Positions 1 through 62,386 of a stretch of 62,386 nucleotides of DNA are shown one piece after another. The position numbers and the translations under genes were made by a program. Within the stretch, counting starts at the first letter, position 1. Each line of letters begins with the position of its first letter. The notes beneath the pieces are model-generated. The model saw nothing but the letters and a program-made list of their open reading frames with translations. It had not been told where the DNA came from and ran no database searches. Origin of the DNA: Bilabrum cf. latius (lineage: Eukaryota); assembly GCA_965178125.1 (NCBI GenBank), contig OZ237735.1, forward strand, positions 2,790,001 through 2,852,386, in the 5' to 3' direction.

Positions 1-48
1 CAAAATTCAAAACTCTGTACTGCTTTACAGCAATACTGCGGGCATAAC

Positions 49-942
49 ATGTCTTCTCTCTTCGACCCGGAAGAGATTGCTGCAGAAGATGAGAGGCTGC
101 CCCTTCGAATGAACGTGGATGCCTTCCGATTAGGATGTTTGGACTCGTGCTCCGCAGGCCAGGTGAGAGTGACCGACTTCAGCATGCGGCTTACGGTCTC
201 ATCATTATGCGTTTTGCATAGCATCCGGGGTGACGTAGTATTTTTGTTTATGTCGCAGGATTTAGTGGCTGGTTCATAGCTTGATCTCCCTGTTTGGCTG
301 TGCTACAAGCTGGTGCGGCTCGGGTTTGCGTCTGTCAGCATCCCGCGAGCATACGCGCACTCCACTATGGTTGATCTCACGGCTGATCCGCGCTCTGTTA
401 ATTTAAGAGATCGGTCTCCCTTTTTCTATCGGCTGATGCCTGCAGTGTGCCGGACTGTGCGTCCCGCCCACGCGGTTTCGAAGCTGCCCGACATTGTACG
501 CAAAACTCTTGCGGTTAGAGCTGAAGACATCATGACACGTGGAGGAGCTGAGGCCCCAAGTGACGTATCTGGATTTATTGATTCGCTGACGAATGAGGAG
601 CAGCTCGTTTTCCAGAAGGCGTACGGACAGGCAAGACGGGCTGCGGCTCACAACCGAGGGTACGGCAGCGAGCTGGCTGCCTCGGGGCTCGCCAGGGCAG
701 TGGCCAGCTCTGTAGGTGCAGGGGCGGGCGCGGCATCCTCTAGCGAGTAGATGGCAGCGCAGGCAGCCGCGGCTGCAGTGGCTAGCGCCTCGGTGGGAGG
801 GGCCCAGCCCGCGGGGAAAGGGGGTACCGCGCAGCCAGCCGTGAGCGGGGGTATGCTAGCCGAGGTGGCGGTGGGCCTGGATCCAATGGCGGCGCAGGCC
901 GTCCGTAGCTTTGCCGCACGCAAGCGCAGACGAATAGTGTGA
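49..942 (+). CDS. PSF3: GINS complex subunit Psf3 (intron 163-258; in-frame TAG at 277 and 748 read as sense)
   Basis: The joined translation gives FDPEEIAAEDERLP...GS*LDLPVWL...VSIPRAY...DLTADPRSVNLRDRSPFFY, matching Psf3 motifs. It has a GTGAG...GCAG intron and ends at TGA 940-942. Confidence 0.85.
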
Positions 943-1066
943 CGAACATAGAGAACTATATCTCCTGACGAGTGCGAAAGTCGCATGGCATTGATGAGGA
1001 ATGCCAGCCACCACAGCCGTGCATCATCAAATGTGATGCACACACACCCTCTTTGATCCGCCTGCC

Positions 1067-1194
1067 TCAGTGGCTCTCCCTGGGCACATCATGCCCGCTG
1101 GCCCCGTGCAAGAAGCCCAGGTCGCACCCCTCAGTGGCTCTCCCTGGGCACATCATGCCCGCTGGCCCCGTGCAAGAAGCCCAGGTCGCACCCC
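1067..1194. repeat. 64-bp exact tandem duplication of the dehydratase 3' end
   Basis: 1067-1130 and 1131-1194 are identical (TCAGTGGCTCTCCCTGGGCACATC...GGTCGCACCCC). Confidence 0.95.
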
Positions 1195-2999
1195 TCGTGC
1201 GACTGGGTCACGTTGTCCACGTACATGCGGCTGTACCCCCTGGATGCAACAGGGGCAGGGGCCTCCCACGCCTGCTTCCTCCGGGCCAGCTCCTCCTCCT
1301 CCACCTCCAGCTCAAGCTTGCCCGCCTCCACGTCCAGAGAAATCGTGTCACCGTCCCGCACCAGGGCGAGGGGCCCGCCCACCGCCGACTCGGGCGACAC
1401 GTGCAGCACCACCGTCCCGTAGGCCGTGCCCGACATGCGCCCGTCGCTGATGCGCACCATGTCAGTGATCCCCTTGCGCAGCAGCTTGGGCGGCAGGGCC
1501 ATGTTCCCCACCTCCGGCATGCCCGGGTACCCCACCGGCCCCGCCCCCTGCAGCACCAGCACGCTGTTCTCGTCCACGTCCAGGTCCTCGTCAGAGATCC
1601 TAGCTTCGAAGTCTTCCTTGCTGGAGAACACGACGGCCCTGCCGCGGTGTTTCATGAGCGAGGGGGATGCCGCGGCTGGCTTGATGATGGCCCCGTTGGG
1701 AGCCAGGTTCCCCTTCAGAACGGTTATGCCGGCGCTGCCCGACCCAAGCAGGGGGTCGCTCGCGGGTCGGATCACGTCGTCGTCATAGCACTCAGCCTCC
1801 GCCACGCTCTCCCCCATCCGCTGCCCTGATACCGTCAGTGCCTCTGGGTCGGGCAGCGCGCCCGCCTCGTGGATCCGCCTGAGCACTGCAGGCAGGCCCC
1901 CGGCATAGAAGAACTCCTCCATGAGGTGCTCCCCCGCGGGCTGCAGGTTGGCCAGCAGAGGCACCTGCCGGCCCACCCTGTCGAAGTCGTCCAGCGACAG
2001 ACTGACCCCCACCCTGCGGGCCAGGGCCAGCAGGTGCACCACCGCGTTGGTGGAGCCCCCCACAGCAGCGAGGGCGGCGATGGCGTTCTCGAAGGCCCCC
2101 TTTGTGAGAACCTGGGAGGGGCGGAGGTCGTCCCGCACCATCTCAACGGCTCTCCTGCCCGCCAGGTGAGCCAGAGTGTTTCTCCTAGAGTCCGCTGCGG
2201 GGATGGCGGCGCTGCCCGGGAGTGACATGCCCAGTGCCTCCGCCACACAGGCCATTGAGCTGGCCGTGCCCATGGTGTTGCAGTGGCCGGTGCTCCGACT
2301 GTTCCCCGCCTCTGCATCCATAAAGTCCTTCAGGCTCAGCTGTCCACCGCGCACCTGCTCAGAGAGCTTCCACACGTCCGTGCCGCTGCCCAGTTTCCTG
2401 CCCCTCCATCGCCCGTTGAGCATGGGACCACCCGTCAGCAGCAGCGTGGGCAGGTCCGTGGATGCCGCCCCCATCAGCGTGCCGGGGGTTGTCTTGTCGC
2501 AGCCCGTCAGCAGCACTGTTCCGTCAATGGGATACCCGCGCAGGCATTCCTCCGTGTCCATCGCCATGAGGTTGCGCAGCAGCATGGCTGTGGGGCGAAG
2601 CAGGCTCTCGCCGGTGGACAGCACCGGAAACTCGAGAGGCAGCCCGCCAGCTTCCCAAACGCCGCGCTTCACCCGGTCAGCAACATCCCGAAGGTGTGCA
2701 TTGCACGGAGTCAGCTCGCTCCAAGTGCTACAAATGCCAATTACTGGCCGGCCGTCGAACGCCTCATCTGGAAGACCTTGGTTGCGCATCCAGGATCTGT
2801 GGATGTAGCCGTCCCGATCCGCTTTTCCAAACCATGCATGGGATCGTCTCCATGTTTTGTCCTTTCCACTGCCCCCTTTGTCGCCGCTCCCTGATGAAAG
2901 CATCGTTGCGGTGCGGGACAGCCGACGCGTGCAAGCCTACCACTGAGCCGAGATGGCGCGCTGCAGAGCCACACGAGGAACTCTACGGATCGAATGCAT
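1131..2999 (-). CDS. IlvD/Edd-family dehydratase, L-arabinonate/sugar-acid dehydratase type, with a probable mitochondrial presequence
   Basis: Motifs RSHAWFG..DRDGYIHRSWM.NQG, RPVIGICSTWSELTPCNAH, GCDKTTPG, CNTMGTAS, RISDGRMSGTAYG and C-terminal VPRESH. Reading TAG 2937-2939 as sense extends the frame to ATG 2999 (MHSIRRVPRVALQRAISAQW*ACTRRLSR). Confidence 0.9.
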
Positions 3000-3159
3000 G
3001 TTGATAAAACCCAAGTGAGGTCAGCTGGGAATGCAGCCTCAGGGCTGTTGGTGTGCATGGGCGAGTTGCACTTTGCAGCGGATCTTGGGGGAATCTGGTG
3101 AGATGACGAGCACCTGCTATTTGCAGCGCTTGCAAAAGGTGATACAACGAGCCCGCAGT

Positions 3160-4815
3160 ATGGCTGCCGTTGCAAGTACCAGTGCGACCGGAAAGGCATG
3201 CGGTAGGCTTGATTTCATGGGTGGCGTTGCAGATTATAGCGGAAGCCATGTCCTGGAGGCCGGGATCGCAAAGTTCGCTACGTGCGAAGCTACCTTGATT
3301 GTAGGAGGAGACACGATATCATTAGAAAGCGAACACTTTGGATCGTTCTCGTGCGCAGCATCTATGCTTATTTTTACGGGAGAAGTCGAGGCAGGCACCC
3401 CCGGAGTCCGGCCCCTGGCTGCCGTGAAAGTCGGCTTAGAGGAGGTCAAAGCCCCGCGGTGGTGCCACTACGTGCTAGGCTGCGTGGCTGCATACTTGTT
3501 ACATATACCATCTGCGGCGTAGGCCGTGAGAGGTTCTGGATTGCGCCTGTCCATCGCATCCGAGGTGCCCGCAGGCCAGGGTGTCTCGAGCTCAGCCTCG
3601 CTCGAGATGGCAGTGCTGGACTGCATGCGAGCGCTTCTGCCGCCCAAGGAAGGCACCGCAGAAGAGGCAGCCGCAGCACCCCTTCGGCTCGCTCACCTGG
3701 GCCAGCTAGCAGAGAACCAGGTGGCCGGCGTGCCCTGCGGTCTCATGGACCAGTTGGCCTGCCAGTTCGGTAGACCAGGAGCGTGAGTCTACGCGCAAAA
3801 TGATTGCAACCCCCCCCTTTTGGCAGCCTGCCACACTGATTTGGCCACGCCCCTGTCCACCCCGCACTCCCGCAGCCTGCTCCCAATCAAGTGCCGCCCA
3901 GACCAGTGCTCCGTCCCAGTGGCGCTGCCCCCTGGCGTCGTGGCTCTCGGCTGGCCCTCCATGGTGGTGCACGACGTGGGGGCCAGTCCCTATGCCACCG
4001 CTCGGTGCGCGTGCTTCATGGCCAAGCGGATCCTTGAGGCTGACGTGCTGAGCAAGATTGTGCCCAGCGAAGCGCTGGATGCGACAGTGCGGGAGGAGCT
4101 GGACGAGTGGACGAGGGACAGGACGGGCAAGGCCTGGCAGCCAGGTGACCCGATCCCGCACCTGGCCTGCCTCCCGCTGAGCTGGCTGCAGCTGCACGCG
4201 CTGGGGGGAGGAGAGGGCAGGCTGCCGGATCGGATCACCGGCGCGGAATTCGCGGAGAAGTACGGTGTGACGAGTGACGCCCTCAGCAAGCCGCGGGGAG
4301 ACGCCATGTACGAGGTGGGGGCGGCCGCCGAGTTCGCGTGCGGCGAGGACGCGAGGGTGCGCTTGGCGGTGGCGCTGCTGAAGGGGCTGGCGAAGGTGGG
4401 TGTGGGGTCTGTGGGGGGTGGGGGGGGTGGGGCTGCCGCAGGTCCCTCAAGTGCTCCCGCTGCGGGGGGCACAGGTGTTGGCACTAGCGCCGGTGGGGCC
4501 GGGGGTCGGTCCGGGGAGGAACACGAGGCGCTGTGCGCGGTGGGTGAGCTAATGCTGCAGGGGCACGCGGCCTACTCGAAGATAGGGCTCGGGTGCGAGG
4601 AGACGGATCGGATCGTGGGGGCACTGATGGGAAGGTTGGGTCCCGGGCGGGGCGTGTTTGGTGCCAGGGTGAGTGGGGGAGGCAGCGGTGGGACGGTGGC
4701 CGTGCTCTGCAGGCAGGACGCGGTCCCTGCGGTGGAGGCGCTGGCCAGGAGCGAGGGCTTGCGGTTTGGGGAGGCAGGAAAAGACCCAAGCAAGTTTCCT
4801 GGGCTGATTTTGTAA
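3160..4815 (+). CDS. GHMP-family sugar kinase, L-arabinokinase/galactokinase-like (intron 3783-3875; TAG at 3520)
   Basis: GRLDFMGGVADYSGS, SEVPAGQGVSSSASLE, ENQVAGVPCGLMDQ and GARVSGGGSGG closely follow the plant ARA1-type kinase domain. Ends at TAA. Confidence 0.85.
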
Positions 4816-4973
4816 ATGTGGATTTTCGAGTGGCAACTAGACTAGCAAGCAACCGTTCGTGCAAAAGCACTGCCCCGTTCTCCTTCTGTTTGGTTCCGTT
4901 ATTGCGCGGCAACAAGAGAGATTTCTGGGGTTTGTCGCGAGCGCAGAGCTCGCCGTGATTCTTGCCGGGAGCT

Positions 4974-6045
4974 ATGTCAGCCGCAACTGACATCGAAGTT
5001 GGCCTTGATAATACAGTCGCTATCCTTGCGGTTTCGCCGGAGCTGAATGAGTTGCTCATGAGAGCCAAAGCAATCTACGCGAACCTTGGCGGGAAGGTCG
5101 CTGCAACATCAATGGAGAGCGCCAAATCATTTGACGGAAAGAGGCTTATCGTAGTTGCTCAGATGCGCGCCCTTGATCGGGTAAGTTTTGAGCGCGGCAG
5201 CCCCGTTATGCGGCAATAGGCCCACGCCTTGCACCAATCACAACAACGGCATTTTCTTGTATGATTCTCTCGTGCAGTTGCTGGACACCAGGAATATGTC
5301 AGGAATTGAAAGGATGCACAAGATAAGAATTAATAACTAGTGCCGTCGACAGCTGAATGACATCTAGTAGTGCATTGTCGAGCTAGTGAAGGTCCACCAC
5401 AATGAGCTGAAATCCAAGGCAGGCGTCTCCGACGAGGAGCGCGTCGCGAGATAGCAAGCATTCAAGGACATGCAAACCGAGCTATCAGATTTGAAAGACA
5501 AGCTGTCGGGGGTGCAGCGACGACGGGGCGGTGGCGGGGCCGGCGGAGCCGTCGAGATGCAAGATGTGACAGGCTTCATCAACGGCAAGTCTGGGTCAGG
5601 GTCGGGAGGCGGAGCTGCTAGCGGGGCAGGCTCCGGCGGTGGGTTCAATGGAGAGGGGGGCTCTGGAGGCGGAGGGTTCGGCGGCAGCGGCTCAAACACG
5701 GTGGAGGAGGACTTAACGCAGACTCAGATTCAGGAGATCGGGGAGCTTGATGCGATCCGGGTTAAGCAGGACGAGCTGCTGGAGGAGATCGGCAAAGAGG
5801 CCGACATTTTGTTGGAGCAGGCACTCGGTTTCAAGGACGAGATGGACAAGCAGGACGCGCTGATCGGCGACCTGGAGAAGAAGATCAGCAAGGCCAGCGA
5901 CAAGCTCAAAAAAGTCAACGATCAGGCGGACAGGGCCGTGGAAATGGTCAACGCGCCGTCCACCAGCCTCTGCATGTATGCGATCTGCTTCATCGTGTTG
6001 CTGGGAATCGTCACGGTGGGGTACAACGTGATCAACAGCAACTGA
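4974..6045 (+). CDS. Qc-SNARE/syntaxin, SYP7-like (intron 5181-5277; TAG at 5338, 5365, 5368, 5452)
   Basis: C-terminal SNARE heptad (QDELLEEIGKEADIL...EMDKQDALIGDLE) plus a C-terminal TM helix. The N-terminal helical region is continuous only if TAG is sense. Confidence 0.75.
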
Positions 6046-6189
6046 TGGGGGGGATTGATGTGCAGGTGTCGTCAAGTCGAGCGCAACAATGCCGTTGCTT
6101 CTCTGTGTACGGGTGTACCCCAGCAATCACGCCTAATGGCATCCAATTCACAGTGCCACAGGCTTGATCTAGAGTGCCTGTAATCGCCT

Positions 6190-7728
6190 ATGCATGCTAA
6201 TGCTGCCACCAGGCCCTTGCAGTCTCACCCGGAGCCTAAAACACGAAACATTACCCGCGCCAGAATCGCGATGCTGCGGGGTGTTCGGATTCTTGACTTG
6301 ACTAGGGTATTGGCTGGTCCATATGCAACACAAATGCTCGCCAGCATGGGGGCTGAAGTTATAAAAGTTGAGCATGTATCGAGAGGAGATGAGACGCGAG
6401 ATTGGGGCCCTCCTTTCATTGCGTCAGCCTCCGGAAAGAGCCGTCTGTCGTCATATTTTGCCGGAGTCAACGCTGGAAAATATGGAATTGGAATAGATTT
6501 CAAGCATCCGCGGGGCAGACATGCTGTATTGGAACTTGCAAGACGCAGTGATGCCGTGGTAGAGAATTTCCCGGCTGGCACCCTTGACAAAGCTGGCGTG
6601 GGGGCAGTCGCGATGGTAGACAAGAATCCCGACCTTATAGTTGCTTCCATTACAGGTTATGGGCTTACTGGGTCGAAACGGACGCAGGCGGCGTATGACG
6701 TAGCCGTTCAAGCGGAGTCGGGGCACATGTCGATTACTGGAAGTTACAGCGAGGCCAGTGACACAAAATTGAACGCAGAAGAAGTTTTCAAGCACGGGGT
6801 CGCAACAATTGACGTGATGACCGGTTTACACGCTCAGAATGCAGTCCTGGCGGCACTGCTCGACGTGCAAACTCGCCGAGCAGCGCTCGGGCTGCCTCTG
6901 CGAGCTTCCCAGCGCTGGCAGGCCGCGAAGAGTAACTGTGAAGCTGGATCCTCGCCGGCGCTAACCAAGCCAGAGTTTGCGTTTGTAGGCAGGCAGCTGG
7001 ATGTCCCCCTGCTGGACACTGCTCTGCATGCCCTGGTGAATGTTGCCGCTAGCAGCCTCAACTCCGGCCCCCCTGCGCGGAGGTGGGGTTCCGCACACGC
7101 TTCCATTGTGCCCTACTAGGCCCTGCAGACCGACGACGGGCCCGTTGTGGTGGTGGCCATGAACGACGCGCAGTTCCAGTAGCTGTGCACCGAGGTGCTC
7201 GGGGGGTCCTGCTAGAATTTGCACTTGTCTCCACTCTACCGGTCCAACCCGCTGCGGGTGGAGCACCGGGTGTCTCTCCTGGACCTCATCCAAGCTCGCA
7301 TGCAGGAAAAAGGGGGCACCCAGGCCGAGTGGGTGGACCGCATGAAGCGGGCGGGACTGGCAGGCAGCGCCGTCTCCACGGTGGAGGAGGCGCTGAGTAG
7401 CAACCACGCGAGGGAGCGAGACATCGTGCAAGAGGTGCAGCGGACGTGGCCCCCTCCATCGGATGGGGGGCCACCCGACCAGCCTTCGACCATCAAGACC
7501 GTCGCGCCGCCCATTCGCGCGTCAAAGGTGACTCGCGGCGTGCGCTCAGGCGGGGCCGAAGGCACCGTGACGCTCACCAGTGACCCAGACGCTTGCAAGG
7601 TGCGTGGAGCCCCGCCACTGCTGGGAGAGCACACGCGAAAGGTGCTGGTAGGCTGGGGCGTGCTGGATGACGGGGCGGTGGACGACGGGTGCAGGGAGGG
7701 GTGGCTGCGCGAGACTGCGGGCCTCTGA
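6190..7728 (+). CDS. CaiB/BaiF family III CoA-transferase (SUGCT-like); TAG at 7117, 7180, 7213
   Basis: LRGVRILDLTRVLAGPYATQML..MGAEVIKVE, GDETRDWGPP, HASIVPY*ALQTDDG and PPLLGEHTRKVL. The start may be 6190 or 6271. Confidence 0.9.
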
Positions 7729-7779
7729 GTCCTGCATTCATCCCTTCGTGACCCCCCCAGCCAACGCACGGGTGTCTGC

Positions 7780-9891
7780 TTACTGTGCGCCCGTTCCGCT
7801 CGAAAGCTTGCCTTTGCTTTGGTGGCTGGAGTCGGGCTGCTGAGGTCTATGTGCTGTCCCATCACCCTTGGCTGCAGACGTGGGAGAGGCCCGGTCGGTG
7901 CGGACCGGGATGTGGGAGCTCGGGCCAGGGTCCACCGTGAATTCGTCAGGATGCATTGCTTTGCTCGTGGACCGGATCGTTGCCAGCTGCGCCTGATTCG
8001 ATGGAGATGCCTCGTCGCAGGCTGCCTCTGCGACAGGCGGAGACGACTCGCTCGCCGCATGGCCTGCGCCACCATGTGCCCCTGCAGCCTCGTCAAGATC
8101 GATCCCACTCGAGAAGGACAGGGCCGTCATGACCGTGTTGCCATCGTAGCCATCATCGACGGCGGGAGGGATGCCAGTACAGGGCAGCTGCTGCTGGCGC
8201 GATCGCTGGGCCTGAGCCGATCCACTAGCCGGGATCAGATTGCAGTCGTTTCCAGAGCCATACTCAGCTATGGGGGATGTGCTCGGCCGTATCATGTCTG
8301 CAGGCATCACGGAAATGCCGGCCCCAGCAAGTGTATCGCGGGCCATCTGCTCGGCGACTGCGGGCGATGGACTGCTGGCCGGAATGGTGCCCCGCATCCT
8401 GTGCAGTCGCTGGATGCGGCGGTACATGCGTCTCTGTCGCGACTCGATCAGTCTACGCTCTGCGGCCATCTGCTTGCTCAGCTCAGAGGCAGCTGCAGCC
8501 CGCTCCCGTTTCGCGATCTTGCGCAGTGCCGCTGTCAGGCCCAGCCTCACAGCTTGTACCCGACTGGCCTGCGAGACGGAGCTTGTCCTATCTTGGGCAT
8601 TCCCTCGCTTCCCCTGCACGCTCATGTGTGCCGCACCCCCTCGATCCAGCCTCGACTTGAGCGCCTTGCGGACCAGCCCCTCCACGGTCTCATCGATGCG
8701 ACTGCTCATCTCTGGGCCGATGGGGCGTGCTAGTGGTGCGGCACTCGCGGGTGGACTGCAATTACTAGTAGGGTCTGCAGCTGTTCTCGGTGACCTGCCC
8801 CCAGATCCCCTCGAGACCGGCGACACGTTGTTCTCCGGGCTGCGGCTGGAAGGGGACTGCATGCGGGCCACGTGCCGCCTCTCTGCGCCCTTGGACCGTG
8901 GTGTTGGCGTGAGTGCAGCGGCAGCCTCGTGGGCTGCTCTCCGCGTGGATAATCGCTCGGATGATGGATTACCACCAGAGTGGGAGGCCTCGCTTTTCAG
9001 GCCCACCTACAGCCGGACCCCGTTAGTACGAATCGTGTAGGTGCGCTCGTGCAGCTGAGCACGACCCGAAGAGGAAGCAGACGAGGGGCGCGCACTAGGA
9101 CCTTCGGCGGGAAGCAGCGCTAGTCTGCTGCTGCCCGAGATTGGCGACGTGCGTGCGCGGGCATGTTTGGACTGGCTCGTCCGTGAGTTGATTGGCGTGG
9201 ATCTGGCGCTTGCGTTGGGGGTGGGGCAGGGGCTGGAACTGGAGCTGGAGCTGGAGCAGGGACTGGGACTGGGGCTGCTATTGGCACAGCCTGCTCCACT
9301 GGTTGCGTCTGGTCCATCCTCCTCCCCTCTCCTACTAGTAGCAGGCCGGCCCAGCTCGGCGAGGATGAGCGGGGAGACGTCTCCGGCGGCTGGCATAGCG
9401 GGTGAGCTATGTTGACGCCCTTGGATATCTGTGGACCTAACAATGGATGCTAGCATGGCGCCAAACTCTCCTGTGCCTTTCATGGGCGACCAGCGATCCA
9501 TGGACCCGAGGCTTGCGGACAATGCCGTCGCTGCTTTGGAGGCAGATCTCGCCTTAGCCTGGAGTTTTGCCACAGTCTTAGCAGCAGCAGCATTGCGACG
9601 CTGGACTTCCTTCACTGCAGGTAGAATATGACAACTGTTGTCATCTGGGATCAAAGCTATTATACTCACGGTCGCTCGTCAATTGCGCCACTTGGACGGC
9701 CTGAGCTTCTCACTTGCATATTCCAGCTATAAGCTCTCGCCTGCTTGCATTTCTGGTGTATTTCCCCCCTTATGCACAACCTTGCCTTGCTGGTGGATCA
9801 GCCCGTGCGTGTGTGTTCGCTCGTCCATCTAGGAACCTGCATCGCTGATTGCCTTGACCAGCTGTTCAAGCCCTACCTGTATTTTTTTCAT
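7780..9891 (-). CDS. Hypothetical low-complexity/coiled-coil protein; 5' end uncertain
   Basis: ORFs 9007-9669 and 7780-9006 are in frame and joined by TAG. A probable intron at 9615-9713 removes an in-frame TGA. Ends at TAA; no recognisable domain. Confidence 0.5.
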
Positions 9892-10098
9892 GTCATGCGG
9901 GTGTTGTAAACTGTTTGTATTCGACACAAAATTGCGAAATAAAAGGAGTCGAGCACGACCCAATTGTAGCGAATAGTTTAGCAGTTGCAGTCTTGAATAA
10001 TGGCCGGAAGCTTCAACGCGAACTTGACAGCATTCCGCAAGCACACAATCAAACTAGGGTCTAACTAGTAGTTAGCTACCTTTAATAGCTGATTTACC

Positions 10099-11931
10099 AT
10101 GTCTGGTCTGCGTTCCATATCCCAGGAAGCCCGTGAATCAGAGATTTCGCAAGCTGCCGAATCGCAGCTTAGCGGGCCGGCACCTCCGGTTGCATTGATC
10201 GATGAGGGGGCTACAGCTTGGATTCTAGCATCCACTTCGCTGGTGCTGCTAATGTCACTCCCTGGACTGGCCGTGTTCTACGGTGGTTTTGTGCGAAGCA
10301 AGAACGTACTCAGCGTTTTGGCTCAATCGTTGGGCATCACGGCACTTTCCACGGTTTTGTGGATCGCAGTGGGCTACTCCTTGGCTTTTACGCACGGAGG
10401 ACCAGTGCACAGCGTTATTGGTGGCTTCAAGCACATATTTCTTATCGGTGTTGGACAGAACACCATGGTGGGGCCTATGGGCGGCAACGCACCGGTACCG
10501 CTAGTTGCTCATGCCGCTTACCAAGGGTCGTATGCTTTCCTGGCTCCAGCACTCTTTCTTGGCTCAGTGGTGGAGCGGATGCGATCTCGTGTGGTTCTCA
10601 TCTTTGGTGCAGTGTTTCTGATCGTGGTGTACTGCCCCATCGCTCACATGCTCTGGTGCCCCGGCGGATTCCTCCGCGAGTGGGGCGTGCTGGACTGGGC
10701 GGGCGGGCTGGTGGTCGGTACTACTGCCGGAGTGGCTGGATTGATTGCCAGCCTGATGGTGGGCCCTCGCAAGGGCTATCCCGAGAACGTGTTTCGCCCC
10801 CACAACACCACGCTCATCGTCCTGGGCACCGGCATGCTGTGGACAGGGTGGATGGGCTTCGAGGCAGGCACGGGCCTGCACGCGGACGGTGTGGCGGCCA
10901 TGGCCCTGATGACCACCCACAGCGCGGGCGCATTCGGCGCTTTGACGTGGACTGGTATCGAGTGGCTGCTGCACCACGGGCGGCCCTCCATCCTGGGCTT
11001 CTGCGCGGGGGCCGTGGCTGGGCTGGCTGCCATCACGCCTGCAGCGGGGTACGTGGGCGTGGGGGGCTCTGCCGTGATCGGCATCGTGGGCTCCTGCACG
11101 TGTTACTTCATGGCAGTTGCCGTGAAGGAGTGGGCGGGCTGGGACGAGACCCTGGACGCGTTCGGGGTGCACGCCACCGGGGGCATGACCGGGACCCTGC
11201 TCGTGGCGATCTTTGCGAGTCCCCGGGCTGGGGGCTCTGGGGGCAATCCCGAGGTGCAGGCAGCCGAGGACTTCAGCATGGGCCCTCAGCTGCTCAAGCA
11301 GGTGACTGCGACGGTCTTTGTGGTGCTCTACTCTGCCATTGTGTCGTGGCTGCTGCTGCTTGCTTTGGGCAAGTGCTGGGGCCTGCGGGTGAGCGCCGCA
11401 GTGGAGGAGAAGGGGCTGGACCTTGCCGAGCTGGATGACGGGGCCTACCTCTTCGGCTCCCACCATTGGGAGGGCAAGGCATTCGTGACCGACACCGCCA
11501 CCAGTGCCGCCCGCATGGTCGAACAGGCAGGGGAGAACGCACTCGAGACGCTCAGCGAGTCAGGAGACCTGGAGAGGGGCCAGCGGAGCCCAAGGAGCAG
11601 CCATGGAGGAGGCACCCGTGGCGCCGGAGGGTGGGGCGACCTGATGGGGGAATGGGGCGACGGTGATATGCGGCGCAGGGGCGCGGGGGGCAGTGGTGAT
11701 GAGCCCGGGCGCAAGCACTCTGCCCTCGAGAGCTTGCTGCAGCAGGAAGCGGACGATAAAATCAAGCAGTAGAGGGGCATGGGGGGGCGCGTGGCCGGTG
11801 CCATGGTGGGCGGGCAAGGAGGGGGGCGGGGTCTTCGGCCCGGGGGGTCGATCCAGAGGGGCAGGAGCGGGTCGGACCATGACGTGAGGACTGCCGTGTC
11901 GCTGCCTCCCCTCCGGGGGTCCATCGGGTGA
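10099..11931 (+). CDS. AMT: Ammonium transporter (Amt/Mep family), atypical pore residues
   Basis: PGLAVFYGGFVRSKNVLS, LDWAGG, GAVAGLAAITPAAG, DETLDAFGVH and LRVS...EEKGLD. Reading TAG 11770 as sense extends the C-terminal tail to TGA 11929-11931. Confidence 0.92.
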
Positions 11932-12494
11932 TGCCGGGGGAGCTGCGATATGGGGTGGTAAAGGGGTGGGTGAGTGGTGAAATGCGGGGGGTAGCGGGGG
12001 GAGCGTAATTGAAGAAGATGAAGATATGGTATGCGGCAGCACGGGGAGGGTTGTTCTGCCGCGCGAGAGAGAGCGTCGATGAGGGCATTCTGGGCAAACG
12101 CGTATTGCCCCGGGAGCAATTCCTCGATCGATCCTCGCGCCAGCCCGGCGGTACGTTGTACATCGCTGGAAGATGGTGCGAAGGCCCTGTTGCTTCGGCA
12201 GCTCGGGGCACAAGTCGCACTCCATGGCAATCGATTGTCATTGTGTGCGCATGCGGGACATCGGTATGGTCCGGTATCGCTTGGTTGATGCGTATACAGG
12301 TTATTCGTCAACGCACTGTCCCGCAAGACAAGCACGAAGTGCTCCACGTTGTCACGTCACGGTGCGGCTAGGTCCACTCGTCACATGATGGCCTGAAGCT
12401 CGCGACAGTGCAGCAGTTCTTTCAAACAGCAACAGAGCTCGTGTCTCCAGGTATTTGTCCCAGCAGGAGCGACCCAACACTTCTCGCGGAGAGT

Positions 12495-15400
12495 ATGTCA
12501 TCTGGACGTACTACAGCCCCGTTTGGTCCGACGATCGGCAGCGATCTTAAGTCCGTTCTTGCCGTTCCCGCATGGTTCAAGAGCGATGATTTGGAGCTGT
12601 TGAATGATAGTTTTGAGCCGGCCTTCTTCGACGGTGCAAAACGAGAACCTGACGATGAGGACAATGAGTTTGGTGGCATGATGTCTGTCGAAGAACAAGA
12701 GGAGGCAATGCTGCAAATGGCCATGAAGGCATCCTTGGGAGACGGCGCCGGCGCTGCCGAAGACCCCGCCGCGGCTGCCTCAGCGGACCAGACCGCCCCA
12801 TCTGGAAGGCCGGTTGCGTTTCCACTGGGAGATGGAACTAAACAGGCCAAGAATATCGGAAGGAGGAACAACCAAGACACTGAAAGTCAGGTTGGTGCCG
12901 GCTTCGAGCTCGTCTACCGTAGGAAACCCGAAGCTGGCGACGACGATATGCTAGTGACCCACGTTATTGTAAGGGGTCCCTGGGAGTGCTCGTGCCCCTT
13001 GAAACATGCCGCCGTCTGGATGCTAGGCTGGGAGCGGGGAGTGCTGGCTGCAAGCACGGAGGGCGTGTCGGCGGCGGCCGGATCGATCCCTGCGGACCGG
13101 TCCAGCATGCCAGCGGGGCTGGATCCCGAAGATGAGACAGACCTGATCACGAATTAGCTCTATGCCCGCTCCAAGCCCCTGCGGTTGGCCACTGCCACCG
13201 AGTACGAGGACCGCTGGAACAGCCTATCCGAGGGTGCGCGGGAGGCAGTGCTGGCAGGCCTCGGGGTCGAGCCAGCGGAGGGGGCCTCCACCGGCAAGGC
13301 GGGGGAGCCGAGCGGGGGGCTCTGTGGCTCCCGCTGGTTCGTAGAGGCTGCCTCCGAGGAGGGTGGGCCAACTGATGTGACAAGTGGGGGGCCTGGTTCC
13401 GGTGCAGGTGCAGGTGCAGAGCCCGTTGGGCCTGCTAGCGGGGCAGGGATCATGGGTGCGATGGGGGGCATGGGAGCAAGCAATGGCGAGAAAAATCACC
13501 CGCAGGACACAGCGGCAGCCAGGGAGCAGGCAGTTGCCGCCATGCCGCGGCCGTGGGTCCTGTGCGACCACGGGGTGCCCCTGGAGCGGGTCTGCCACAC
13601 CCTGCACCCCTCTCAGCTGGACAAGCTGGGCCCCGCCTTCCGCCCGCATGCAGTGGTGGAGACAGCAGCCCCGCTCTTTGACGGGTCCGCGGCACTGCCC
13701 TTGGCCCCGCAGGTGCAGGCAGCCTCGCTGCGTGACGAGTGGGGGGGCCGCCCCATGGGCCCAGCGGCCCTTCACCTCATGCTGGCAAGCAGGCACCGCA
13801 CGGCCGATGTGCCTACTTTCTTGAACATAGACGTGGCCACGGTGCAGTTTGTGGGCCTCAGGGGGGAGAGGGCCAGGCAGGCGGCACAAAGGCTAAGGGA
13901 GCACGCGGCCACGGGGGGCGGCAGTCCCATGGAGTGGGCGGCCCCGAGGGCCGTGCCGCGCGCCCCCTCGCTGCCCTCTGTTGTCAGGCTCATGCCGCGC
14001 CCCGGTTGCCTGCAGCCCGTGCAGTACGATTTTCTGAATTTCGTGAGCCACTGCCCCACGGTGCATCTGGCCGCGCCCCGGTTCGCGGAGGGCACGCTGG
14101 CGTGGAGGCGGTGGTGCAGTGCACTGCAGGCAGCGGCTCAGGTGCTCAGCAAGGAGCTGCCGCCACTGCAGCTGGCGCATGACATCGTGGTGGCGCAGCG
14201 CATGCTGGCAGAGATCAGGGGCGGGACCATGGACCACCTGACCACGGCCAAGGGGCGCGTGCTCCGGGGCACGCTGGACGAGGACGAGGGGGAGGAGGGC
14301 ATGGAGGGCACCATCCTGGATGCAATGCCGGAAGGGGCCATTGCGGGCGCGTCCGTGTCTGCGGCGAGCTGCGAATCAGAGGCCAAGGCCTCGACCGACA
14401 AGCTTGAGCTGCTGGGAGCGGAGGGGTGGTTCCCGCCGGGGGTGCAGGCCGGGGCATCGGCCAGTGCCGGGCTGGGGGCAGGGGAGGCAGACAGGGCGGC
14501 TGACCTGAAGGCCCGGTTGGCGGTCGCGGAGTGGGCGAGATAGTAGCAGCCGGTGCTGCGCGAGCGATCGATGCGCGCCGGTCCGTTATTCTTCACCACC
14601 AGCCGGACCCCCTGGGTGTCCGCGGGCCCCACCGCGCAGGACGGGGATGCTTCCTCGCCGGCTGCAGCAGCTCAATCGAGTGGCGGGCCTGCGACGGGTG
14701 CAGGCGCGGGCGGTGATGACTCGGCGGACATCGACTGGGAGGCGCAGTTCGTGGAGCCGTGGGGCGCGCCGCTGGAGCCGGCGGGGTCCTACCTGGAGCG
14801 GCTCTCGAACCTCTTCGACTACGACCTGTCGGACTCAGGGCTGGGCGGGGACGATGGGGGCGTGCAGATCGAGCAGCCTGACGGGAGCGTGGTTACGCTG
14901 GACGGCACGCAGTCCGTGGAGGGAGACTGGGCGGTAGGTCACATGCACATCTGGGTGCTGGTGCCGGCCACCGTGCGATTGAACGGAATGGTCTCGCTGC
15001 GGCCAGCCCGGTACAGGTTCCGCGACTGGGAGCTAGCGCGGGGTGACAAGGCACAGGAGGGCGGAAGGGGCGCAGAGGCTCCAAAAGTAGATGACGTTGT
15101 CGCATTTGTGCGATCCGCCATGGCCGGAGAGGCTCCACGCTTCCACAGCGGCGAGAAATCCGGCATGCCCCGGCCGAAGGTCGAGGAGGAGGGGGTTGAT
15201 GCTGCCGGTGGGAGCGACCCATCCATTGCTGGCAGCGGGCTGGTCGAGCTCCGTCTGCCGTGCGAAGAGCCCCAGCTGCAATCTGTGCACTGGCACTCGG
15301 ACGAGCTCGAGAATCAGCAGGGCGAGGGGCTAGTAGGCGAGGGCGAGCCCGTGATGGTCCTAGACAAGCACGCCCCTGGGTCCCACTGGAAGCGCATGCT

Positions 15401-17489
15401 GCTCGCCGCCGAGTCGATGCAGCTGCTGCGGCTCGTGCGCCCGATGGCGGCACCCATCGAGGCGGGGCATGACCTCGGAGACTGTGTGCGGCACGCAGTC
15501 CTGGTGGCCACTCTGGCGGACAGCAAGGGTGACGACAAGCTAGTCCGCAGCCTGAATCTGCTGCAGGCGTGGGTGAACGGCAGGATGAGACCCGGCCGCG
15601 CCGCCCTTCAGGTGGTGGTCATGATGGTGGACCGGAATGACGTCGACGAGCGGGCGATGCCCCACGTGGACAGCCCTGACATCCGCCTGTTCCTCCCACG
15701 CGGAGGGGCCATGCTCCTGGCCGGCGAAGCGACCGCCCCGCTCGACCCCGAGGCTGCGCAGGCCGCGGGATACGACGCGGAGCATGCGTACGACTGCGCG
15801 CGGCCGCTGGGCGGCGCTTTGGGGCGGCACGGCTGGTCAGCCTCGCCCGCGGGCTGGGTGAGCGCTGGATTCCTGGAGTGGTGGCTGCGCAGCGGCTGGA
15901 GGGACGAGTCGCAGAGGGCCGTCGGGGAGGCACCCCCGCACATGCAGGCCAGGGCGGCGGCGCGCACGTCCACCAGTCTCGGGGCCGCCCTGCCCCGGCT
16001 GGTCCGGTTTGTCCGGCAGTCCACTGAGGCAGCAAGGCAGGCAGCCGAGGGCGCTGGTTGCTCGTGTCCCGCGGCGCTTGCTGAGCTCGGTACCGCTGCT
16101 GCGAGTGTGTCCAACCTAATGGTTGCGCTGGATGCAGACGAGGCCGAAGTTGCCGCTGGATTCATCGAGGCCCGGAGTGAGGGCGAGGACAAGGGAGCCA
16201 CGGCCCCATTGTTCCCTGGGCAGGAGCTAGGCGTGCCCAGGGAAGCTCTAGAGGTGGCTGCCATGGAGGGAGGCGAGGGCACTGCTGATGATGATGATGA
16301 AGGTGGTGAGGGTGAGGGTGCAGCTAGAGACGGTGCAGAGGCAGGCGCAGGGGGAACCTACCATCGGGGATCATATGGGAGCGATCCTTTCCTGCGACTC
16401 GCTGCCCTTGCGGCGGCTGATATGCAGACGCAGTACGACTCCCTGCACGGTGCACTGCTGGGCCTCTTGCAGCAGCTGGAGAGGCGCGAGGACGGATCTG
16501 GGCAGACCGTGGATGCTTACCACCAGATGCTGTTGGGAACGGGCCTGCCACCCACCCCTGAAGCAGCAGCGATGGCAGGGGTGCCTTTCTTGGAGGTATC
16601 AGCAGAGGACGAGGTGGAGGAAGAGGAGGAGGAAGAAGGAGAGGATGGACAGGAGGGAGGGGACGGAGAGGAGGCCCCCGAGGGGGTGGTGCTGGCTGGA
16701 TCAAGCGAGGGGGAGGCAGGAGCTGGGAAGGCTGGCCCGGGTGCCGCGGCTGGAGGGGCTGGAGATGGAGTGGGCGCGTCTGGCGGAGGCACTCGAGCTG
16801 GTGACGGCAGCAGCAGTGGCGAGGTCGGCCGGGTCGTCTCAGCCCTGGCTGCCGCCTGCACGTGCGGGTCTCCCGTCCCTCTGGGGAGGCCAGGGGGCAG
16901 CATGGCGCTCGGGCTCGAGCTGAAGCGGCTGCGGCAGAGGGTAGAGGCGGCTGGACTGCGCTGGCCTCGTAGCCAGGAGGGCAGCGGCTGCAGCAGCGGA
17001 GAGGGGAGCGGCCAGTCGGCTGGGGACGTGCAGTGGCTGGAGGACGAGGACCACCTGAGCGCCGTGCTGCAGGCAGTGGGCATGGAGGAGATGGAGGCAA
17101 TGCAGCGGCGGGCCATGGCGGGTCTGAAGGCCGACGGAGTGCCAGGGGCGGCCGTGGTGATCGCGGTGCTGGATCCAGGCTCCAAGGCGTCAATGGATGC
17201 GGGAGCGGGGGCGGGAGGCAGTGGGGATGCTCTACTGAGTCAGGCCCTTGCGCTTGTGGATGGGGCGACAACTGAGGGGGAAGGGGGCGAACAGGCGGGC
17301 GGTGTGCACCTGTACGCAGTGGACCCAGCAGAGGCCCCTGGCGTGCTGACTACAAGCGGTGTGGAGCTGAGCGAGGTGCCCTGTGTCATGATCTGGGGAG
17401 CTCGCAGCCAGAACATGAAGACATCGCAGCAGGCCAGCCATTTAGGCGTCATGCTGGCGATTATGCGGCTCATGGGGCCCGAGGAATGA
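12495..17489 (+). CDS. Large (~1660 aa) hypothetical protein with a UIM-like motif
   Basis: Three ORFs in one frame are joined by TAG 13155 and TAG-TAG 14541-14546. EEQEEAMLQMAMKASL resembles a ubiquitin-interacting motif. Confidence 0.65.
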
Positions 17490-17664
17490 ATGCCACCGGC
17501 GGCTTTGGATCAAATGGATGGATTGACTCTCCCACTCGCAGATCCACCGACGATTCTAATTCTCGCCACACATATTTCCTGGTATGCCTACTGCGCCTGC
17601 TGGCTCCAGCTCCGATATTTTCGCATTCGCAGCCATCGCGGTTGCATCTACCGTAGGTCTAGGG

Positions 17665-19185
17665 ATGCGCGCTGTCGCCAAGCTGACTTCAGCCGGATTT
17701 CGAACGTGCTTTGGTGGGCGCAGCTTGCACCCAGCTCTGCAGCCACGCCTGGAATCTAGTGCACTCATAAGCACAACGATGTAGAATATTGAGAAGGCAT
17801 GGTAGACTGTATCGTGCGGGGATTCGTCTGGACCAGATGCCGTCGATGACTCCGGTAGCGCCAGCCGGGCCGTGCGCGTTACTCGATGCTTGGCGGCGGG
17901 AGGGCTCGCCCAATGGGCGTGTGAAACTGCCAGTGAACCAGTTGATTTATCGCTAAAGCTTGAAAGCGAGCAGGTCACGGGGTCCTTCAAGGCTCGCGGA
18001 GCGGTCGTAGCGGTGGGATTCCTGTTGGACGAAGCAGGTCGCGCGGGTGATGCGGCAACACAGGTCCAAGCTGTGACAGCCAGCACTGGAAATCATGGTA
18101 AAGCTGTGTCTCGCGCAGTATCACTTTGGCGCAGCGGTGCCCTGGGTCCTTCGGCCTGCAGGGTAGATCTCCTCCCTGCTCGCGTCCATGTGCCCAGCAA
18201 TGTGGCTCCCCACAAGCTGGCTGCTTTAAAAGCAGCCGGTTCTGAAGTAGTGGTGGCGAGTAAGCCGGACTGCGCTGTGGCCGAATCAGAGGCGCGCGCG
18301 TCCACTGAGGGCCGCTCTGATGACGGTGTGCAGCGGCGGTACATATCTCCGTACAATGACCTTGGCGTGCTTGCTGGGCAGGCCACTCTAGCTGTCGAGT
18401 GGGCTGCGCAGCAAGCAGCCCGACTGGATGTGGACGTGTTTTCCGAAGACAGTGGCCCCTCGTGGCAGCGCACCGTGGTACCGTTCGACTCTGTGCTGGT
18501 GCCGGTGGGCGGGGGCGGCATGGTGGCCGGCGTTGGTGCATACCTCAAGGCTGTGTGGGGCGCGGGGATTGAGGTCGTGGGCTGTCAGCCCGCTGCCAAT
18601 GCTGCGATGCTTCGCTGCCTGCAGGCTGGACGGGCACTGGATGACGGATGCGACGGGCAAGAGGCGGGTGGCGGGGAGGGAGCGGCAATCTTGGGAGCGC
18701 ACCCGCCTGTGGCGGAGTGGGCCACAGTGGAGGCGCCCGAAGAACACAGCAGCATTAGATGCAAGCCACAGCTGTCTAGCCCCAGCGGAAGAGCCGACGG
18801 AAAGAACCTGCCGCGCGGCAGGTGGCCGTACAGCACCTGGCTCAACCTCGAGACTCTGAGCGACGGCACCGCCGGGGGAGTAGAGCCCGGCAGCCTGACC
18901 GTTGACCTGTGTGAGGCAGTGGTGGACTCCTGGGAATGCGTCCCGGAGGCACTGGTGGCGGAGGCGCAGGCACAGGCCCTGGCCCGAGAGAAGCTCGTAG
19001 TGGAAGGGGCGGCGGCGGTAGCCATCGCGGCTCTACGGCAGCGCATCGAGCGCGAGCCGCAGTATGCCACGATCACGCAAGGAGGCAAATCCAGGCCCCG
19101 CAGGGTAGGCATCGTGATCTGCGGCGGAAACGTGAGCGGTGATGGGCTGGTTCGAGCTGCCGAGCGAGCCGCCTCTAGCAAGTGA
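17665..19185 (+). CDS. PLP-dependent serine/threonine dehydratase (serine racemase-like); TAG at 17782, 17803
   Basis: LKLESEQVTGSFKARGA, ASTGNHG, VPVGGGGM, EGAAAVAIA and GIVICGGN. The upstream STTM*NIEKAW*TV fits the family's first helix. The start could be 17584. Confidence 0.85.
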
Positions 19186-19279
19186 AGGGTATAAAAGGGC
19201 GAAATGCAATTTTAATCATTAGTTTGTTTTGTGTCTATAAGGCGCTCCATGCATCGCCCGTGCGCTCATCTCCTACGGC

Positions 19280-22200
19280 TCACTGCCCGCCCTGGCCCTT
19301 CTTGGCAGCCGCGTCCCTTGCAGCGGCCTGCAGCGCGTCGAAGCCCATGTCCTTGCGGTATTGTAGCCTCTCGCGGTCCGTGAGCCGGTCAGGGAGCCAG
19401 TTACCCGTGGATCCCCTGGGCCTGTGCCTGCTCCTGCTCTGCTCGAACACCCTATCCAAGTCACACGACTGCACCTCGCTGAAGATGCGGTCGGGGTCCA
19501 CCCTCCCCGCGCCCCCGTACTGCGAGTGCAGCTGCGACTCGAGCTGGGTGCCCCGGGCCCAGTTGGGGATGGGCTTCTTCTCCCTCCTCTCCTTCTCCTC
19601 GTCCGAGTCTTCGTCGTCCGAGCTCTCCTCCTTCTCGCTCATGTCGTAGTCCTGGTCATGGTCCTCGGGGCCACGGCCTGCCGATGGCACTGCACCAGCG
19701 GCGGAGGACGAGCTGCTGGACGCCGAGGCGGCCGCAGAGGAGGAGGAGGAAGACGAAGAAGAAGAAGAGGAGGAGGAGGCGGAGGCGGAGGCGCCCACTC
19801 GAGGGTAACCACTGGCCGGCGGGTCCGTGGCTGATGTGGTCGCCCCGGCCGATGCTCCTGCCATGGGCACTCTGCTGCGGGCCTTGCCAGCCGCACCCAC
19901 GGCCACTGTGTTCGCTGCACCGCCTACGTGTGCGGTGGGAAGGCCCAGTGGCGCGACTGAATGCGGTGCGACCTGCTGGTCCGCGCTGCTAGGGGCCTGC
20001 GACAGCGAGGCCCCAGGGGTGGTTGCTGCGAACGAGGCCGATGACCCAGCGGCTTGCTGCTCCCTCTCCTGCTGCTCCCTTTCTTGCTGCTCCCTTTCTT
20101 GCTGCTCCCTCTCCTGCTGCTATTCCCTGCTTGCCGCTGCAGCCGCAGCAGCCTGCACGGCCCTCTGCGCAGCCACTTTCTCTTTGGCGCGCTGCGATGC
20201 CTGCGCCCGGGCCGCTTCCGCCCGCTGCCTGGCCTGCTTCGCCAGCCGCAGACGGTCCATCTTCCTGTGGTCCTCGGCGGCGCGCAGCCCCTCTTGCCTG
20301 GATTTAAGAGTCGTGTACGCGCTCTAGGGCACTCGTGGCGCCGTCTTTTTCTGCTCCATTGCCGTGCGCAGGCCCTGCACCACAGCGGCAGCCGCCCCAG
20401 CGCTTGCTGGAGACCGCTTAGGACCCCTGGCGTTGCCTCCAGAGGACTGAAGCATCTTCGAGCCCTTACCTCCGGAGCTCGAGCCACCTGCCCCTTGCTC
20501 GTCTGACATGGGCTGCTGGCCGGCAGCAGCGGGGGCAGACACCGTGGACTGCGCCGCGCGCTGCTGCCTGGCCATGACCCGGGCCCGCACCTGCATCCTC
20601 ATCTCGTGCGCCTCCCGCGCCACGGCGATGGAGTGAGGCGATGCCCCAGCAGGCGGGCGGAAGGGCTCCGGCTTGGAGGCCTCCGAGGCAGCCTGGCTGC
20701 GGGACCCCGTGTCTGCGCCAGATGAAGCAGTTCCAGTGTCGGGGCGGCTGGAGGCCTGCGTGCCGGGGGTCTGCTGCGCGGGCGCTGGCGAGTCCCACTG
20801 CGCGGGCCGCACTCTCTTCGGGACGACCATGTCGGCGAGGGAGGGGGCGGAGGGGGCTGCAGAGGAGGACGAGGACGAGGGCAAGGGCGAGGACGATGAA
20901 ACCCCGTCAGGAACCTGAGGCGGAGCTGCTCGGCTCGGTGAAGGTGCATCTGCCGATTGTGGCTGGGCCGGCCCTGCAGCTATATCAGCCCAAGCGCCCG
21001 TGCTGGCAGAGTCTTCCTGCTCCTGCTCCTCCTCCTGCTCCTATCGCCGGTCCTGCTGGTCCTGCACACTCTCGCCACGACCAGTAGAAGCGCTCTCCTC
21101 TTGCACTTCGTCCTGCTCCACCTGCTCATCAGCCTACTCCACCGAGTCCTCCCCGGCACTCTCCTCATCCTTCTCGCCATCCGACTCTGCCCGTTGCTGA
21201 TCGTGCAGACCACTCGAGGCGCTGCTGCTGGATCGCATTGCCTCAGACTAGCCAGCGATAGCGTCACTGGGATCACTAGCTCCAAGATGTGCTTCCGCTG
21301 GCACTTGCTCACCCAAACCATCCTCCTCCTCCTCCTCCTCACCGCCACTGTGCCCATGTGCTTCGTCATCGCTACCAGCAGCTGCAAGTGATGATGCGGA
21401 CGGCGATCTGCCACTAGCAGCCGGCTGTGCTGCGCTAGAAGGAGACGATGCGCCGCCCTGGCCAATAACAGCGTCGCTCTGGCCATCTTCGCCCGCCTTT
21501 GCAGACTGGTTGGCAGATTTCCACTGCCGTTGCTCCTCGTCTACGGCCTCTCTGAGGAGCGCTTGAAGCTCTGCTTTGCGCGCCTTCGGTACTTTAATTC
21601 CACGTTTTTTCAGCTCTGCCTTTAGGTCAACAACGCGAAGAGAGTCTACGTCCACAGATTCAGGTCTCATCTGGACGTCCTCCGCCAGGCTTTCTTGAGC
21701 ATTGCCCATGCCACCTTCGTCTTTGGCCTCTGTTCGGCTTCTCTTCGAGGATTTTGGATTGTCGCTCTCGATCTTTGAATCTGTCTCTTGGGGCGCAGCC
21801 TTGCTGGGCGAGGGGCCGGCAACAGCTTCGCTCGCGCCGCGCTGCCTCTTGCCAAGGCTACCACTGGGAGCGGACTACTGCTGAGCCGCCCCACCGTCAT
21901 CATCTCTAAACTATGTTCTGCGAGAATTGGGCTGTGGCAGGCAAACAACAAACAGTTCTTTGCAGGCAGAATCCAGTTGTAGTTCTCGGTGCGGCGTCAC
22001 CCTCACGGAAACAGGCTCGTCTTGATCGACTCCATACTGTGCGATAGCCACTGCATTGAATCTTCTGCTTGCTAAGCAGACGCTATGATTTTACCTTCAG
22101 CCAGATCGGCAATCTTGGCAGCAGCTCCAGCGAACTGACGGAGTCCGAATGAAGCGGCCTTCGATTTAGTGCCTCGTGCTGCCACTTTCCCCTTCACGTC

Positions 22201-22287
22201 AGTTCTGTTCCTAGACGTGGAAGGTTTAAGTACAGTCGAAGCACCTGTTCTTGGCATTCTTGGAGGACGTCGAACTGTAGCCGCCAT
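19280..22287 (-). CDS. INCENP-like chromosomal passenger protein (C-terminal IN-box) with a SAP domain
   Basis: C-terminal IPNWA...DPDRIF..V...DLDRVF...R.RGSTGNW..DRLT..E...YRKDMGF is an IN-box. DSLRVVDLKAELKKRGI is SAP-like. Segments up to 21709 are in one frame across TAGs; a 5' intron near 21.9-22.0 kb is inferred. Confidence 0.75.
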
Positions 22288-22469
22288 GGTATGGATGGGG
22301 ATACTACAAACGGGTGCGAACTTCGAAACTCTGCATTTTCAAATATAGTGTGTACTTTCAAGAAGACCCTTAATTCGTAATTTATTCGAATTTACGGATT
22401 GAGAACTCTTCTGCTGTGTGCAATTCGCGGCTAAAATACTAGCAACTGAGTTATTCCTGGCATATACAC

Positions 22470-23055
22470 ATGCTTCGAGGGGCTAAACCTCTCCAAATTT
22501 GCTGCACATCCCTCCCACGTCGGTTTCGCCTGCGGTGCGGCATCTCACACTTCTCCGTGGAATCGAAAGCTCGCGCCGATGGGAAAGGGACATTCTTGGT
22601 AACAACACGCAATGAAATTGCAAACCATGTCATTATTGACGAGATTGGTGAGAAGGGAAAACCGCTGTGACCAGACAGGATCTTGCTTGTGGTGGGATCT
22701 CCCACCAATTACTGCCCACATACACATATCCAGAGACGCAGGAACAGTGGCAGCTTCGCATGTGCGCACAAAAGACTTCTTTAAAGACTTCTGGACCCTT
22801 CTTGCGAGTTTGTTTGGAGGCGAGTCCAGGTACTACACACACCTAGCGAATGAGTGCACGGAAGCAGCGGCAGACGCAATGGTAGAGCAGGCGAAGCGCC
22901 TCGGCGCGAACGGAGTCGTCGGAGCACGATTCGAGGTTGCGCAGACCATGAATAGGTTTGTCCTCGGTCTTCATACCACGGTGACGGCGTACGGCACCGC
23001 AGTCACGGTCCGGCGCGAAGAGGTTGGAGAGCCGCGAGACTTGCAGCGCAGATGA
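22470..23055 (+). CDS. YbjQ/UPF0145 family protein (intron 22648-22741)
   Basis: LVTTRNEI....IIDEIG|TV...KDF...L..LFGGE...Y...A...MVEQAKRLGANGVVGARF...AYGTAV. Confidence 0.85.
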
Positions 23056-24372
23056 CCCAGTCGCTCCATCAGATCAGAAATGAAGCAAAGGTGTACCGCC
23101 ATTTGCACCAGCATCGAGTTTAACGACCTGCGGGCGCAAAGAATGAAGCAGGGGTGAGGCCGAATTAGAACGATGTAAGAAGACGGCGAAGGCGCAGCCA
23201 AGCTAATAGCGCATAGCGAAGCAAAAGACAAATTTATGGATTCGGTCAGTGTAACTATGACGATTTCTTTCACGGCGACACGGGCAGGCCAAGGGCATGA
23301 CGCCCGAGGCCCGCACGGCCGCTACACGAGACGTGCTGCGGAGCCGCCCTGTCAGTAACGGCGGAAGCTACAATTTTCTTCATTCCGAATCCTAAATTAA
23401 GCAATACCCAGCTAATCCAGCGCCTTGCGGCCTTGAGAGGGGTTCTGTCGGTGCACACTACGGGAAGCCTCGAGCCTCGGGGCACACCGGAAAGCAACAC
23501 GACATCATGCTACCCGGTGAATCTCACCTTCCCGGATAATACTCAGACGAACAAACTTCATTCCTGTCCAGCTTTGCATGCGGTACCGCTGCTCCCACTG
23601 CGAGATATAATTTAGGGCGTCCTCTAGGGGCACAGCTGGGGGTCTCCTGAATCCGAAGCGCGATGCGGTGCTTCAGAGACAGTCGCCACCGCAATATTTA
23701 CGATGGGCAGCAATTGTCCGGCCAAGGATACTCTGCGGTATATCTTCCGGCCTTTCTTGGGTAATGCTGCCGTAAAAGCCTTGCACTCCTAATGGGGGCC
23801 GGGTGCAAATCGGGCTTACAATCTCACCGCGGAAGGAGATATGGTATTATCAGATACGAATAGCCATGGAAGAAATCTGCGATAAAATGGACGTGCAGCA
23901 TTTGCCAACGACGAGTGAAGCATTCATCAGTTGTTTGTTGACCGCACACCACACCGCGAACGGTGTACAACTATTGGGGACTTAGAACGCGGTCACAAGG
24001 TTATTGTTACGGGAGATGCTATGCATGCTCGACCAGAAACGTTCCAAATGACCGCTGCCTGAAGAAAGTGCCCGGGTAAGGTACAGCACAGCTCTCTCCT
24101 CACAATCTGCAACCATGAAGATAGCTGTGCAGGGTAGACCAGCCAGAGAATGTCTTTATCCCTTCAAGTATAATGTTCCATGGCAAACCCCTGCGTATCT
24201 TTCGGATGGAGACGGCAAGAGTGGCTACGAGCGGCGAGGAGTTCTGCCTAAATCTGCATTACTTATATGTAAGGTGTTATTATAACACCGGCCGAAGCAT
24301 ACGGCAACTTTCCACTTGTCGAGCGTATTCTGCTCGTTTTTGTGTCAAAACGTGCCTAGTTGTCGTATAAAT

Positions 24373-26196
24373 ATGATGAAATCTTTGTTGCGCTCACAAA
24401 GTACGAATTCCAGTCTCCGCATGGCCCAGATAAGAATGGCGCGACCCATGCGACAGTTCTCGCAACTTGCCGGCCACCTTGAGCTTGAACCTTGGGCGGA
24501 CGTGTCAGTGGACAGGAAAACAAAAATCGTGGCAACCATTGGACCTGCTACGTTGCCGCATATTGAGGACGTAATTCGTGCCGGAGCAAGCGTGGCAAGG
24601 ATCAACTGCTCACACGGTGATGTCTCTTACTACCGCAGTGTCGTCGGGAAAGTGCGATCTGCTGTAGACAGCATTCGCGAATAGTAGGGTGGGCACATAG
24701 ACTTCACAGACGGCTGCCGGGAAGATACAGCTGCCATCGCTTTTGACACGAAAGGCCCGGAGATTCGAACGGGAATCTTCAGAAGTGACGTGGCTGAGGC
24801 CGCTCTACGAGCGGACGGCAAGGCGCCTGCCGATGATTCAGGCACCGACAAGTTGAAGCATGCATCCATTGGAAACCCGGAGCTGCATGTACGCCGTGGG
24901 GACGAGGTTATTCTGACAACCGATGGGAGCTTGCGAGAGTTTGGGTCGCTTGATGGTGGAGTCTTCGTGGACTATCCGCAGCTGGTAGAGCAGGCCACTG
25001 AGGGCCAGCAGGTGTTTATTGATGATGGTCTGCTGGCTCTGAGGGTTGTATCTGTACTCCCCGGGCAGGACAAGGTCATTTGCCGCGCTGAGAACAGCGC
25101 CAAGCTGGGCGAGAGGAAGGGGGTGTCTCTGCCCGGGGTGGAGGTGCAGCTGCCTGCAGTGTCCGACAAGGACAGGGAGGACTTGAAGCTGGCCAAGGAG
25201 ATGGGTGCTGACTTTGTCTTTGCCTCTTTCATCCGCAACGGGGAGCAGGTGCAGGAGATCTAGGACCTGCTCGGGCACGAGCTGGACAGCCCCAAGGTGA
25301 TCGCCAAGATCGAGAATAAGCAGGGAGTGGACAACTTCGAGGACATCCTGAGGCACTGCCACGGCGCCATGGTCGCGAGAGGGGATCTAGCCGTGGAGAT
25401 CGGGCTGGAGCGCGTGTTTGTAGCGCAGAAGAAGCTGATCGCGCAGTGCAACGTGGCTGGCAAGCCCGTCATTTGCGCCACGCAAATGCTCGAGAGCATG
25501 ACCTCCAACCCGAGGCCCACCCGCGCAGAGGTGGTGGACGTGGGCTCTGCCGTCATGGACGGCGCAGACGCGGTGATGCTCTCCGGTGAGACTGCCAAGG
25601 GCGCCTTCCCGGTTGAGGCAGTGCGCACCATGTCCACCGTGTGCCGAGTAGCGGAGAGAGCGGGGGCGGCCAAGGGCAGAGAGGGGTTCGCTCAGCTGCT
25701 GGCGGCCGTGCAGAGGAGGGAGGCGGAAGCAGAGGCAAAGAGAGAAGCTGCGGAGGGGCTGCTGCACATGCGGCGATCCTCCTCCTCCTCGTCCTCTAAG
25801 GGCGGCTTCGAGGGCCACCTGACGTCCACGGAGAGCCTGGCTGCGGCTGCCGTGCACACGGCGTACGAGCAGAGGAGGATCCGGTTCATCGCGGCCATGA
25901 CGCTCTCGGGGAGCACGGCTGCGCTGCTGGCCAAGTACAGGCCAGGCGTGCCCGTGATCGCGCTGACGCCCAGCCCCGCGGCTGCCAGGCGGTTGCAGAT
26001 GGTGTACGGCGTGCACGCGCTGCTCACGCCCCAGGGATCCTCTAGGGACGAGACTCTTCAGGTGGCCGTGGACGAGTGCCGTAGAATGGGTCTGGTTGAG
26101 GATGGTGACCGATTCTTAGCATTGCTAGGGAAGCATTCTACTCACGTTGCTGGGGACGTCTCATCCATGCACGTGTTTGACACGGACGGATTCTGA
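24373..26196 (+). CDS. PYK: Pyruvate kinase with a probable mitochondrial presequence; TAG at 24682, 24685, 25261
   Basis: [58 protein letters not shown] and [12 protein letters not shown] are all in one frame across three TAGs. Confidence 0.95.
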
Positions 26197-26340
26197 AAAT
26201 CGTATTTTGTAAAGTGTGGTTTTGTTGCGAGCCGTTGTAGTTGCGAAACCCTTTCCATACTGGTGGCTACGACCGGCAGACAATGAGCGCTGCGCGATGG
26301 AAGCAGTGAGATGTATAGTTTATTGCCAAATTCTCTTTGA

Positions 26341-29300
26341 ATGCGAATGGATCGCCTGGGAATCGACCGATTTTGGCGACTGCCGGTACCGCCTTCCAGT
26401 CTTAAAACGCACGAATCTCGCAGGAAACAAGAGGTTTCAAAGAGCCTCAAAGTGGAATCGGTATCCAAAACGCCTGGTCTAATTGAAAGTGCCAACCCAG
26501 AAAGATTTTCGATTGCAGGCACAGCTGCAACTCCCGCAGAGCTTACTGGGTGAGCGCACGCACTGTTCCTGCCAAACTCCTAAATGGGCATCAAATCATC
26601 GCGACTAGTGAGGCTAATTTCTCTCATCATATTTGCAGTACGCATCCGGAAGAGCAGTCCCCTGTGACTTCGTTTCCTCACAAGAAACTGTCCTTTTCGG
26701 CTGCATTGAGCGCTGACACACCGGGCCCCAGCTCTCCAAGGACTGACCAGGTTAACGATCCGCTCGCAAGCGGGGTGAAGGTCATCAAGAGAAAGAGTGC
26801 AGTAGCTAGCGCTGCGACCTCCGCAACGGGTGCCCCTGGCGAGGATGCAATCGGGGGGGACCAGCGACTGCGCGTGTTTCTCCGAGTGCGGCCGCTGAGC
26901 GAGGACGAGCAGAAGAAGAACCCCGATGGGCCCGTGCTCGAAGTCCAGGACAAAGAAACTGTCGTGCTTCGGCCCCCGCCGGAAGCAGTAGCACAGAGCG
27001 ATGTCAATGAGTTCAAGTTCGACGGCGTGTTCGGCCCAGACGCCTCGTAGCAGAAGGTGTACCAGGGGGCGCTCAAGCGCACGGTGCAGTCGGCGCTGCA
27101 GAAGGGGACATCCGGTCTGCTGTTTTGCTACGGCATGACCAATGCCGGAAAGACGTTCACCGTCCAGGGAACAGACGCGCGCCCCGGCCTGCTCCCTCGC
27201 GCGCTGCACCACATCTTCAAGGGGGTCGGGCAGCTGCACAGCAAGCAGCAGCAGGCCGAAGAAGATGCGGCTGCTGCGGGAGAAGCCGTGTCCGCCGGAT
27301 CTGATGCAGCAGGTACCACCTGGTCGACGGAGGTGTCCTTCCTCGAGGTGCACAACGACAGGCTGTTCGACCTCCTGTCGGACCCGCTGGACCCGTCAAC
27401 GGGCATGCCCAGGCCCAGGGCGGCGCTCACTGCCAAAGAGGGCAGGGACGGGCGGGTGCACGTGCGGGGCCTCCGCAGCGTGGTGGTACCCAGCCTGCAG
27501 CGGGCACTGGAGGTGATGAAGCAAGGGGGCTCCAACCGGGCCATGGCGGAGACCATGCTCAACGCAGATTCGAGCCGGTCACACGCGGTGTTTATCGTGA
27601 GCATCTACAAGCACAGGGCCGGAACTGGCGGAGACGCGGGCGAGGATGAGTCCAGCGAGGACAGCAAGCTGGCAGCAGGCAAGGGAAGGCCCAAGCGGGG
27701 GACTCGCAAGCCCGCAGTGCCCACCGCGAGCACTGCTCATGCGAGCCCCAGCGTGGAGCTGTGGTCGAGAGTCTGCATCGTGGATCTCGCGGGAAGCGAG
27801 CGCCAGGCCAGGACCAAGGCGAGTGGGGCGCGTCTGAGGGAAGCTGGCCGCATCAACACGTCACTGATGCACCTGATGCGCTGCTTGGAGATCATGCGCC
27901 ACAACGCCAAGGCGCTTTCGAGCGGGCAGCCCGCGCCGAAGCTGCAGCACGTGCCGTTCCGAGCATCCAAGTTGACCCGGCTGTTGGCAGATTTCCTGGC
28001 AAGAGATGACGAAGACAGCAAGGGGCGCAGAGTCGGCGGTGGTGACGTGACGATGGTTGTGAACGCTTGCCCCAGCGCAGCCGATTACGACGAGACGCTG
28101 CACGCTCTCAAATACGCCGCAGTGGCCAGGGAGGTCAAGATGGGGGCGGCGGCCGCGGGGCAGCAAGACCATCGCGCGCATGTTAAGGAACAAGCGGCGG
28201 CAGCTGACCAGTATGACGAGCACGGCAGGAGGCGGGGAGCTGCACGCCGCAAGAGGGAGGAGCAGGCCGCCAAGGAGAAGCAGCGCAGGGCCAAGGCTGC
28301 GGCTGGCAACCACAAGGCCGCTGGCAGAGCTGGGAAGGGAGAAAGGCGCAGGGGTGGCGGTGGAGGCAAGGGGGGAGTGGCCAGCAGCGCCGTGAAGGGC
28401 GAGACTGATGCGGCCGACGACACCGGCACTGCGCACGGGCAGCCAGCCTCGGCTACTCAGCCCAGGGGCAGTCTGGCGCAGGGCGAGGCACCCGAGGCAG
28501 GGACCCCGGCGAGCAGAAGCATGCAAAGCATGCCCGGGTCTGCTGCAACTGCTGCCTCGCCCGCCGCATCGGTGATGGGCGAGCTGGCGGCGGTGCGAGC
28601 TGAAAACGAGGCGCTGCTGGCGGCGCTGGAGGAGTCCGAGGAGCGGGCGGCCCAGCTAGAGGCCGAGGTGCGGGAAGAGGTGAGCCGCGAGATGGAGCAG
28701 CGCATCCAGGAGATCCAGGCAGAGGTCCGAAGGGGCCAGGAGGACGCGGAGAAGAGGGCCGAGGACAGGCTGAGGCGCATGCTGGCCGTGCAGCAGGCGC
28801 GCACCACTGGGAGAGCTGTGAGGAGCCGCCGCAGGACCGCAAGCGAGGCAGGGGAACAGATGGAGGAGGTAGAGGATGACGACACGCGCCGTGTGAGCAG
28901 CGCAGACACTGCCTCCACCCGCGACTTGGGCGACACAACCGATGATGGGGAGGAGGAGGACGACGACGATTCCGTCGCGAGTCTAGAGGAGGAGGACGGG
29001 CATGGCGACACTGGGACGGTGCGGGCCAGTGCCCTGAAGAGCGCCATGCGAGGAGCCGCCATGGCAGAGGAGAGGAGGGCAGCCCGGCGGTCCTCCATGC
29101 TCTCAGCGCTGAGCGGGACGCTCGCCAAAGTGGCTGCGGACGTGGCGGACGGGCTTGCAAGCGCCTCTGCCTCCACCAAGAAGGGGAGGCGGCACCTGCA
29201 TGTGCCGAGGCGGTGCACTATTGGCACGCAGGCCACTCTGACTCCCGGTCGAGAGAGCGATGCGGACACGGCCGACCTGGAGGGCCCAGAGCGAGAGGTG

Positions 29301-31037
29301 AGGGAGCTGCGGCGGGCGGTGGCAGAGTGCGAGGCCGAAATGGAGCGCATGCGGCGGCGCTGGGAGGACGAGGTGAGCGAGTGGCAGGACAAGCTCGAGC
29401 AGGCGCACTTCGAGGCGGCCGAGCTGGAGCAGCTCAGGGCCACGGCAGAGACCAGGGCAGAGCAGCTAGAGCAACAGCTGCTCGGCGGCCCCGCGATTAC
29501 AGGTGCCCGAGCGCAGGGCAAGGGCACTCCGGTTGGGCAGAGCACAGGCTTCGCTCGTGCTGCCATGGTGCACACGGCGGGGGCAGCGCTGCAGGGGGGG
29601 AGGCCAGGCGTGATGGGCACGCTGCACAATTACCTCGGTCCTCGAGCGGCGGGCATGACGGGCATGCAGACCGTGGCCATGGCCCTGTCGTCCAGCCTGG
29701 GTCATGGCCAGGTGCCCGTTGGGAGCGGTGCCTCTGCCCGGTAGGGGACGCAGACACCCAGGGCGGGGTCCCCGGCGGGTGCATCCGTCGCCACGGGCCG
29801 CAGTGCCGTGGTCGTGAACTCCACGGTGTTCGGATCGCCCGCTGCAGCCATGGCCGTGCTGCGCGGGGAGGGTGTGGAGGTGGACTCGCCTGACCAGCAA
29901 GAAGAGGAGCACGAGCACGAGCAGAATTGTGACGATGCGGCCAGCCAGGATGCTGGCGAGGACGGCGGCGACGAGGTGTCGGTCAGCGATCAGGCTACGG
30001 TAGAGGCAACGGACGAGGATGGCGCACCCTCTGGCGCAGAGCAAGACCTTGCTTCGGCTGCAGCCGCCCCGGCTGATGATGCCGAAGCAGACAGCGAGGA
30101 AGATGCAGGCAGCGAGGACGATGCTTCCGAGACTGAATTGGACTCTAGATCTGAGGCAGGGTCGTGCATTGGTGCTGACCAGGATGCCATGAATAGCGAA
30201 TCTGCAGCAGGAGCGGCAGCATCAGCATCACCTGCGGGGTCTGAGGGCGGCGAGAGCGGAGTGGAGGAAGAGGGCCGTAATGATGGTGGCGAGCCAGAGG
30301 GTGCAGGTGAGCAAGATGACTCATCTGGTAGCGAGGATGAGGATGAGGATGGGGAGGCTTACGAGGAGGAGGAAGATGACGAGGAGGCCTACGAAGACGA
30401 GGAAGCGAGCGATGCCTCTCCCCGCAAGCAGCAAGTGGCTGTCCCCACCAGGCCAGCTCGAGCTGCCCGCAGAGCGAGGAAGCCCACGTATGCGGACCGA
30501 CCTAGGCCCAAGGGGCGAGGGCGAGCTGGGGCCGGAGCTGGGGTGCGGGGCACTGGTCTTGCGATGCCAGATTCTGAGAGCGACGAGGAGGAGGAGGGGG
30601 AGGAGGAGGATATGACGCAACCGGCGGGCAGGGGCAGGGGCAAGGGCAAGGGTTTCCGTCAGCGCGCAGCAGGTGTGCTGCAGCGCCATGCCGAAGAAGA
30701 TGCCGAAGAGCAAGATCAAGAGGGGTTCGTTGATGGCCAGCTGGATGAATCCGATGCTGGGGCTGGTCAAGAGGACGATGCGGACGAGGAGAGAGAGGAT
30801 GACTCGGGGGATGAAGAGGAGGAGGAGGAGGAAGAAGACTATGAAGAGGAGGATTCCGATGTGGAAATCGTGGAGAATGGTGCTGATAGCGATGCCATGG
30901 ATCGCAAACCTTTGGCTGAGGTGAGAGGGGGAAGGCCAGCAGGGGCTGCTGCAGAGGGAAAGCCTGCTGTGGCACAGGCGGGCGGAGCTGCTGGGCCGAC
31001 TCCAATTGCCGCACGGGTGAGAAGGCGACGCCGCTGA
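26341..31037 (+). CDS. Kinesin, probably kinesin-6 (MKLP/KIF20-23-like); intron 26550-26638; TAG at 27048, 29742
   Basis: LRVFLRVRP, FKFDGVFGPDAS*QKVY, GLLFCYGMTNAGKTFT, NADSSRSH, VDLAGSER and VPFRASKLTRLL, followed by a coiled-coil and an acidic tail. Confidence 0.9.
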
Positions 31038-31483
31038 TTGGAAGAAGTATCGAATGTCTGTCGACTGGATAACGCTTAATCCCTAGTTTGAATCTCGCAC
31101 GCTGCCCACTGGCAGTCACCAGAGCAGCAGTTCAGTGCACCAATCTCAGCTTGAGAATTTGCTTGCAACACAGACAAAGCAGTTCGCAGCATACATATAT
31201 AGCACATGAGCCTTGTAGTGCAGCATGGATCAAAGCGCCTTCGCGTTGGAGTGAAGCCTGAACAAAGCCTGGTGAGCTGTTGGAAGCTTGGCGTATCGCT
31301 TGGAACCCTAGCACGGCAGTTGAATCACCTGCCATGAAAGACTGACGTAGGATTTTTTCGCAGGGAGATATTGTATCTATTGTATGTGATCGAGAAGGAC
31401 TTAAAGTAAGCCACCATCATTAAGATGTTGAGCATTTCACGGAGTTCGTATCAACAGTTTGATTCGAACTCCGCCTACAAAAC

Positions 31484-33739
31484 ATGTGTCATGCCGTCTT
31501 GTCGTCGCAGGCAGAGATGTGGACCCTGCACATGCGTGGTGACCCCAAACCTTTAGATCTGAAGCCAGCATTTGGCTCCCTTGGTATCCCAGGTGGAAGT
31601 ACGTTGGTGCTCGAACGCGCTGCAAGCGCTGGTGTTGATGCGAAGGGTGCAATTGGATCATCAGTCATCGCGGAAGAGCCCGAGCCGCACGTTGATGGTA
31701 GTGAACCCGGAAGGGCGGAAACCTCTAAGCAGAGCGAGCCCGGTGCTGGCAGTCGCAGGCCAGCTCCCTCGGATGCTTCGGCCAAAGTCCGCGTGGGGCT
31801 CGACACGGGAGATGGAAGGCTCGCCGGTATCTTTAGCCCAGACACGTCGTTGCTTGCTATGCTGCTAGCTTTGCAGGCTGCCGCTGACGAGGAAACCACA
31901 TTCGGTGCCCTGAGTCGAGAGGCGCTCCAGTCCGACAACGTGTCCGTGGAGGTCTTCAGGCGCCGCTTCCTCGGCTCCACGCTGGACGTCGTGTCCCTGC
32001 AAGCGGCCGGCGCAGGGCCTGGTGAGAAAGTTAGAGTGCGGTTGCGCGTGCAGTCTACAGCTAGGTCCGGCCTGGCACCGCCGGCGATGCCGTCACAGGC
32101 AGAGGCTGCCCCACAACCCCAACCACATCCATTGGCAGCAGCCCAACCGCCAGAGCAGCCGCCGCAGCCGCGTACGACCGATCCGGCCGTATCCGCCGTA
32201 TCCAGTGCGCCAGTGTCCTCGCCTGCTGCAGCCCCCACGGCCTCGTCAGCCAAGCGCGCCATCTCGGACCTGCGCGCGCTGCTCTTCGACGAGGACACTC
32301 GGGCATGTCTGCGCACCGTTGTGGCCGTGCTGGACAACGCCAGGAAATGGCCCAATGACCCCGTGAAACGATGCCTGCGCCTCAGCAACCCAGCAGTGCA
32401 GCGCAAGATCGGGGCACATCCCCCGGCTATGCATTTGTTGCAAGCCGCTGGCTTTCGCGTGGTCGGCACCGAGACGGACCCTGAGGGGCGAAGGCTCGTG
32501 CTGGAGGTTGGGGCTAGCCATGGGGGAGCAGAGCTCGATGCAGCTAGAAAGGAAGCTGCTGACACCCTTAGGGAATTAGGGGCTCCCGTGGGACCCCCGC
32601 CCGAGCCAAGACAGGCGCCAGGGCCTACTGGCGGGTCGGCAGCGATGGCAGCAGCACAGGTACCAGCAGTGTCCTTCGATCCGTTCAAGCCACAGCTCAC
32701 TCGACTGGCCCCGCAAGCCACTAGAGATGGTGTTTCAAAGGGCACTGTGCAGTTGCAGGATGGGCAGGCCGGTGGGGAACCAGTCGCGGCTTCGAGCAGG
32801 GCAGGGGCGGGAGCAGGGGCAGGGGCAGGGGCGGGGGCGGGACCGAGCGGTACATCGGCTGGCAGCGGGGACTTACTCGCCGCCGTGGAGCAGCGCGCCG
32901 AGAAACTGCGACTCGAGCGCGAGGCGCTGGTGCCAGCGTCCATGGAGGGCATGCGTGGTGTGCAGGTCGTGTAGAGGGGCGGCGGGAAAAGTGCAGGTGC
33001 GGGGGGCTCGACCAGGCTGGCGACGGCGGGGTCGGCTGCATACCTGACCGAGAGGGCTGCTCGTGCTGCTTTGAAGGCGCGGCGAGCGGGCAGCAGCAGC
33101 AGCGTGCTTGCGACTCTCAAGAGGAAGCGGGTGCAGAGGGAGCGGGCGAGCCAGCTGCGGCTGAGGGCAGACCGCGAGATGGAGCAGCTGGCGACCGGGC
33201 CCGTGTTCCGATGGGCCGTGGTGAGCGTGCTGCTGCCAGGCACTGGCGGAAAGGAGGTAGAAGGTCGGTTCAGCCCGCGCGAGACGGTGGGTCAGATCAG
33301 GGCGATGGTGTCGCAGTGCCTGCACCCCGCTGCGCAAGCAGCTACCTTTGAGCTGTTCTCAGTCATCCCGAGGAGGTCCTACGGAAACAGCGAGACGGTG
33401 CTGGAGGCAGGGCTGCTGCCTGCCGCCAAGCTCCGGGTCCGTTTCCCGGGTGGTGCTCCTGGTCTGCCGGAGGGGGAGGGACTCGTGAGGGATTCCATCC
33501 CGGGGACAGGCGGTGTGGAGACGGACCCGAATGCCGGCGTGGTGCCGCTGGACGCAGATGTTGGTAGGCTCCCCGGTGGTGGGTTCGTGATCATTGGGGC
33601 TGCAGAGGACGGTGGGCGGGGCGAAGGGAGCAGTGCAGGGGAGGACGCAGGCGAGGTTGCTGCCAGTGGCGCGGCACGAGGTGGGGCAGGTGCCAGCGGC
33701 GGGAGCTTGCGAGTGCCGAAATGGCTCAAGCCCGGCTGA
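31484..33739 (+). CDS. p97/VCP cofactor with PUB and UBX domains (TUG/ASPSCR1- or UBXN6-like); 5' end uncertain; TAG at 32972
   Basis: PUB: LDNARKWPNDPVKRCLRLSNPAVQRKI...LLQAAGF. UBX: VEGRFSPRETV...FELF...TVLEAGLLPAA. C-terminal VPKWLK. Confidence 0.8.
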
Positions 33740-33829
33740 ATGGCGAGATACTTTTGCTTTTTGGCAATGTTTGAGTATTGCTGGTAGTTTGGGCATTACT
33801 AGCCGGATTCCGGATCCGCACAAGAGCTT

Positions 33830-34679
33830 TCACTCAATCTCGCCGTCTTCCCTGGTTCCTGCAGCTGGACCTCCAGACAGCGCTACCATCTTTCTCGCTG
33901 ATTCTTGCGCCATTTTTCTCGTCAAATCGTTCTGGATGGCTGGTTTCCACAGCACGGGTGGCAATCCGCGACTGGATGATGCTGCGGGCCCACTCAAATG
34001 CTAGCCTCCAGCAACTAACCAACCACTTTTGACTATTCCTTGCTGCAGCGCATTATGCTTTGAAGATATTGCAACGATAGCTCTTTCTCGCACGGCACTA
34101 GCACCGCGCAGCAGAGCAGCCTGAGCCTCAAGTTTGGCTGCCCGCGCATCAGAACGCAATTGCTCCTATCGGCGGGCTTGGGCTTCACCTTCTCCCCGTT
34201 CTATTTCTTCTTGATTATGCTGTAAAGCGCGTGCCTCCATCCTTTCTCGTCGTTGTAGCTTCTCCTTGTCTCTAGATATTTCCTTTCGTGCCAGCGAAAG
34301 GTGGCCGGCAAGAACCCCGAGCATCCCTCGTCTACGCTTTCTTTTCGGCACTTGTGCCTCGCCTGCTGTTCCACTGCTATCATCAGCTTCCTGTTTTGCG
34401 TCTCCAGATATTTGTGCGGCTGCAACCTCGCCTCCAAGGATCTGTTTCGCAATTACACCGCCCAGCGTGCCTTCCCGCGGCAGAGCCTTGGTTTCCTTGC
34501 TTGCAGACAGTTCAACAACTGCCACATCCGGCCCAGCTGCATTATGTGATACCTAAAGTGTGTTGGACCGGGACTGCTACAATCGTTTACTTCCTAGAGA
34601 CGGCTCTGCGGCCGCCGATCCGGTCAATTGATGGGCCACATGCTCAAGTTGCTACAGTTTTAGATCATACTGGCGACAT
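33830..34679 (-). CDS. Pinin/SDK-domain-like protein; 5' exon uncertain; TAG at 34166, 34001
   Basis: KRRRGMLGVLAGHL..ARKE, a charged helix, PPVLWKP and terminal REDGEIE-TGA, all in one frame across two TAGs. Confidence 0.6.
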
Positions 34680-34862
34680 CGATCCCTAAATTCGTCCAAG
34701 ACGTCGTTCATTTGACCTGTGTTGCACTACGGCGGCACGCCTATATTTGAAATAGCACGTTATCTAGACGCAGCGACCACTTCTCGAGCGGGATCATGGG
34801 CTGGTTGTCCCCACTGGGAATTATTTGGGGAAAAGATTTCTTGAATTTATTGTTATAGTATC

Positions 34863-37800
34863 ATGCCTTCAAAATCGAGGCCTTCGAAGCAGCGAGCGCA
34901 CGTAACCAGGGCATGTGTGAGGGAAGAATCCAGTGGAATAACTATGTTGGCAGCGGCTCAGATGCAATCGATCCTTCTGCTGAATACTCGTGCGCCCTCC
35001 GGTCGCAGGATACGTGCCGCAAACGACGGGCAAAATGCAATGGGGCAAACCCATGCGCTGGTTGCTCAAAACTTGGTGTAGACTGTACGTACTCTGCTCC
35101 GTCGAAGAAGCGAGGGCCTAAGCCAGGGTCAATAAAGAGCATGAGGGAGGAGTTCCAGGCCATGCTTGCAAGACTTACGGAACTAACAGAAGAAAACAGA
35201 CAGCTTAGGCTTGCTGCCATGGCGAACTCTGCCGGTCCAATGACGGGTCCAGCGGTCGCTGCAACTGACGGTCTTGCAACACTTTCTCATGTAGCTGGCG
35301 TTGCAAGCAGCCAAAGCTCTGCTGCAAAATGGATCCAAGGGCCAGATAGCGCTGCCCGAGCCGCTGCAGAGTCGGCAACTACCAAGCCAGCCCCATCTCA
35401 CGGATCAGCTGGGCTGAGCCTCTACGGGGCCGAGCAAGCCACCAACATGGCCGACTAGGCAACCTAGGCCAACAGAGACTCTGCACCACAGTCCAAAGCG
35501 CAGCAGGTTGCTTCCTCCCGATCTGGTGCTGGGGAGCAAGGCCGCCCGGGAGAATCGCGGACCTCCGGCAACACCCCCGGGCAGAAGTGGAACACGGAGG
35601 GGCTGCGAGTGGGGGGGGACTCAGCCGAGTCAGCCAAGCTGCAGGCCGCCCTTCGGGGCCGAGAGGATGCAAGTAGCCCCGAAGTACCCCCGCCGCTGCA
35701 CCCTCCACCCCCAATGCACCACACGAAGCTGCCCTCTGGTGGAGTCCGCATGATGGGTCCCCAGAACCTCATGACTGCCCGCCTGCCCATCGCCTCCATC
35801 GCGTCAGGGCCCATGCGGGAGCGGGTGGGCGCGCGCCACGGGAGCATGAAGCTGGGGGCCGCTGTGGATGACCTTCGTGTCGCGGGTCGATCGGGAGAGC
35901 CTGTGCTGGCGGGTGCTGGTGCGGGTGCGGGTGCGGGTGCTGGTGCTGGTGCGGGTGCTGGTGCTGGTGCTGGTGCTGGTGCTGGTGCCGATGACAGCAC
36001 GGAGGAGAGGGTAGGGAAGCGAAGGAGGCTGGAGGAGGGCCCTGCGACGGTGTAGCAGAACCAGCAGTCGCTTCGTCTTGTGGACATTCCGCCAGACTGG
36101 CTGCTGGTTCTGCTGCGGGCCTATCTCCGGCACGTGCAGGGAACGGCCTCGCTGAACCTGACCTGCGCCGGTTCCCTCGCCCGTGCCGTCAAGGTGCTGG
36201 ACCAGAAGGGGGCCTTCACGCCACTGCCGCGCCGCATCTCCGACGACCTTCCCGGCCGGAGCAAGCTGCTCGGTATACCTGTCGCAGGCCCTGCTGGGCG
36301 TGGGCAGGCACCTATCCCCAAGTCACAGATGCAGAGAAATGGTGTCTAGATCAAAGCAACAGACGGTCCAGACTCGAGCCAGCCTGCTGCCAGCAGCTCT
36401 CGGCAGCCGAGCATGGACCCGGGCCAGGACTCCCGCAGTCCGACTGGCGAAGACCCGCTGCCCCCACTCGCCGTCTCGGTGTCTGTGCCGGTACGCTCCC
36501 CCATGGCTGGCCGGAAGCGACAGCGCGCGGAGGCTGCCTCCACCACCTCCGGGGGGTCTGCCGGACCATCGTCATCGCCATCAGTTGCTTCAGATGCAAT
36601 GCATGATCTGCTGGAAGAAGACATGACCTTCTCTCTCCTCCGAATGATGGAGCCGGCTGGTGGGCTGCCGCTAGACGAGGCATTCGGCGTGGGCGAGCAG
36701 CCCCTCTCCGACGATGAACAGGATTCGCCGTCGGGTGTGCAGCCAGGCGTGGTGTTCTCGCAGCCAGACATGCGACCTTAGCACTTGAGAGGGCATCCAG
36801 ATGCTGCTGAGGCCGGTGTGCCTTGGCCCCGCACATACAGAGCTGTGGCTAGCTGGCTGTAGCAATACCACGCGTGCGGTGGGCGTATTGTGCAGCGCCC
36901 GTTGCGGCTGAGCTCCTTCGGGCCGTCAGCGGAGCTTGTTGGTGCAGGTGCTACAATCTATGCGGCTTGCGCTTCGGGTGCCCGGGCGTGCGGCTGCGGC
37001 TCGCTGGGAGACGCGCTGCTGCTGCGGGCGCGAGCACTGATGTCACGCATCATGGATGGACCCTCCGAATTCGGCCACATTGCGTGCTCCATCCTGTCCA
37101 ACTATTGCTGCATGGTCATGGATTTGGCGCGAGCTGGTGTGTATGGGGTGCTCGCTTGGCGGCAGGCGGCATATTTAGGGTTGCATCCCGGCGATGGCAG
37201 TCGTGGGAGTGCCACTCTGTTTACGCGGCAGATGTCCTGCATTGATATGCCGACTTTGATGCCGCGATCACTACCCTCCTACAAAGACGTAGTCAAGTAC
37301 TGGCAGGAAGGTGCGGGTAGGGATGTGGAGGAGGGCGACCAGCAGTGGAGCCAATACAGGGTGCTGGCTCCAGGTGCAAGAAGCGGCAGCGAAGCAGAGG
37401 CAGCAGTTTCTAGGGCAGACAAGCCTCTGTGGCGAATCACGTCTGCGGAAGTCGGGGCGGGACAAGTGCAAGCCATTCGATACGGGCACATCGAAAGTCC
37501 AGATGGAACGGCTGGGGAAGGTGGAGACGACGATGCCTCCGTGGATTCCTCGCTTCCCAGGCCCCCCGCCCGCCCTAGCAGCCTTGAAGCTGGAGGCCCG
37601 ACTGGTCCCGATCACATGCCGAGCTGGTAGCCTGACAATGGCAGCATACCCGAAAATAGGAGTGTTGGCTTGAGTAGCATCGGAGGCGGTAGCTGGGCGA
37701 CGAATCACCTCGGGGGCCTTGCAGCAGATGCAGCTAGTGTGAGGGGAGAGGAGCCGGGCGAGGCTCCTGAGGGCCTTCTCGACAGAGATGGTGCCGAGTC

Positions 37801-40426
37801 ATCCTCTGCGTCAATGAATGGCACGAGAGAGGATGCGCTTGCTCGAAAGATGCGGATTCAGCGGTTCGTGCCTGCCGTTGCGCTGGCAAGAGGACCGTCC
37901 GGGTGGACTACGAATGGCCGTGTGGCAGAGCTCTGGGGCTTCATCCTGAGCAAGCTCATGCACAACTTGGGGGGATACCTGCGCCCCGAATCGTGGGAAG
38001 CGATTTATCAGTGCACTGCAGAGCTCGAGAAGATCTCGAATCACGAGGGCGAGCGCAGGCTGATCGAGATGCACGGCGAGACCCCCTCCATGCTGGCGCT
38101 GCTGCATGCCACCTGCTGCATCGTGCACGCGAGGCACTGGAATGTAGAGAGAGCAATTGTGTATGGAGTGCGAGCTGCCACGCTAATTGCTCGCGAAAGC
38201 GCACAAAATGCTCTCGTGACACCTGCGGGTGCTTTCTTGTATCGTCATGTGTGCGTATTCCTTCGCCAACGAGAAGCGGACGGATGGAGCATCCCAGCTC
38301 CGCAGCAGCTGTGGGTGGACGCATCCGACAAGAAGAAAGGATTTGATGCGGCTGCATTCCCTGCCATGCAGTTCTATGCGCCTTCTAGTGCTTCTTCATC
38401 GAATGCAAGTCGCAGCCAGGATGATTCGCTCTGGTACGAGACCCCGCTGTTTGTAAGCAGCATGTACTCAGCTCGCGTGTGGCCCATGGCTGCCAGGATG
38501 CTCTCAGGGCTCGTGCAGGAGTATGATGCCCGCGGGTGGACAGTGCCTGCATTCTTGCTTGAGACGAGAGCCGGCAGCACGCCGTGCACCAAGAGCTCAT
38601 CCCTTCTAGCTCCAGTGCGAGCTGTTTTGCATGCCGCGGACGAGTCGGCGGACTCGCTTCGGGCGGCTGCCATTTGCGACTTAATCGCAGGCGCCGACGG
38701 ACAAGTCCGAGATGCTGACTCGGCTCCGCCTCTTGATGCCTCCTCAAGAGTCAACTGTGCCCATACGGGTGCGCGCCGGAGGCGGCGAGTAGCTGCACTT
38801 GTGCACCTGGCACCACCCATCGCGGCGAGGGTTGGCATCCGGCTCCCTTGGGCTCCGCATGTCGATACATTCGTCTACCCCGGTGCCGGTATGCTAAAGC
38901 GGCTTGTTGTGCAGTCGTTGGCCAAGAGTGGTACGTCAAGGGGAGCTTCATCAAGAGTAGCGCAGCAGGCATCAGATAGAACCGACGTTGCGCCGCTCGA
39001 AGGCATCAAAGCGCGGGCAGCCAAGGCTAGTGAGGCGCAGGCCACAGTAGCCATCGCCTTGTAGCCAGAGACTGCCTCTGCACCTGCGTACATCGACGAA
39101 GGGCATGCAGAAGCCCTAAAATCTGCTGTAAAGGACGCGCAGATTTCACCGAGCTCTACGCAAAAATCGCACTAGGCCGTAGAGCATTTGAAGTCCAAGG
39201 TCCCTTAGCTTATGAAGGTGTTCGATCCAAATCACCTGGACGTGATTCGCCCGAACAACCCCGATAAGTCCGGTCCTGCAGATGCTAGCAGTGCGGCGGC
39301 CCGTGCACCGGCCACACAGGAGGAGCATCCGCACATGGTCCAAGTCGCAGTCATGGCCCGGTTCCTTTCCAAGTGGGCCAGGAGCTCTGAGGTGCTTGGG
39401 CCACTGGCAGATCATTGTGGCAGCGGTAGCAGCAACTCTCGGGGCGGGTCAGCCCAGATAAACGTAGATCTGCTGAAGTCTGGGCCTGAAGCGCTACTGC
39501 CAAGGGAGGCCACTGTAGCAGCCACGTCCACTGTATCGGGCGATTCTGCAGAGCGAGGAAAGGCCTCTCTCGGATCCACGGGAGCAGCCACCTCGAGATC
39601 GGGAGACGGCTCTGCGCATGAATCTATGCAGGCTGCCCCTCCTTCCCCTGCTGAGGCGTAGTAGTTTGCCTCGCAAGCGGCGCTCGCGGCAGCGCGGACC
39701 GGAGCAGTTGTTGGCATTTCTCTGCCTCCCGCGGTAGCAGGCACTGCACCTGAACGCAACGGAGTTTGGGCTAATTTGCACCTCCATGTGGCGGATGGTA
39801 GCCCCCGGCCATCTGCCACAGACGGATAGGTACCGCTGAGCCGAATCCCCGGTGGAAAGCAAGCGGGCGGCAACAGCAGCCTGTACGGGCCGCCAGCATC
39901 TGTCGATAACGGCAGCGTGGCTAGCAGCTGGCAGGCAGGGCATCGTCCAACTGGCTTTCACGGCGGGTACAGCCAAGGGGTGCAGGGAGCTTTCTCGGTT
40001 GCAATGCCCGGAGGGATGCAGACGGGTGGCATGCTGGCTGTTGCACCCCCTGGCACGCCACACATGCTTGCCAGAGCTGGATCCATGACTGGCATGCCGA
40101 GCCGAGCGATGAGTATCCCCAGTAGCATTGTAATCAGCTAGGATGCAGTTGAAACGCGAGGAAGCAGTGGTGAGATGTCCCAGGTCGGCGGTGAGAGCCG
40201 AGGACCGCAGGGTGGTCAGCTGGCAAGGGCTGGGGCGGGCGCACCCCCAGGCACTGACGCACGGCACCGCCCGAGCAGCCCAGCAGGTACAGAGGTATCG
40301 TCTGTGTCGTCGTCGATGGCTCTGCTGGCGCACGCAGCGTCTATCTCTGGGTCCATCGACTCGGGGGGGACGGGGTGGACGAGGAGCAGGCGCCGGAAGC
40401 GATCGACTGGCAGGTCGAATCGGTGA
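34863..40426 (+). CDS. Zn(II)2Cys6 (GAL4-type) transcription factor, ~1820 aa (intron 34917-35008)
   Basis: Splicing yields RAC|DTCRKRRAKCNGANPCAGCSKLGVDCTY....KKRGPK plus a coiled-coil. The 5.4-kb second exon has 14 in-frame TAG and no TAA/TGA until 40424. Confidence 0.85.
35911..35988 (+). repeat. (GGTGCN)n hexamer repeat encoding poly(Gly-Ala) within the Zn2Cys6 gene
   Basis: About 13 copies of GGTGCT/GGTGCG, read directly from the sequence. Confidence 0.9.
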
Positions 40427-40556
40427 ATGTATTGCATTGAATGGAATACTCGGTGCTTGTTTTGTGTTTCAGGTCTTCTGTGGCACACAAAAAGGAGTAT
40501 CAGTCCCACTCGCCGACCCTCTCTGTCATCAGGTTGTGCGGCCAAGCAAGCATCCC

Positions 40557-41492
40557 TCACTGCCTACGCGTGGTCATCAGCTGCCCGCAATCCTTCACAA
40601 TCAATGCTGGCCTGCGGTCCCCAGCTTTCGCCAGCTTCTGGTGCTGCTGAATGGCTTCTTCTGCTGCTTTTAAGGTTTCGAAACCCTCAATCACGTTCCC
40701 AAACGTGGGGAACTTGCCGTCCATGAGCGGGCCCTTGCCCAGACTGATGACGAACTGGGACGTGTAGTCGGGACCGGGGCCTGCCATCGACAGGATCCCG
40801 GGACCTATGTGCCTGAGCTCATTTTTTTCAGGGGGGAACGGGATACCTAGCGCGGACTTCCCTCCTTCCCCCGTGCCATGCACGATATCTCCGCCCGCCA
40901 TGTACGAGCCGGGCACCAGTGCGTGAAAGCGACAGCCGCGCAGCCCAAAGCCGCGTTCGCCGGTGCACAACCTCCGAAAGTTCTCGGAGGTTTTGGGTGC
41001 TTGATCCTTTCGCAGCTGCAGAATCACTCTGCCGAGGTCTTGTCCTTCGAATGCGAGATCTAGAAACACGACAGGGTTGCCTTGAACGAGAGGGATACCT
41101 CGAACAGCAGCTTCCGCGTCCCCCTTTGCACTCGGACTAAAGTAATCCGTCCAGCCTCTAAATCCCAAGTAGACTGCAAACGAGACTGCGCTGCCCAGTG
41201 TAACGTACCAAAGCGCCTACGAAAATGGTGTGTCCGCGCTGAACTTTTCGTCACCCGACTTTTTGTCCCCATCCGGCTTGCTGGCATCAGCCGGACGGCA
41301 CTGACGCATTGGTGTTCCTGAAATAGCTCTCCTAGAGTACTGGCTCAAGCAGTTCATCGCTCGACCGGCCCACTATGCGCTGCACGCAGAATTCAGCTGC
41401 ACCGCTCTTGCGCCACGTACTTGAGGGAATCCTGCTTTATGAAGGCCCACCCGGCAGCGTGCCCGAACGATATGCCTCTATGCCCGAAGCAT
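40557..41492 (-). CDS. Cyclophilin-like protein with an Arg-rich N-terminus and one TM helix, active site degenerate
   Basis: NPVVFLD...LGRVIL.L..D.APKTSENFRRLCTGERGFG..GC.FH...GGD...G.G.GGKS. The frame extends across TAG 41217, one further TAG and 41478 to ATG 41492. Confidence 0.8.
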
Positions 41493-41617
41493 GACGACAA
41501 AATGGCCAGCAGGTCTATGTAGGTGGCTCCCGCGATGGACATTATCATCATCTGATGGTGATTCCGGATATTGGCAGCTGCCTTCGAAACAATGAGCTAC
41601 ATCTCGAATACTGATCC

Positions 41618-42159
41618 ATGAATAGGTTACGAAACCCCAAAAGTAATAAAAAGTGGATATATGTAGCTGGTACATTGAGCATTATCGCCGTTTTTGGCAG
41701 CCTTCCGTTGGTTATTCGGGCCAGAAGAAAAGACAGTGTGAGGCCGTGTTCTGATCCGCGAATCACAGCAGTAGCTGGACATCCATTGAATTTGCGAGTG
41801 GCTCTCAGCTATGAATAAATATTTTGCAGGAGAATATGATGTTCAGGGAGGAGCCCCTGACAGGCAGTCAAATCATGAGGGGCGCGTATATAAACTCCGG
41901 TAAGACTGGGCCCGGTCGGCTTGCATGTCAATTGGATGGCCTCCTGAGCCACCCTAGAGGGGATGTACATTATCACCTTACCAGCGCAGGATCAAAAGAT
42001 GTAGGGAGAGACCCAGACTGGGACCCAGTCACCCGAACGCATCGGAGCAAGACACCAAGCACGTTCAACCCTAGCGAAGAGCAGGTGGAAGAGTGGTCCA
42101 AGCGATTCGAGAGCAAGGAGGGTGGCCAACAAGAAGGGAAGCATGAAGGTCGTGAATGA
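41618..42159 (+). CDS. Small single-TM hypothetical protein (introns 41738-41829, 41900-41989)
   Basis: Two canonical introns give an N-terminal TM followed by PLTGSQIMRGAYINSGSKDVGRDPDW. Confidence 0.65.
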
Positions 42160-42313
42160 ATTGTAGAACCACGATGCACAGTTTGATTGCAATAGTCAGA
42201 TAGAGACGGTCACGAACTTCGCAGGCCCCGGGGGAATCGCAGTCCCTAGAAGTGCCACGATAACCAATCTGGCGGTACCAAGTCTTCGCCTATGTTCATG
42301 CGACCAATTTCCC

Positions 42314-43288
42314 TCAAGCCTGGACCTTCCTGCGCCTGGCTCTGCTACTCGGCCTTGCTCGCTTGGTTCTCGTGAAGGTGACCTCCTCGCTGCTGCTGCT
42401 GCTGCTGGGGCTAGGGCTGGGACTGCCTGACCCTGCATCATCGGTCGCATCATCATTTGCGTCTTGCAGTGAATCCTCTGTGGTCTGCAGGCCTTGAATG
42501 CCCAGAGATGCTCCCACGGGGGCAGATGCCAGCCCGAGCTTCCATGCGATGGGCCCGGAGAAGGTGGCAAGTGCAGGGATCACGATGACTGCAATGCACA
42601 CACACAGCGAAGCGATGAGCTAGACATCGTGCGACCTATCCCCAGTCACCCACTCGCGGAGAGACAGACGGTCCCCCAGCTGCTGCCTCAGGTACCACGC
42701 GCTGAACCCCGCCTAGGCCCCAACCATGCCGAAGAATGCGGGACCGTACGACAGGAGAACCCCGACGGCAAGACGACCTTCGAAGTGCGCTTTAGTGTAC
42801 ACCCGGAGCAGGTCGAGCTCAAGCAGAGGCAGGTCGTAGACGCAGCCAGCCACGCCAACAACCACCGACCCGAAGGCTACCATCATGCCCGGCGACTGCA
42901 GCAGCGCACTGCTCTCCAACTGGTCCAGCAGAGGAGTGTCGGCTGAACCGACTCCCGCAATGTACCTGATGCCGATCGCCAACGCCCCCAATACAACGCC
43001 TCCGTACAGAAACCCGACTTGCGGCACAACACCCTCCACCAACGGAGTGCACGACGGGTTGAACTGCCACAGCTTCAACCACCCAGCACCCAGACCTACG
43101 ACAATATACATACCAATTATAAGTGCTGCAGATGTTGCAGATGCCCATAGCGGCACGCTCCGGAGCTAGCCATCGGGAGCTAGCACAACGCCGCACGTCA
43201 AGCCGCCGGCGATTGGGAGTGCGTAAAACCACAGAAGATCGATGGCAAGCCTCCAATTGCGCGAAGGAATGATCACTCGTGGAGCCAT
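42314..43288 (-). CDS. Hypothetical multi-pass membrane protein; TAG at 43166, 42713
   Basis: Three hydrophobic ORFs in one frame are joined by TAG and end at TGA. Confidence 0.6.
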
Positions 43289-43420
43289 ACTTTGCAGACC
43301 GGTCAATTGTACTGCAGTCTTCGAACCAATTGCTTCTTGACGGGCCGAGTGGCTGGCGGTAATTGCAGCCCATTGTGAAGCACCGCCGGCCGACCTCTTA
43401 TTGAAAAGCAACCCATCCCG

Positions 43421-44074
43421 ATGTTTCGCTCATCGGTGCTGATCTGTATTGTCGCTGGTATGGTAGGCTCGGTGTTGGCGACGAGAAATCCGAAGGGCTT
43501 GATGGCAAGGGAGCTTTTTGCGTTCCTGCCGGGGAGGGCAACTGAAGTCTGCCGAATATCAAGCACAGGTCGGTCCTGCTCCGGTTCGACCGTCTTGCAA
43601 AAACCTGGTGATTACTTGCTGATCGCAATAGAAGTTCCGGACTCCATTCTGTCCTTTGAAATTCAAGATGCTGACGGCTTAGGCGGCTTCAGCTTGATTG
43701 CAGTCAACCGCACAGGTCTGGCGATTTTTCAGGATCCTTATGCGAACCAGTTGTCGTTTTATCCTACATTTAGTTGCCAACCGGCGAAGAACGGGATGGC
43801 TGCGCTCCTCAAGTGCGAGCAGAGCGGTCGGCACCTAGTGGATCGAGGTGCTCCCATTCCGTTCTATCTAGTGGCCCAGACTTTGATTGGGAACAATGCG
43901 TTGACATTTAGTACATCATATATGTCTCCATCGCCGGCTCCAAAGCAAGACGAGCAGGTCTCTGGGAGTCGATCCATGTCAAGCCAAGGACGTATCGAAT
44001 ATTTGTGGAGTATTGGCGTGGCAGCTGCCAGCAGTCTCTTTGTGTGGGGCAGACAAAACGCTCACATGGGCTGA
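43421..44074 (+). CDS. Hypothetical secreted/surface-anchored protein
   Basis: Signal-peptide-like N-terminus, Ser/Pro linker and a hydrophobic C-terminus. Confidence 0.6.
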   Translation: MFRSSVLICIVAGMVGSVLATRNPKGLMARELFAFLPGRATEVCRISSTGRSCSGSTVLQKPGDYLLIAIEVPDSILSFEIQDADGLGGFSLIAVNRTGLAIFQDPYANQLSFYPTFSCQPAKNGMAALLKCEQSGRHLVDRGAPIPFYLVAQTLIGNNALTFSTSYMSPSPAPKQDEQVSGSRSMSSQGRIEYLWSIGVAAASSLFVWGRQNAHMG

Positions 44075-44305
44075 AATGGAGCAGTAGGGTGCAATGCATC
44101 GGGCACACAGGCGCGCAGCCTGAGGTCACCCAAGCTCTGCTACCATGTCTGCACCACTGGCAGGGGCCTACAAGCTGGCATGGGGAGCGGCTCCACTACC
44201 AGTGGCTGCAGTCGACGGAGGGCGATACAGCTGACTGTATTGCTGCAGGGCTGCGGCCACAGCAGGAAGTTTTGATGCAGCAGCGATCGCACGAGACCAG
44301 CATTG
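44002..44305 (+). repeat. 304-bp direct repeat, copy 1
   Basis: Near-identical to 47305-47608 (offset 3303), with a few substitutions. Confidence 0.95.
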
Positions 44306-45083
44306 AAATTCCCGGGGTTGTCGGCCCGAAAATGACAACCTGACGGGTGCCTGACAGCAGTAATCTCGAGGGCCTCCCTAGGCTGGCCACCGTGGGAATG
44401 GGGAGTATAGATGAGGAGGAAGAGGATGAGGATGAGGAGATCGGCAGCAGGAGGAGGAGGAGGCAAGCCAGTGGCAGACAGTCGTCCGCGAGCGAGCATG
44501 ACACTCTGGTGCAAGTGGATGATCAGCTACCTACGGAGCCGGATAACTCGGGCAACCTGGATGCCACGAGGGAGTTCGCCCTGGCGGTGAATGGGTAGAG
44601 GGGAAGCCGCGGCCCGGCCAGGGAAGGACTGGCCAGACCGGTGGCAAGCGCAGTCGCGAGGCAGACGCCAAGGCCAACAGGCAGGGCACGGCTTCCGAGT
44701 CCGCCGAAGAGGAGCCGCTAGCTTAGAAGAAGAATTGATTCCTATACGAGAGGCCTTCTCCAGAGCTTGAACTGGACCCGTGAAATGAGCGCCCAGTTGG
44801 GCGCAGGAGCTGTGGAAGCCATACCGAAAGTTGATGGACTTGACGAGTTTGGCGTCACCTGGATGGTCCATCGTCAGAGCGGTGCATACTGAACGGAATC
44901 AAGGCGCGTATGTGAAGTACGTTGGTCGTGCTCTGCTCGCTGCGAACAGACCCCCGCGAGGGGGATGGACAAGGGGGTGGCAAAGCAGCTGCGGCCCGCA
45001 CTGCTGGCAGTACTAGATCTATCTAGATCTAGTAGCAGCGCGCTCGATTCTAAACCCACACGTTACTGGTCAGTAAAGCTGTT

Positions 45084-45154
45084 TGCACCGTCGCCCCCGA
45101 GGGGGTTTGGGTGATCTAGGTGATCACCCAAACCCCCTCGGGGGCGACGGTGCA
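45084..45154. repeat. Perfect 33-bp inverted repeat with a 5-nt loop
   Basis: TGCACCGTCGCCCCCGAGGGGGTTTGGGTGATC-TAGGT-GATCACCCAAACCCCCTCGGGGGCGACGGTGCA. Confidence 0.95.
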
Positions 45155-45269
45155 TCTGCCAGTGGGTGCTTACGGAATCTTTACCCAACAATGTATTTCT
45201 GTATTTCTGTATTGTTTTTCTTTATTCACTCGTGCGCACAACGGTCGCATCAACCTCAGATCTGCAGCA

Positions 45270-46925
45270 ATGCGATCAATCGTTTCTGTTTTGGTAGCTG
45301 TCGCGGCCTGTTCGGCGCTCAGTGCACACGGGCGACGAGCGGCAGGCCAGCAGCACCTCCGCAGCGCTAGCTCCACGTCGTCAGCCTCGGTCCACGCTAG
45401 CAGCAGGCGCCATGGGCGCGATGCATGGCCTGCAAGTGAGAACGATGAGAAACTTGACACGTTCTCCTGCGACGTGAGCGCCTTGGCAGCGAGGAAGCCG
45501 GCATAGGGCGACAGGCTCCGGAAAGGCGAGATTCTGCATTCCGCCATCGCTCCGCTCGGTAATGCCTTGTCAAAGGAGTCGACGATGGTGTGGCTCCGGG
45601 CTGACTGCCACTTGATTGTCAATGGCAAGCTGGAGGCAGAATTTTAGGCCTCGGGTGACCCCGAGGAGCAGTCCGACCACTGCGCGCTGCTTCTGACGGA
45701 TGCGTCGTGCAGCACGCAGGGAGACCTGGCCATCATCGACACGGATACGGGCAAGTACCTCTGGCGGGTGCAATCCTCTATCTTCACACCCGAGGTGGAC
45801 ACGTTTCTGGCCCAGGGGGACGGCAATGCCGTTCTCCTTCAGGAAGGCGCGCAGCTGCTGTGGAGCACCGGGGAGAAGAAGGTGGGGGGGACGTTCCACT
45901 TCGACCTGGAGGTGCGGGACGACGTGCACAGGTTGCAGTGCGATGCAGGGACCATGCACTCGTCATACCACAAAGTGACCAACGGCGACGTGCTGTCTCC
46001 GGGGCAGGTGCTGCAAGCTGGGGCCGCCTTGAAGACGAGCGGGGTCGAGCTGCGCATGCAGGGAGACTGCAACCTGGTGGTGTACCAAGTGGGCAAGGCA
46101 GTATTTGCGACCAACACGAAGGGCAAGGGTACCGAGGGGAAGTGCGCACTCGTCATCACGGGGGACGGGTGCGACACCCAGGGCGACCTGGCCATCCTAG
46201 ACAGCGCCTCCGGGCAGTACATCTGGCGGGTGCCTGCCTCGCTGATGGACCCGGGTGCAGACACCCTTCGACTGCAGGGGGACGGGAATGCCGTCCTGTT
46301 CCAGAAGGGAGGTGAGATCGTGTGGTCGGCGGGGTCGGCGGACTTGGATGGTCCTGACGACGACGAGACCTTCGGCAATGGTTGCAAGAAGGCGGCACTA
46401 CAGGCGGCCATCGAAGCGGCTCCTCGCTGCAACCCCCAGGCGCTTGCTAAGCGACCGGCCGCCAAGGGGGACTCTCTTTGGGACGATGAGGTGCTGGCCA
46501 TGGGGCATAGGCTCCGGGCGGGGGACATGGGCTATGCCTTTCTGACGGTGGCGGACAACTGCGACCTGGTGGAGACGAACGGGGTGGGCAAAACCACCTG
46601 GAAGACGGATACCGGAGGCAAGGCCCAGAAATGCGCGCTCGTCATCACGGGGAAGGAGTGCGACCGCACGGGAGATCTTGCTCTCGTCGACATGGACAGC
46701 GGGGCGTACCTGTGGAGCATCGACACATCCTACGTGCGGCCCACGGCCAAGGTGCTGAAGAAAAGGAATTCCTTCTCGGTTCTGGGACAGCAGGCCACGT
46801 TCTCAAACATCTGGTATTCGTAGGGCATGAATCTCTTCGCTTCTTTGCAGCCTCCTGAGGGAGAGTTTGAATCCGAGTTCGAGAAGGAGCTCACTTATTG
46901 GAAGGAGTCCCAGGATAAGTGTTGA
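45270..46925 (+). CDS. Secreted protein with three bulb-type (GNA-like/B-lectin) domains; TAG at 45504, 45645, 46821
   Basis: Signal peptide MRSIVSVLVAVAACSALSA. Repeats with MQGDCNLVVY, LQGDGNAVLF (QxDxNxVxY-like) and CALVITG..C...GDLA..D..SG.Y.W. Ends at TGA 46923-46925. Confidence 0.8.
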
Positions 46926-47304
46926 GGGTCTATGTTCGGCGGTCGTCAAAGCACGGGTGGCGTGTGATACCAACGATGCTAGTCTGGCATCATGACGGAA
47001 ATGAACCAGCTCTCGCCTAGTTGGCGCGTGCATGCGTAAAAAAAAATGTAATGCTTCCACACCGAGCGGTGCGAGTTGAAATGATTGCGTGATTTAGCGC
47101 GTTCAATCTGAAGCAAGCGCGCTAGAATACACCACAAAAACAATGAATCTGCTGAGATATTCCGACAGGTTCTGGAAAGCCTGAGGTGATCCAACTTGAG
47201 TGCCAGTGGGCGTTGGTCGGCGCCGCGGCGCCCGGCCCTGAAATGGCGTCACGGTGCGACGGCGTCCACGACGCGGGAAAAACGAGAGTCCCGTTTTAGA
47301 CTGC

Positions 47305-47608
47305 TTTGTGGAGTATTGGCGTGGCAGCTGCCAGCCGTCTCTTTGTGTGGTGCAGACAAAACGCTCACACGGGCTGAAATGGAGCAGTGGGGTGCAATGC
47401 ATCGGGCACACAGGCGCGCAGCCTGAGGTCACCCAAGCTCTGCTACCATGTCTGCACCACTGGCAGGGGCCTACAAGCTGGCATGGGGAGCGGCTCCACT
47501 ACCAGTGGCTGCAGTCGACGGAGGGCGATACAGCTGACTGTATTGCTGCAGGGCTGCGGCCACAGCAGGAAGTTTTGATGCAGCAGCGATCGCACGAGAC
47601 CAACATTG
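47305..47608 (+). repeat. 304-bp direct repeat, copy 2 (contains the EED stop codon)
   Basis: Near-identical to 44002-44305. Confidence 0.95.
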
Positions 47609-49621
47609 CAGCCGCAAGCCAGTGGCCCCGGGGGGTACCACCACATTTTTGGAAGCATAGCCTGTGGGCTTTGGTCCTTGCCCGGGGTGGCCCGATGCGA
47701 GGCTGGCAGCGGATGCTGGTCCTTGACCGTCCTCGGCGCCACCTGCCTCCTCGGCTGCCATGTCATACCGGACCAGGATGCCCTTGTCGCAAGCAGCCAC
47801 CAGAGTGCGACCATCCGAGCTGATGGCCACCTACCGCACGGGCAAGTCTCTTGACCTCGGGTGGGTCAGCACCTGCCAGGGACGCCTGTGCCGCGGGCCT
47901 GAGGGACGGCTCCGATCTGGGCCGGAAAATGTTGCTGCAGCGCTGCTTGAGGCCACCCGGCGCTCCGACGATATGCCGGCCCCTCGCGCCGAGGAGGACA
48001 AGGATGAGGAAGAGCCACCCGCCCCGGATGATGAGGGCTGGCCACCTTTGCGCCTAGCTGCGCCACGGGATGAAGACAACGCACCTGCGCCGGTATCATT
48101 GCCGTTTGCGTCACGGCTGGCACCATTTGCAGTGGATGCAAGCCGCAGCCCGTCGCACTGCAGCACCGAGGCAGACCTGCCGCTGGACTTGCGCCCGTCC
48201 CCGTCTCTGTGCAGCTCTCCCGTGTAGGACCGGGTCAGGATGGAGCCCACGTCCCGGGGCCGCCAGACGGCCACGGCTCCCTTGGAAGTCCCCGCGGCCA
48301 GAACCGAAGCATCTGGCGCAGCCGCCATGCGCAGGTACCAGATGTCGAGGTCCTTGCAGTGCAGCTGTTGCACCACGGTAATGCCACCGGATGTGAGGGC
48401 CTGAGCCTGCTGCCGCCCCGCCGCCCTGAAGTCAGCAAAGGCATTCTACGCCTCATCCAGGCCGCCGGGAAGGTCGTTCCCGGTTGCAGAGTAGATCTTG
48501 GTCTCTCCGGGCCCCTTGTCGCTGGCCAGCGACGACTCGTCCGATGTGTCGCTGTCCCCCCCCGCCCGGTCCGATTCTCTCACGGCGCTCGTGAGATCGC
48601 TAGGAGAGCCCTCCAGCAGCGACACACCCGCCGAGTGGGCAGCGGATCCAGCATCCGGGGTCCATAGCACCACGTCGTTGGAGGTGGACTTGCTCGCGAT
48701 CATGGATCCGAGGAAGACCACCGAGTCGGCATAGTCTGCGTGCACATCGTCCGTGGAGAAGGCCGGCAGCTGCTCGTGCAGCGGTGTGTGGGCGCCCTCG
48801 GAGCGAGCGTGCTTCTAGTAGCTGCGACTGATGGCTCCAACCACCTCGGGGGAGTCCAATGCCCAGAGCTTGACAGAATTGTCCATGCCTGCCGACGCGA
48901 AGCACCTGCCTGCCGGGTGCACGCTCAGGGCCAGCACGTCGTCCCGGTGGCCGGCCTGCCCCGCGAACATGGCCACCAGCTGACCCGTCATCAAGTTCCA
49001 CAATCGCACGGACTCGTCCTGGCTTGCAGAAAGCATGAGGGATGGATCAGCGGGGTGAACCTGCAGGTCGTTGACGGCCCCCCCATGCCCGCGCAGCACG
49101 CCCACGTATGACCCGCGGGAGGTATTGAGCACTTTGATTAGACCACGGAGACCAGCCATTGCTAGAAGTGGCTCGCCAGTGTTCTAGTCTTCTGTCCATC
49201 GACAGCAATAAAACATTTCTTTCTCATCCTAATCCTTGTATGTCTGCCGTAGCTGTAGCTCAAATCCTGGCGCGCCACGAGCAACATACAGGCTCACGTG
49301 CCGGCCTCCGACAACTGCAAGACCTTGTGCAGCAGGAGATCCAGCAGGGCCGAACGATGCACCGTACAAATCCTACTTGTGGCGTTCTTCAACCAGTGAT
49401 GAAAACACAAAGCCACTAGCAGGCAGCTTGGGGCGCCCACCAAGTTCTTTTGGGAGACTTTGGCATGCGTGCACCCATTCCGGTGTTCCGAATCTAATTG
49501 ATCCATCTAGCTTGATTGGATCTACACCTAGCCGCGCGCATTCAGCATCAATTCGAGAGCGAACCTCGGGAAGTCCAGCCAGTCCAGGCGGCAGGTCAAG
49601 GGGTCCCATCATTGAATCCAT
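47429..49621 (-). CDS. EED: Polycomb PRC2 WD40 subunit EED/ESC/FIE
   Basis: EMFYCCRW...PLLAMAGLRGLIKV, GHGGAVNDL..HP, LSASQDESVRLWN, FAG.AGHRDDVL, SAGMDNSVKLW, HADYADSV..LG.MIASKS, DIWYLR and VR*VA.S.DG. One frame across seven TAGs. Confidence 0.9.
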
Positions 49622-49715
49622 CCTGACGCTCCTTGCGCTTCTTCGTCAGGCAGTACACATATTAGTCTGTTTCTGTCCACATTCGGAGGCGACAAAACAA
49701 GTGTAGGGCATAAAC

Positions 49716-49769
49716 AACCAGGTGAGCGATGAGAGGAACCCTTGCCGAACCCTCATCGCTCACCTGGTT
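49716..49769. repeat. 18-bp perfect inverted repeat with an 18-nt spacer in the EED/DDX55 divergent intergenic region
   Basis: AACCAGGTGAGCGATGAG ... CTCATCGCTCACCTGGTT. Confidence 0.9.
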
Positions 49770-49822
49770 CTTCAACTGCAACTCTGCGAGATTTTAGCCA
49801 GACCTGAGCATTTTTCCCCACA

Positions 49823-52800
49823 ATGTCACGCTCATTTTCAGCATTGAAGCCTAAATTATCGTCTGAGTCGATTAGGGCTGTAAATTCCCTTGGATTCTCG
49901 CAGTGCACGCCGGTGCAGAATGCAACTATACCCCTCTTTCTTAAGAAGAAGGACGTTGTCGCAGAGGCGGTAACGGGTTCCGGGAAAACCCTGGCGTTCT
50001 TATTGCCAATGCTTGACTTGATTCAGCAGGCAGCAAGGAAAGCTGTAGCCGAAGGAGACTCGCTAGTAGCGAACCGAGTGCTAGGGATGGTCGTGTCCCC
50101 AACACGCGAACTTGCTGCACAAACACACAAAGTTATGCAGGAAATTTTGCCATTCTATTTCCATGGGGCCTCTGGGTAGAGCATATTGAAGTCAACCCTG
50201 CTTGTTGGGGGTACAGACGTGGATGAGTCCATCCGGGAGTGCGTGCAAGATGGCTGTCACGTGGTTGTTTGCACGCCTGGGCGAGTCCTAGATATGCTGG
50301 ACAGGAAGTACAAGCCATTGTTAATGAAACAATCGAGCGATAGAAATGCTGGTGATAGCTCCAGCTAGGGATCAAGCGAAGCTAGTGTCCTGCAGGTGCA
50401 GTCTCTGCAAGTCCTCGTCATGGACGAAGCCGACATGCTGCTCGAGCTGGGGTTCGAGCGAGCCATGGGCCGCCTATTGGAGCAGCTCCCCAAGTCCCGA
50501 GTCACCGCGCTCTTTTCTGCGACCCAAACGAAGGAAGTGCGCGCCCTGGCCATGGCGGGCATGCTGGACCCAGTGGCCGTGAGAGTGAGGGTCGCAGCCC
50601 CCAAACAAGCTGCCGACGGGGAGCAGAAACGCGGGAGTGCGCCGCTAGACAGTGCACAAGCTTCGTCTTCGTCTGGTTCATCAGCACCTGGTACAGCCTC
50701 TTCTGCATCGAGCAGCGCCATGCCGACTGGGTCCATGCGGTTGCCCACCCGACTAGCTTGCTACTCTGTGCGCTGCCCAGCCGCTTCCAAAATGGGCGCC
50801 CTCGTGTCACTGCTCAGACGATGCTTTGCAGTATCCACAAAGAGCGGAAGTACAGCGCAGGCACACGGATTGACTCCCCGCGCCCCGAAGCTCATCGTGT
50901 TTGCTCTCACGTGTGCCACGGTCGAGTACCTGGCCCGGGTGCTGGCGGCACCTGTGTATGCTCAGAACTTGCAGGGACTGTCAGAGGCGCTGCGACGGAC
51001 TGCATCAGGCCGGGTTGTAATGAGCGGTGCTGCACAGAGTGCTTCGAGCAGCTCCAGCGGGGCATCAGGGACTGGCAGTCCTTCTACCGCGCACGCACCG
51101 ACCGCGGTGCAGCGATACGTGGCAGAGTGGGCGCTTGCTGCCCCGCGGCAGGCCACGAAGCACTGGCGCACCAAGTCAGCATCTTCGAGTGCAGGCGCAG
51201 GATCTGTACCAAGCAACTCGTCGAGCACTACGTCAGCCTAGCAGACAGCTGGTCTACCCGATCAACCTTGGAGAACGTTTCCACTGCTAGCGCTCCACGG
51301 CAAGATGCCGCAGAAGAAGCGGAGGGCGGTGCTGGACGCATTTCGAGCAGCACCTGCGGGCGTGCTCGTGTGCACCGACGTTGCAGCCAGGGGTCTGGAT
51401 GTACCGGATGTAGACTGTGTGGTGCAGCTCGACGCCCCGAAGGAGGTGGATACATACGTGCACCGTGTGGGCAGGGCAGCACGAGCGGGTCGATCTGGGT
51501 CTGCGTGCATCCTGCTGTCTCCGACAGAGCGGGACTTCGAAGAGCTCCTGAGGCTCAAGGGGCTGCCCGTGCAGACCTTGGACGGTATTGACCCTTCTGC
51601 ACTGGCACCTGGCGTGCTGCCACAGCTCGATGAGGATACTTTAGAAGCTGAGACAGCCCAGTGCGCTGCTGCGTGGAGACACCTGGCTGCCTCAGATCGA
51701 GCCGTGCTGGAAGCTGGCAGCAATGCGGTGCTGGCTCATCTGCGGGGGTACAGCGAGCACATTCAGAAGCTGGCACTTCCTTTCAGCAAACTTGACATTG
51801 CTGGCATCTGCAGGAGCTGGGGCTTGCTCAAGTCGCCCAACGTCAAAGAGACGAGAGGTATGCCACCCAAGCAGAAGGACTGGTGGGCGGACCCAGCCGA
51901 GGTGGATCTGCCCGCGCTGTCAGCAAAAAAAGATGATGCTGTTGCAGAGCAATCAAAGCAGAGGCGGAAGCACAAAAAGGGCAAAAAGTCGGGGAAACAG
52001 CCGCCAAAGCCGCGTGGACCGGTGTACCGCTGGCCTGTGCCGGACACCTCAGTGGTGCGTTTCTTGGACCCCGAGAGAGAGGCAGCCCGCCAGCTGCGGC
52101 TGTAGAAGGAAGCAGAGCGCACGGCTGAGGTGGCTGCCAAGCTAGGCATCATGGGAGCCAGCTCTGGGGCCTCTGTCCCGAAGATGTCGGGGAAGGGTGA
52201 GAGGGCGATGGCAGCTGCAGCCAAGCAGCAGGCCATGCGAGCCAAGGCGGAGCACGAAGCGGAGTAGGTTGCCAAAGGGAAGGCGCTGGGGCGAAAGCGT
52301 AAGGGGCAGCAGCAACGCCTGTTCGAGGAGTGGGACGAGCTGGCGGACGAGAGCAGGCTGCTGCGCAAGCTCAAGAGGGGGGAGATCACTGACGAACAGT
52401 TCGACGAGCTGACGGGGGGAGGGCCTGCGGCTTCCGGTGCGGGGGCGGGGATGGAAGAGTCTGTTGGTGGCACGGATAGCAGTGCAGGAGGGGAGGTGGA
52501 CGAGGACTTGCCGTCGGCCAAGCGGCGTCGAGTGGAGGGGGGCGGGGGCCCAGCTTTAGCAAGCAGCGGCGGGTCACGAGCGGGCTCCAGCAGGAGCGCA
52601 CTGCTGGCGGCAGTCAAGGCTACGGTGCTTGGAGGCAAGCATGCGAGCAAGGCAGCAGCCCTGCAGAGTCAAGGGCAGTCTTCCGCTGACGGCAGCGCGG
52701 GTGGGGTGGTGCAGCGCCTGCACGAACAGCACAGGCGGCAGAAGAGGCATGCTTCGAAGTCTACCAGAAAGGTTCGGGCAGTGCGAAAGGCGAAGCGAAA

Positions 52801-52840
52801 CAGCTAGCAAAGCTAGGGGGGGCGTGGTAAGAAACGCTAA
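49823..52840 (+). CDS. DDX55: DEAD-box RNA helicase DDX55/Spb4
   Basis: GFSQCTPVQ..TIPLFL.KKDVVAEAVTGSGKTLAF, SPTRELA, TPGR, DEAD, FSATQT, LHGKMPQKKR, TDVAARGLD and HRVGRAAR. Seven in-frame TAGs; ends GGRGKKR-TAA. Confidence 0.9.
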
Positions 52841-52885
52841 AACTGATGCGTGTACCAGATATTTTGCAGCAATCACGACTGCAGG

Positions 52886-53545
52886 TCAGCGTTCGCGCCG
52901 TCCACGACCTCCTTTCGTGCCTTGTCCTTTTCTCCTTCCAGATGATCCCACTCGCCACGTGCCTTTGCGAGTAAACTATCGCCAAAACTTCTTCGCTTCT
53001 TCGTAGGGGATCCTCTGCGGCAACGTCGCGCCGACTATACTACAGATCGCATCCTAGTCTGCTTCAGAGAACCTCAGGTGCGCATCCTCAATTAATGGGT
53101 ACAGTCGCGGGGGGGTCGAGGCGTGTATATTAATAACCTGAAGTATTTCGTGGTCTGCAAGGGCTAGCACCCGCTACCTAGCCGAAGTCGACTGCGTCTC
53201 GCTTGTCTCGGACCGAATCGGACTTGGTCCGGCGGCATCTTTAAGCGGTGAGCTAGCTCCTTCATCGCCATCAGCAGCAGAAGTCCTTCCACCTCGAAAA
53301 TCTTGCAATGCCTTCACAGCTCGGGCAGCATCTGGTGTCTTCACTGCATTGCTTGAAGTTTGCGAAACGTACTTCAACACACTTTTCTCGAGCCACCGAA
53401 CTGCTCCAGGCGGGTCAGGAACCCCCAGTCTTCCACCACGCTACTAAAAGGTACCTGCAGATTCTTGCAGGCTTGCTTTCTCCCTCAGAAACTCTGCCAC
53501 TTCGCAATTGAGCATGCGCCCTGCATTGTCATCAAGGCAACTCAT
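52886..53545 (-). CDS. RPC9: RNA polymerase III subunit RPC9/C17 (RPB4 family); five in-frame TAGs
   Basis: With TAG as sense: MSCLDDNAGRMLNCEVAEFLRE...WLEKSVLKYVSQT...LADHEILQVIN......LYPLIED...RFSE..*DAI..IV, which follows the RPC9/CRCP pattern. Confidence 0.7.
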
Positions 53546-53820
53546 TGGAGCTGCGGCAGGCTACGACGACTTCCGACTAAACGCTGGGATTCCTACTCGG
53601 CAAGCTTAACGTGGTATGCAAGCAGTTTCAAGATGCCGACGTACAAAAATCAGCTAGATACTGAGGCCTTCCATGATTCATCGTCTGCTGGCGATCCGCA
53701 TGACGAGTGCGACTGCAGCAGCGAACTGTTGTGTGGTTGTGTGGTTGTATCGTTGTATGCGTGCATGAGCGAAGCAATGCAACCCAATATCCTTATCCAC
53801 AGCTCATCTATGTAGTTCCC

Positions 53821-54150
53821 CTCGTCCACCGCCCAGCCGAACCACACCCATGCACCTCATCCACCGCCCATACCCCTCGTCCACCGCCCAGCCGAACCAC
53901 ACCCATGCACCTCATCCACCGCCCATACCCCTCGTCCACCGCCCAGCCGAACCACACCCATGCACCTCATCCACCGCCCATACCCCTCGTCCACCGACCA
54001 GCCGAACCACACCCATGCACCTCATCCACCGCCCATACCCCTTGTCCACCGACCAGCCGAACCACACCCATGCACCTCATCCACCGCCCATACCCCTCGT
54101 CCACCGACCAGCCGAACCACACCCATGCACCTCATCCACCGCCCATACCC
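53821..54150 (+). repeat. Subtelomeric tandem repeat, 6 x 55 bp
   Basis: The unit CTCGTCCACCGCCCAGCCGAACCACACCCATGCACCTCATCCACCGCCCATACCC starts at 53821, 53876, 53931, 53986, 54041 and 54096. Confidence 0.95.
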
Positions 54151-54155
54151 CTTTG

Positions 54156-54574
54156 GGGTTTAGGGTTAGGGTTAGGGTTAGGGTTAGGGTTAGGGTTAGG
54201 GTTAGGGTTAGGGTTAGGGTTAGGGTTAGGGTTAGGGTTAGGGTTAGGGTTAGGGTTAGGGTTAGGGTTAGGGTTAGGGTTAGGGTTAGGGTTAGGGTTA
54301 GGGTTAGGGTTAGGGTTAGGGTTAGGGTTAGGGTTAGGGTTAGGGTTAGGGTTAGGGTTAGGGTTAGGGTTAGGGTTAGGGTTAGGGTTAGGGTTAGGGT
54401 TAGGGTTAGGGTTAGGGTTAGGGTTAGGGTTAGGGTTAGGGTTAGGGTTAGGGTTAGGGTTAGGGTTAGGGTTAGGGTTAGGGTTAGGGTTAGGGTTAGG
54501 GTTAGGGTTAGGGTTAGGGTTAGGGTTAGGGTTAGGGTTAGGGTTAGGGTTAGGGTTAGGGTTAGGGTTAGGGT
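54156..54574 (+). repeat. Proximal telomeric tract (TTAGGG)n
   Basis: About 420 bp of TTAGGG, with the G-strand running towards the window end. Confidence 0.98.
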
Positions 54575-57500
54575 ATCTAATATAAAGTCAGGGACAGGGT
54601 CGGGGAAAAAATATTTTCATCTTCAATATTTGTCGAAAAACGACGTGCTACGATCTCGGCAACTACAGGTGATATGAAGACCGTTCAAACTGCATCGGGA
54701 CGGCCTGGGGGCACAACATGGGCCAAATGTTCCCCAGGTTCCGTTCTGGCCGCGCGGCGCCGATATGGGTGTATGAAGAATTTCACACCGAAAAACGACG
54801 TGCTACGATCTCGGCAACTACAGGTGATATGAAGACCGTTCAAACTGCATCGGGACGGCCTGGGGGCACAACATGGGCCAAATGTTCCCCAGGTTCCGTT
54901 CTGGCCGCGCGGCGCCGATATGGGTGTATGAAGAATTTCACACCGAAAAACGACGTGCTACGATCTCGGCAACTACAGGTGATATGAAGACCGTTCAAAC
55001 TGCATCGGGACGGCCTGGGGGCACAACATGGGCCAAATGTTCCCCAGGTTCCGTTCTGGCCGCGCGGCGCCGATATGGGTGTATGAAGAATTTCACACCG
55101 AAAAACGACGTGCTACGATCTCGGCAACTACAGGTGATATGAAGACCGTTCAAACTGCATCGGGACGGCCTGGGGGCAAAACATGGGCCAAATATTCCCC
55201 AGGTTCCGTTCTGGCCGCGCGGCGCCGATATGGGTGTATGAAGAATTTCACAGGGTTTAGGGTTAGGGTTAGGGTTAGGGTTAGGGTTAGGGTTAGGGTT
55301 AGGGTTAGGGTTAGGGTTAGGGTTAGGGTTAGGGTTAGGGTTAGGGTTAGGGTTAGGGTTAGGGTTAGGGTTAGGGTTAGGGTTAGGGTTAGGGTTAGGG
55401 TTAGGGTTAGGGTTAGGGTTAGGGTTAGGGTTAGGGTTAGGGTTAGGGTTAGGGTTAGGGTTAGGGTTAGGGTTAGGGTTAGGGTTAGGGTTAGGGTTAG
55501 GGTTAGGGTTAGGGTTAGGGTTAGGGTTAGGGTTAGGGTTAGGGTTAGGGTTAGGGTTAGGGTTAGGGTTAGGGTTAGGGTTAGGGTTAGGGTTAGGGTT
55601 AGGGTTAGGGTTAGGGTTAGGGTTAGGGTTAGGGTTAGGGTTAGGGTTAGGGTTAGGGTTAGGGTTAGGGTTAGGGTTAGGGTTAGGGTTAGGGTTAGGG
55701 TTAGGGTTAGGGTTAGGGTTAGGGTTAGGGTTAGGGTTAGGGTTAGGGTTAGGGTTAGGGTTAGGGTTAGGGTTAGGGTTAGGGTTAGGGTTAGGGTTAG
55801 GGTTAGGGTTAGGGTTAGGGTTAGGGTTAGGGTTAGGGTTAGGGTTAGGGTTAGGGTTAGGGTTAGGGTTAGGGTTAGGGTTAGGGTTAGGGTTAGGGTT
55901 AGGGTTAGGGTTAGGGTTAGGGTTAGGGTTAGGGTTAGGGTTAGGGTTAGGGTTAGGGTTAGGGTTAGGGTATCTAATATAAAGTCAGGGACAGGGTCGG
56001 GGAAAAAATATTTTCATCTTCAATATTTGTCGAAAAACGACGTGCTACGATCTCGGCAACTACAGGTGATATGAAGACCGTTCAAACTGCATCGGGACGG
56101 CCTGGGGGCACAACATGGGCCAAATGTTCCCCAGGTTCCGTTCTGGCCGCGCGGCGCCGATATGGGTGTATGAAGAATTTCACACCGAAAAACGACGTGC
56201 TACGATCTCGGCAACTACAGGTGATATGAAGACCGTTCAAACTGCATCGGGACGGCCTGGGGGCACAACATGGGCCAAATGTTCCCCAGGTTCCGTTCTG
56301 GCCGCGCGGCGCCGATATGGGTGTATGAAGAATTTCACACCGAAAAACGACGTGCTACGATCTCGGCAACTACAGGTGATATGAAGACCGTTCAAACTGC
56401 ATCGGGACGGCCTGGGGGCACAACATGGGCCAAATGTTCCCCAGGTTCCGTTCTGGCCGCGCGGCGCCGATATGGGTGTATGAAGAATTTCACACCGAAA
56501 AACGACGTGCTACGATCTCGGCAACTACAGGTGATATGAAGACCGTTCAAACTGCATCGGGACGGCCTGGGGGCAAAACATGGGCCAAATATTCCCCAGG
56601 TTCCGTTCTGGCCGCGCGGCGCCGATATGGGTGTATGAAGAATTTCACAGGGTTTAGGGTTAGGGTTAGGGTTAGGGTTAGGGTTAGGGTTAGGGTTAGG
56701 GTTAGGGTTAGGGTTAGGGTTAGGGTTAGGGTTAGGGTTAGGGTTAGGGTTAGGGTTAGGGTTAGGGTTAGGGTTAGGGTTAGGGTTAGGGTTAGGGTTA
56801 GGGTTAGGGTTAGGGTTAGGGTTAGGGTTAGGGTTAGGGTTAGGGTTAGGGTTAGGGTTAGGGTTAGGGTTAGGGTTAGGGTTAGGGTTAGGGTTAGGGT
56901 TAGGGTTAGGGTTAGGGTTAGGGTTAGGGTTAGGGTTAGGGTTAGGGTTAGGGTTAGGGTTAGGGTTAGGGTTAGGGTTAGGGTTAGGGTTAGGGTTAGG
57001 GTTAGGGTTAGGGTTAGGGTTAGGGTTAGGGTTAGGGTTAGGGTTAGGGTTAGGGTTAGGGTTAGGGTTAGGGTTAGGGTTAGGGTTAGGGTTAGGGTTA
57101 GGGTTAGGGTTAGGGTTAGGGTTAGGGTTAGGGTTAGGGTTAGGGTTAGGGTTAGGGTTAGGGTTAGGGTTAGGGTTAGGGTTAGGGTTAGGGTTAGGGT
57201 TAGGGTTAGGGTTAGGGTTAGGGTTAGGGTTAGGGTTAGGGTTAGGGTTAGGGTTAGGGTTAGGGTTAGGGTTAGGGTTAGGGTTAGGGTTAGGGTTAGG
57301 GTTAGGGTTAGGGTTAGGGTTAGGGTTAGGGTTAGGGTTAGGGTTAGGGTTAGGGTTAGGGTTAGGGTTAGGGTTAGGGTATCTAATATAAAGTCAGGGA
57401 CAGGGTCGGGGAAAAAATATTTTCATCTTCAATATTTGTCGAAAAACGACGTGCTACGATCTCGGCAACTACAGGTGATATGAAGACCGTTCAAACTGCA

Positions 57501-60500
57501 TCGGGACGGCCTGGGGGCACAACATGGGCCAAATGTTCCCCAGGTTCCGTTCTGGCCGCGCGGCGCCGATATGGGTGTATGAAGAATTTCACACCGAAAA
57601 ACGACGTGCTACGATCTCGGCAACTACAGGTGATATGAAGACCGTTCAAACTGCATCGGGACGGCCTGGGGGCACAACATGGGCCAAATGTTCCCCAGGT
57701 TCCGTTCTGGCCGCGCGGCGCCGATATGGGTGTATGAAGAATTTCACACCGAAAAACGACGTGCTACGATCTCGGCAACTACAGGTGATATGAAGACCGT
57801 TCAAACTGCATCGGGACGGCCTGGGGGCACAACATGGGCCAAATGTTCCCCAGGTTCCGTTCTGGCCGCGCGGCGCCGATATGGGTGTATGAAGAATTTC
57901 ACACCGAAAAACGACGTGCTACGATCTCGGCAACTACAGGTGATATGAAGACCGTTCAAACTGCATCGGGACGGCCTGGGGGCAAAACATGGGCCAAATA
58001 TTCCCCAGGTTCCGTTCTGGCCGCGCGGCGCCGATATGGGTGTATGAAGAATTTCACAGGGTTTAGGGTTAGGGTTAGGGTTAGGGTTAGGGTTAGGGTT
58101 AGGGTTAGGGTTAGGGTTAGGGTTAGGGTTAGGGTTAGGGTTAGGGTTAGGGTTAGGGTTAGGGTTAGGGTTAGGGTTAGGGTTAGGGTTAGGGTTAGGG
58201 TTAGGGTTAGGGTTAGGGTTAGGGTTAGGGTTAGGGTTAGGGTTAGGGTTAGGGTTAGGGTTAGGGTTAGGGTTAGGGTTAGGGTTAGGGTTAGGGTTAG
58301 GGTTAGGGTTAGGGTTAGGGTTAGGGTTAGGGTTAGGGTTAGGGTTAGGGTTAGGGTTAGGGTTAGGGTTAGGGTTAGGGTTAGGGTTAGGGTTAGGGTT
58401 AGGGTTAGGGTTAGGGTTAGGGTTAGGGTTAGGGTTAGGGTTAGGGTTAGGGTTAGGGTTAGGGTTAGGGTTAGGGTTAGGGTTAGGGTTAGGGTTAGGG
58501 TTAGGGTTAGGGTTAGGGTTAGGGTTAGGGTTAGGGTTAGGGTTAGGGTTAGGGTTAGGGTTAGGGTTAGGGTTAGGGTTAGGGTTAGGGTTAGGGTTAG
58601 GGTTAGGGTTAGGGTTAGGGTTAGGGTTAGGGTTAGGGTTAGGGTTAGGGTTAGGGTTAGGGTTAGGGTTAGGGTTAGGGTTAGGGTTAGGGTTAGGGTT
58701 AGGGTTAGGGTTAGGGTTAGGGTTAGGGTTAGGGTTAGGGTTAGGGTTAGGGTTAGGGTATCTAATATAAAGTCAGGGACAGGGTCGGGGAAAAAATATT
58801 TTCATCTTCAATATTTGTCGAAAAACGACGTGCTACGATCTCGGCAACTACAGGTGATATGAAGACCGTTCAAACTGCATCGGGACGGCCTGGGGGCACA
58901 ACATGGGCCAAATGTTCCCCAGGTTCCGTTCTGGCCGCGCGGCGCCGATATGGGTGTATGAAGAATTTCACACCGAAAAACGACGTGCTACGATCTCGGC
59001 AACTACAGGTGATATGAAGACCGTTCAAACTGCATCGGGACGGCCTGGGGGCACAACATGGGCCAAATGTTCCCCAGGTTCCGTTCTGGCCGCGCGGCGC
59101 CGATATGGGTGTATGAAGAATTTCACACCGAAAAACGACGTGCTACGATCTCGGCAACTACAGGTGATATGAAGACCGTTCAAACTGCATCGGGACGGCC
59201 TGGGGGCACAACATGGGCCAAATGTTCCCCAGGTTCCGTTCTGGCCGCGCGGCGCCGATATGGGTGTATGAAGAATTTCACACCGAAAAACGACGTGCTA
59301 CGATCTCGGCAACTACAGGTGATATGAAGACCGTTCAAACTGCATCGGGACGGCCTGGGGGCAAAACATGGGCCAAATATTCCCCAGGTTCCGTTCTGGC
59401 CGCGCGGCGCCGATATGGGTGTATGAAGAATTTCACAGGGTTTAGGGTTAGGGTTAGGGTTAGGGTTAGGGTTAGGGTTAGGGTTAGGGTTAGGGTTAGG
59501 GTTAGGGTTAGGGTTAGGGTTAGGGTTAGGGTTAGGGTTAGGGTTAGGGTTAGGGTTAGGGTTAGGGTTAGGGTTAGGGTTAGGGTTAGGGTTAGGGTTA
59601 GGGTTAGGGTTAGGGTTAGGGTTAGGGTTAGGGTTAGGGTTAGGGTTAGGGTTAGGGTTAGGGTTAGGGTTAGGGTTAGGGTTAGGGTTAGGGTTAGGGT
59701 TAGGGTTAGGGTTAGGGTTAGGGTTAGGGTTAGGGTTAGGGTTAGGGTTAGGGTTAGGGTTAGGGTTAGGGTTAGGGTTAGGGTTAGGGTTAGGGTTAGG
59801 GTTAGGGTTAGGGTTAGGGTTAGGGTTAGGGTTAGGGTTAGGGTTAGGGTTAGGGTTAGGGTTAGGGTTAGGGTTAGGGTTAGGGTTAGGGTTAGGGTTA
59901 GGGTTAGGGTTAGGGTTAGGGTTAGGGTTAGGGTTAGGGTTAGGGTTAGGGTTAGGGTTAGGGTTAGGGTTAGGGTTAGGGTTAGGGTTAGGGTTAGGGT
60001 TAGGGTTAGGGTTAGGGTTAGGGTTAGGGTTAGGGTTAGGGTTAGGGTTAGGGTTAGGGTTAGGGTTAGGGTTAGGGTTAGGGTTAGGGTTAGGGTTAGG
60101 GTTAGGGTTAGGGTTAGGGTTAGGGTTAGGGTTAGGGTTAGGGTTAGGGTTAGGGTTAGGGTTAGGGTTAGGGTTAGGGTTAGGGTATCTAATATAAAGT
60201 CAGGGACAGGGTCGGGGAAAAAATATTTTCATCTTCAATATTTGTCGAAAAACGACGTGCTACGATCTCGGCAACTACAGGTGATATGAAGACCGTTCAA
60301 ACTGCATCGGGACGGCCTGGGGGCACAACATGGGCCAAATGTTCCCCAGGTTCCGTTCTGGCCGCGCGGCGCCGATATGGGTGTATGAAGAATTTCACAC
60401 CGAAAAACGACGTGCTACGATCTCGGCAACTACAGGTGATATGAAGACCGTTCAAACTGCATCGGGACGGCCTGGGGGCACAACATGGGCCAAATGTTCC

Positions 60501-62386
60501 CCAGGTTCCGTTCTGGCCGCGCGGCGCCGATATGGGTGTATGAAGAATTTCACACCGAAAAACGACGTGCTACGATCTCGGCAACTACAGGTGATATGAA
60601 GACCGTTCAAACTGCATCGGGACGGCCTGGGGGCACAACATGGGCCAAATGTTCCCCAGGTTCCGTTCTGGCCGCGCGGCGCCGATATGGGTGTATGAAG
60701 AATTTCACACCGAAAAACGACGTGCTACGATCTCGGCAACTACAGGTGATATGAAGACCGTTCAAACTGCATCGGGACGGCCTGGGGGCAAAACATGGGC
60801 CAAATATTCCCCAGGTTCCGTTCTGGCCGCGCGGCGCCGATATGGGTGTATGAAGAATTTCACAGGGTTTAGGGTTAGGGTTAGGGTTAGGGTTAGGGTT
60901 AGGGTTAGGGTTAGGGTTAGGGTTAGGGTTAGGGTTAGGGTTAGGGTTAGGGTTAGGGTTAGGGTTAGGGTTAGGGTTAGGGTTAGGGTTAGGGTTAGGG
61001 TTAGGGTTAGGGTTAGGGTTAGGGTTAGGGTTAGGGTTAGGGTTAGGGTTAGGGTTAGGGTTAGGGTTAGGGTTAGGGTTAGGGTTAGGGTTAGGGTTAG
61101 GGTTAGGGTTAGGGTTAGGGTTAGGGTTAGGGTTAGGGTTAGGGTTAGGGTTAGGGTTAGGGTTAGGGTTAGGGTTAGGGTTAGGGTTAGGGTTAGGGTT
61201 AGGGTTAGGGTTAGGGTTAGGGTTAGGGTTAGGGTTAGGGTTAGGGTTAGGGTTAGGGTTAGGGTTAGGGTTAGGGTTAGGGTTAGGGTTAGGGTTAGGG
61301 TTAGGGTTAGGGTTAGGGTTAGGGTTAGGGTTAGGGTTAGGGTTAGGGTTAGGGTTAGGGTTAGGGTTAGGGTTAGGGTTAGGGTTAGGGTTAGGGTTAG
61401 GGTTAGGGTTAGGGTTAGGGTTAGGGTTAGGGTTAGGGTTAGGGTTAGGGTTAGGGTTAGGGTTAGGGTTAGGGTTAGGGTTAGGGTTAGGGTTAGGGTT
61501 AGGGTTAGGGTTAGGGTTAGGGTTAGGGTTAGGGTTAGGGTTAGGGTTAGGGTTAGGGTTAGGGTTAGGGTTAGGGTATCTAATATAAAGTCAGGGACAG
61601 GGTCGGGGAAAAAATATTTTCATCTTCAATATTTGTCGAAAAACGACGTGCTACGATCTCGGCAACTACAGGTGATATGAAGACCGTTCAAACTGCATCG
61701 GGACGGCCTGGGGGCACAACATGGGCCAAATGTTCCCCAGGTTCCGTTCTGGCCGCGCGGCGCCGATATGGGTGTATGAAGAATTTCACACCGAAAAACG
61801 ACGTGCTACGATCTCGGCAACTACAGGTGATATGAAGACCGTTCAAACTGCATCGGGACGGCCTGGGGGCACAACATGGGCCAAATGTTCCCCAGGTTCC
61901 GTTCTGGCCGCGCGGCGCCGATATGGGTGTATGAAGAATTTCACACCGAAAAACGACGTGCTACGATCTCGGCAACTACAGGTGATATGAAGACCGTTCA
62001 AACTGCATCGGGACGGCCTGGGGGCACAACATGGGCCAAATGTTCCCCAGGTTCCGTTCTGGCCGCGCGGCGCCGATATGGGTGTATGAAGAATTTCACA
62101 CCGAAAAACGACGTGCTACGATCTCGGCAACTACAGGTGATATGAAGACCGTTCAAACTGCATCGGGACGGCCTGGGGGCAAAACATGGGCCAAATATTC
62201 CCCAGGTTCCGTTCTGGCCGCGCGGCGCCGATATGGGTGTATGAAGAATTTCACAGGGTTTAGGGTTAGGGTTAGGGTTAGGGTTAGGGTTAGGGTTAGG
62301 GTTAGGGTTAGGGTTAGGGTTAGGGTTAGGGTTAGGGTTAGGGTTAGGGTTAGGGTTAGGGTTAGGGTTAGGGTTAGGGTTAGGGT
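54575..62386 (+). repeat. Higher-order telomeric array: 6 x [678-bp spacer + (TTAGGG)n]
   Basis: Spacers lie at 54575-55252, 55972-56649, 57381-58058, 58760-59437, 60187-60864 and 61578-62255. TTAGGG tracts are 719, 731, 701, 749 and 713 bp, with a truncated final tract. Confidence 0.97.
54634..55252 (+). repeat. 4 x 155-bp tandem repeat within each telomeric spacer
   Basis: Units start at 54634, 54789, 54944 and 55099. The fourth unit carries two variants (GGCAAAACATG, AAATATTCC) in every spacer. Confidence 0.97.

Follow-up and report, generated by a model that had tools for sequence, protein, structure and literature searches.

The genes of the window, by which we mean the whole stretch of 62,386 nucleotides analysed here, appear as same-frame pieces separated by TAG, which raises the questions of whether TAG is translated in this genome, as which amino acid, and whether TAA and TGA still terminate translation. 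We conclude, with a probability of about 85%, that the window represents the end of a nuclear chromosome in a microbial eukaryote with a GC-rich, gene-dense genome, and that UAG there encodes Gln, with UGA as the main terminator and UAA as a minor one, as in NCBI table 15. Gln as the meaning of UAG is supported by transcripts that retain TAG, by conserved columns of protein families, and by orthologues in close relatives and in a syntenic metagenome contig. The role of UGA as the main stop is likewise supported. The evidence for UAA as a stop is thinner and consists of its absence in frame and of two gene ends, these two genes being the only ones terminated by TAA.

In-frame TAG codons and terminal stops

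In 22 homology-supported frames from 21 genes (14,869 codons), we counted 82 TAG, 0 TAA, and 0 TGA in frame, where the two zeros are partly built in by the definition of a frame. A partial answer to this circularity is given by the complete Pfam domains in the fused frames, which comprise those of pyruvate kinase, the kinesin motor, DEAD/Helicase_C/CTE_SPB4, CoA_transf_3, ILVD_EDD, Ammonium_transp, WD40/EED, and INCENP_ARK-bind. As an off-frame control, the remaining two frames of the DNA of these genes contained 232 TAG, 91 TAA, and 542 TGA. These counts confirm the claim of the initial annotation that the genes consist of same-frame pieces separated by TAG, and the five TAG positions that it had named (kinesin 27048, CoA-transferase 7117, EED 49373 and 47831, and INCENP 20120) are indeed in-frame TAG codons. 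TAG accounts for 82 of the 83 internal breaks, even though TGA outnumbers both TAG and TAA off frame, and for 12% of Gln codons; by a manual tally, 26 TAGs are flanked on both sides by homology to Pfam, PDB, or relatives' sequences. With TAA and TGA alone as stops, the fused frames reach 1891, 1826, 1516, 1010, 936, 758, 738, and 636 aa, but length alone is not decisive, because random frames in this GC-rich DNA likewise grow longer when TGA is taken as a sense codon.

Terminal stops comprised 20 TGA and 2 TAA in the 22 frames, or TGA in 19 of the 21 genes. The initial annotation had counted 21 TGA and 3 TAA over 24 gene models, and its claim that UAA and UGA both remain stops holds for UGA in 19 genes and more thinly for UAA, with none in frame and two gene ends. 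At least one in-frame TAG is present in 20 of the 21 genes, YbjQ being the sole exception, and no gene requires TAG as its terminator. Genes that end in TGA include a Psf3/GINS-like gene open at the 5' end of the window (1..942, plus strand; TAG at 277 and 748; Pfam PSF3_N and Sld5, both below cut-offs), a coiled-coil, C-terminally anchored protein without a family assignment (5185..6045, plus; four TAG), an ammonium transporter complete for its Pfam domain (10093..11931, plus; 1-399 of 399), whose one TAG lies in the C-terminal tail (post-TAG LLR 0.14), and an 1826-aa protein of no known family (12009..17489, plus; four TAG). Likewise terminated by TGA are a PLP-dependent enzyme (PALP; 17560..19185, plus) with two TAG near its N-terminus, a PUB/UBX protein (31463..33739, plus; one TAG), a Pinin/SDK-like protein (33830..34759, minus; six TAG), and a multi-pass membrane protein without a family assignment (42314..43429, minus; three TAG).

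Codon usage around TAG and beyond terminal stops

Segments of at least 30 codons that follow a TAG had a mean codon-usage log-ratio of 0.25 (n=59; below 0.1 in 6 of 59), where gene bodies scored 0.07 to 0.35 and runs past terminal stops mostly -0.47 to 0.17. TAGs occur in all deciles of gene length, and the tails beyond the last TAG score positively in 18 of 20 genes. Pooled over all genes, the last 15 codons contained 2 TAGs, compared to about 1.7 expected by chance, and both belong to the Spb4/DDX55-type DEAD-box helicase (49808..52840, plus; seven TAG; Pfam DEAD, Helicase_C, and CTE_SPB4). This gene extends only 7 codons beyond its last TAG and ends in TAA (52838-52840), with a TGA one codon on. 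A Rpb4-like gene (52886..53605, minus; six TAG; TGA end; Pfam RNA_pol_Rpb4 below cut-off) has a tail of 29 codons with an LLR of -0.33, and the Zn(2)-Cys(6) cluster gene described below has one of 94 codons with an LLR of 0.05. With tails this short, the Rpb4-like and DDX55 genes may occasionally terminate at TAG.

Upstream of the last TAG, the LLR was -0.08 in a cyclophilin gene (40557..41681, minus; TGA end; Pfam Pro_isomerase) and 0.00 in an IlvD/Edd-family dehydratase gene (1131..3020, minus; TGA end; ILVD_EDD_N 1-315 of 316, ILV_EDD_C 1-191 of 191). The three cyclophilin TAGs lie upstream of the domain and may belong to a 5' leader rather than to coding sequence, and the same may hold for the dehydratase TAG, at aa 28 in an N-terminal leader. 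The second gene that ends in TAA (4813-4815) encodes a GHMP kinase (3019..4815, plus; TAG at 3520; Pfam GHMP_kinases_N and _C), with exons at about 3019-3782 and 3876-4815 separated by an inferred 93-nt intron (3783-3875, plus; GTGAGT..CAG), in which the sole in-frame TGA (3784-3786) falls. This intron fits the earlier proposal that the few breaks other than TAG are short introns. The aligned region of a PDB homologue (9ulx) begins directly behind the intron and stops 3 residues short of the TAA, and the 75 codons past the TAA are non-coding-like (LLR -0.15). Runs upstream of a TAA that opens a frame score about 0 or lower.

Gln at TAG positions in close relatives

ORF fragments of relatives in the database, 84-99% identical to the window's proteins, contain Gln at all six window TAGs that they span (aa 326 of pyruvate kinase; aa 435, 533, and 704 of the Zn(2)-Cys(6) protein; aa 400 and 605 of EED), and six fragments end exactly at window TAGs. 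Pyruvate kinase (24286..26196, plus; Pfam PK and PK_C) has TAG at 24682, 24685, and 25261, of which the last corresponds to Gln in two 99% identical relatives (P0004 and P0005) and to CAG in the metagenome locus L001; the relatives' fragments stop at the TGA that ends the window gene. The Zn(2)-Cys(6) cluster gene (34751..40426, plus; 1891 codons; 15 TAG; TGA end; Pfam Zn_clus) is matched by fragments that have Gln opposite TAG 36053, 36347, and 36860 and that end exactly at TAG 35456, 36779, 37628, 39062, and 39659. TAG positions are conserved in relatives, and the protein is conserved on both flanks.

Locus L001 is syntenic with the window over INCENP, YbjQ, and pyruvate kinase (79% identical in the last) and contains 14 TAG, 0 TAA, and 0 TGA in frame in 1,325 codons. 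In well-aligned blocks, 8 of the 10 pairs of TAG and a sense codon between the window and L001 involve CAG or CAA, and the remaining two involve Asp and Thr. In the INCENP-like gene (19280..22090, minus; TGA end; Pfam INCENP_ARK-bind; TAG at 21911, 21875, 21248, 21134, 21041, 20324, and 20120), TAG 21911 and TAG 20324 are each CAA in L001 and TAG 21875 is ACC, and L001 in turn has TAG opposite two CAG codons of the window. One L001 TAG falls on the conserved Gln of the KIENxQG motif of pyruvate kinase. Relatives of differing divergence share the code, at protein identities that form at least three tiers, namely about 99%, 84-95%, and 71-79%.

Gln at TAG positions in distant protein families

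In the family III CoA-transferase (6184..7728, plus; TAG at 7117, 7180, and 7213; TGA end; Pfam CoA_transf_3), TAG 7117 (SIVPY-X) aligns with Gln in all four listed PDB alignments, which represent three distinct proteins, and TAG 7180 aligns with I, T, T, and K in these. TAG 27048, in the motor domain of a kinesin whose closest solved structure is KIF20A (26487..31037, plus; second TAG at 29742; TGA end; Pfam Kinesin 1-327 of 327), corresponds to Gln in KIF20A, a second kinesin-like protein, and KIF3B (3 of 3). The homologue of EED, the WD40 subunit of PRC2 (47429..49645, minus; TAG at 49373, 49229, 49184, 48815, 48446, 47831, and 47471; TGA end), matches human EED with E=2e-59, and the human protein has Gln at two of five TAG sites, namely 49373 (also Gln in 5 of 12 orthologues) and 47831 (also Gln in 6 of 10 orthologues and in relative P0150). 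P0150 has Gln at TAG 48446 as well, and a 71% identical relative (P0167) has Val at aa 277 (TAG 48815).

The earlier statement that TAG falls on conserved Gln therefore stands for kinesin, CoA-transferase, and EED sites, and it fails at aa 326 of pyruvate kinase (TAG 25261), where 105 distant homologues have Arg (101) or Lys (4), and at aa 139 of EED (TAG 49229), where 9 of 12 orthologues have Glu. Summed over nine distant columns, the log-odds were +3.2 for Gln, -6.5 for Ser, and -6.6 for Glu, such that Gln exceeds any other residue by about 10 bits.

TAG in sequencing reads

Sequencing reads were compared for 4 of 14 listed runs (X4, X5, X6, and X7), which come from three studies. Run X4 had a flat depth of about 40 and covered 47 of the 51 in-frame TAGs with 0 differences; over a bulb-lectin-like repeat protein that is a member of a multi-copy family (45054..46925, plus; four TAG; TGA end; weak B_lectin match), its depth was 1267-3778 compared to about 40 in the flanks. 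Two spliceosomal GT..AG introns (41738-41829 and 41900-41989, plus) in a small gene at about 41615-42159 are spliced in X5, X6, and X7 and unspliced in X4, which lacks the joints. The listed pieces of X5-X7 covered 41 of 51 TAGs with 0 differences, including an X5 contig over 35999-40464. The spliced joints and a depth that varies gene by gene suggest that X5-X7 are cDNA, although their RNA nature is otherwise a software guess and X5 is labelled 'probably DNA'. Because the runs that contain spliced forms match the TAGs with zero differences, we conclude that TAG persists in the transcripts and is removed by neither editing nor splicing, which answers the concern raised earlier about splicing or editing. 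The genome of the window has about 60% GC, TTAGGG end arrays, and compact, mostly intron-less genes with GT..AG introns of about 90 nt.

Alternative readings of TAG

A code in which UAG and UAA both encode Gln (table 6 type), TAA is rare through high GC, and UGA is the lone stop is improbable. It would accommodate the scarcity of TAA, which is the rarest stop triplet over both strands (345, compared to 746 TAG) and ends only 2 of 21 genes, one of which, the DDX55-like gene, has its TGA one codon on. However, at the TAG/CAG ratio of 0.18, the 147 in-frame CAA codons predict about 26 in-frame TAA, and the 14,869 codons contain none, at conserved positions or elsewhere; no Pfam domain is cut at TAA, L001 has no TAA against 14 TAG in its 1,325 codons, the non-coding-like stretch after the GHMP kinase TAA begins where the alignment of the solved homologue ends, and the runs upstream of frame-opening TAA lack a coding signal. 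Slightly less probable again is an ambiguous UAG that is sense inside genes and a terminator in some contexts, in the style of Condylostoma or Blastocrithidia, or that is partially suppressed. The even distribution of TAGs along genes, the coding-like tails in 18 of 20 genes, and the near-chance number of TAGs in the last 15 codons argue against such ambiguity, for which the short or non-coding-like last tails of the Rpb4-like, DDX55, and Zn(2)-Cys(6) genes could be cited. Moreover, a gene with 15 TAGs would be impassable by partial suppression, and TGA and TAA are available and in use as stops.

A meaning of UAG other than Gln (Glu, Ser, Lys, Leu, Tyr, or Trp) is very improbable: Gln at six of six sites in close relatives, Gln codons in 8 of 10 pairs with L001, and the conserved Gln columns of the kinesin, CoA-transferase, and EED families, with the next residue about 10 bits behind, outweigh the Glu at aa 139 of EED and the Arg or Lys at aa 326 of pyruvate kinase in all 105 distant homologues, even though excerpts of PMC11687900 record UAG as Glu, Leu, or Ser in other lineages. 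It is scarcely credible that the TAGs are untranslated, as a result of pseudogenes, assembly or C-to-T errors, RNA editing, or removal by splicing. Nothing was found in favour of this, although TAG is one transition from CAG, as deamination errors would give. The bases at TAGs are identical in four runs from three studies, spliced contigs retain them, their positions are conserved in relatives with conserved protein on either side, and 82 of the 83 internal breaks are TAG, whereas off frame TGA outnumbers the other stop triplets.

Comparison with known codes

To our knowledge, a nuclear code with UAG as Gln and with TGA and TAA as stops has so far been reported from no organisms other than one anaerobic flagellate and a few ciliates. 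The metamonad Iotanema is anaerobic, Hartmannula sinica and Trochilia petrani belong to the phyllopharyngean ciliates, and ciliate telomeres consist of G4T2 or G4T4, in contrast to the TTAGGG arrays in which the window ends. UAA and UAG both encode Gln (table 6 type) in many ciliates, Hexamita, Streblomastix, ulvophyte green algae, and Amoeboaphelidium protococcarum; the window shares with these the reassignment of a stop to Gln, presumably via mutated tRNA-Gln genes, and differs in that UAA is never sense (0 of 14,869 codons). Other changes affecting the meaning of UAG separately are those of the rhizarian exLh and the TARA ciliates (Leu), Scotinosphaera (Ser), and the ciliate PL0344 (UAG as Glu, UAA as Lys). 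As in the window, UAG there differs in meaning from UAA, whereas the residue in the window is Gln, about 10 bits above Ser, Glu, and all others. The crAss-like and Lak phages use the same codon for the same amino acid ('genetic code 15') via a suppressor tRNA-Gln(CUA), but these are viral, partly stage-specific systems in a standard-code host, whereas the window is nuclear, with telomeres, spliceosomal introns, and housekeeping genes.

According to excerpts of PMC5304391 and PMC11687900, UAG encodes Gln and UAA and UGA are stops in Iotanema spirale (Fornicata), Protocruzia tuzeti, H. sinica, and T. petrani, and the window resembles these four in having UAG as Gln, uncoupled from UAA; for the four, those excerpts indicate no dual meaning. 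In excerpts of PMC11687900, UAA accounts for over 92% of C-terminal alignments in the TARA ciliates (UAG as Leu), H. sinica, and T. petrani; by contrast, the dominant stop of the window is UGA (19 of 21 genes). The Amoeboaphelidium genomes have 40% GC (PMC10608142, Table 1), compared to about 60% for the window. No named Amoeboaphelidium protein was found among the pyruvate kinase matches. On balance, we lean somewhat towards an undescribed lineage with a clade-shared code and an independent origin of UAG as Gln uncoupled from UAA, which would have no precedent outside ciliates and metamonads and none in a GC-rich genome with UGA ahead of UAA as the main stop.

Possible route and implications

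By analogy with known codes, as outlined in excerpts of PMC5304391, a tRNA-Gln(CUA), one base from tRNA-Gln(CUG), would pair with UAG and not with UAA, recognition of UAG by eRF1 would be lost or weakened, and C-to-T changes between CAG and TAG would have become synonymous. The window and locus L001 contained no tRNA genes, and eRF1 was absent among the families found in the Pfam-scanned window frames. Nuclear code changes are rare, and those that split UAG from UAA number a handful of cases, which bear on why eRF1 nearly always couples both codons. The mutational setting here, GC-rich and UGA-terminating, contrasts with that of the AT-rich, UAA-terminating ciliates, and CAG to TAG by C-to-T change runs against the GC bias.

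The presence of the code in several relatives should make it possible to date how the reassignment proceeded, and the tiers of the code-sharing clade, together with the existing DNA and spliced-transcript runs, should therefore allow the order of events to be reconstructed within one clade. If this reading is correct, the events to be ordered are the gain of tRNA-Gln(CUA), the change in eRF1, and the spread of TAG by CAG-to-TAG transitions. Standard gene callers split these proteins at each TAG, and table 15 is needed for this organism and its metagenomic relatives; in the protein collection, the proteins of this lineage are present as TAG-cut fragments only.

TAG is an in-frame codon in most genes of the window

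With all three stop codons enforced, the genes of the window are split into same-frame pieces, and with TAA and TGA alone as stops they fuse into uninterrupted frames, the longest of which has 1891 codons. The 22 homology-supported frames opened in this way (21 genes; 14,869 codons) contain 82 TAG, 0 TAA, and 0 TGA triplets, compared to 232 TAG, 91 TAA, and 542 TGA triplets in the two remaining frames of this DNA. TAG is present in frame at ≈70% of its off-frame density, and TGA, the commonest stop triplet, is absent. In-frame TAGs are found in 20 of the 21 genes, and the five TAG coordinates cited in the initial annotation were all exact when checked in the sequence. ORF length was rejected as a test of the code, because GC content confounds it: 70 ORFs of at least 300 aa result when TGA is read as sense, compared to 51 when TAG is. 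Since reading TGA as sense stretches frames too, ORF length alone is no evidence that TAG is sense.

Three other lines of evidence, from codon usage, gene tails, and protein domains, show that TAG is a translated codon. The codon-usage log-ratio, computed leave-one-gene-out, ranged from 0.07 to 0.35 in gene bodies and was approximately zero or negative after terminal stops. The 59 segments of at least 30 codons that follow a TAG had a mean log-ratio of 0.25, with six below 0.1. Of 20 genes, 18 had a coding-like tail beyond the last TAG, and TAGs occurred in every decile of gene length. Pfam domains continue intact across TAGs, and none is interrupted by TAA or TGA.

The initial annotation had named sequencing error, editing, and splicing as findings that would refute its reading of TAG. 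Four of the 14 listed sequencing runs (X4-X7) were compared with window positions 33600-53500, where X5-X7 come from two studies other than that of X4. X4 showed a flat depth of ≈40 and unspliced contigs. X5-X7 contained two GT..AG joints absent from X4 (41737 to 41830 and 41898/9 to 41989/90), their depth varied by gene (from 8 to 137 in X5), and their contigs started and stopped near gene borders. Based on these three properties, X5-X7 are taken to contain cDNA; library type is the tool's guess, no RNA record is registered for this stretch, and X5 was marked 'probably DNA'. The eight genes of this region hold 51 in-frame TAGs, of which the listed pieces without any difference from the window covered 47 in X4 and 41 in X5-X7. 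Such coverage argues against assembly error as well as against editing and splicing.

UAG specifies glutamine

The initial annotation had further proposed that TAGs fall on Gln positions, and comparisons with close relatives, a syntenic metagenome contig, and distant families largely bear this out. Relatives of the window proteins are represented in databases by ORF fragments that are 84-99% identical to the window proteins and cut at standard-code stops. Where these fragments span a window TAG, the residue is Gln in 6 of 6 cases (pyruvate kinase PK326; Zn435, Zn533, and Zn704 of the Zn2Cys6 protein; EED400 and EED605 of the EED homologue). Six of the relatives' fragments break off at the very position of a window TAG, and protein conservation extends to both sides of it; their pyruvate kinase fragments terminate at the window TGA. 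A more distant relative (P0167; 71% identical) has Val at EED277, where the column is variable.

Metagenome contig L001 (5,946 bp; 54% GC) carries INCENP, YbjQ, and pyruvate kinase in the same order as in the window and contains 14 TAG, 0 TAA, and 0 TGA codons in frame. Its pyruvate kinase is 79% identical to that of the window. Of the 358 codons at which the residue is identical, 210 differ, which makes the comparison clearly non-trivial. When TAG is paired with a sense codon in well-aligned blocks of the window and L001, the sense codon is CAG or CAA in 8 of 10 pairs, and GAC and ACC in the remaining two. TAG is present in both at one further position, and one L001 TAG occupies the Gln of a KIENxQG motif. 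This count left out low-complexity INCENP positions with a local identity of 0.25 or less (D, T, Q, G, S, Q, and H). The in-frame TAGs of L001, at 54% GC and ≈79% protein identity, imply that the TAG code predates the GC difference between L001 and the window.

Distant families gave the same assignment. Gln follows SIVPY of the CoA-transferase in 4 of 4 PDB alignments printed (three distinct proteins) and FGPDAS of the kinesin in KIF20A, another kinesin-like protein, and KIF3B. One search for homologues of the EED frame gave 21 generic WD40 proteins, with no EED among them. Compared to human EED, Gln occupies 2 of 5 aligned TAG positions, and Ala, Ser, and Asp the others. Twelve EED-sized orthologues were then chosen from 150 matches, the remainder being long multi-WD40 proteins and three relatives. 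At aa 91, five of the 12 have Gln, as do six of 10 at aa 605; at aa 139, nine of the 12 have Glu; and aa 154 and aa 277 are variable. For pyruvate kinase, 105 of 118 homologues were kept after exclusion of 13 longer than 760 aa. At PK326 (25261-25263), these distant homologues have Arg (101) or Lys (4), and three relatives have Gln; the clade of the window has exchanged a conserved basic residue (Arg) for Gln. Summed over nine usable columns, log-odds favored Gln (+3.2 bits), followed by Ser (-6.5) and Glu (-6.6). This sum excluded PK133 and PK134, which lie in a loop that most homologues lack (gaps in 71 and 83 of 105), and the CoA-transferase TAG at 7213, which was unalignable. The TAGs of DDX55 likewise fall in unalignable loops of its PDB alignments.

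UGA and probably UAA remain stop codons

UGA terminates 19 of the 21 genes, and UAA terminates two. The GHMP kinase ends at UAA, three residues after the end of the alignment with its solved homologue (PDB 9ulx), and the next 75 codons are non-coding-like. The helicase ends at a UAA that is followed one codon further by TGA. A further same-frame TGA (3784-3786) is located in a predicted 93-nt GTGAGT..CAG intron, and the alignment with the solved homologue begins at the first residues beyond it. The claim that UAA is still a stop was supported by its absence both from the 14,869 codons of the window frames and from the 1,325 codons of L001. In-frame UAA numbers 0 compared to 147 CAA, where ≈26 TAA would be expected at the TAG/CAG ratio. 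This is good, although not overwhelming, evidence that UAA is not sense.

A variant nuclear code shared by a small clade

We conclude that the nuclear code used in the window is a true variant, of the table 15 type (UAG=Gln; UAA and UGA stop), and that it is common to a small clade. These results concern codon meaning; for the machinery, we infer that a tRNA-Gln with anticodon CUA would read UAG and that eRF1 would be altered. As stated in passages of PMC5304391, CUA is the sole possible anticodon when UAG is read and UAA is spared, it is one change from tRNA-Gln(CUG), and eRF1 changes of possible significance occur in both UAG-only taxa studied (T32G in Iotanema). ARAGORN detected no tRNA genes in the window or in L001, and Rfam detected no RNA families in the window.

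This kind of code is already known, since a section of PMC11687900 lists UAG=Gln with UAA kept as a stop in Iotanema spirale, Protocruzia tuzeti, Hartmannula sinica, and Trochilia petrani. Compared to these taxa, the features of the window are 60% GC, UGA as the dominant stop, and TTAGGG chromosome ends. In a literature search that took in few subscription journals, we found no report of this code in a GC-rich non-ciliate besides Iotanema. The code of the window possibly arose independently. An aphelid identity, considered because of the Zn2Cys6 domain and the algae-associated runs, was ruled out by the 40% GC of Amoeboaphelidium genomes, for which UAR=Gln is reported, compared to ≈60% in the window.

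In public data, the proteins of this genome are present as fragments only. Two Atlas look-ups for placement yielded bacterial IlvD clusters and generic kinesins only. In a pyruvate kinase tree of the 105 homologues, the window groups with unnamed database entries and a single Symbiodinium sp. KB8 record (support 0.95), nested in a 25-leaf clade with Mucochytrium quahogii (0.985). This single-gene tree, with a labyrinthulomycete and a dinoflagellate record in the clade, gives a weak lead toward SAR/stramenopiles. Full-length pyruvate kinase matches from L002 down are 27-42% identical. A set of short metagenome contigs (L045, L052, L053, L055, L056, L058, L059, and L061-L064), many labelled human gut, match no more than the first 53-140 query residues at 55-67% identity and could be pyruvate kinase exons from a different eukaryote.

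Gene content and architecture of the window

The 62,386-bp window (≈60% GC) carries tightly spaced nuclear eukaryotic genes over its first 53.7 kb. Pfam identified a GINS Psf3-like protein, IlvD/Edd dehydratase, GHMP kinase, family III CoA-transferase, ammonium transporter, PLP enzyme, INCENP, YbjQ, pyruvate kinase, kinesin, PUB/UBX protein, pinin-like protein, Zn(2)-Cys(6) protein, cyclophilin, lectin-like protein, EED, Spb4/DDX55 helicase, and Rpb4-like protein. A subtelomeric mosaic, built from TTAGGG blocks and 155-bp repeats, occupies the final 8.6 kb. It consists (53818-62386) of six copies of a 55-bp repeat, then (TTAGGG)69, and then six units of ≈1397 bp, each with four 155-bp repeats and ≈700 bp of pure TTAGGG. 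In its orientation, with the G-rich strand 5' to 3' in the direction of the window end, the mosaic resembles a right chromosome end, and the window ends within a repeat/TTAGGG block. The repeated interstitial telomere blocks may be a real structure or a long-read assembly effect.

A GC-rich dinucleotide-type repeat in the Zn2Cys6 gene (35903-35998) encodes an alternating Ala-Gly run and interrupts the contigs of every run. The convergent Zn2Cys6 (+) and cyclophilin (-) contigs share 14 nt at their 3' ends (40451-40464) and differ tenfold in X5 depth (11.6 vs 136.6), which suggests that 3' UTRs are very short and genes closely packed. A small plus-strand gene (41615-42159) has two RNA-supported introns of ≈90 nt and a product of ≈120 aa with one hydrophobic segment. 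It matched no Pfam family, and its identification as COX16 was therefore dropped. Its contig extends across the adjoining minus-strand membrane-protein gene. The lectin-like gene (44888-46879) reached a depth of 1267-3778 in X4, compared to ≈40 in the flanks, and each of the four runs had numerous variant contigs and joints here. The region resembles a large multi-copy gene family or a repeat, which is apparently abundant in the RNA-like runs as well.

Follow-up and report, generated by a model that had tools for sequence, protein, structure and literature searches.

Tandem amplicons at telomeres have been described in yku70 mutants of yeast, where they comprise Y' or SUL1, and in a human terminal quadruplication of chromosome 18p, and have been attributed to pseudo-rolling-circle mmBIR in cis (PMC13515017). 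For Magnaporthe, it has been argued that interstitial telomeres of identical length rule out transposition in sequence and are better accounted for by copying through a D-loop or rolling circle (PMC7367193). The LCTAS arrays of wild-type Leishmania consist of TTAGGG blocks and short noncoding satellites at chromosome ends, thought to be kept by terminal amplification (PMC12676763). Yeast, Magnaporthe, Leishmania, C. elegans and human 18p provide close precedents for the array reported here, which belongs with the known kinds formed by Y', TALT, MoTeR and Leishmania LCTAS arrays. The likeness to Y' type-I arrays and TALT proposed in an earlier, sequence-only reading of this DNA is apt (PMC4805358; PMC13515017). 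In the literature searched we found no description of a spacer/TTAGGG arrangement in this kind of organism.

We analyzed a window of 62,386 nucleotides and dissected the array by cutting the sequence at runs of at least three TTAGGG hexamers. This yielded six nontelomeric blocks of 683 bp each, all of one distinct sequence, in strictly direct, head-to-tail order and adjoining telomere repeat (Table 1). The 683-bp measure takes in one T on the left and GGGT on the right, both out of hexamer phase, and agrees with the six identical spacers of 678 bp (54575-55252) reported before. The spacer starts also reproduce exactly the periods given earlier, 1397, 1409, 1379, 1427 and 1391. The TTAGGG tracts number 69 repeats, then 119, 121, 116, 124 and 118, and then 21 plus T at the window end, and the five complete distal ones indeed have about 120 repeats and differ by whole hexamers. 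Once the TTAGGG runs beyond 54160 are taken out, 4099 letters remain (6 x 683 + 1), so that all 688 hexamers are perfect and no variant occurs among them.

The letters that precede the first tract form, with the next hexamer, GGGTTTAGGG, and the same first "repeat" stands at the distal end of each spacer. The 69-repeat tract and the six 55-bp minisatellite units belong to the structure of the array; the minisatellite itself does not resemble the spacer. Towards the end, the G-rich strand reads 5' to 3', the orientation found at a true right-hand telomere. As the window edge lies inside the seventh tract, the array has at least six copies, and its terminal or interstitial place is not fixed by sequence.

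Table 1. Positions of the array components and the adjoining flank in the window
Feature	Position	Strand	Basis or remark
55-bp C-rich minisatellite x 6.1, subtelomeric, chromosome-specific	53818..54152	+	last unit cut at telomere-repeat start
Junction letters TTGGGGT	54153..54159	+	direct reading of sequence
Proximal telomere tract (TTAGGG)69, perfect	54160..54573	+	length unlike the 116-124 repeats of the others
Spacer copy 1: leader + four units	54574..55256	+	sequence reading, Tandem Repeats Finder
Leader, 61 nt	54574-54634	+	spacer copy 1
Units 1-4 of spacer copy 1	54635-54789, 54790-54944, 54945-55099, 55100-55254	+	155 bp each
(TTAGGG)119	55257..55970	+	TTAGGG-run cutting
Spacer copy 2, same as copy 1	55971..56653	+	TTAGGG-run cutting
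(TTAGGG)121	56654..57379	+	TTAGGG-run cutting
Spacer copy 3, same as copy 1	57380..58062	+	TTAGGG-run cutting
(TTAGGG)116	58063..58758	+	TTAGGG-run cutting
Spacer copy 4, same as copy 1	58759..59441	+	TTAGGG-run cutting
(TTAGGG)124	59442..60185	+	TTAGGG-run cutting
Spacer copy 5, same as copy 1	60186..60868	+	TTAGGG-run cutting
(TTAGGG)118	60869..61576	+	TTAGGG-run cutting
Spacer copy 6, same as copy 1	61577..62259	+	TTAGGG-run cutting
(TTAGGG)21 + T, ended by window edge	62260..62386	+	TTAGGG-run cutting

The spacer is composed of a leader of 61 nt followed by four 155-bp units, and Tandem Repeats Finder returned a 155-bp period (4.0 copies, 99%) in all spacers. The leader starts with a 14-nt AT-rich stretch, followed by the telomere-like hexamers TCAGGG ACAGGG TCGGGG and an A6TAT4C near-palindrome. 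Unit 4 departs from unit 1 by C>A at unit position 80, G>A at 95 and a final CC>GG, the last being the junction itself; the first two are the SNPs noticed before in the fourth unit, and both junctions quoted at that time (GGGT/ATCTAA and the TTTCACA end) are present. The spacer was said to be devoid of coding capacity, and accordingly no spacer ORF had a Pfam match above cut-off or corresponded to the helicase ORF of Y'. One ORF match, to PF02819, was discarded as noise (E = 0.013, 16.2 bits against a cut-off of 21.3). An Rfam search of 53000-56000 at E <= 1 gave no matches, and there were no inverted-repeat pairs in 54560-54800. The single-strand DNA fold of leader plus unit was unremarkable (z = -1.88; 6/200 shuffles fold equally well). 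Exact-pattern scans of JGI metagenome contigs with the unit sequences found 0 loci in each of two.

The host is a GC-rich protist, in which TAG is a sense codon. Genes come as close as 1.3 kb to the first tract. The kinesin and pyruvate kinase genes of the window have named homologues about 30-48% identical in many phyla, and the search with a dehydratase gave bacterial-type matches.

No differences were found across the 6 x 683 bp of spacer sequence, and the identity of spacers and hexamers limits divergence to less than about 7e-4 per site per copy. Chance cannot account for six identical copies of 683 bp. The five complete distal tracts, with 116-124 repeats, have an SD of 3.0 and a coefficient of variation of 2.5%, as opposed to 69 repeats for the proximal tract. 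In a simulation of random-register invasion, five tracts fell within an 8-repeat range with P = 4e-5 (about), and the same test under a uniform model gave P = 9e-6. The zero differences, the 2.5% variation and the first of these P values support the proposal of a recent amplification from one template made of spacer plus tract. As in described amplicons, the expanded internal tracts are near-equal in size and distinct from the proximal one, and the repeated segments are alike within the array (6/6 spacers).

Such regularity may also be produced on the way from DNA to assembly. Misassembly, polishing of the consensus or rolling-circle amplification of a small library circle might have given a real tract-spacer-tract element a false tandem array, identity or attachment to this chromosome, which we consider improbable. 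Perfect identity and perfect hexamers are expected from polishing of a repeat, and if short reads were used for polishing, the absence of differences between copies could partly be a consensus effect. The contig stops within the array, and the available support comes from short contigs; mapped to the spacer region, such contigs are blind to copy number, order and terminal position. The very high depth of the spacer family (see below) would fit abundant extrachromosomal circles. Against an artefact, all five complete tracts are unequal, which traversal of a collapsed loop or a faithful phi29 concatemer would not yield. As the copies differ in tract length, each must have been called separately, which speaks against an assembler having unrolled a collapsed loop. 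The distinct 69-repeat tract joins the array to unique DNA, and the flanking genes are free of frameshifts once TAG is read as sense, indicating high consensus quality. Finally, library chimeras are mostly inverted, and the array is strictly direct. We regard the array as a real feature.

Identical segments, combined with distal tracts of almost equal length and a proximal tract that stands out, correspond to the signature published for mmBIR in cis (PMC13515017). We therefore favor the reading that the array is a chromosome-end product of cis-BIR or rolling-circle amplification, and give it a probability of about 0.5. The ancestral end would have consisted of unique DNA, the 55-bp minisatellite, an interstitial TTAGGG tract (now of 69 repeats), one spacer and a terminal telomere. 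This telomere, or a break within it, may then have invaded the proximal tract of its own arm, or an excised 1.4-kb circle, and primed break-induced replication. On reaching the new telomere/tract junction, the bubble would have copied the junction and the spacer repeatedly, in pseudo- or true rolling-circle fashion. The predicted outcome is a head-to-tail array with identical spacers, whose expanded internal tracts all trace back to a single junction with about 120 repeats. The array end would presumably be capped with ordinary TTAGGG repeats. We infer from this scheme that the invasion took place in the 69-repeat tract, as the older interstitial one; the mechanism itself, be it cis-BIR or a rolling circle, is likewise what we infer, and so are the terminal position and the part played by telomerase.

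The strand orientation is correct for a chromosome end and, like the nearness of genes to the first tract, counts in favor of cis-BIR. One point against it is that the tracts are similar, not identical, where the yeast model has them "identical or nearly so" (PMC13515017); the differences of a few hexamers would be explained by replication slippage in a perfect repeat. Copying by a rolling circle or BIR had already been suggested by the sequence-only reading. That suggestion fits, and the published pseudo-rolling-circle BIR in cis is more exact than it, as it also predicts the deviant 69-repeat tract (PMC13515017).

The array might instead have been acquired ready-made. The 69-repeat telomere would have invaded a tract in a preexisting homogeneous array at another chromosome end and copied that array all the way to the tip by ordinary BIR, as when Y' spreads. 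Amplification would have taken place elsewhere, gradually, by spacer-anchored unequal sister-chromatid exchange. This en bloc copying in trans, a possible course of events to which we give clearly less credence than to cis-BIR, also accounts for one odd proximal tract followed by uniform ones. It is in keeping with the lack of a local source in the other 54 kb of the window, be it spacer-like sequence or an interstitial telomere tract: blastn of the spacer against positions 1-54160 gave matches of at most 20 nt (E >= 0.11), and neither (TTAGGG)>=2 nor (CCCTAA)>=2 occurs in 1-54100.

Copying in trans is also favored by the spacer family, which is multi-copy and telomere-flanked elsewhere in the genome. 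Family data were obtained from contigs of two public runs of the same organism, X1 (1227 contigs) and X2 (330 contigs). Leader plus unit reached summed word depths of 1e5 to 1.2e6 in these contigs, uncalibrated relative to single-copy DNA, and telomere repeat lies to the left of the leader. Similar modules are therefore probably present at other ends. Two variants of the family, 54711 G>C (11% and 17.5% in the two runs) and 54712 C>T (27% and 31%), occur in 0/24 of the units in the window. The element is therefore real and multi-copy, other arrays with other variants exist, and the array in the window appears locally homogenized in this comparison with short contigs of uncalibrated depth. Conversely, the unit-4 SNPs of the window are unlisted among family variants at the 10% threshold. 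The spacer variant of the window is thus a minority in the family, and a large donor of its type is not evident. Copying in trans moreover leaves homogeneity unexplained, placing the problem in the donor array, and the cis model requires fewer events.

Other runs were compared with the locus by their words. X5 and X6, from the closely related organisms B and C, contained 0.67 and 0.57 of the words of 51500-55300; none of their contigs was placed on 54556-54820, which is no proof of absence and carries no weight here. Runs X8 to X18 contained small shares of words, 0.05-0.10, and were left out. None of the runs listed was of RNA.

The contigs also inform on the ends of the element. The left, or leader, junction is seemingly constant, and the right end meets telomere repeat at 54708, 54745, 54773, 54787 and 54793. 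The distal junction of the window (unit end 54787 + GGGT) is not among the six joints listed for the contigs, where a variant of it, GGGTTTCGGG, stands at a depth of 21.8; this counts against the cis-BIR reading. A constant leader junction combined with five right-hand joints resembles 5' truncation, as would be expected of a nonautonomous, telomere-targeting retroelement of the MoTeR2, SART/TRAS or Athena type. An RNA complementary to the + strand, with a C-strand-like 3' end, would anneal to the G-overhang and be reverse-transcribed onto the chromosome end, which telomerase would cap again before the next round. Such a cycle would produce the fixed head-to-tail orientation with telomere tracts between copies, and the three telomere-like hexamers at the centromere-proximal end of the spacer would represent the C-strand-like tail at the 3' end of the putative RNA. 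Breakage within the satellite followed by healing, however, accounts for the variable right-hand joints equally well. Sequential insertions should trap tracts of varied length, whereas the five observed have 116-124 repeats; the MoTeR authors used the same uniform-array argument against transposition (PMC7367193). The spacer lacks poly(A), and neither its ORFs nor its sequence as RNA matched a family; two scans of ORF translations from the window (14 and 13) revealed no reverse transcriptase. We regard retrotransposition as very improbable. The nonautonomous telomere-specific element put forward before is a poor fit for the array in the window, whose tracts are too uniform, but may still apply to the origin of the family.

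The array shares with the mmBIR amplicons (PMC13515017) its head-to-tail organization next to the telomere, the identity of segments within the array and a number of copies of five or more. Internal tracts are near-identical in size in both, with ~650 bp in human 18p and ~700 bp here, and are related by descent, presumably so in ours. Resident amplicon arrays are homogeneous against genome-wide variation of the element, as the one here may be, to judge from short contigs of uncalibrated depth. Their repeated segments, by contrast, are 5-7 kb for Y' with its helicase gene, a 25-kb gene region and 54 kb, where ours is a 683-bp noncoding satellite. They were also seen in a mutant under telomere stress, and the present array in a protist genome assembly, for which the link to Pol32 and BIR is an analogy.

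MoTeR2, which spans 1.7 kb and lacks coding capacity, similarly forms fixed-orientation head-to-tail arrays with (TTAGGG)n between copies, and MoTeRs too carry telomere-like variant repeats at one element end. In MoTeRs it is the distal (5') end that bears them, in our spacer the proximal one. MoTeR tracts range from half a repeat to slightly more than 20 repeats, compared with about 120 in our array, and MoTeR2 shares its termini with the reverse-transcriptase-encoding MoTeR1, whereas no such partner is known here (PMC7367193 for MoTeRs).

Like TALT1 and TALT2 of C. elegans and mTALT of the mouse, the module is a telomere-flanked block duplicated head to tail at ends, and its homogeneous SNPs show that a single source copy was amplified (PMC4805358; PMC10516625). 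TALT arrays differ in that they arise in telomerase-deficient survivors, at all ends, and have a known subtelomeric reservoir copy; mTALT is 7.4 kb long (PMC10516625), and the module here 1.4 kb. With LCTAS the array has in common a noncoding satellite interspersed with TTAGGG blocks, a likeness of architecture only. The regular 1.4-kb higher-order unit and the long tracts of ~0.7 kb set it apart from LCTAS (PMC12676763), and its host is not a close relative, to judge by the named homologues of its kinesin and pyruvate kinase.

A wider role of the module is speculative, and so is the natural recombination-based telomere system that the sequence-only reading had suggested. It is unlikely, though conceivable, that the 1.4-kb module of satellite plus about 120 TTAGGG repeats is a normal building block of many or all ends, kept in wild-type cells by rolling-circle or pseudo-rolling-circle BIR together with telomerase or instead of it. 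If so, such ends would correspond to yeast type-I or TALT survivors in a natural, standing form, perhaps of recent acquisition in the lineage. If long reads confirm the array, it would be a compact natural example of a signature known from mutants of yeast and from a single human case, 18p, with each module pairing identical segments and internal telomere tracts of matched length. A single read can span many copies of so short a module, and the organism could therefore serve to measure the frequency of telomere BIR in unperturbed cells. From the array one could also learn for what length of time perfect 0.7-kb TTAGGG tracts are tolerated internally, and whether capping can be shared between telomerase and a satellite-plus-telomere module.

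On the + strand, the DNA from position 54160 to the window end contains nothing but perfect TTAGGG hexamers and a 683-bp block, the spacer, which is present six times. Cut at the TTAGGG runs, the spacers are all one string (1 distinct sequence among 6), as the sequence-only reading had proposed. The periods it quoted for the modules (one spacer plus one tract) were exact, and its spacer length of 678 bp differs from ours only in the counting of five out-of-phase junction letters. Each spacer opens with a 61-nt leader, made up of 14 nt of AT-rich sequence, three telomere-like hexamers (TCAGGG ACAGGG TCGGGG) and a near-palindrome, A6TAT4C; four 155-bp units come after it (Tandem Repeats Finder: period 155, 4.0 copies, 99% matches). 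Unit 4 carries the two substitutions reported earlier relative to units 1 to 3, C>A and G>A, and its final two letters are replaced by GGGT leading into the following tract. From proximal to distal, the tracts hold 69, 119, 121, 116, 124 and 118 repeats, then 21 where the window stops; all hexamers (688/688) are canonical, and the G-rich strand is directed at the window end, matching a right-hand telomere. Modules average 1400.6 bp, or 9.04 x 155 bp, so that spacer and tract together come close to nine nucleosome-sized satellite units, possibly by coincidence.

The spacer appears to be noncoding, in agreement with the earlier claim: none of its reading frames has a protein-family match, and the 155-bp period is not divisible by three. 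Rfam yielded no spacer match at E <= 1, no short inverted repeats were found in it, and its folding energy was not clearly better than that of shuffles (z = -1.88). The other 54 kb of the window contain neither a spacer copy or fragment nor a further interstitial telomere tract, and exact-word scans of metagenome contigs gave no match to the spacer.

Coordinates of features in the window
Feature	Position	Strand	Remarks
Spacer starts	54574, 55971, 57380, 58759, 60186, 61577	+	cut at TTAGGG runs
Stretch used for mean module length	54574-62259
55-bp C-rich minisatellite	53818-54152		six copies (6.1), 98% matches; directly abuts first telomere tract
Minisatellite-telomere junction	54153-54166		GGGT then TTAGGG
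Spacer-telomere junction	55250-55262		GGGT then TTAGGG
TAG-containing frames	24286-26196, 26487-31037, 49808-52840, 6184-7728		plus others
Very long frame	34751-40426		1891 aa, 15 TAG codons
IlvD/Edd-family dehydratase	1131-2903	-	uninterrupted frame

In the minisatellite on the proximal side, the C-rich strand is continuous with the G-rich strand of the telomere repeat. Beyond it lie ordinary genes, the nearest being a DEAD-box/SPB4-type helicase frame with its end at 52840. Conserved genes of the window are interrupted by in-frame TAG only. With TAG translated as an amino acid, complete Pfam architectures are recovered for pyruvate kinase, the kinesin motor, the DEAD-box helicase, CoA-transferase and PUB-UBX, and ORFs of 300 aa or longer sum to 26721 aa, compared with 11179 aa otherwise; long frames terminate in TGA, a few in TAA. 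TAG is a sense codon in this organism. Gln, the usual reassignment, is slightly favored as its residue: Q is present at the kinesin site in 100/109 homologues and at one CoA-transferase site in 69/117; at a second CoA-transferase site 71/117 carry R or K, and at the pyruvate kinase site 105/109 carry R. No tRNA genes were found in the window. A UAR-to-Gln code is described in the available text on the aphelid Amoeboaphelidium (PMC5304391). The very long frame encodes a Zn(2)-Cys(6) binuclear cluster domain of fungal type, which hints weakly at a fungus-related lineage. The best database matches of the dehydratase are bacterial or metagenomic L-arabonate/dihydroxy-acid dehydratases (65-69% identity), and the other window genes have distant eukaryotic relatives only; judging by these matches, the dehydratase was possibly acquired horizontally.

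Independent read data contain the spacer family. In a word-index search with 51500-55300, four runs of organism A contained 0.91-0.94 of the words, and three runs of two differently named organisms 0.47-0.67. Contigs of two runs of organism A (X1, X2) and of runs of organisms B and C (X5, X6) were placed on 54556-54820, i.e., 18 telomere letters, the leader, unit 1 and the start of unit 2. X1 gave 1227 contigs and X2 330, with 440/449/259/79 and 139/85/85/21, respectively, in the identity classes >=99, 95-99, 90-95 and <90%. The summed word depth of the family, approximately 1e5 to 1.2e6, is uncalibrated and not a copy number; leader depth, equally uncalibrated, is roughly 40-50% of unit depth. 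The following observations on variants, left flanks and junctions hold regardless of depth calibration. Family variants 54711 G>C (11% and 17.5%) and 54712 C>T (27% and 31%) occur in 0/24 units of the window's array. The unit-4 SNPs, expected at 25% if all arrays matched this one, were absent from the list at a 10% threshold. Among 12 of 37 loose ends, none showed non-telomeric sequence left of the leader, and the single left-edge end, before 54559, is variant telomere repeat. Telomere repeat joins the unit at five positions (54708, 54745, 54773, 54787, 54793); the window's exact distal junction (54787 + GGGT) is absent from the listed contig junctions, where a variant of it is present. In other family members the unit is conserved except for the approximately 20 letters before a conserved GATC at its start (54635-54655), in place of which at least five unrelated short sequences occur. 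The contig variants, left flanks and junctions show a genuine, telomere-associated element, present in multiple copies that vary across the genome, while the window's array is internally uniform.

The GGGT-TTAGGG start, which makes the first repeat TTTAGGG, begins independent non-telomere-to-telomere junctions, including two further read-contig types (after positions 54745 and 54793). This start may be the footprint of telomerase initiation on a non-telomeric 3' end in the host.

What is telling about the array is that its segments are identical, that its five internal tracts have 116-124 repeats, and that the proximal tract, with 69, stands apart. Had every copy been primed by a telomere end that entered a TTAGGG tract in arbitrary register, scattered tract lengths would be expected; among 2,000,000 simulated arrays, the frequency of five tracts within an 8-repeat range was 4e-5 (9e-6 under a uniform model). 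Sequential retrotransposition with telomerase re-capping would scatter them equally. These uniform tracts thus speak against a non-autonomous telomere-targeting retroelement, which we consider very improbable for the window's array; in addition, the spacer shows neither coding nor poly(A) features, and no reverse transcriptase was found among the window ORFs scanned. Such an element is a possible origin of the spacer family, given that the proximal telomere-like hexamers, fixed orientation and variable distal junctions resemble 3'-anchored, 5'-truncated insertions. Artefact is also quite improbable: polishing could homogenise spacer copies, but a collapsed loop or phi29 concatemer would yield equal tract lengths, and the neighboring genes read cleanly.

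Exactly such a pattern is described, in the available part of a 2026 study, for yeast Y' and SUL1 amplicons and for human 18p, with four copies separated by interstitial telomere tracts of about 650 bp (PMC13515017). In its yeast model, an interstitial tract is invaded by the telomere of the same arm, break-induced replication (BIR) copies the intervening segment and, on meeting the newly made junction, copies it repeatedly; the outcome is at least five identical segments, separated by expanded tracts of common descent, with the invaded proximal tract unchanged. The accessible text on Magnaporthe MoTeR elements reasons alike for an array with identical interstitial telomeres, and gives true rolling-circle copying as its alternative (PMC7367193).

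Because the array matches the yeast pattern and the MoTeR reasoning, its best explanation is pseudo-rolling-circle BIR in cis or copying of an excised 1.4-kb circle, with a probability of about 0.5. BIR is slippage-prone. A telomere would invade an interstitial tract on its own arm, or the circle would serve as template; BIR would copy the spacer and then the new junction again and again, giving identical spacers, and tract differences of 1-8 hexamers would reflect slippage in a perfect repeat. En bloc copying in trans, with a homogeneous array at a different chromosome end as its source, accounts for the same anatomy but requires a donor of the window's minority spacer variant, and we regard it as unlikely.

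The array belongs to a known class. Its architecture is shared with Y' and MoTeR arrays and, in the portions of the reports available, with TALT/mTALT arrays (PMC4805358; PMC10516625) and Leishmania telomeres, a wild-type precedent in which LCTAS satellites are interspersed among canonical repeat blocks (PMC12676763). Unlike in those systems, the element is a 683-bp block of nucleosome-sized satellite units without a gene, and the internal tracts are long and perfect (approximately 0.7 kb, equal to element length). The host is a protist. The naturally telomerase-free Microstromatales yeasts differ more, since TTAGGG is lost altogether there according to the available text (PMC13234504). A bolder reading, suggested by the high, uncalibrated family depth and in our view distinctly unlikely, is that the module would be the organism's standing telomere, maintained by BIR.
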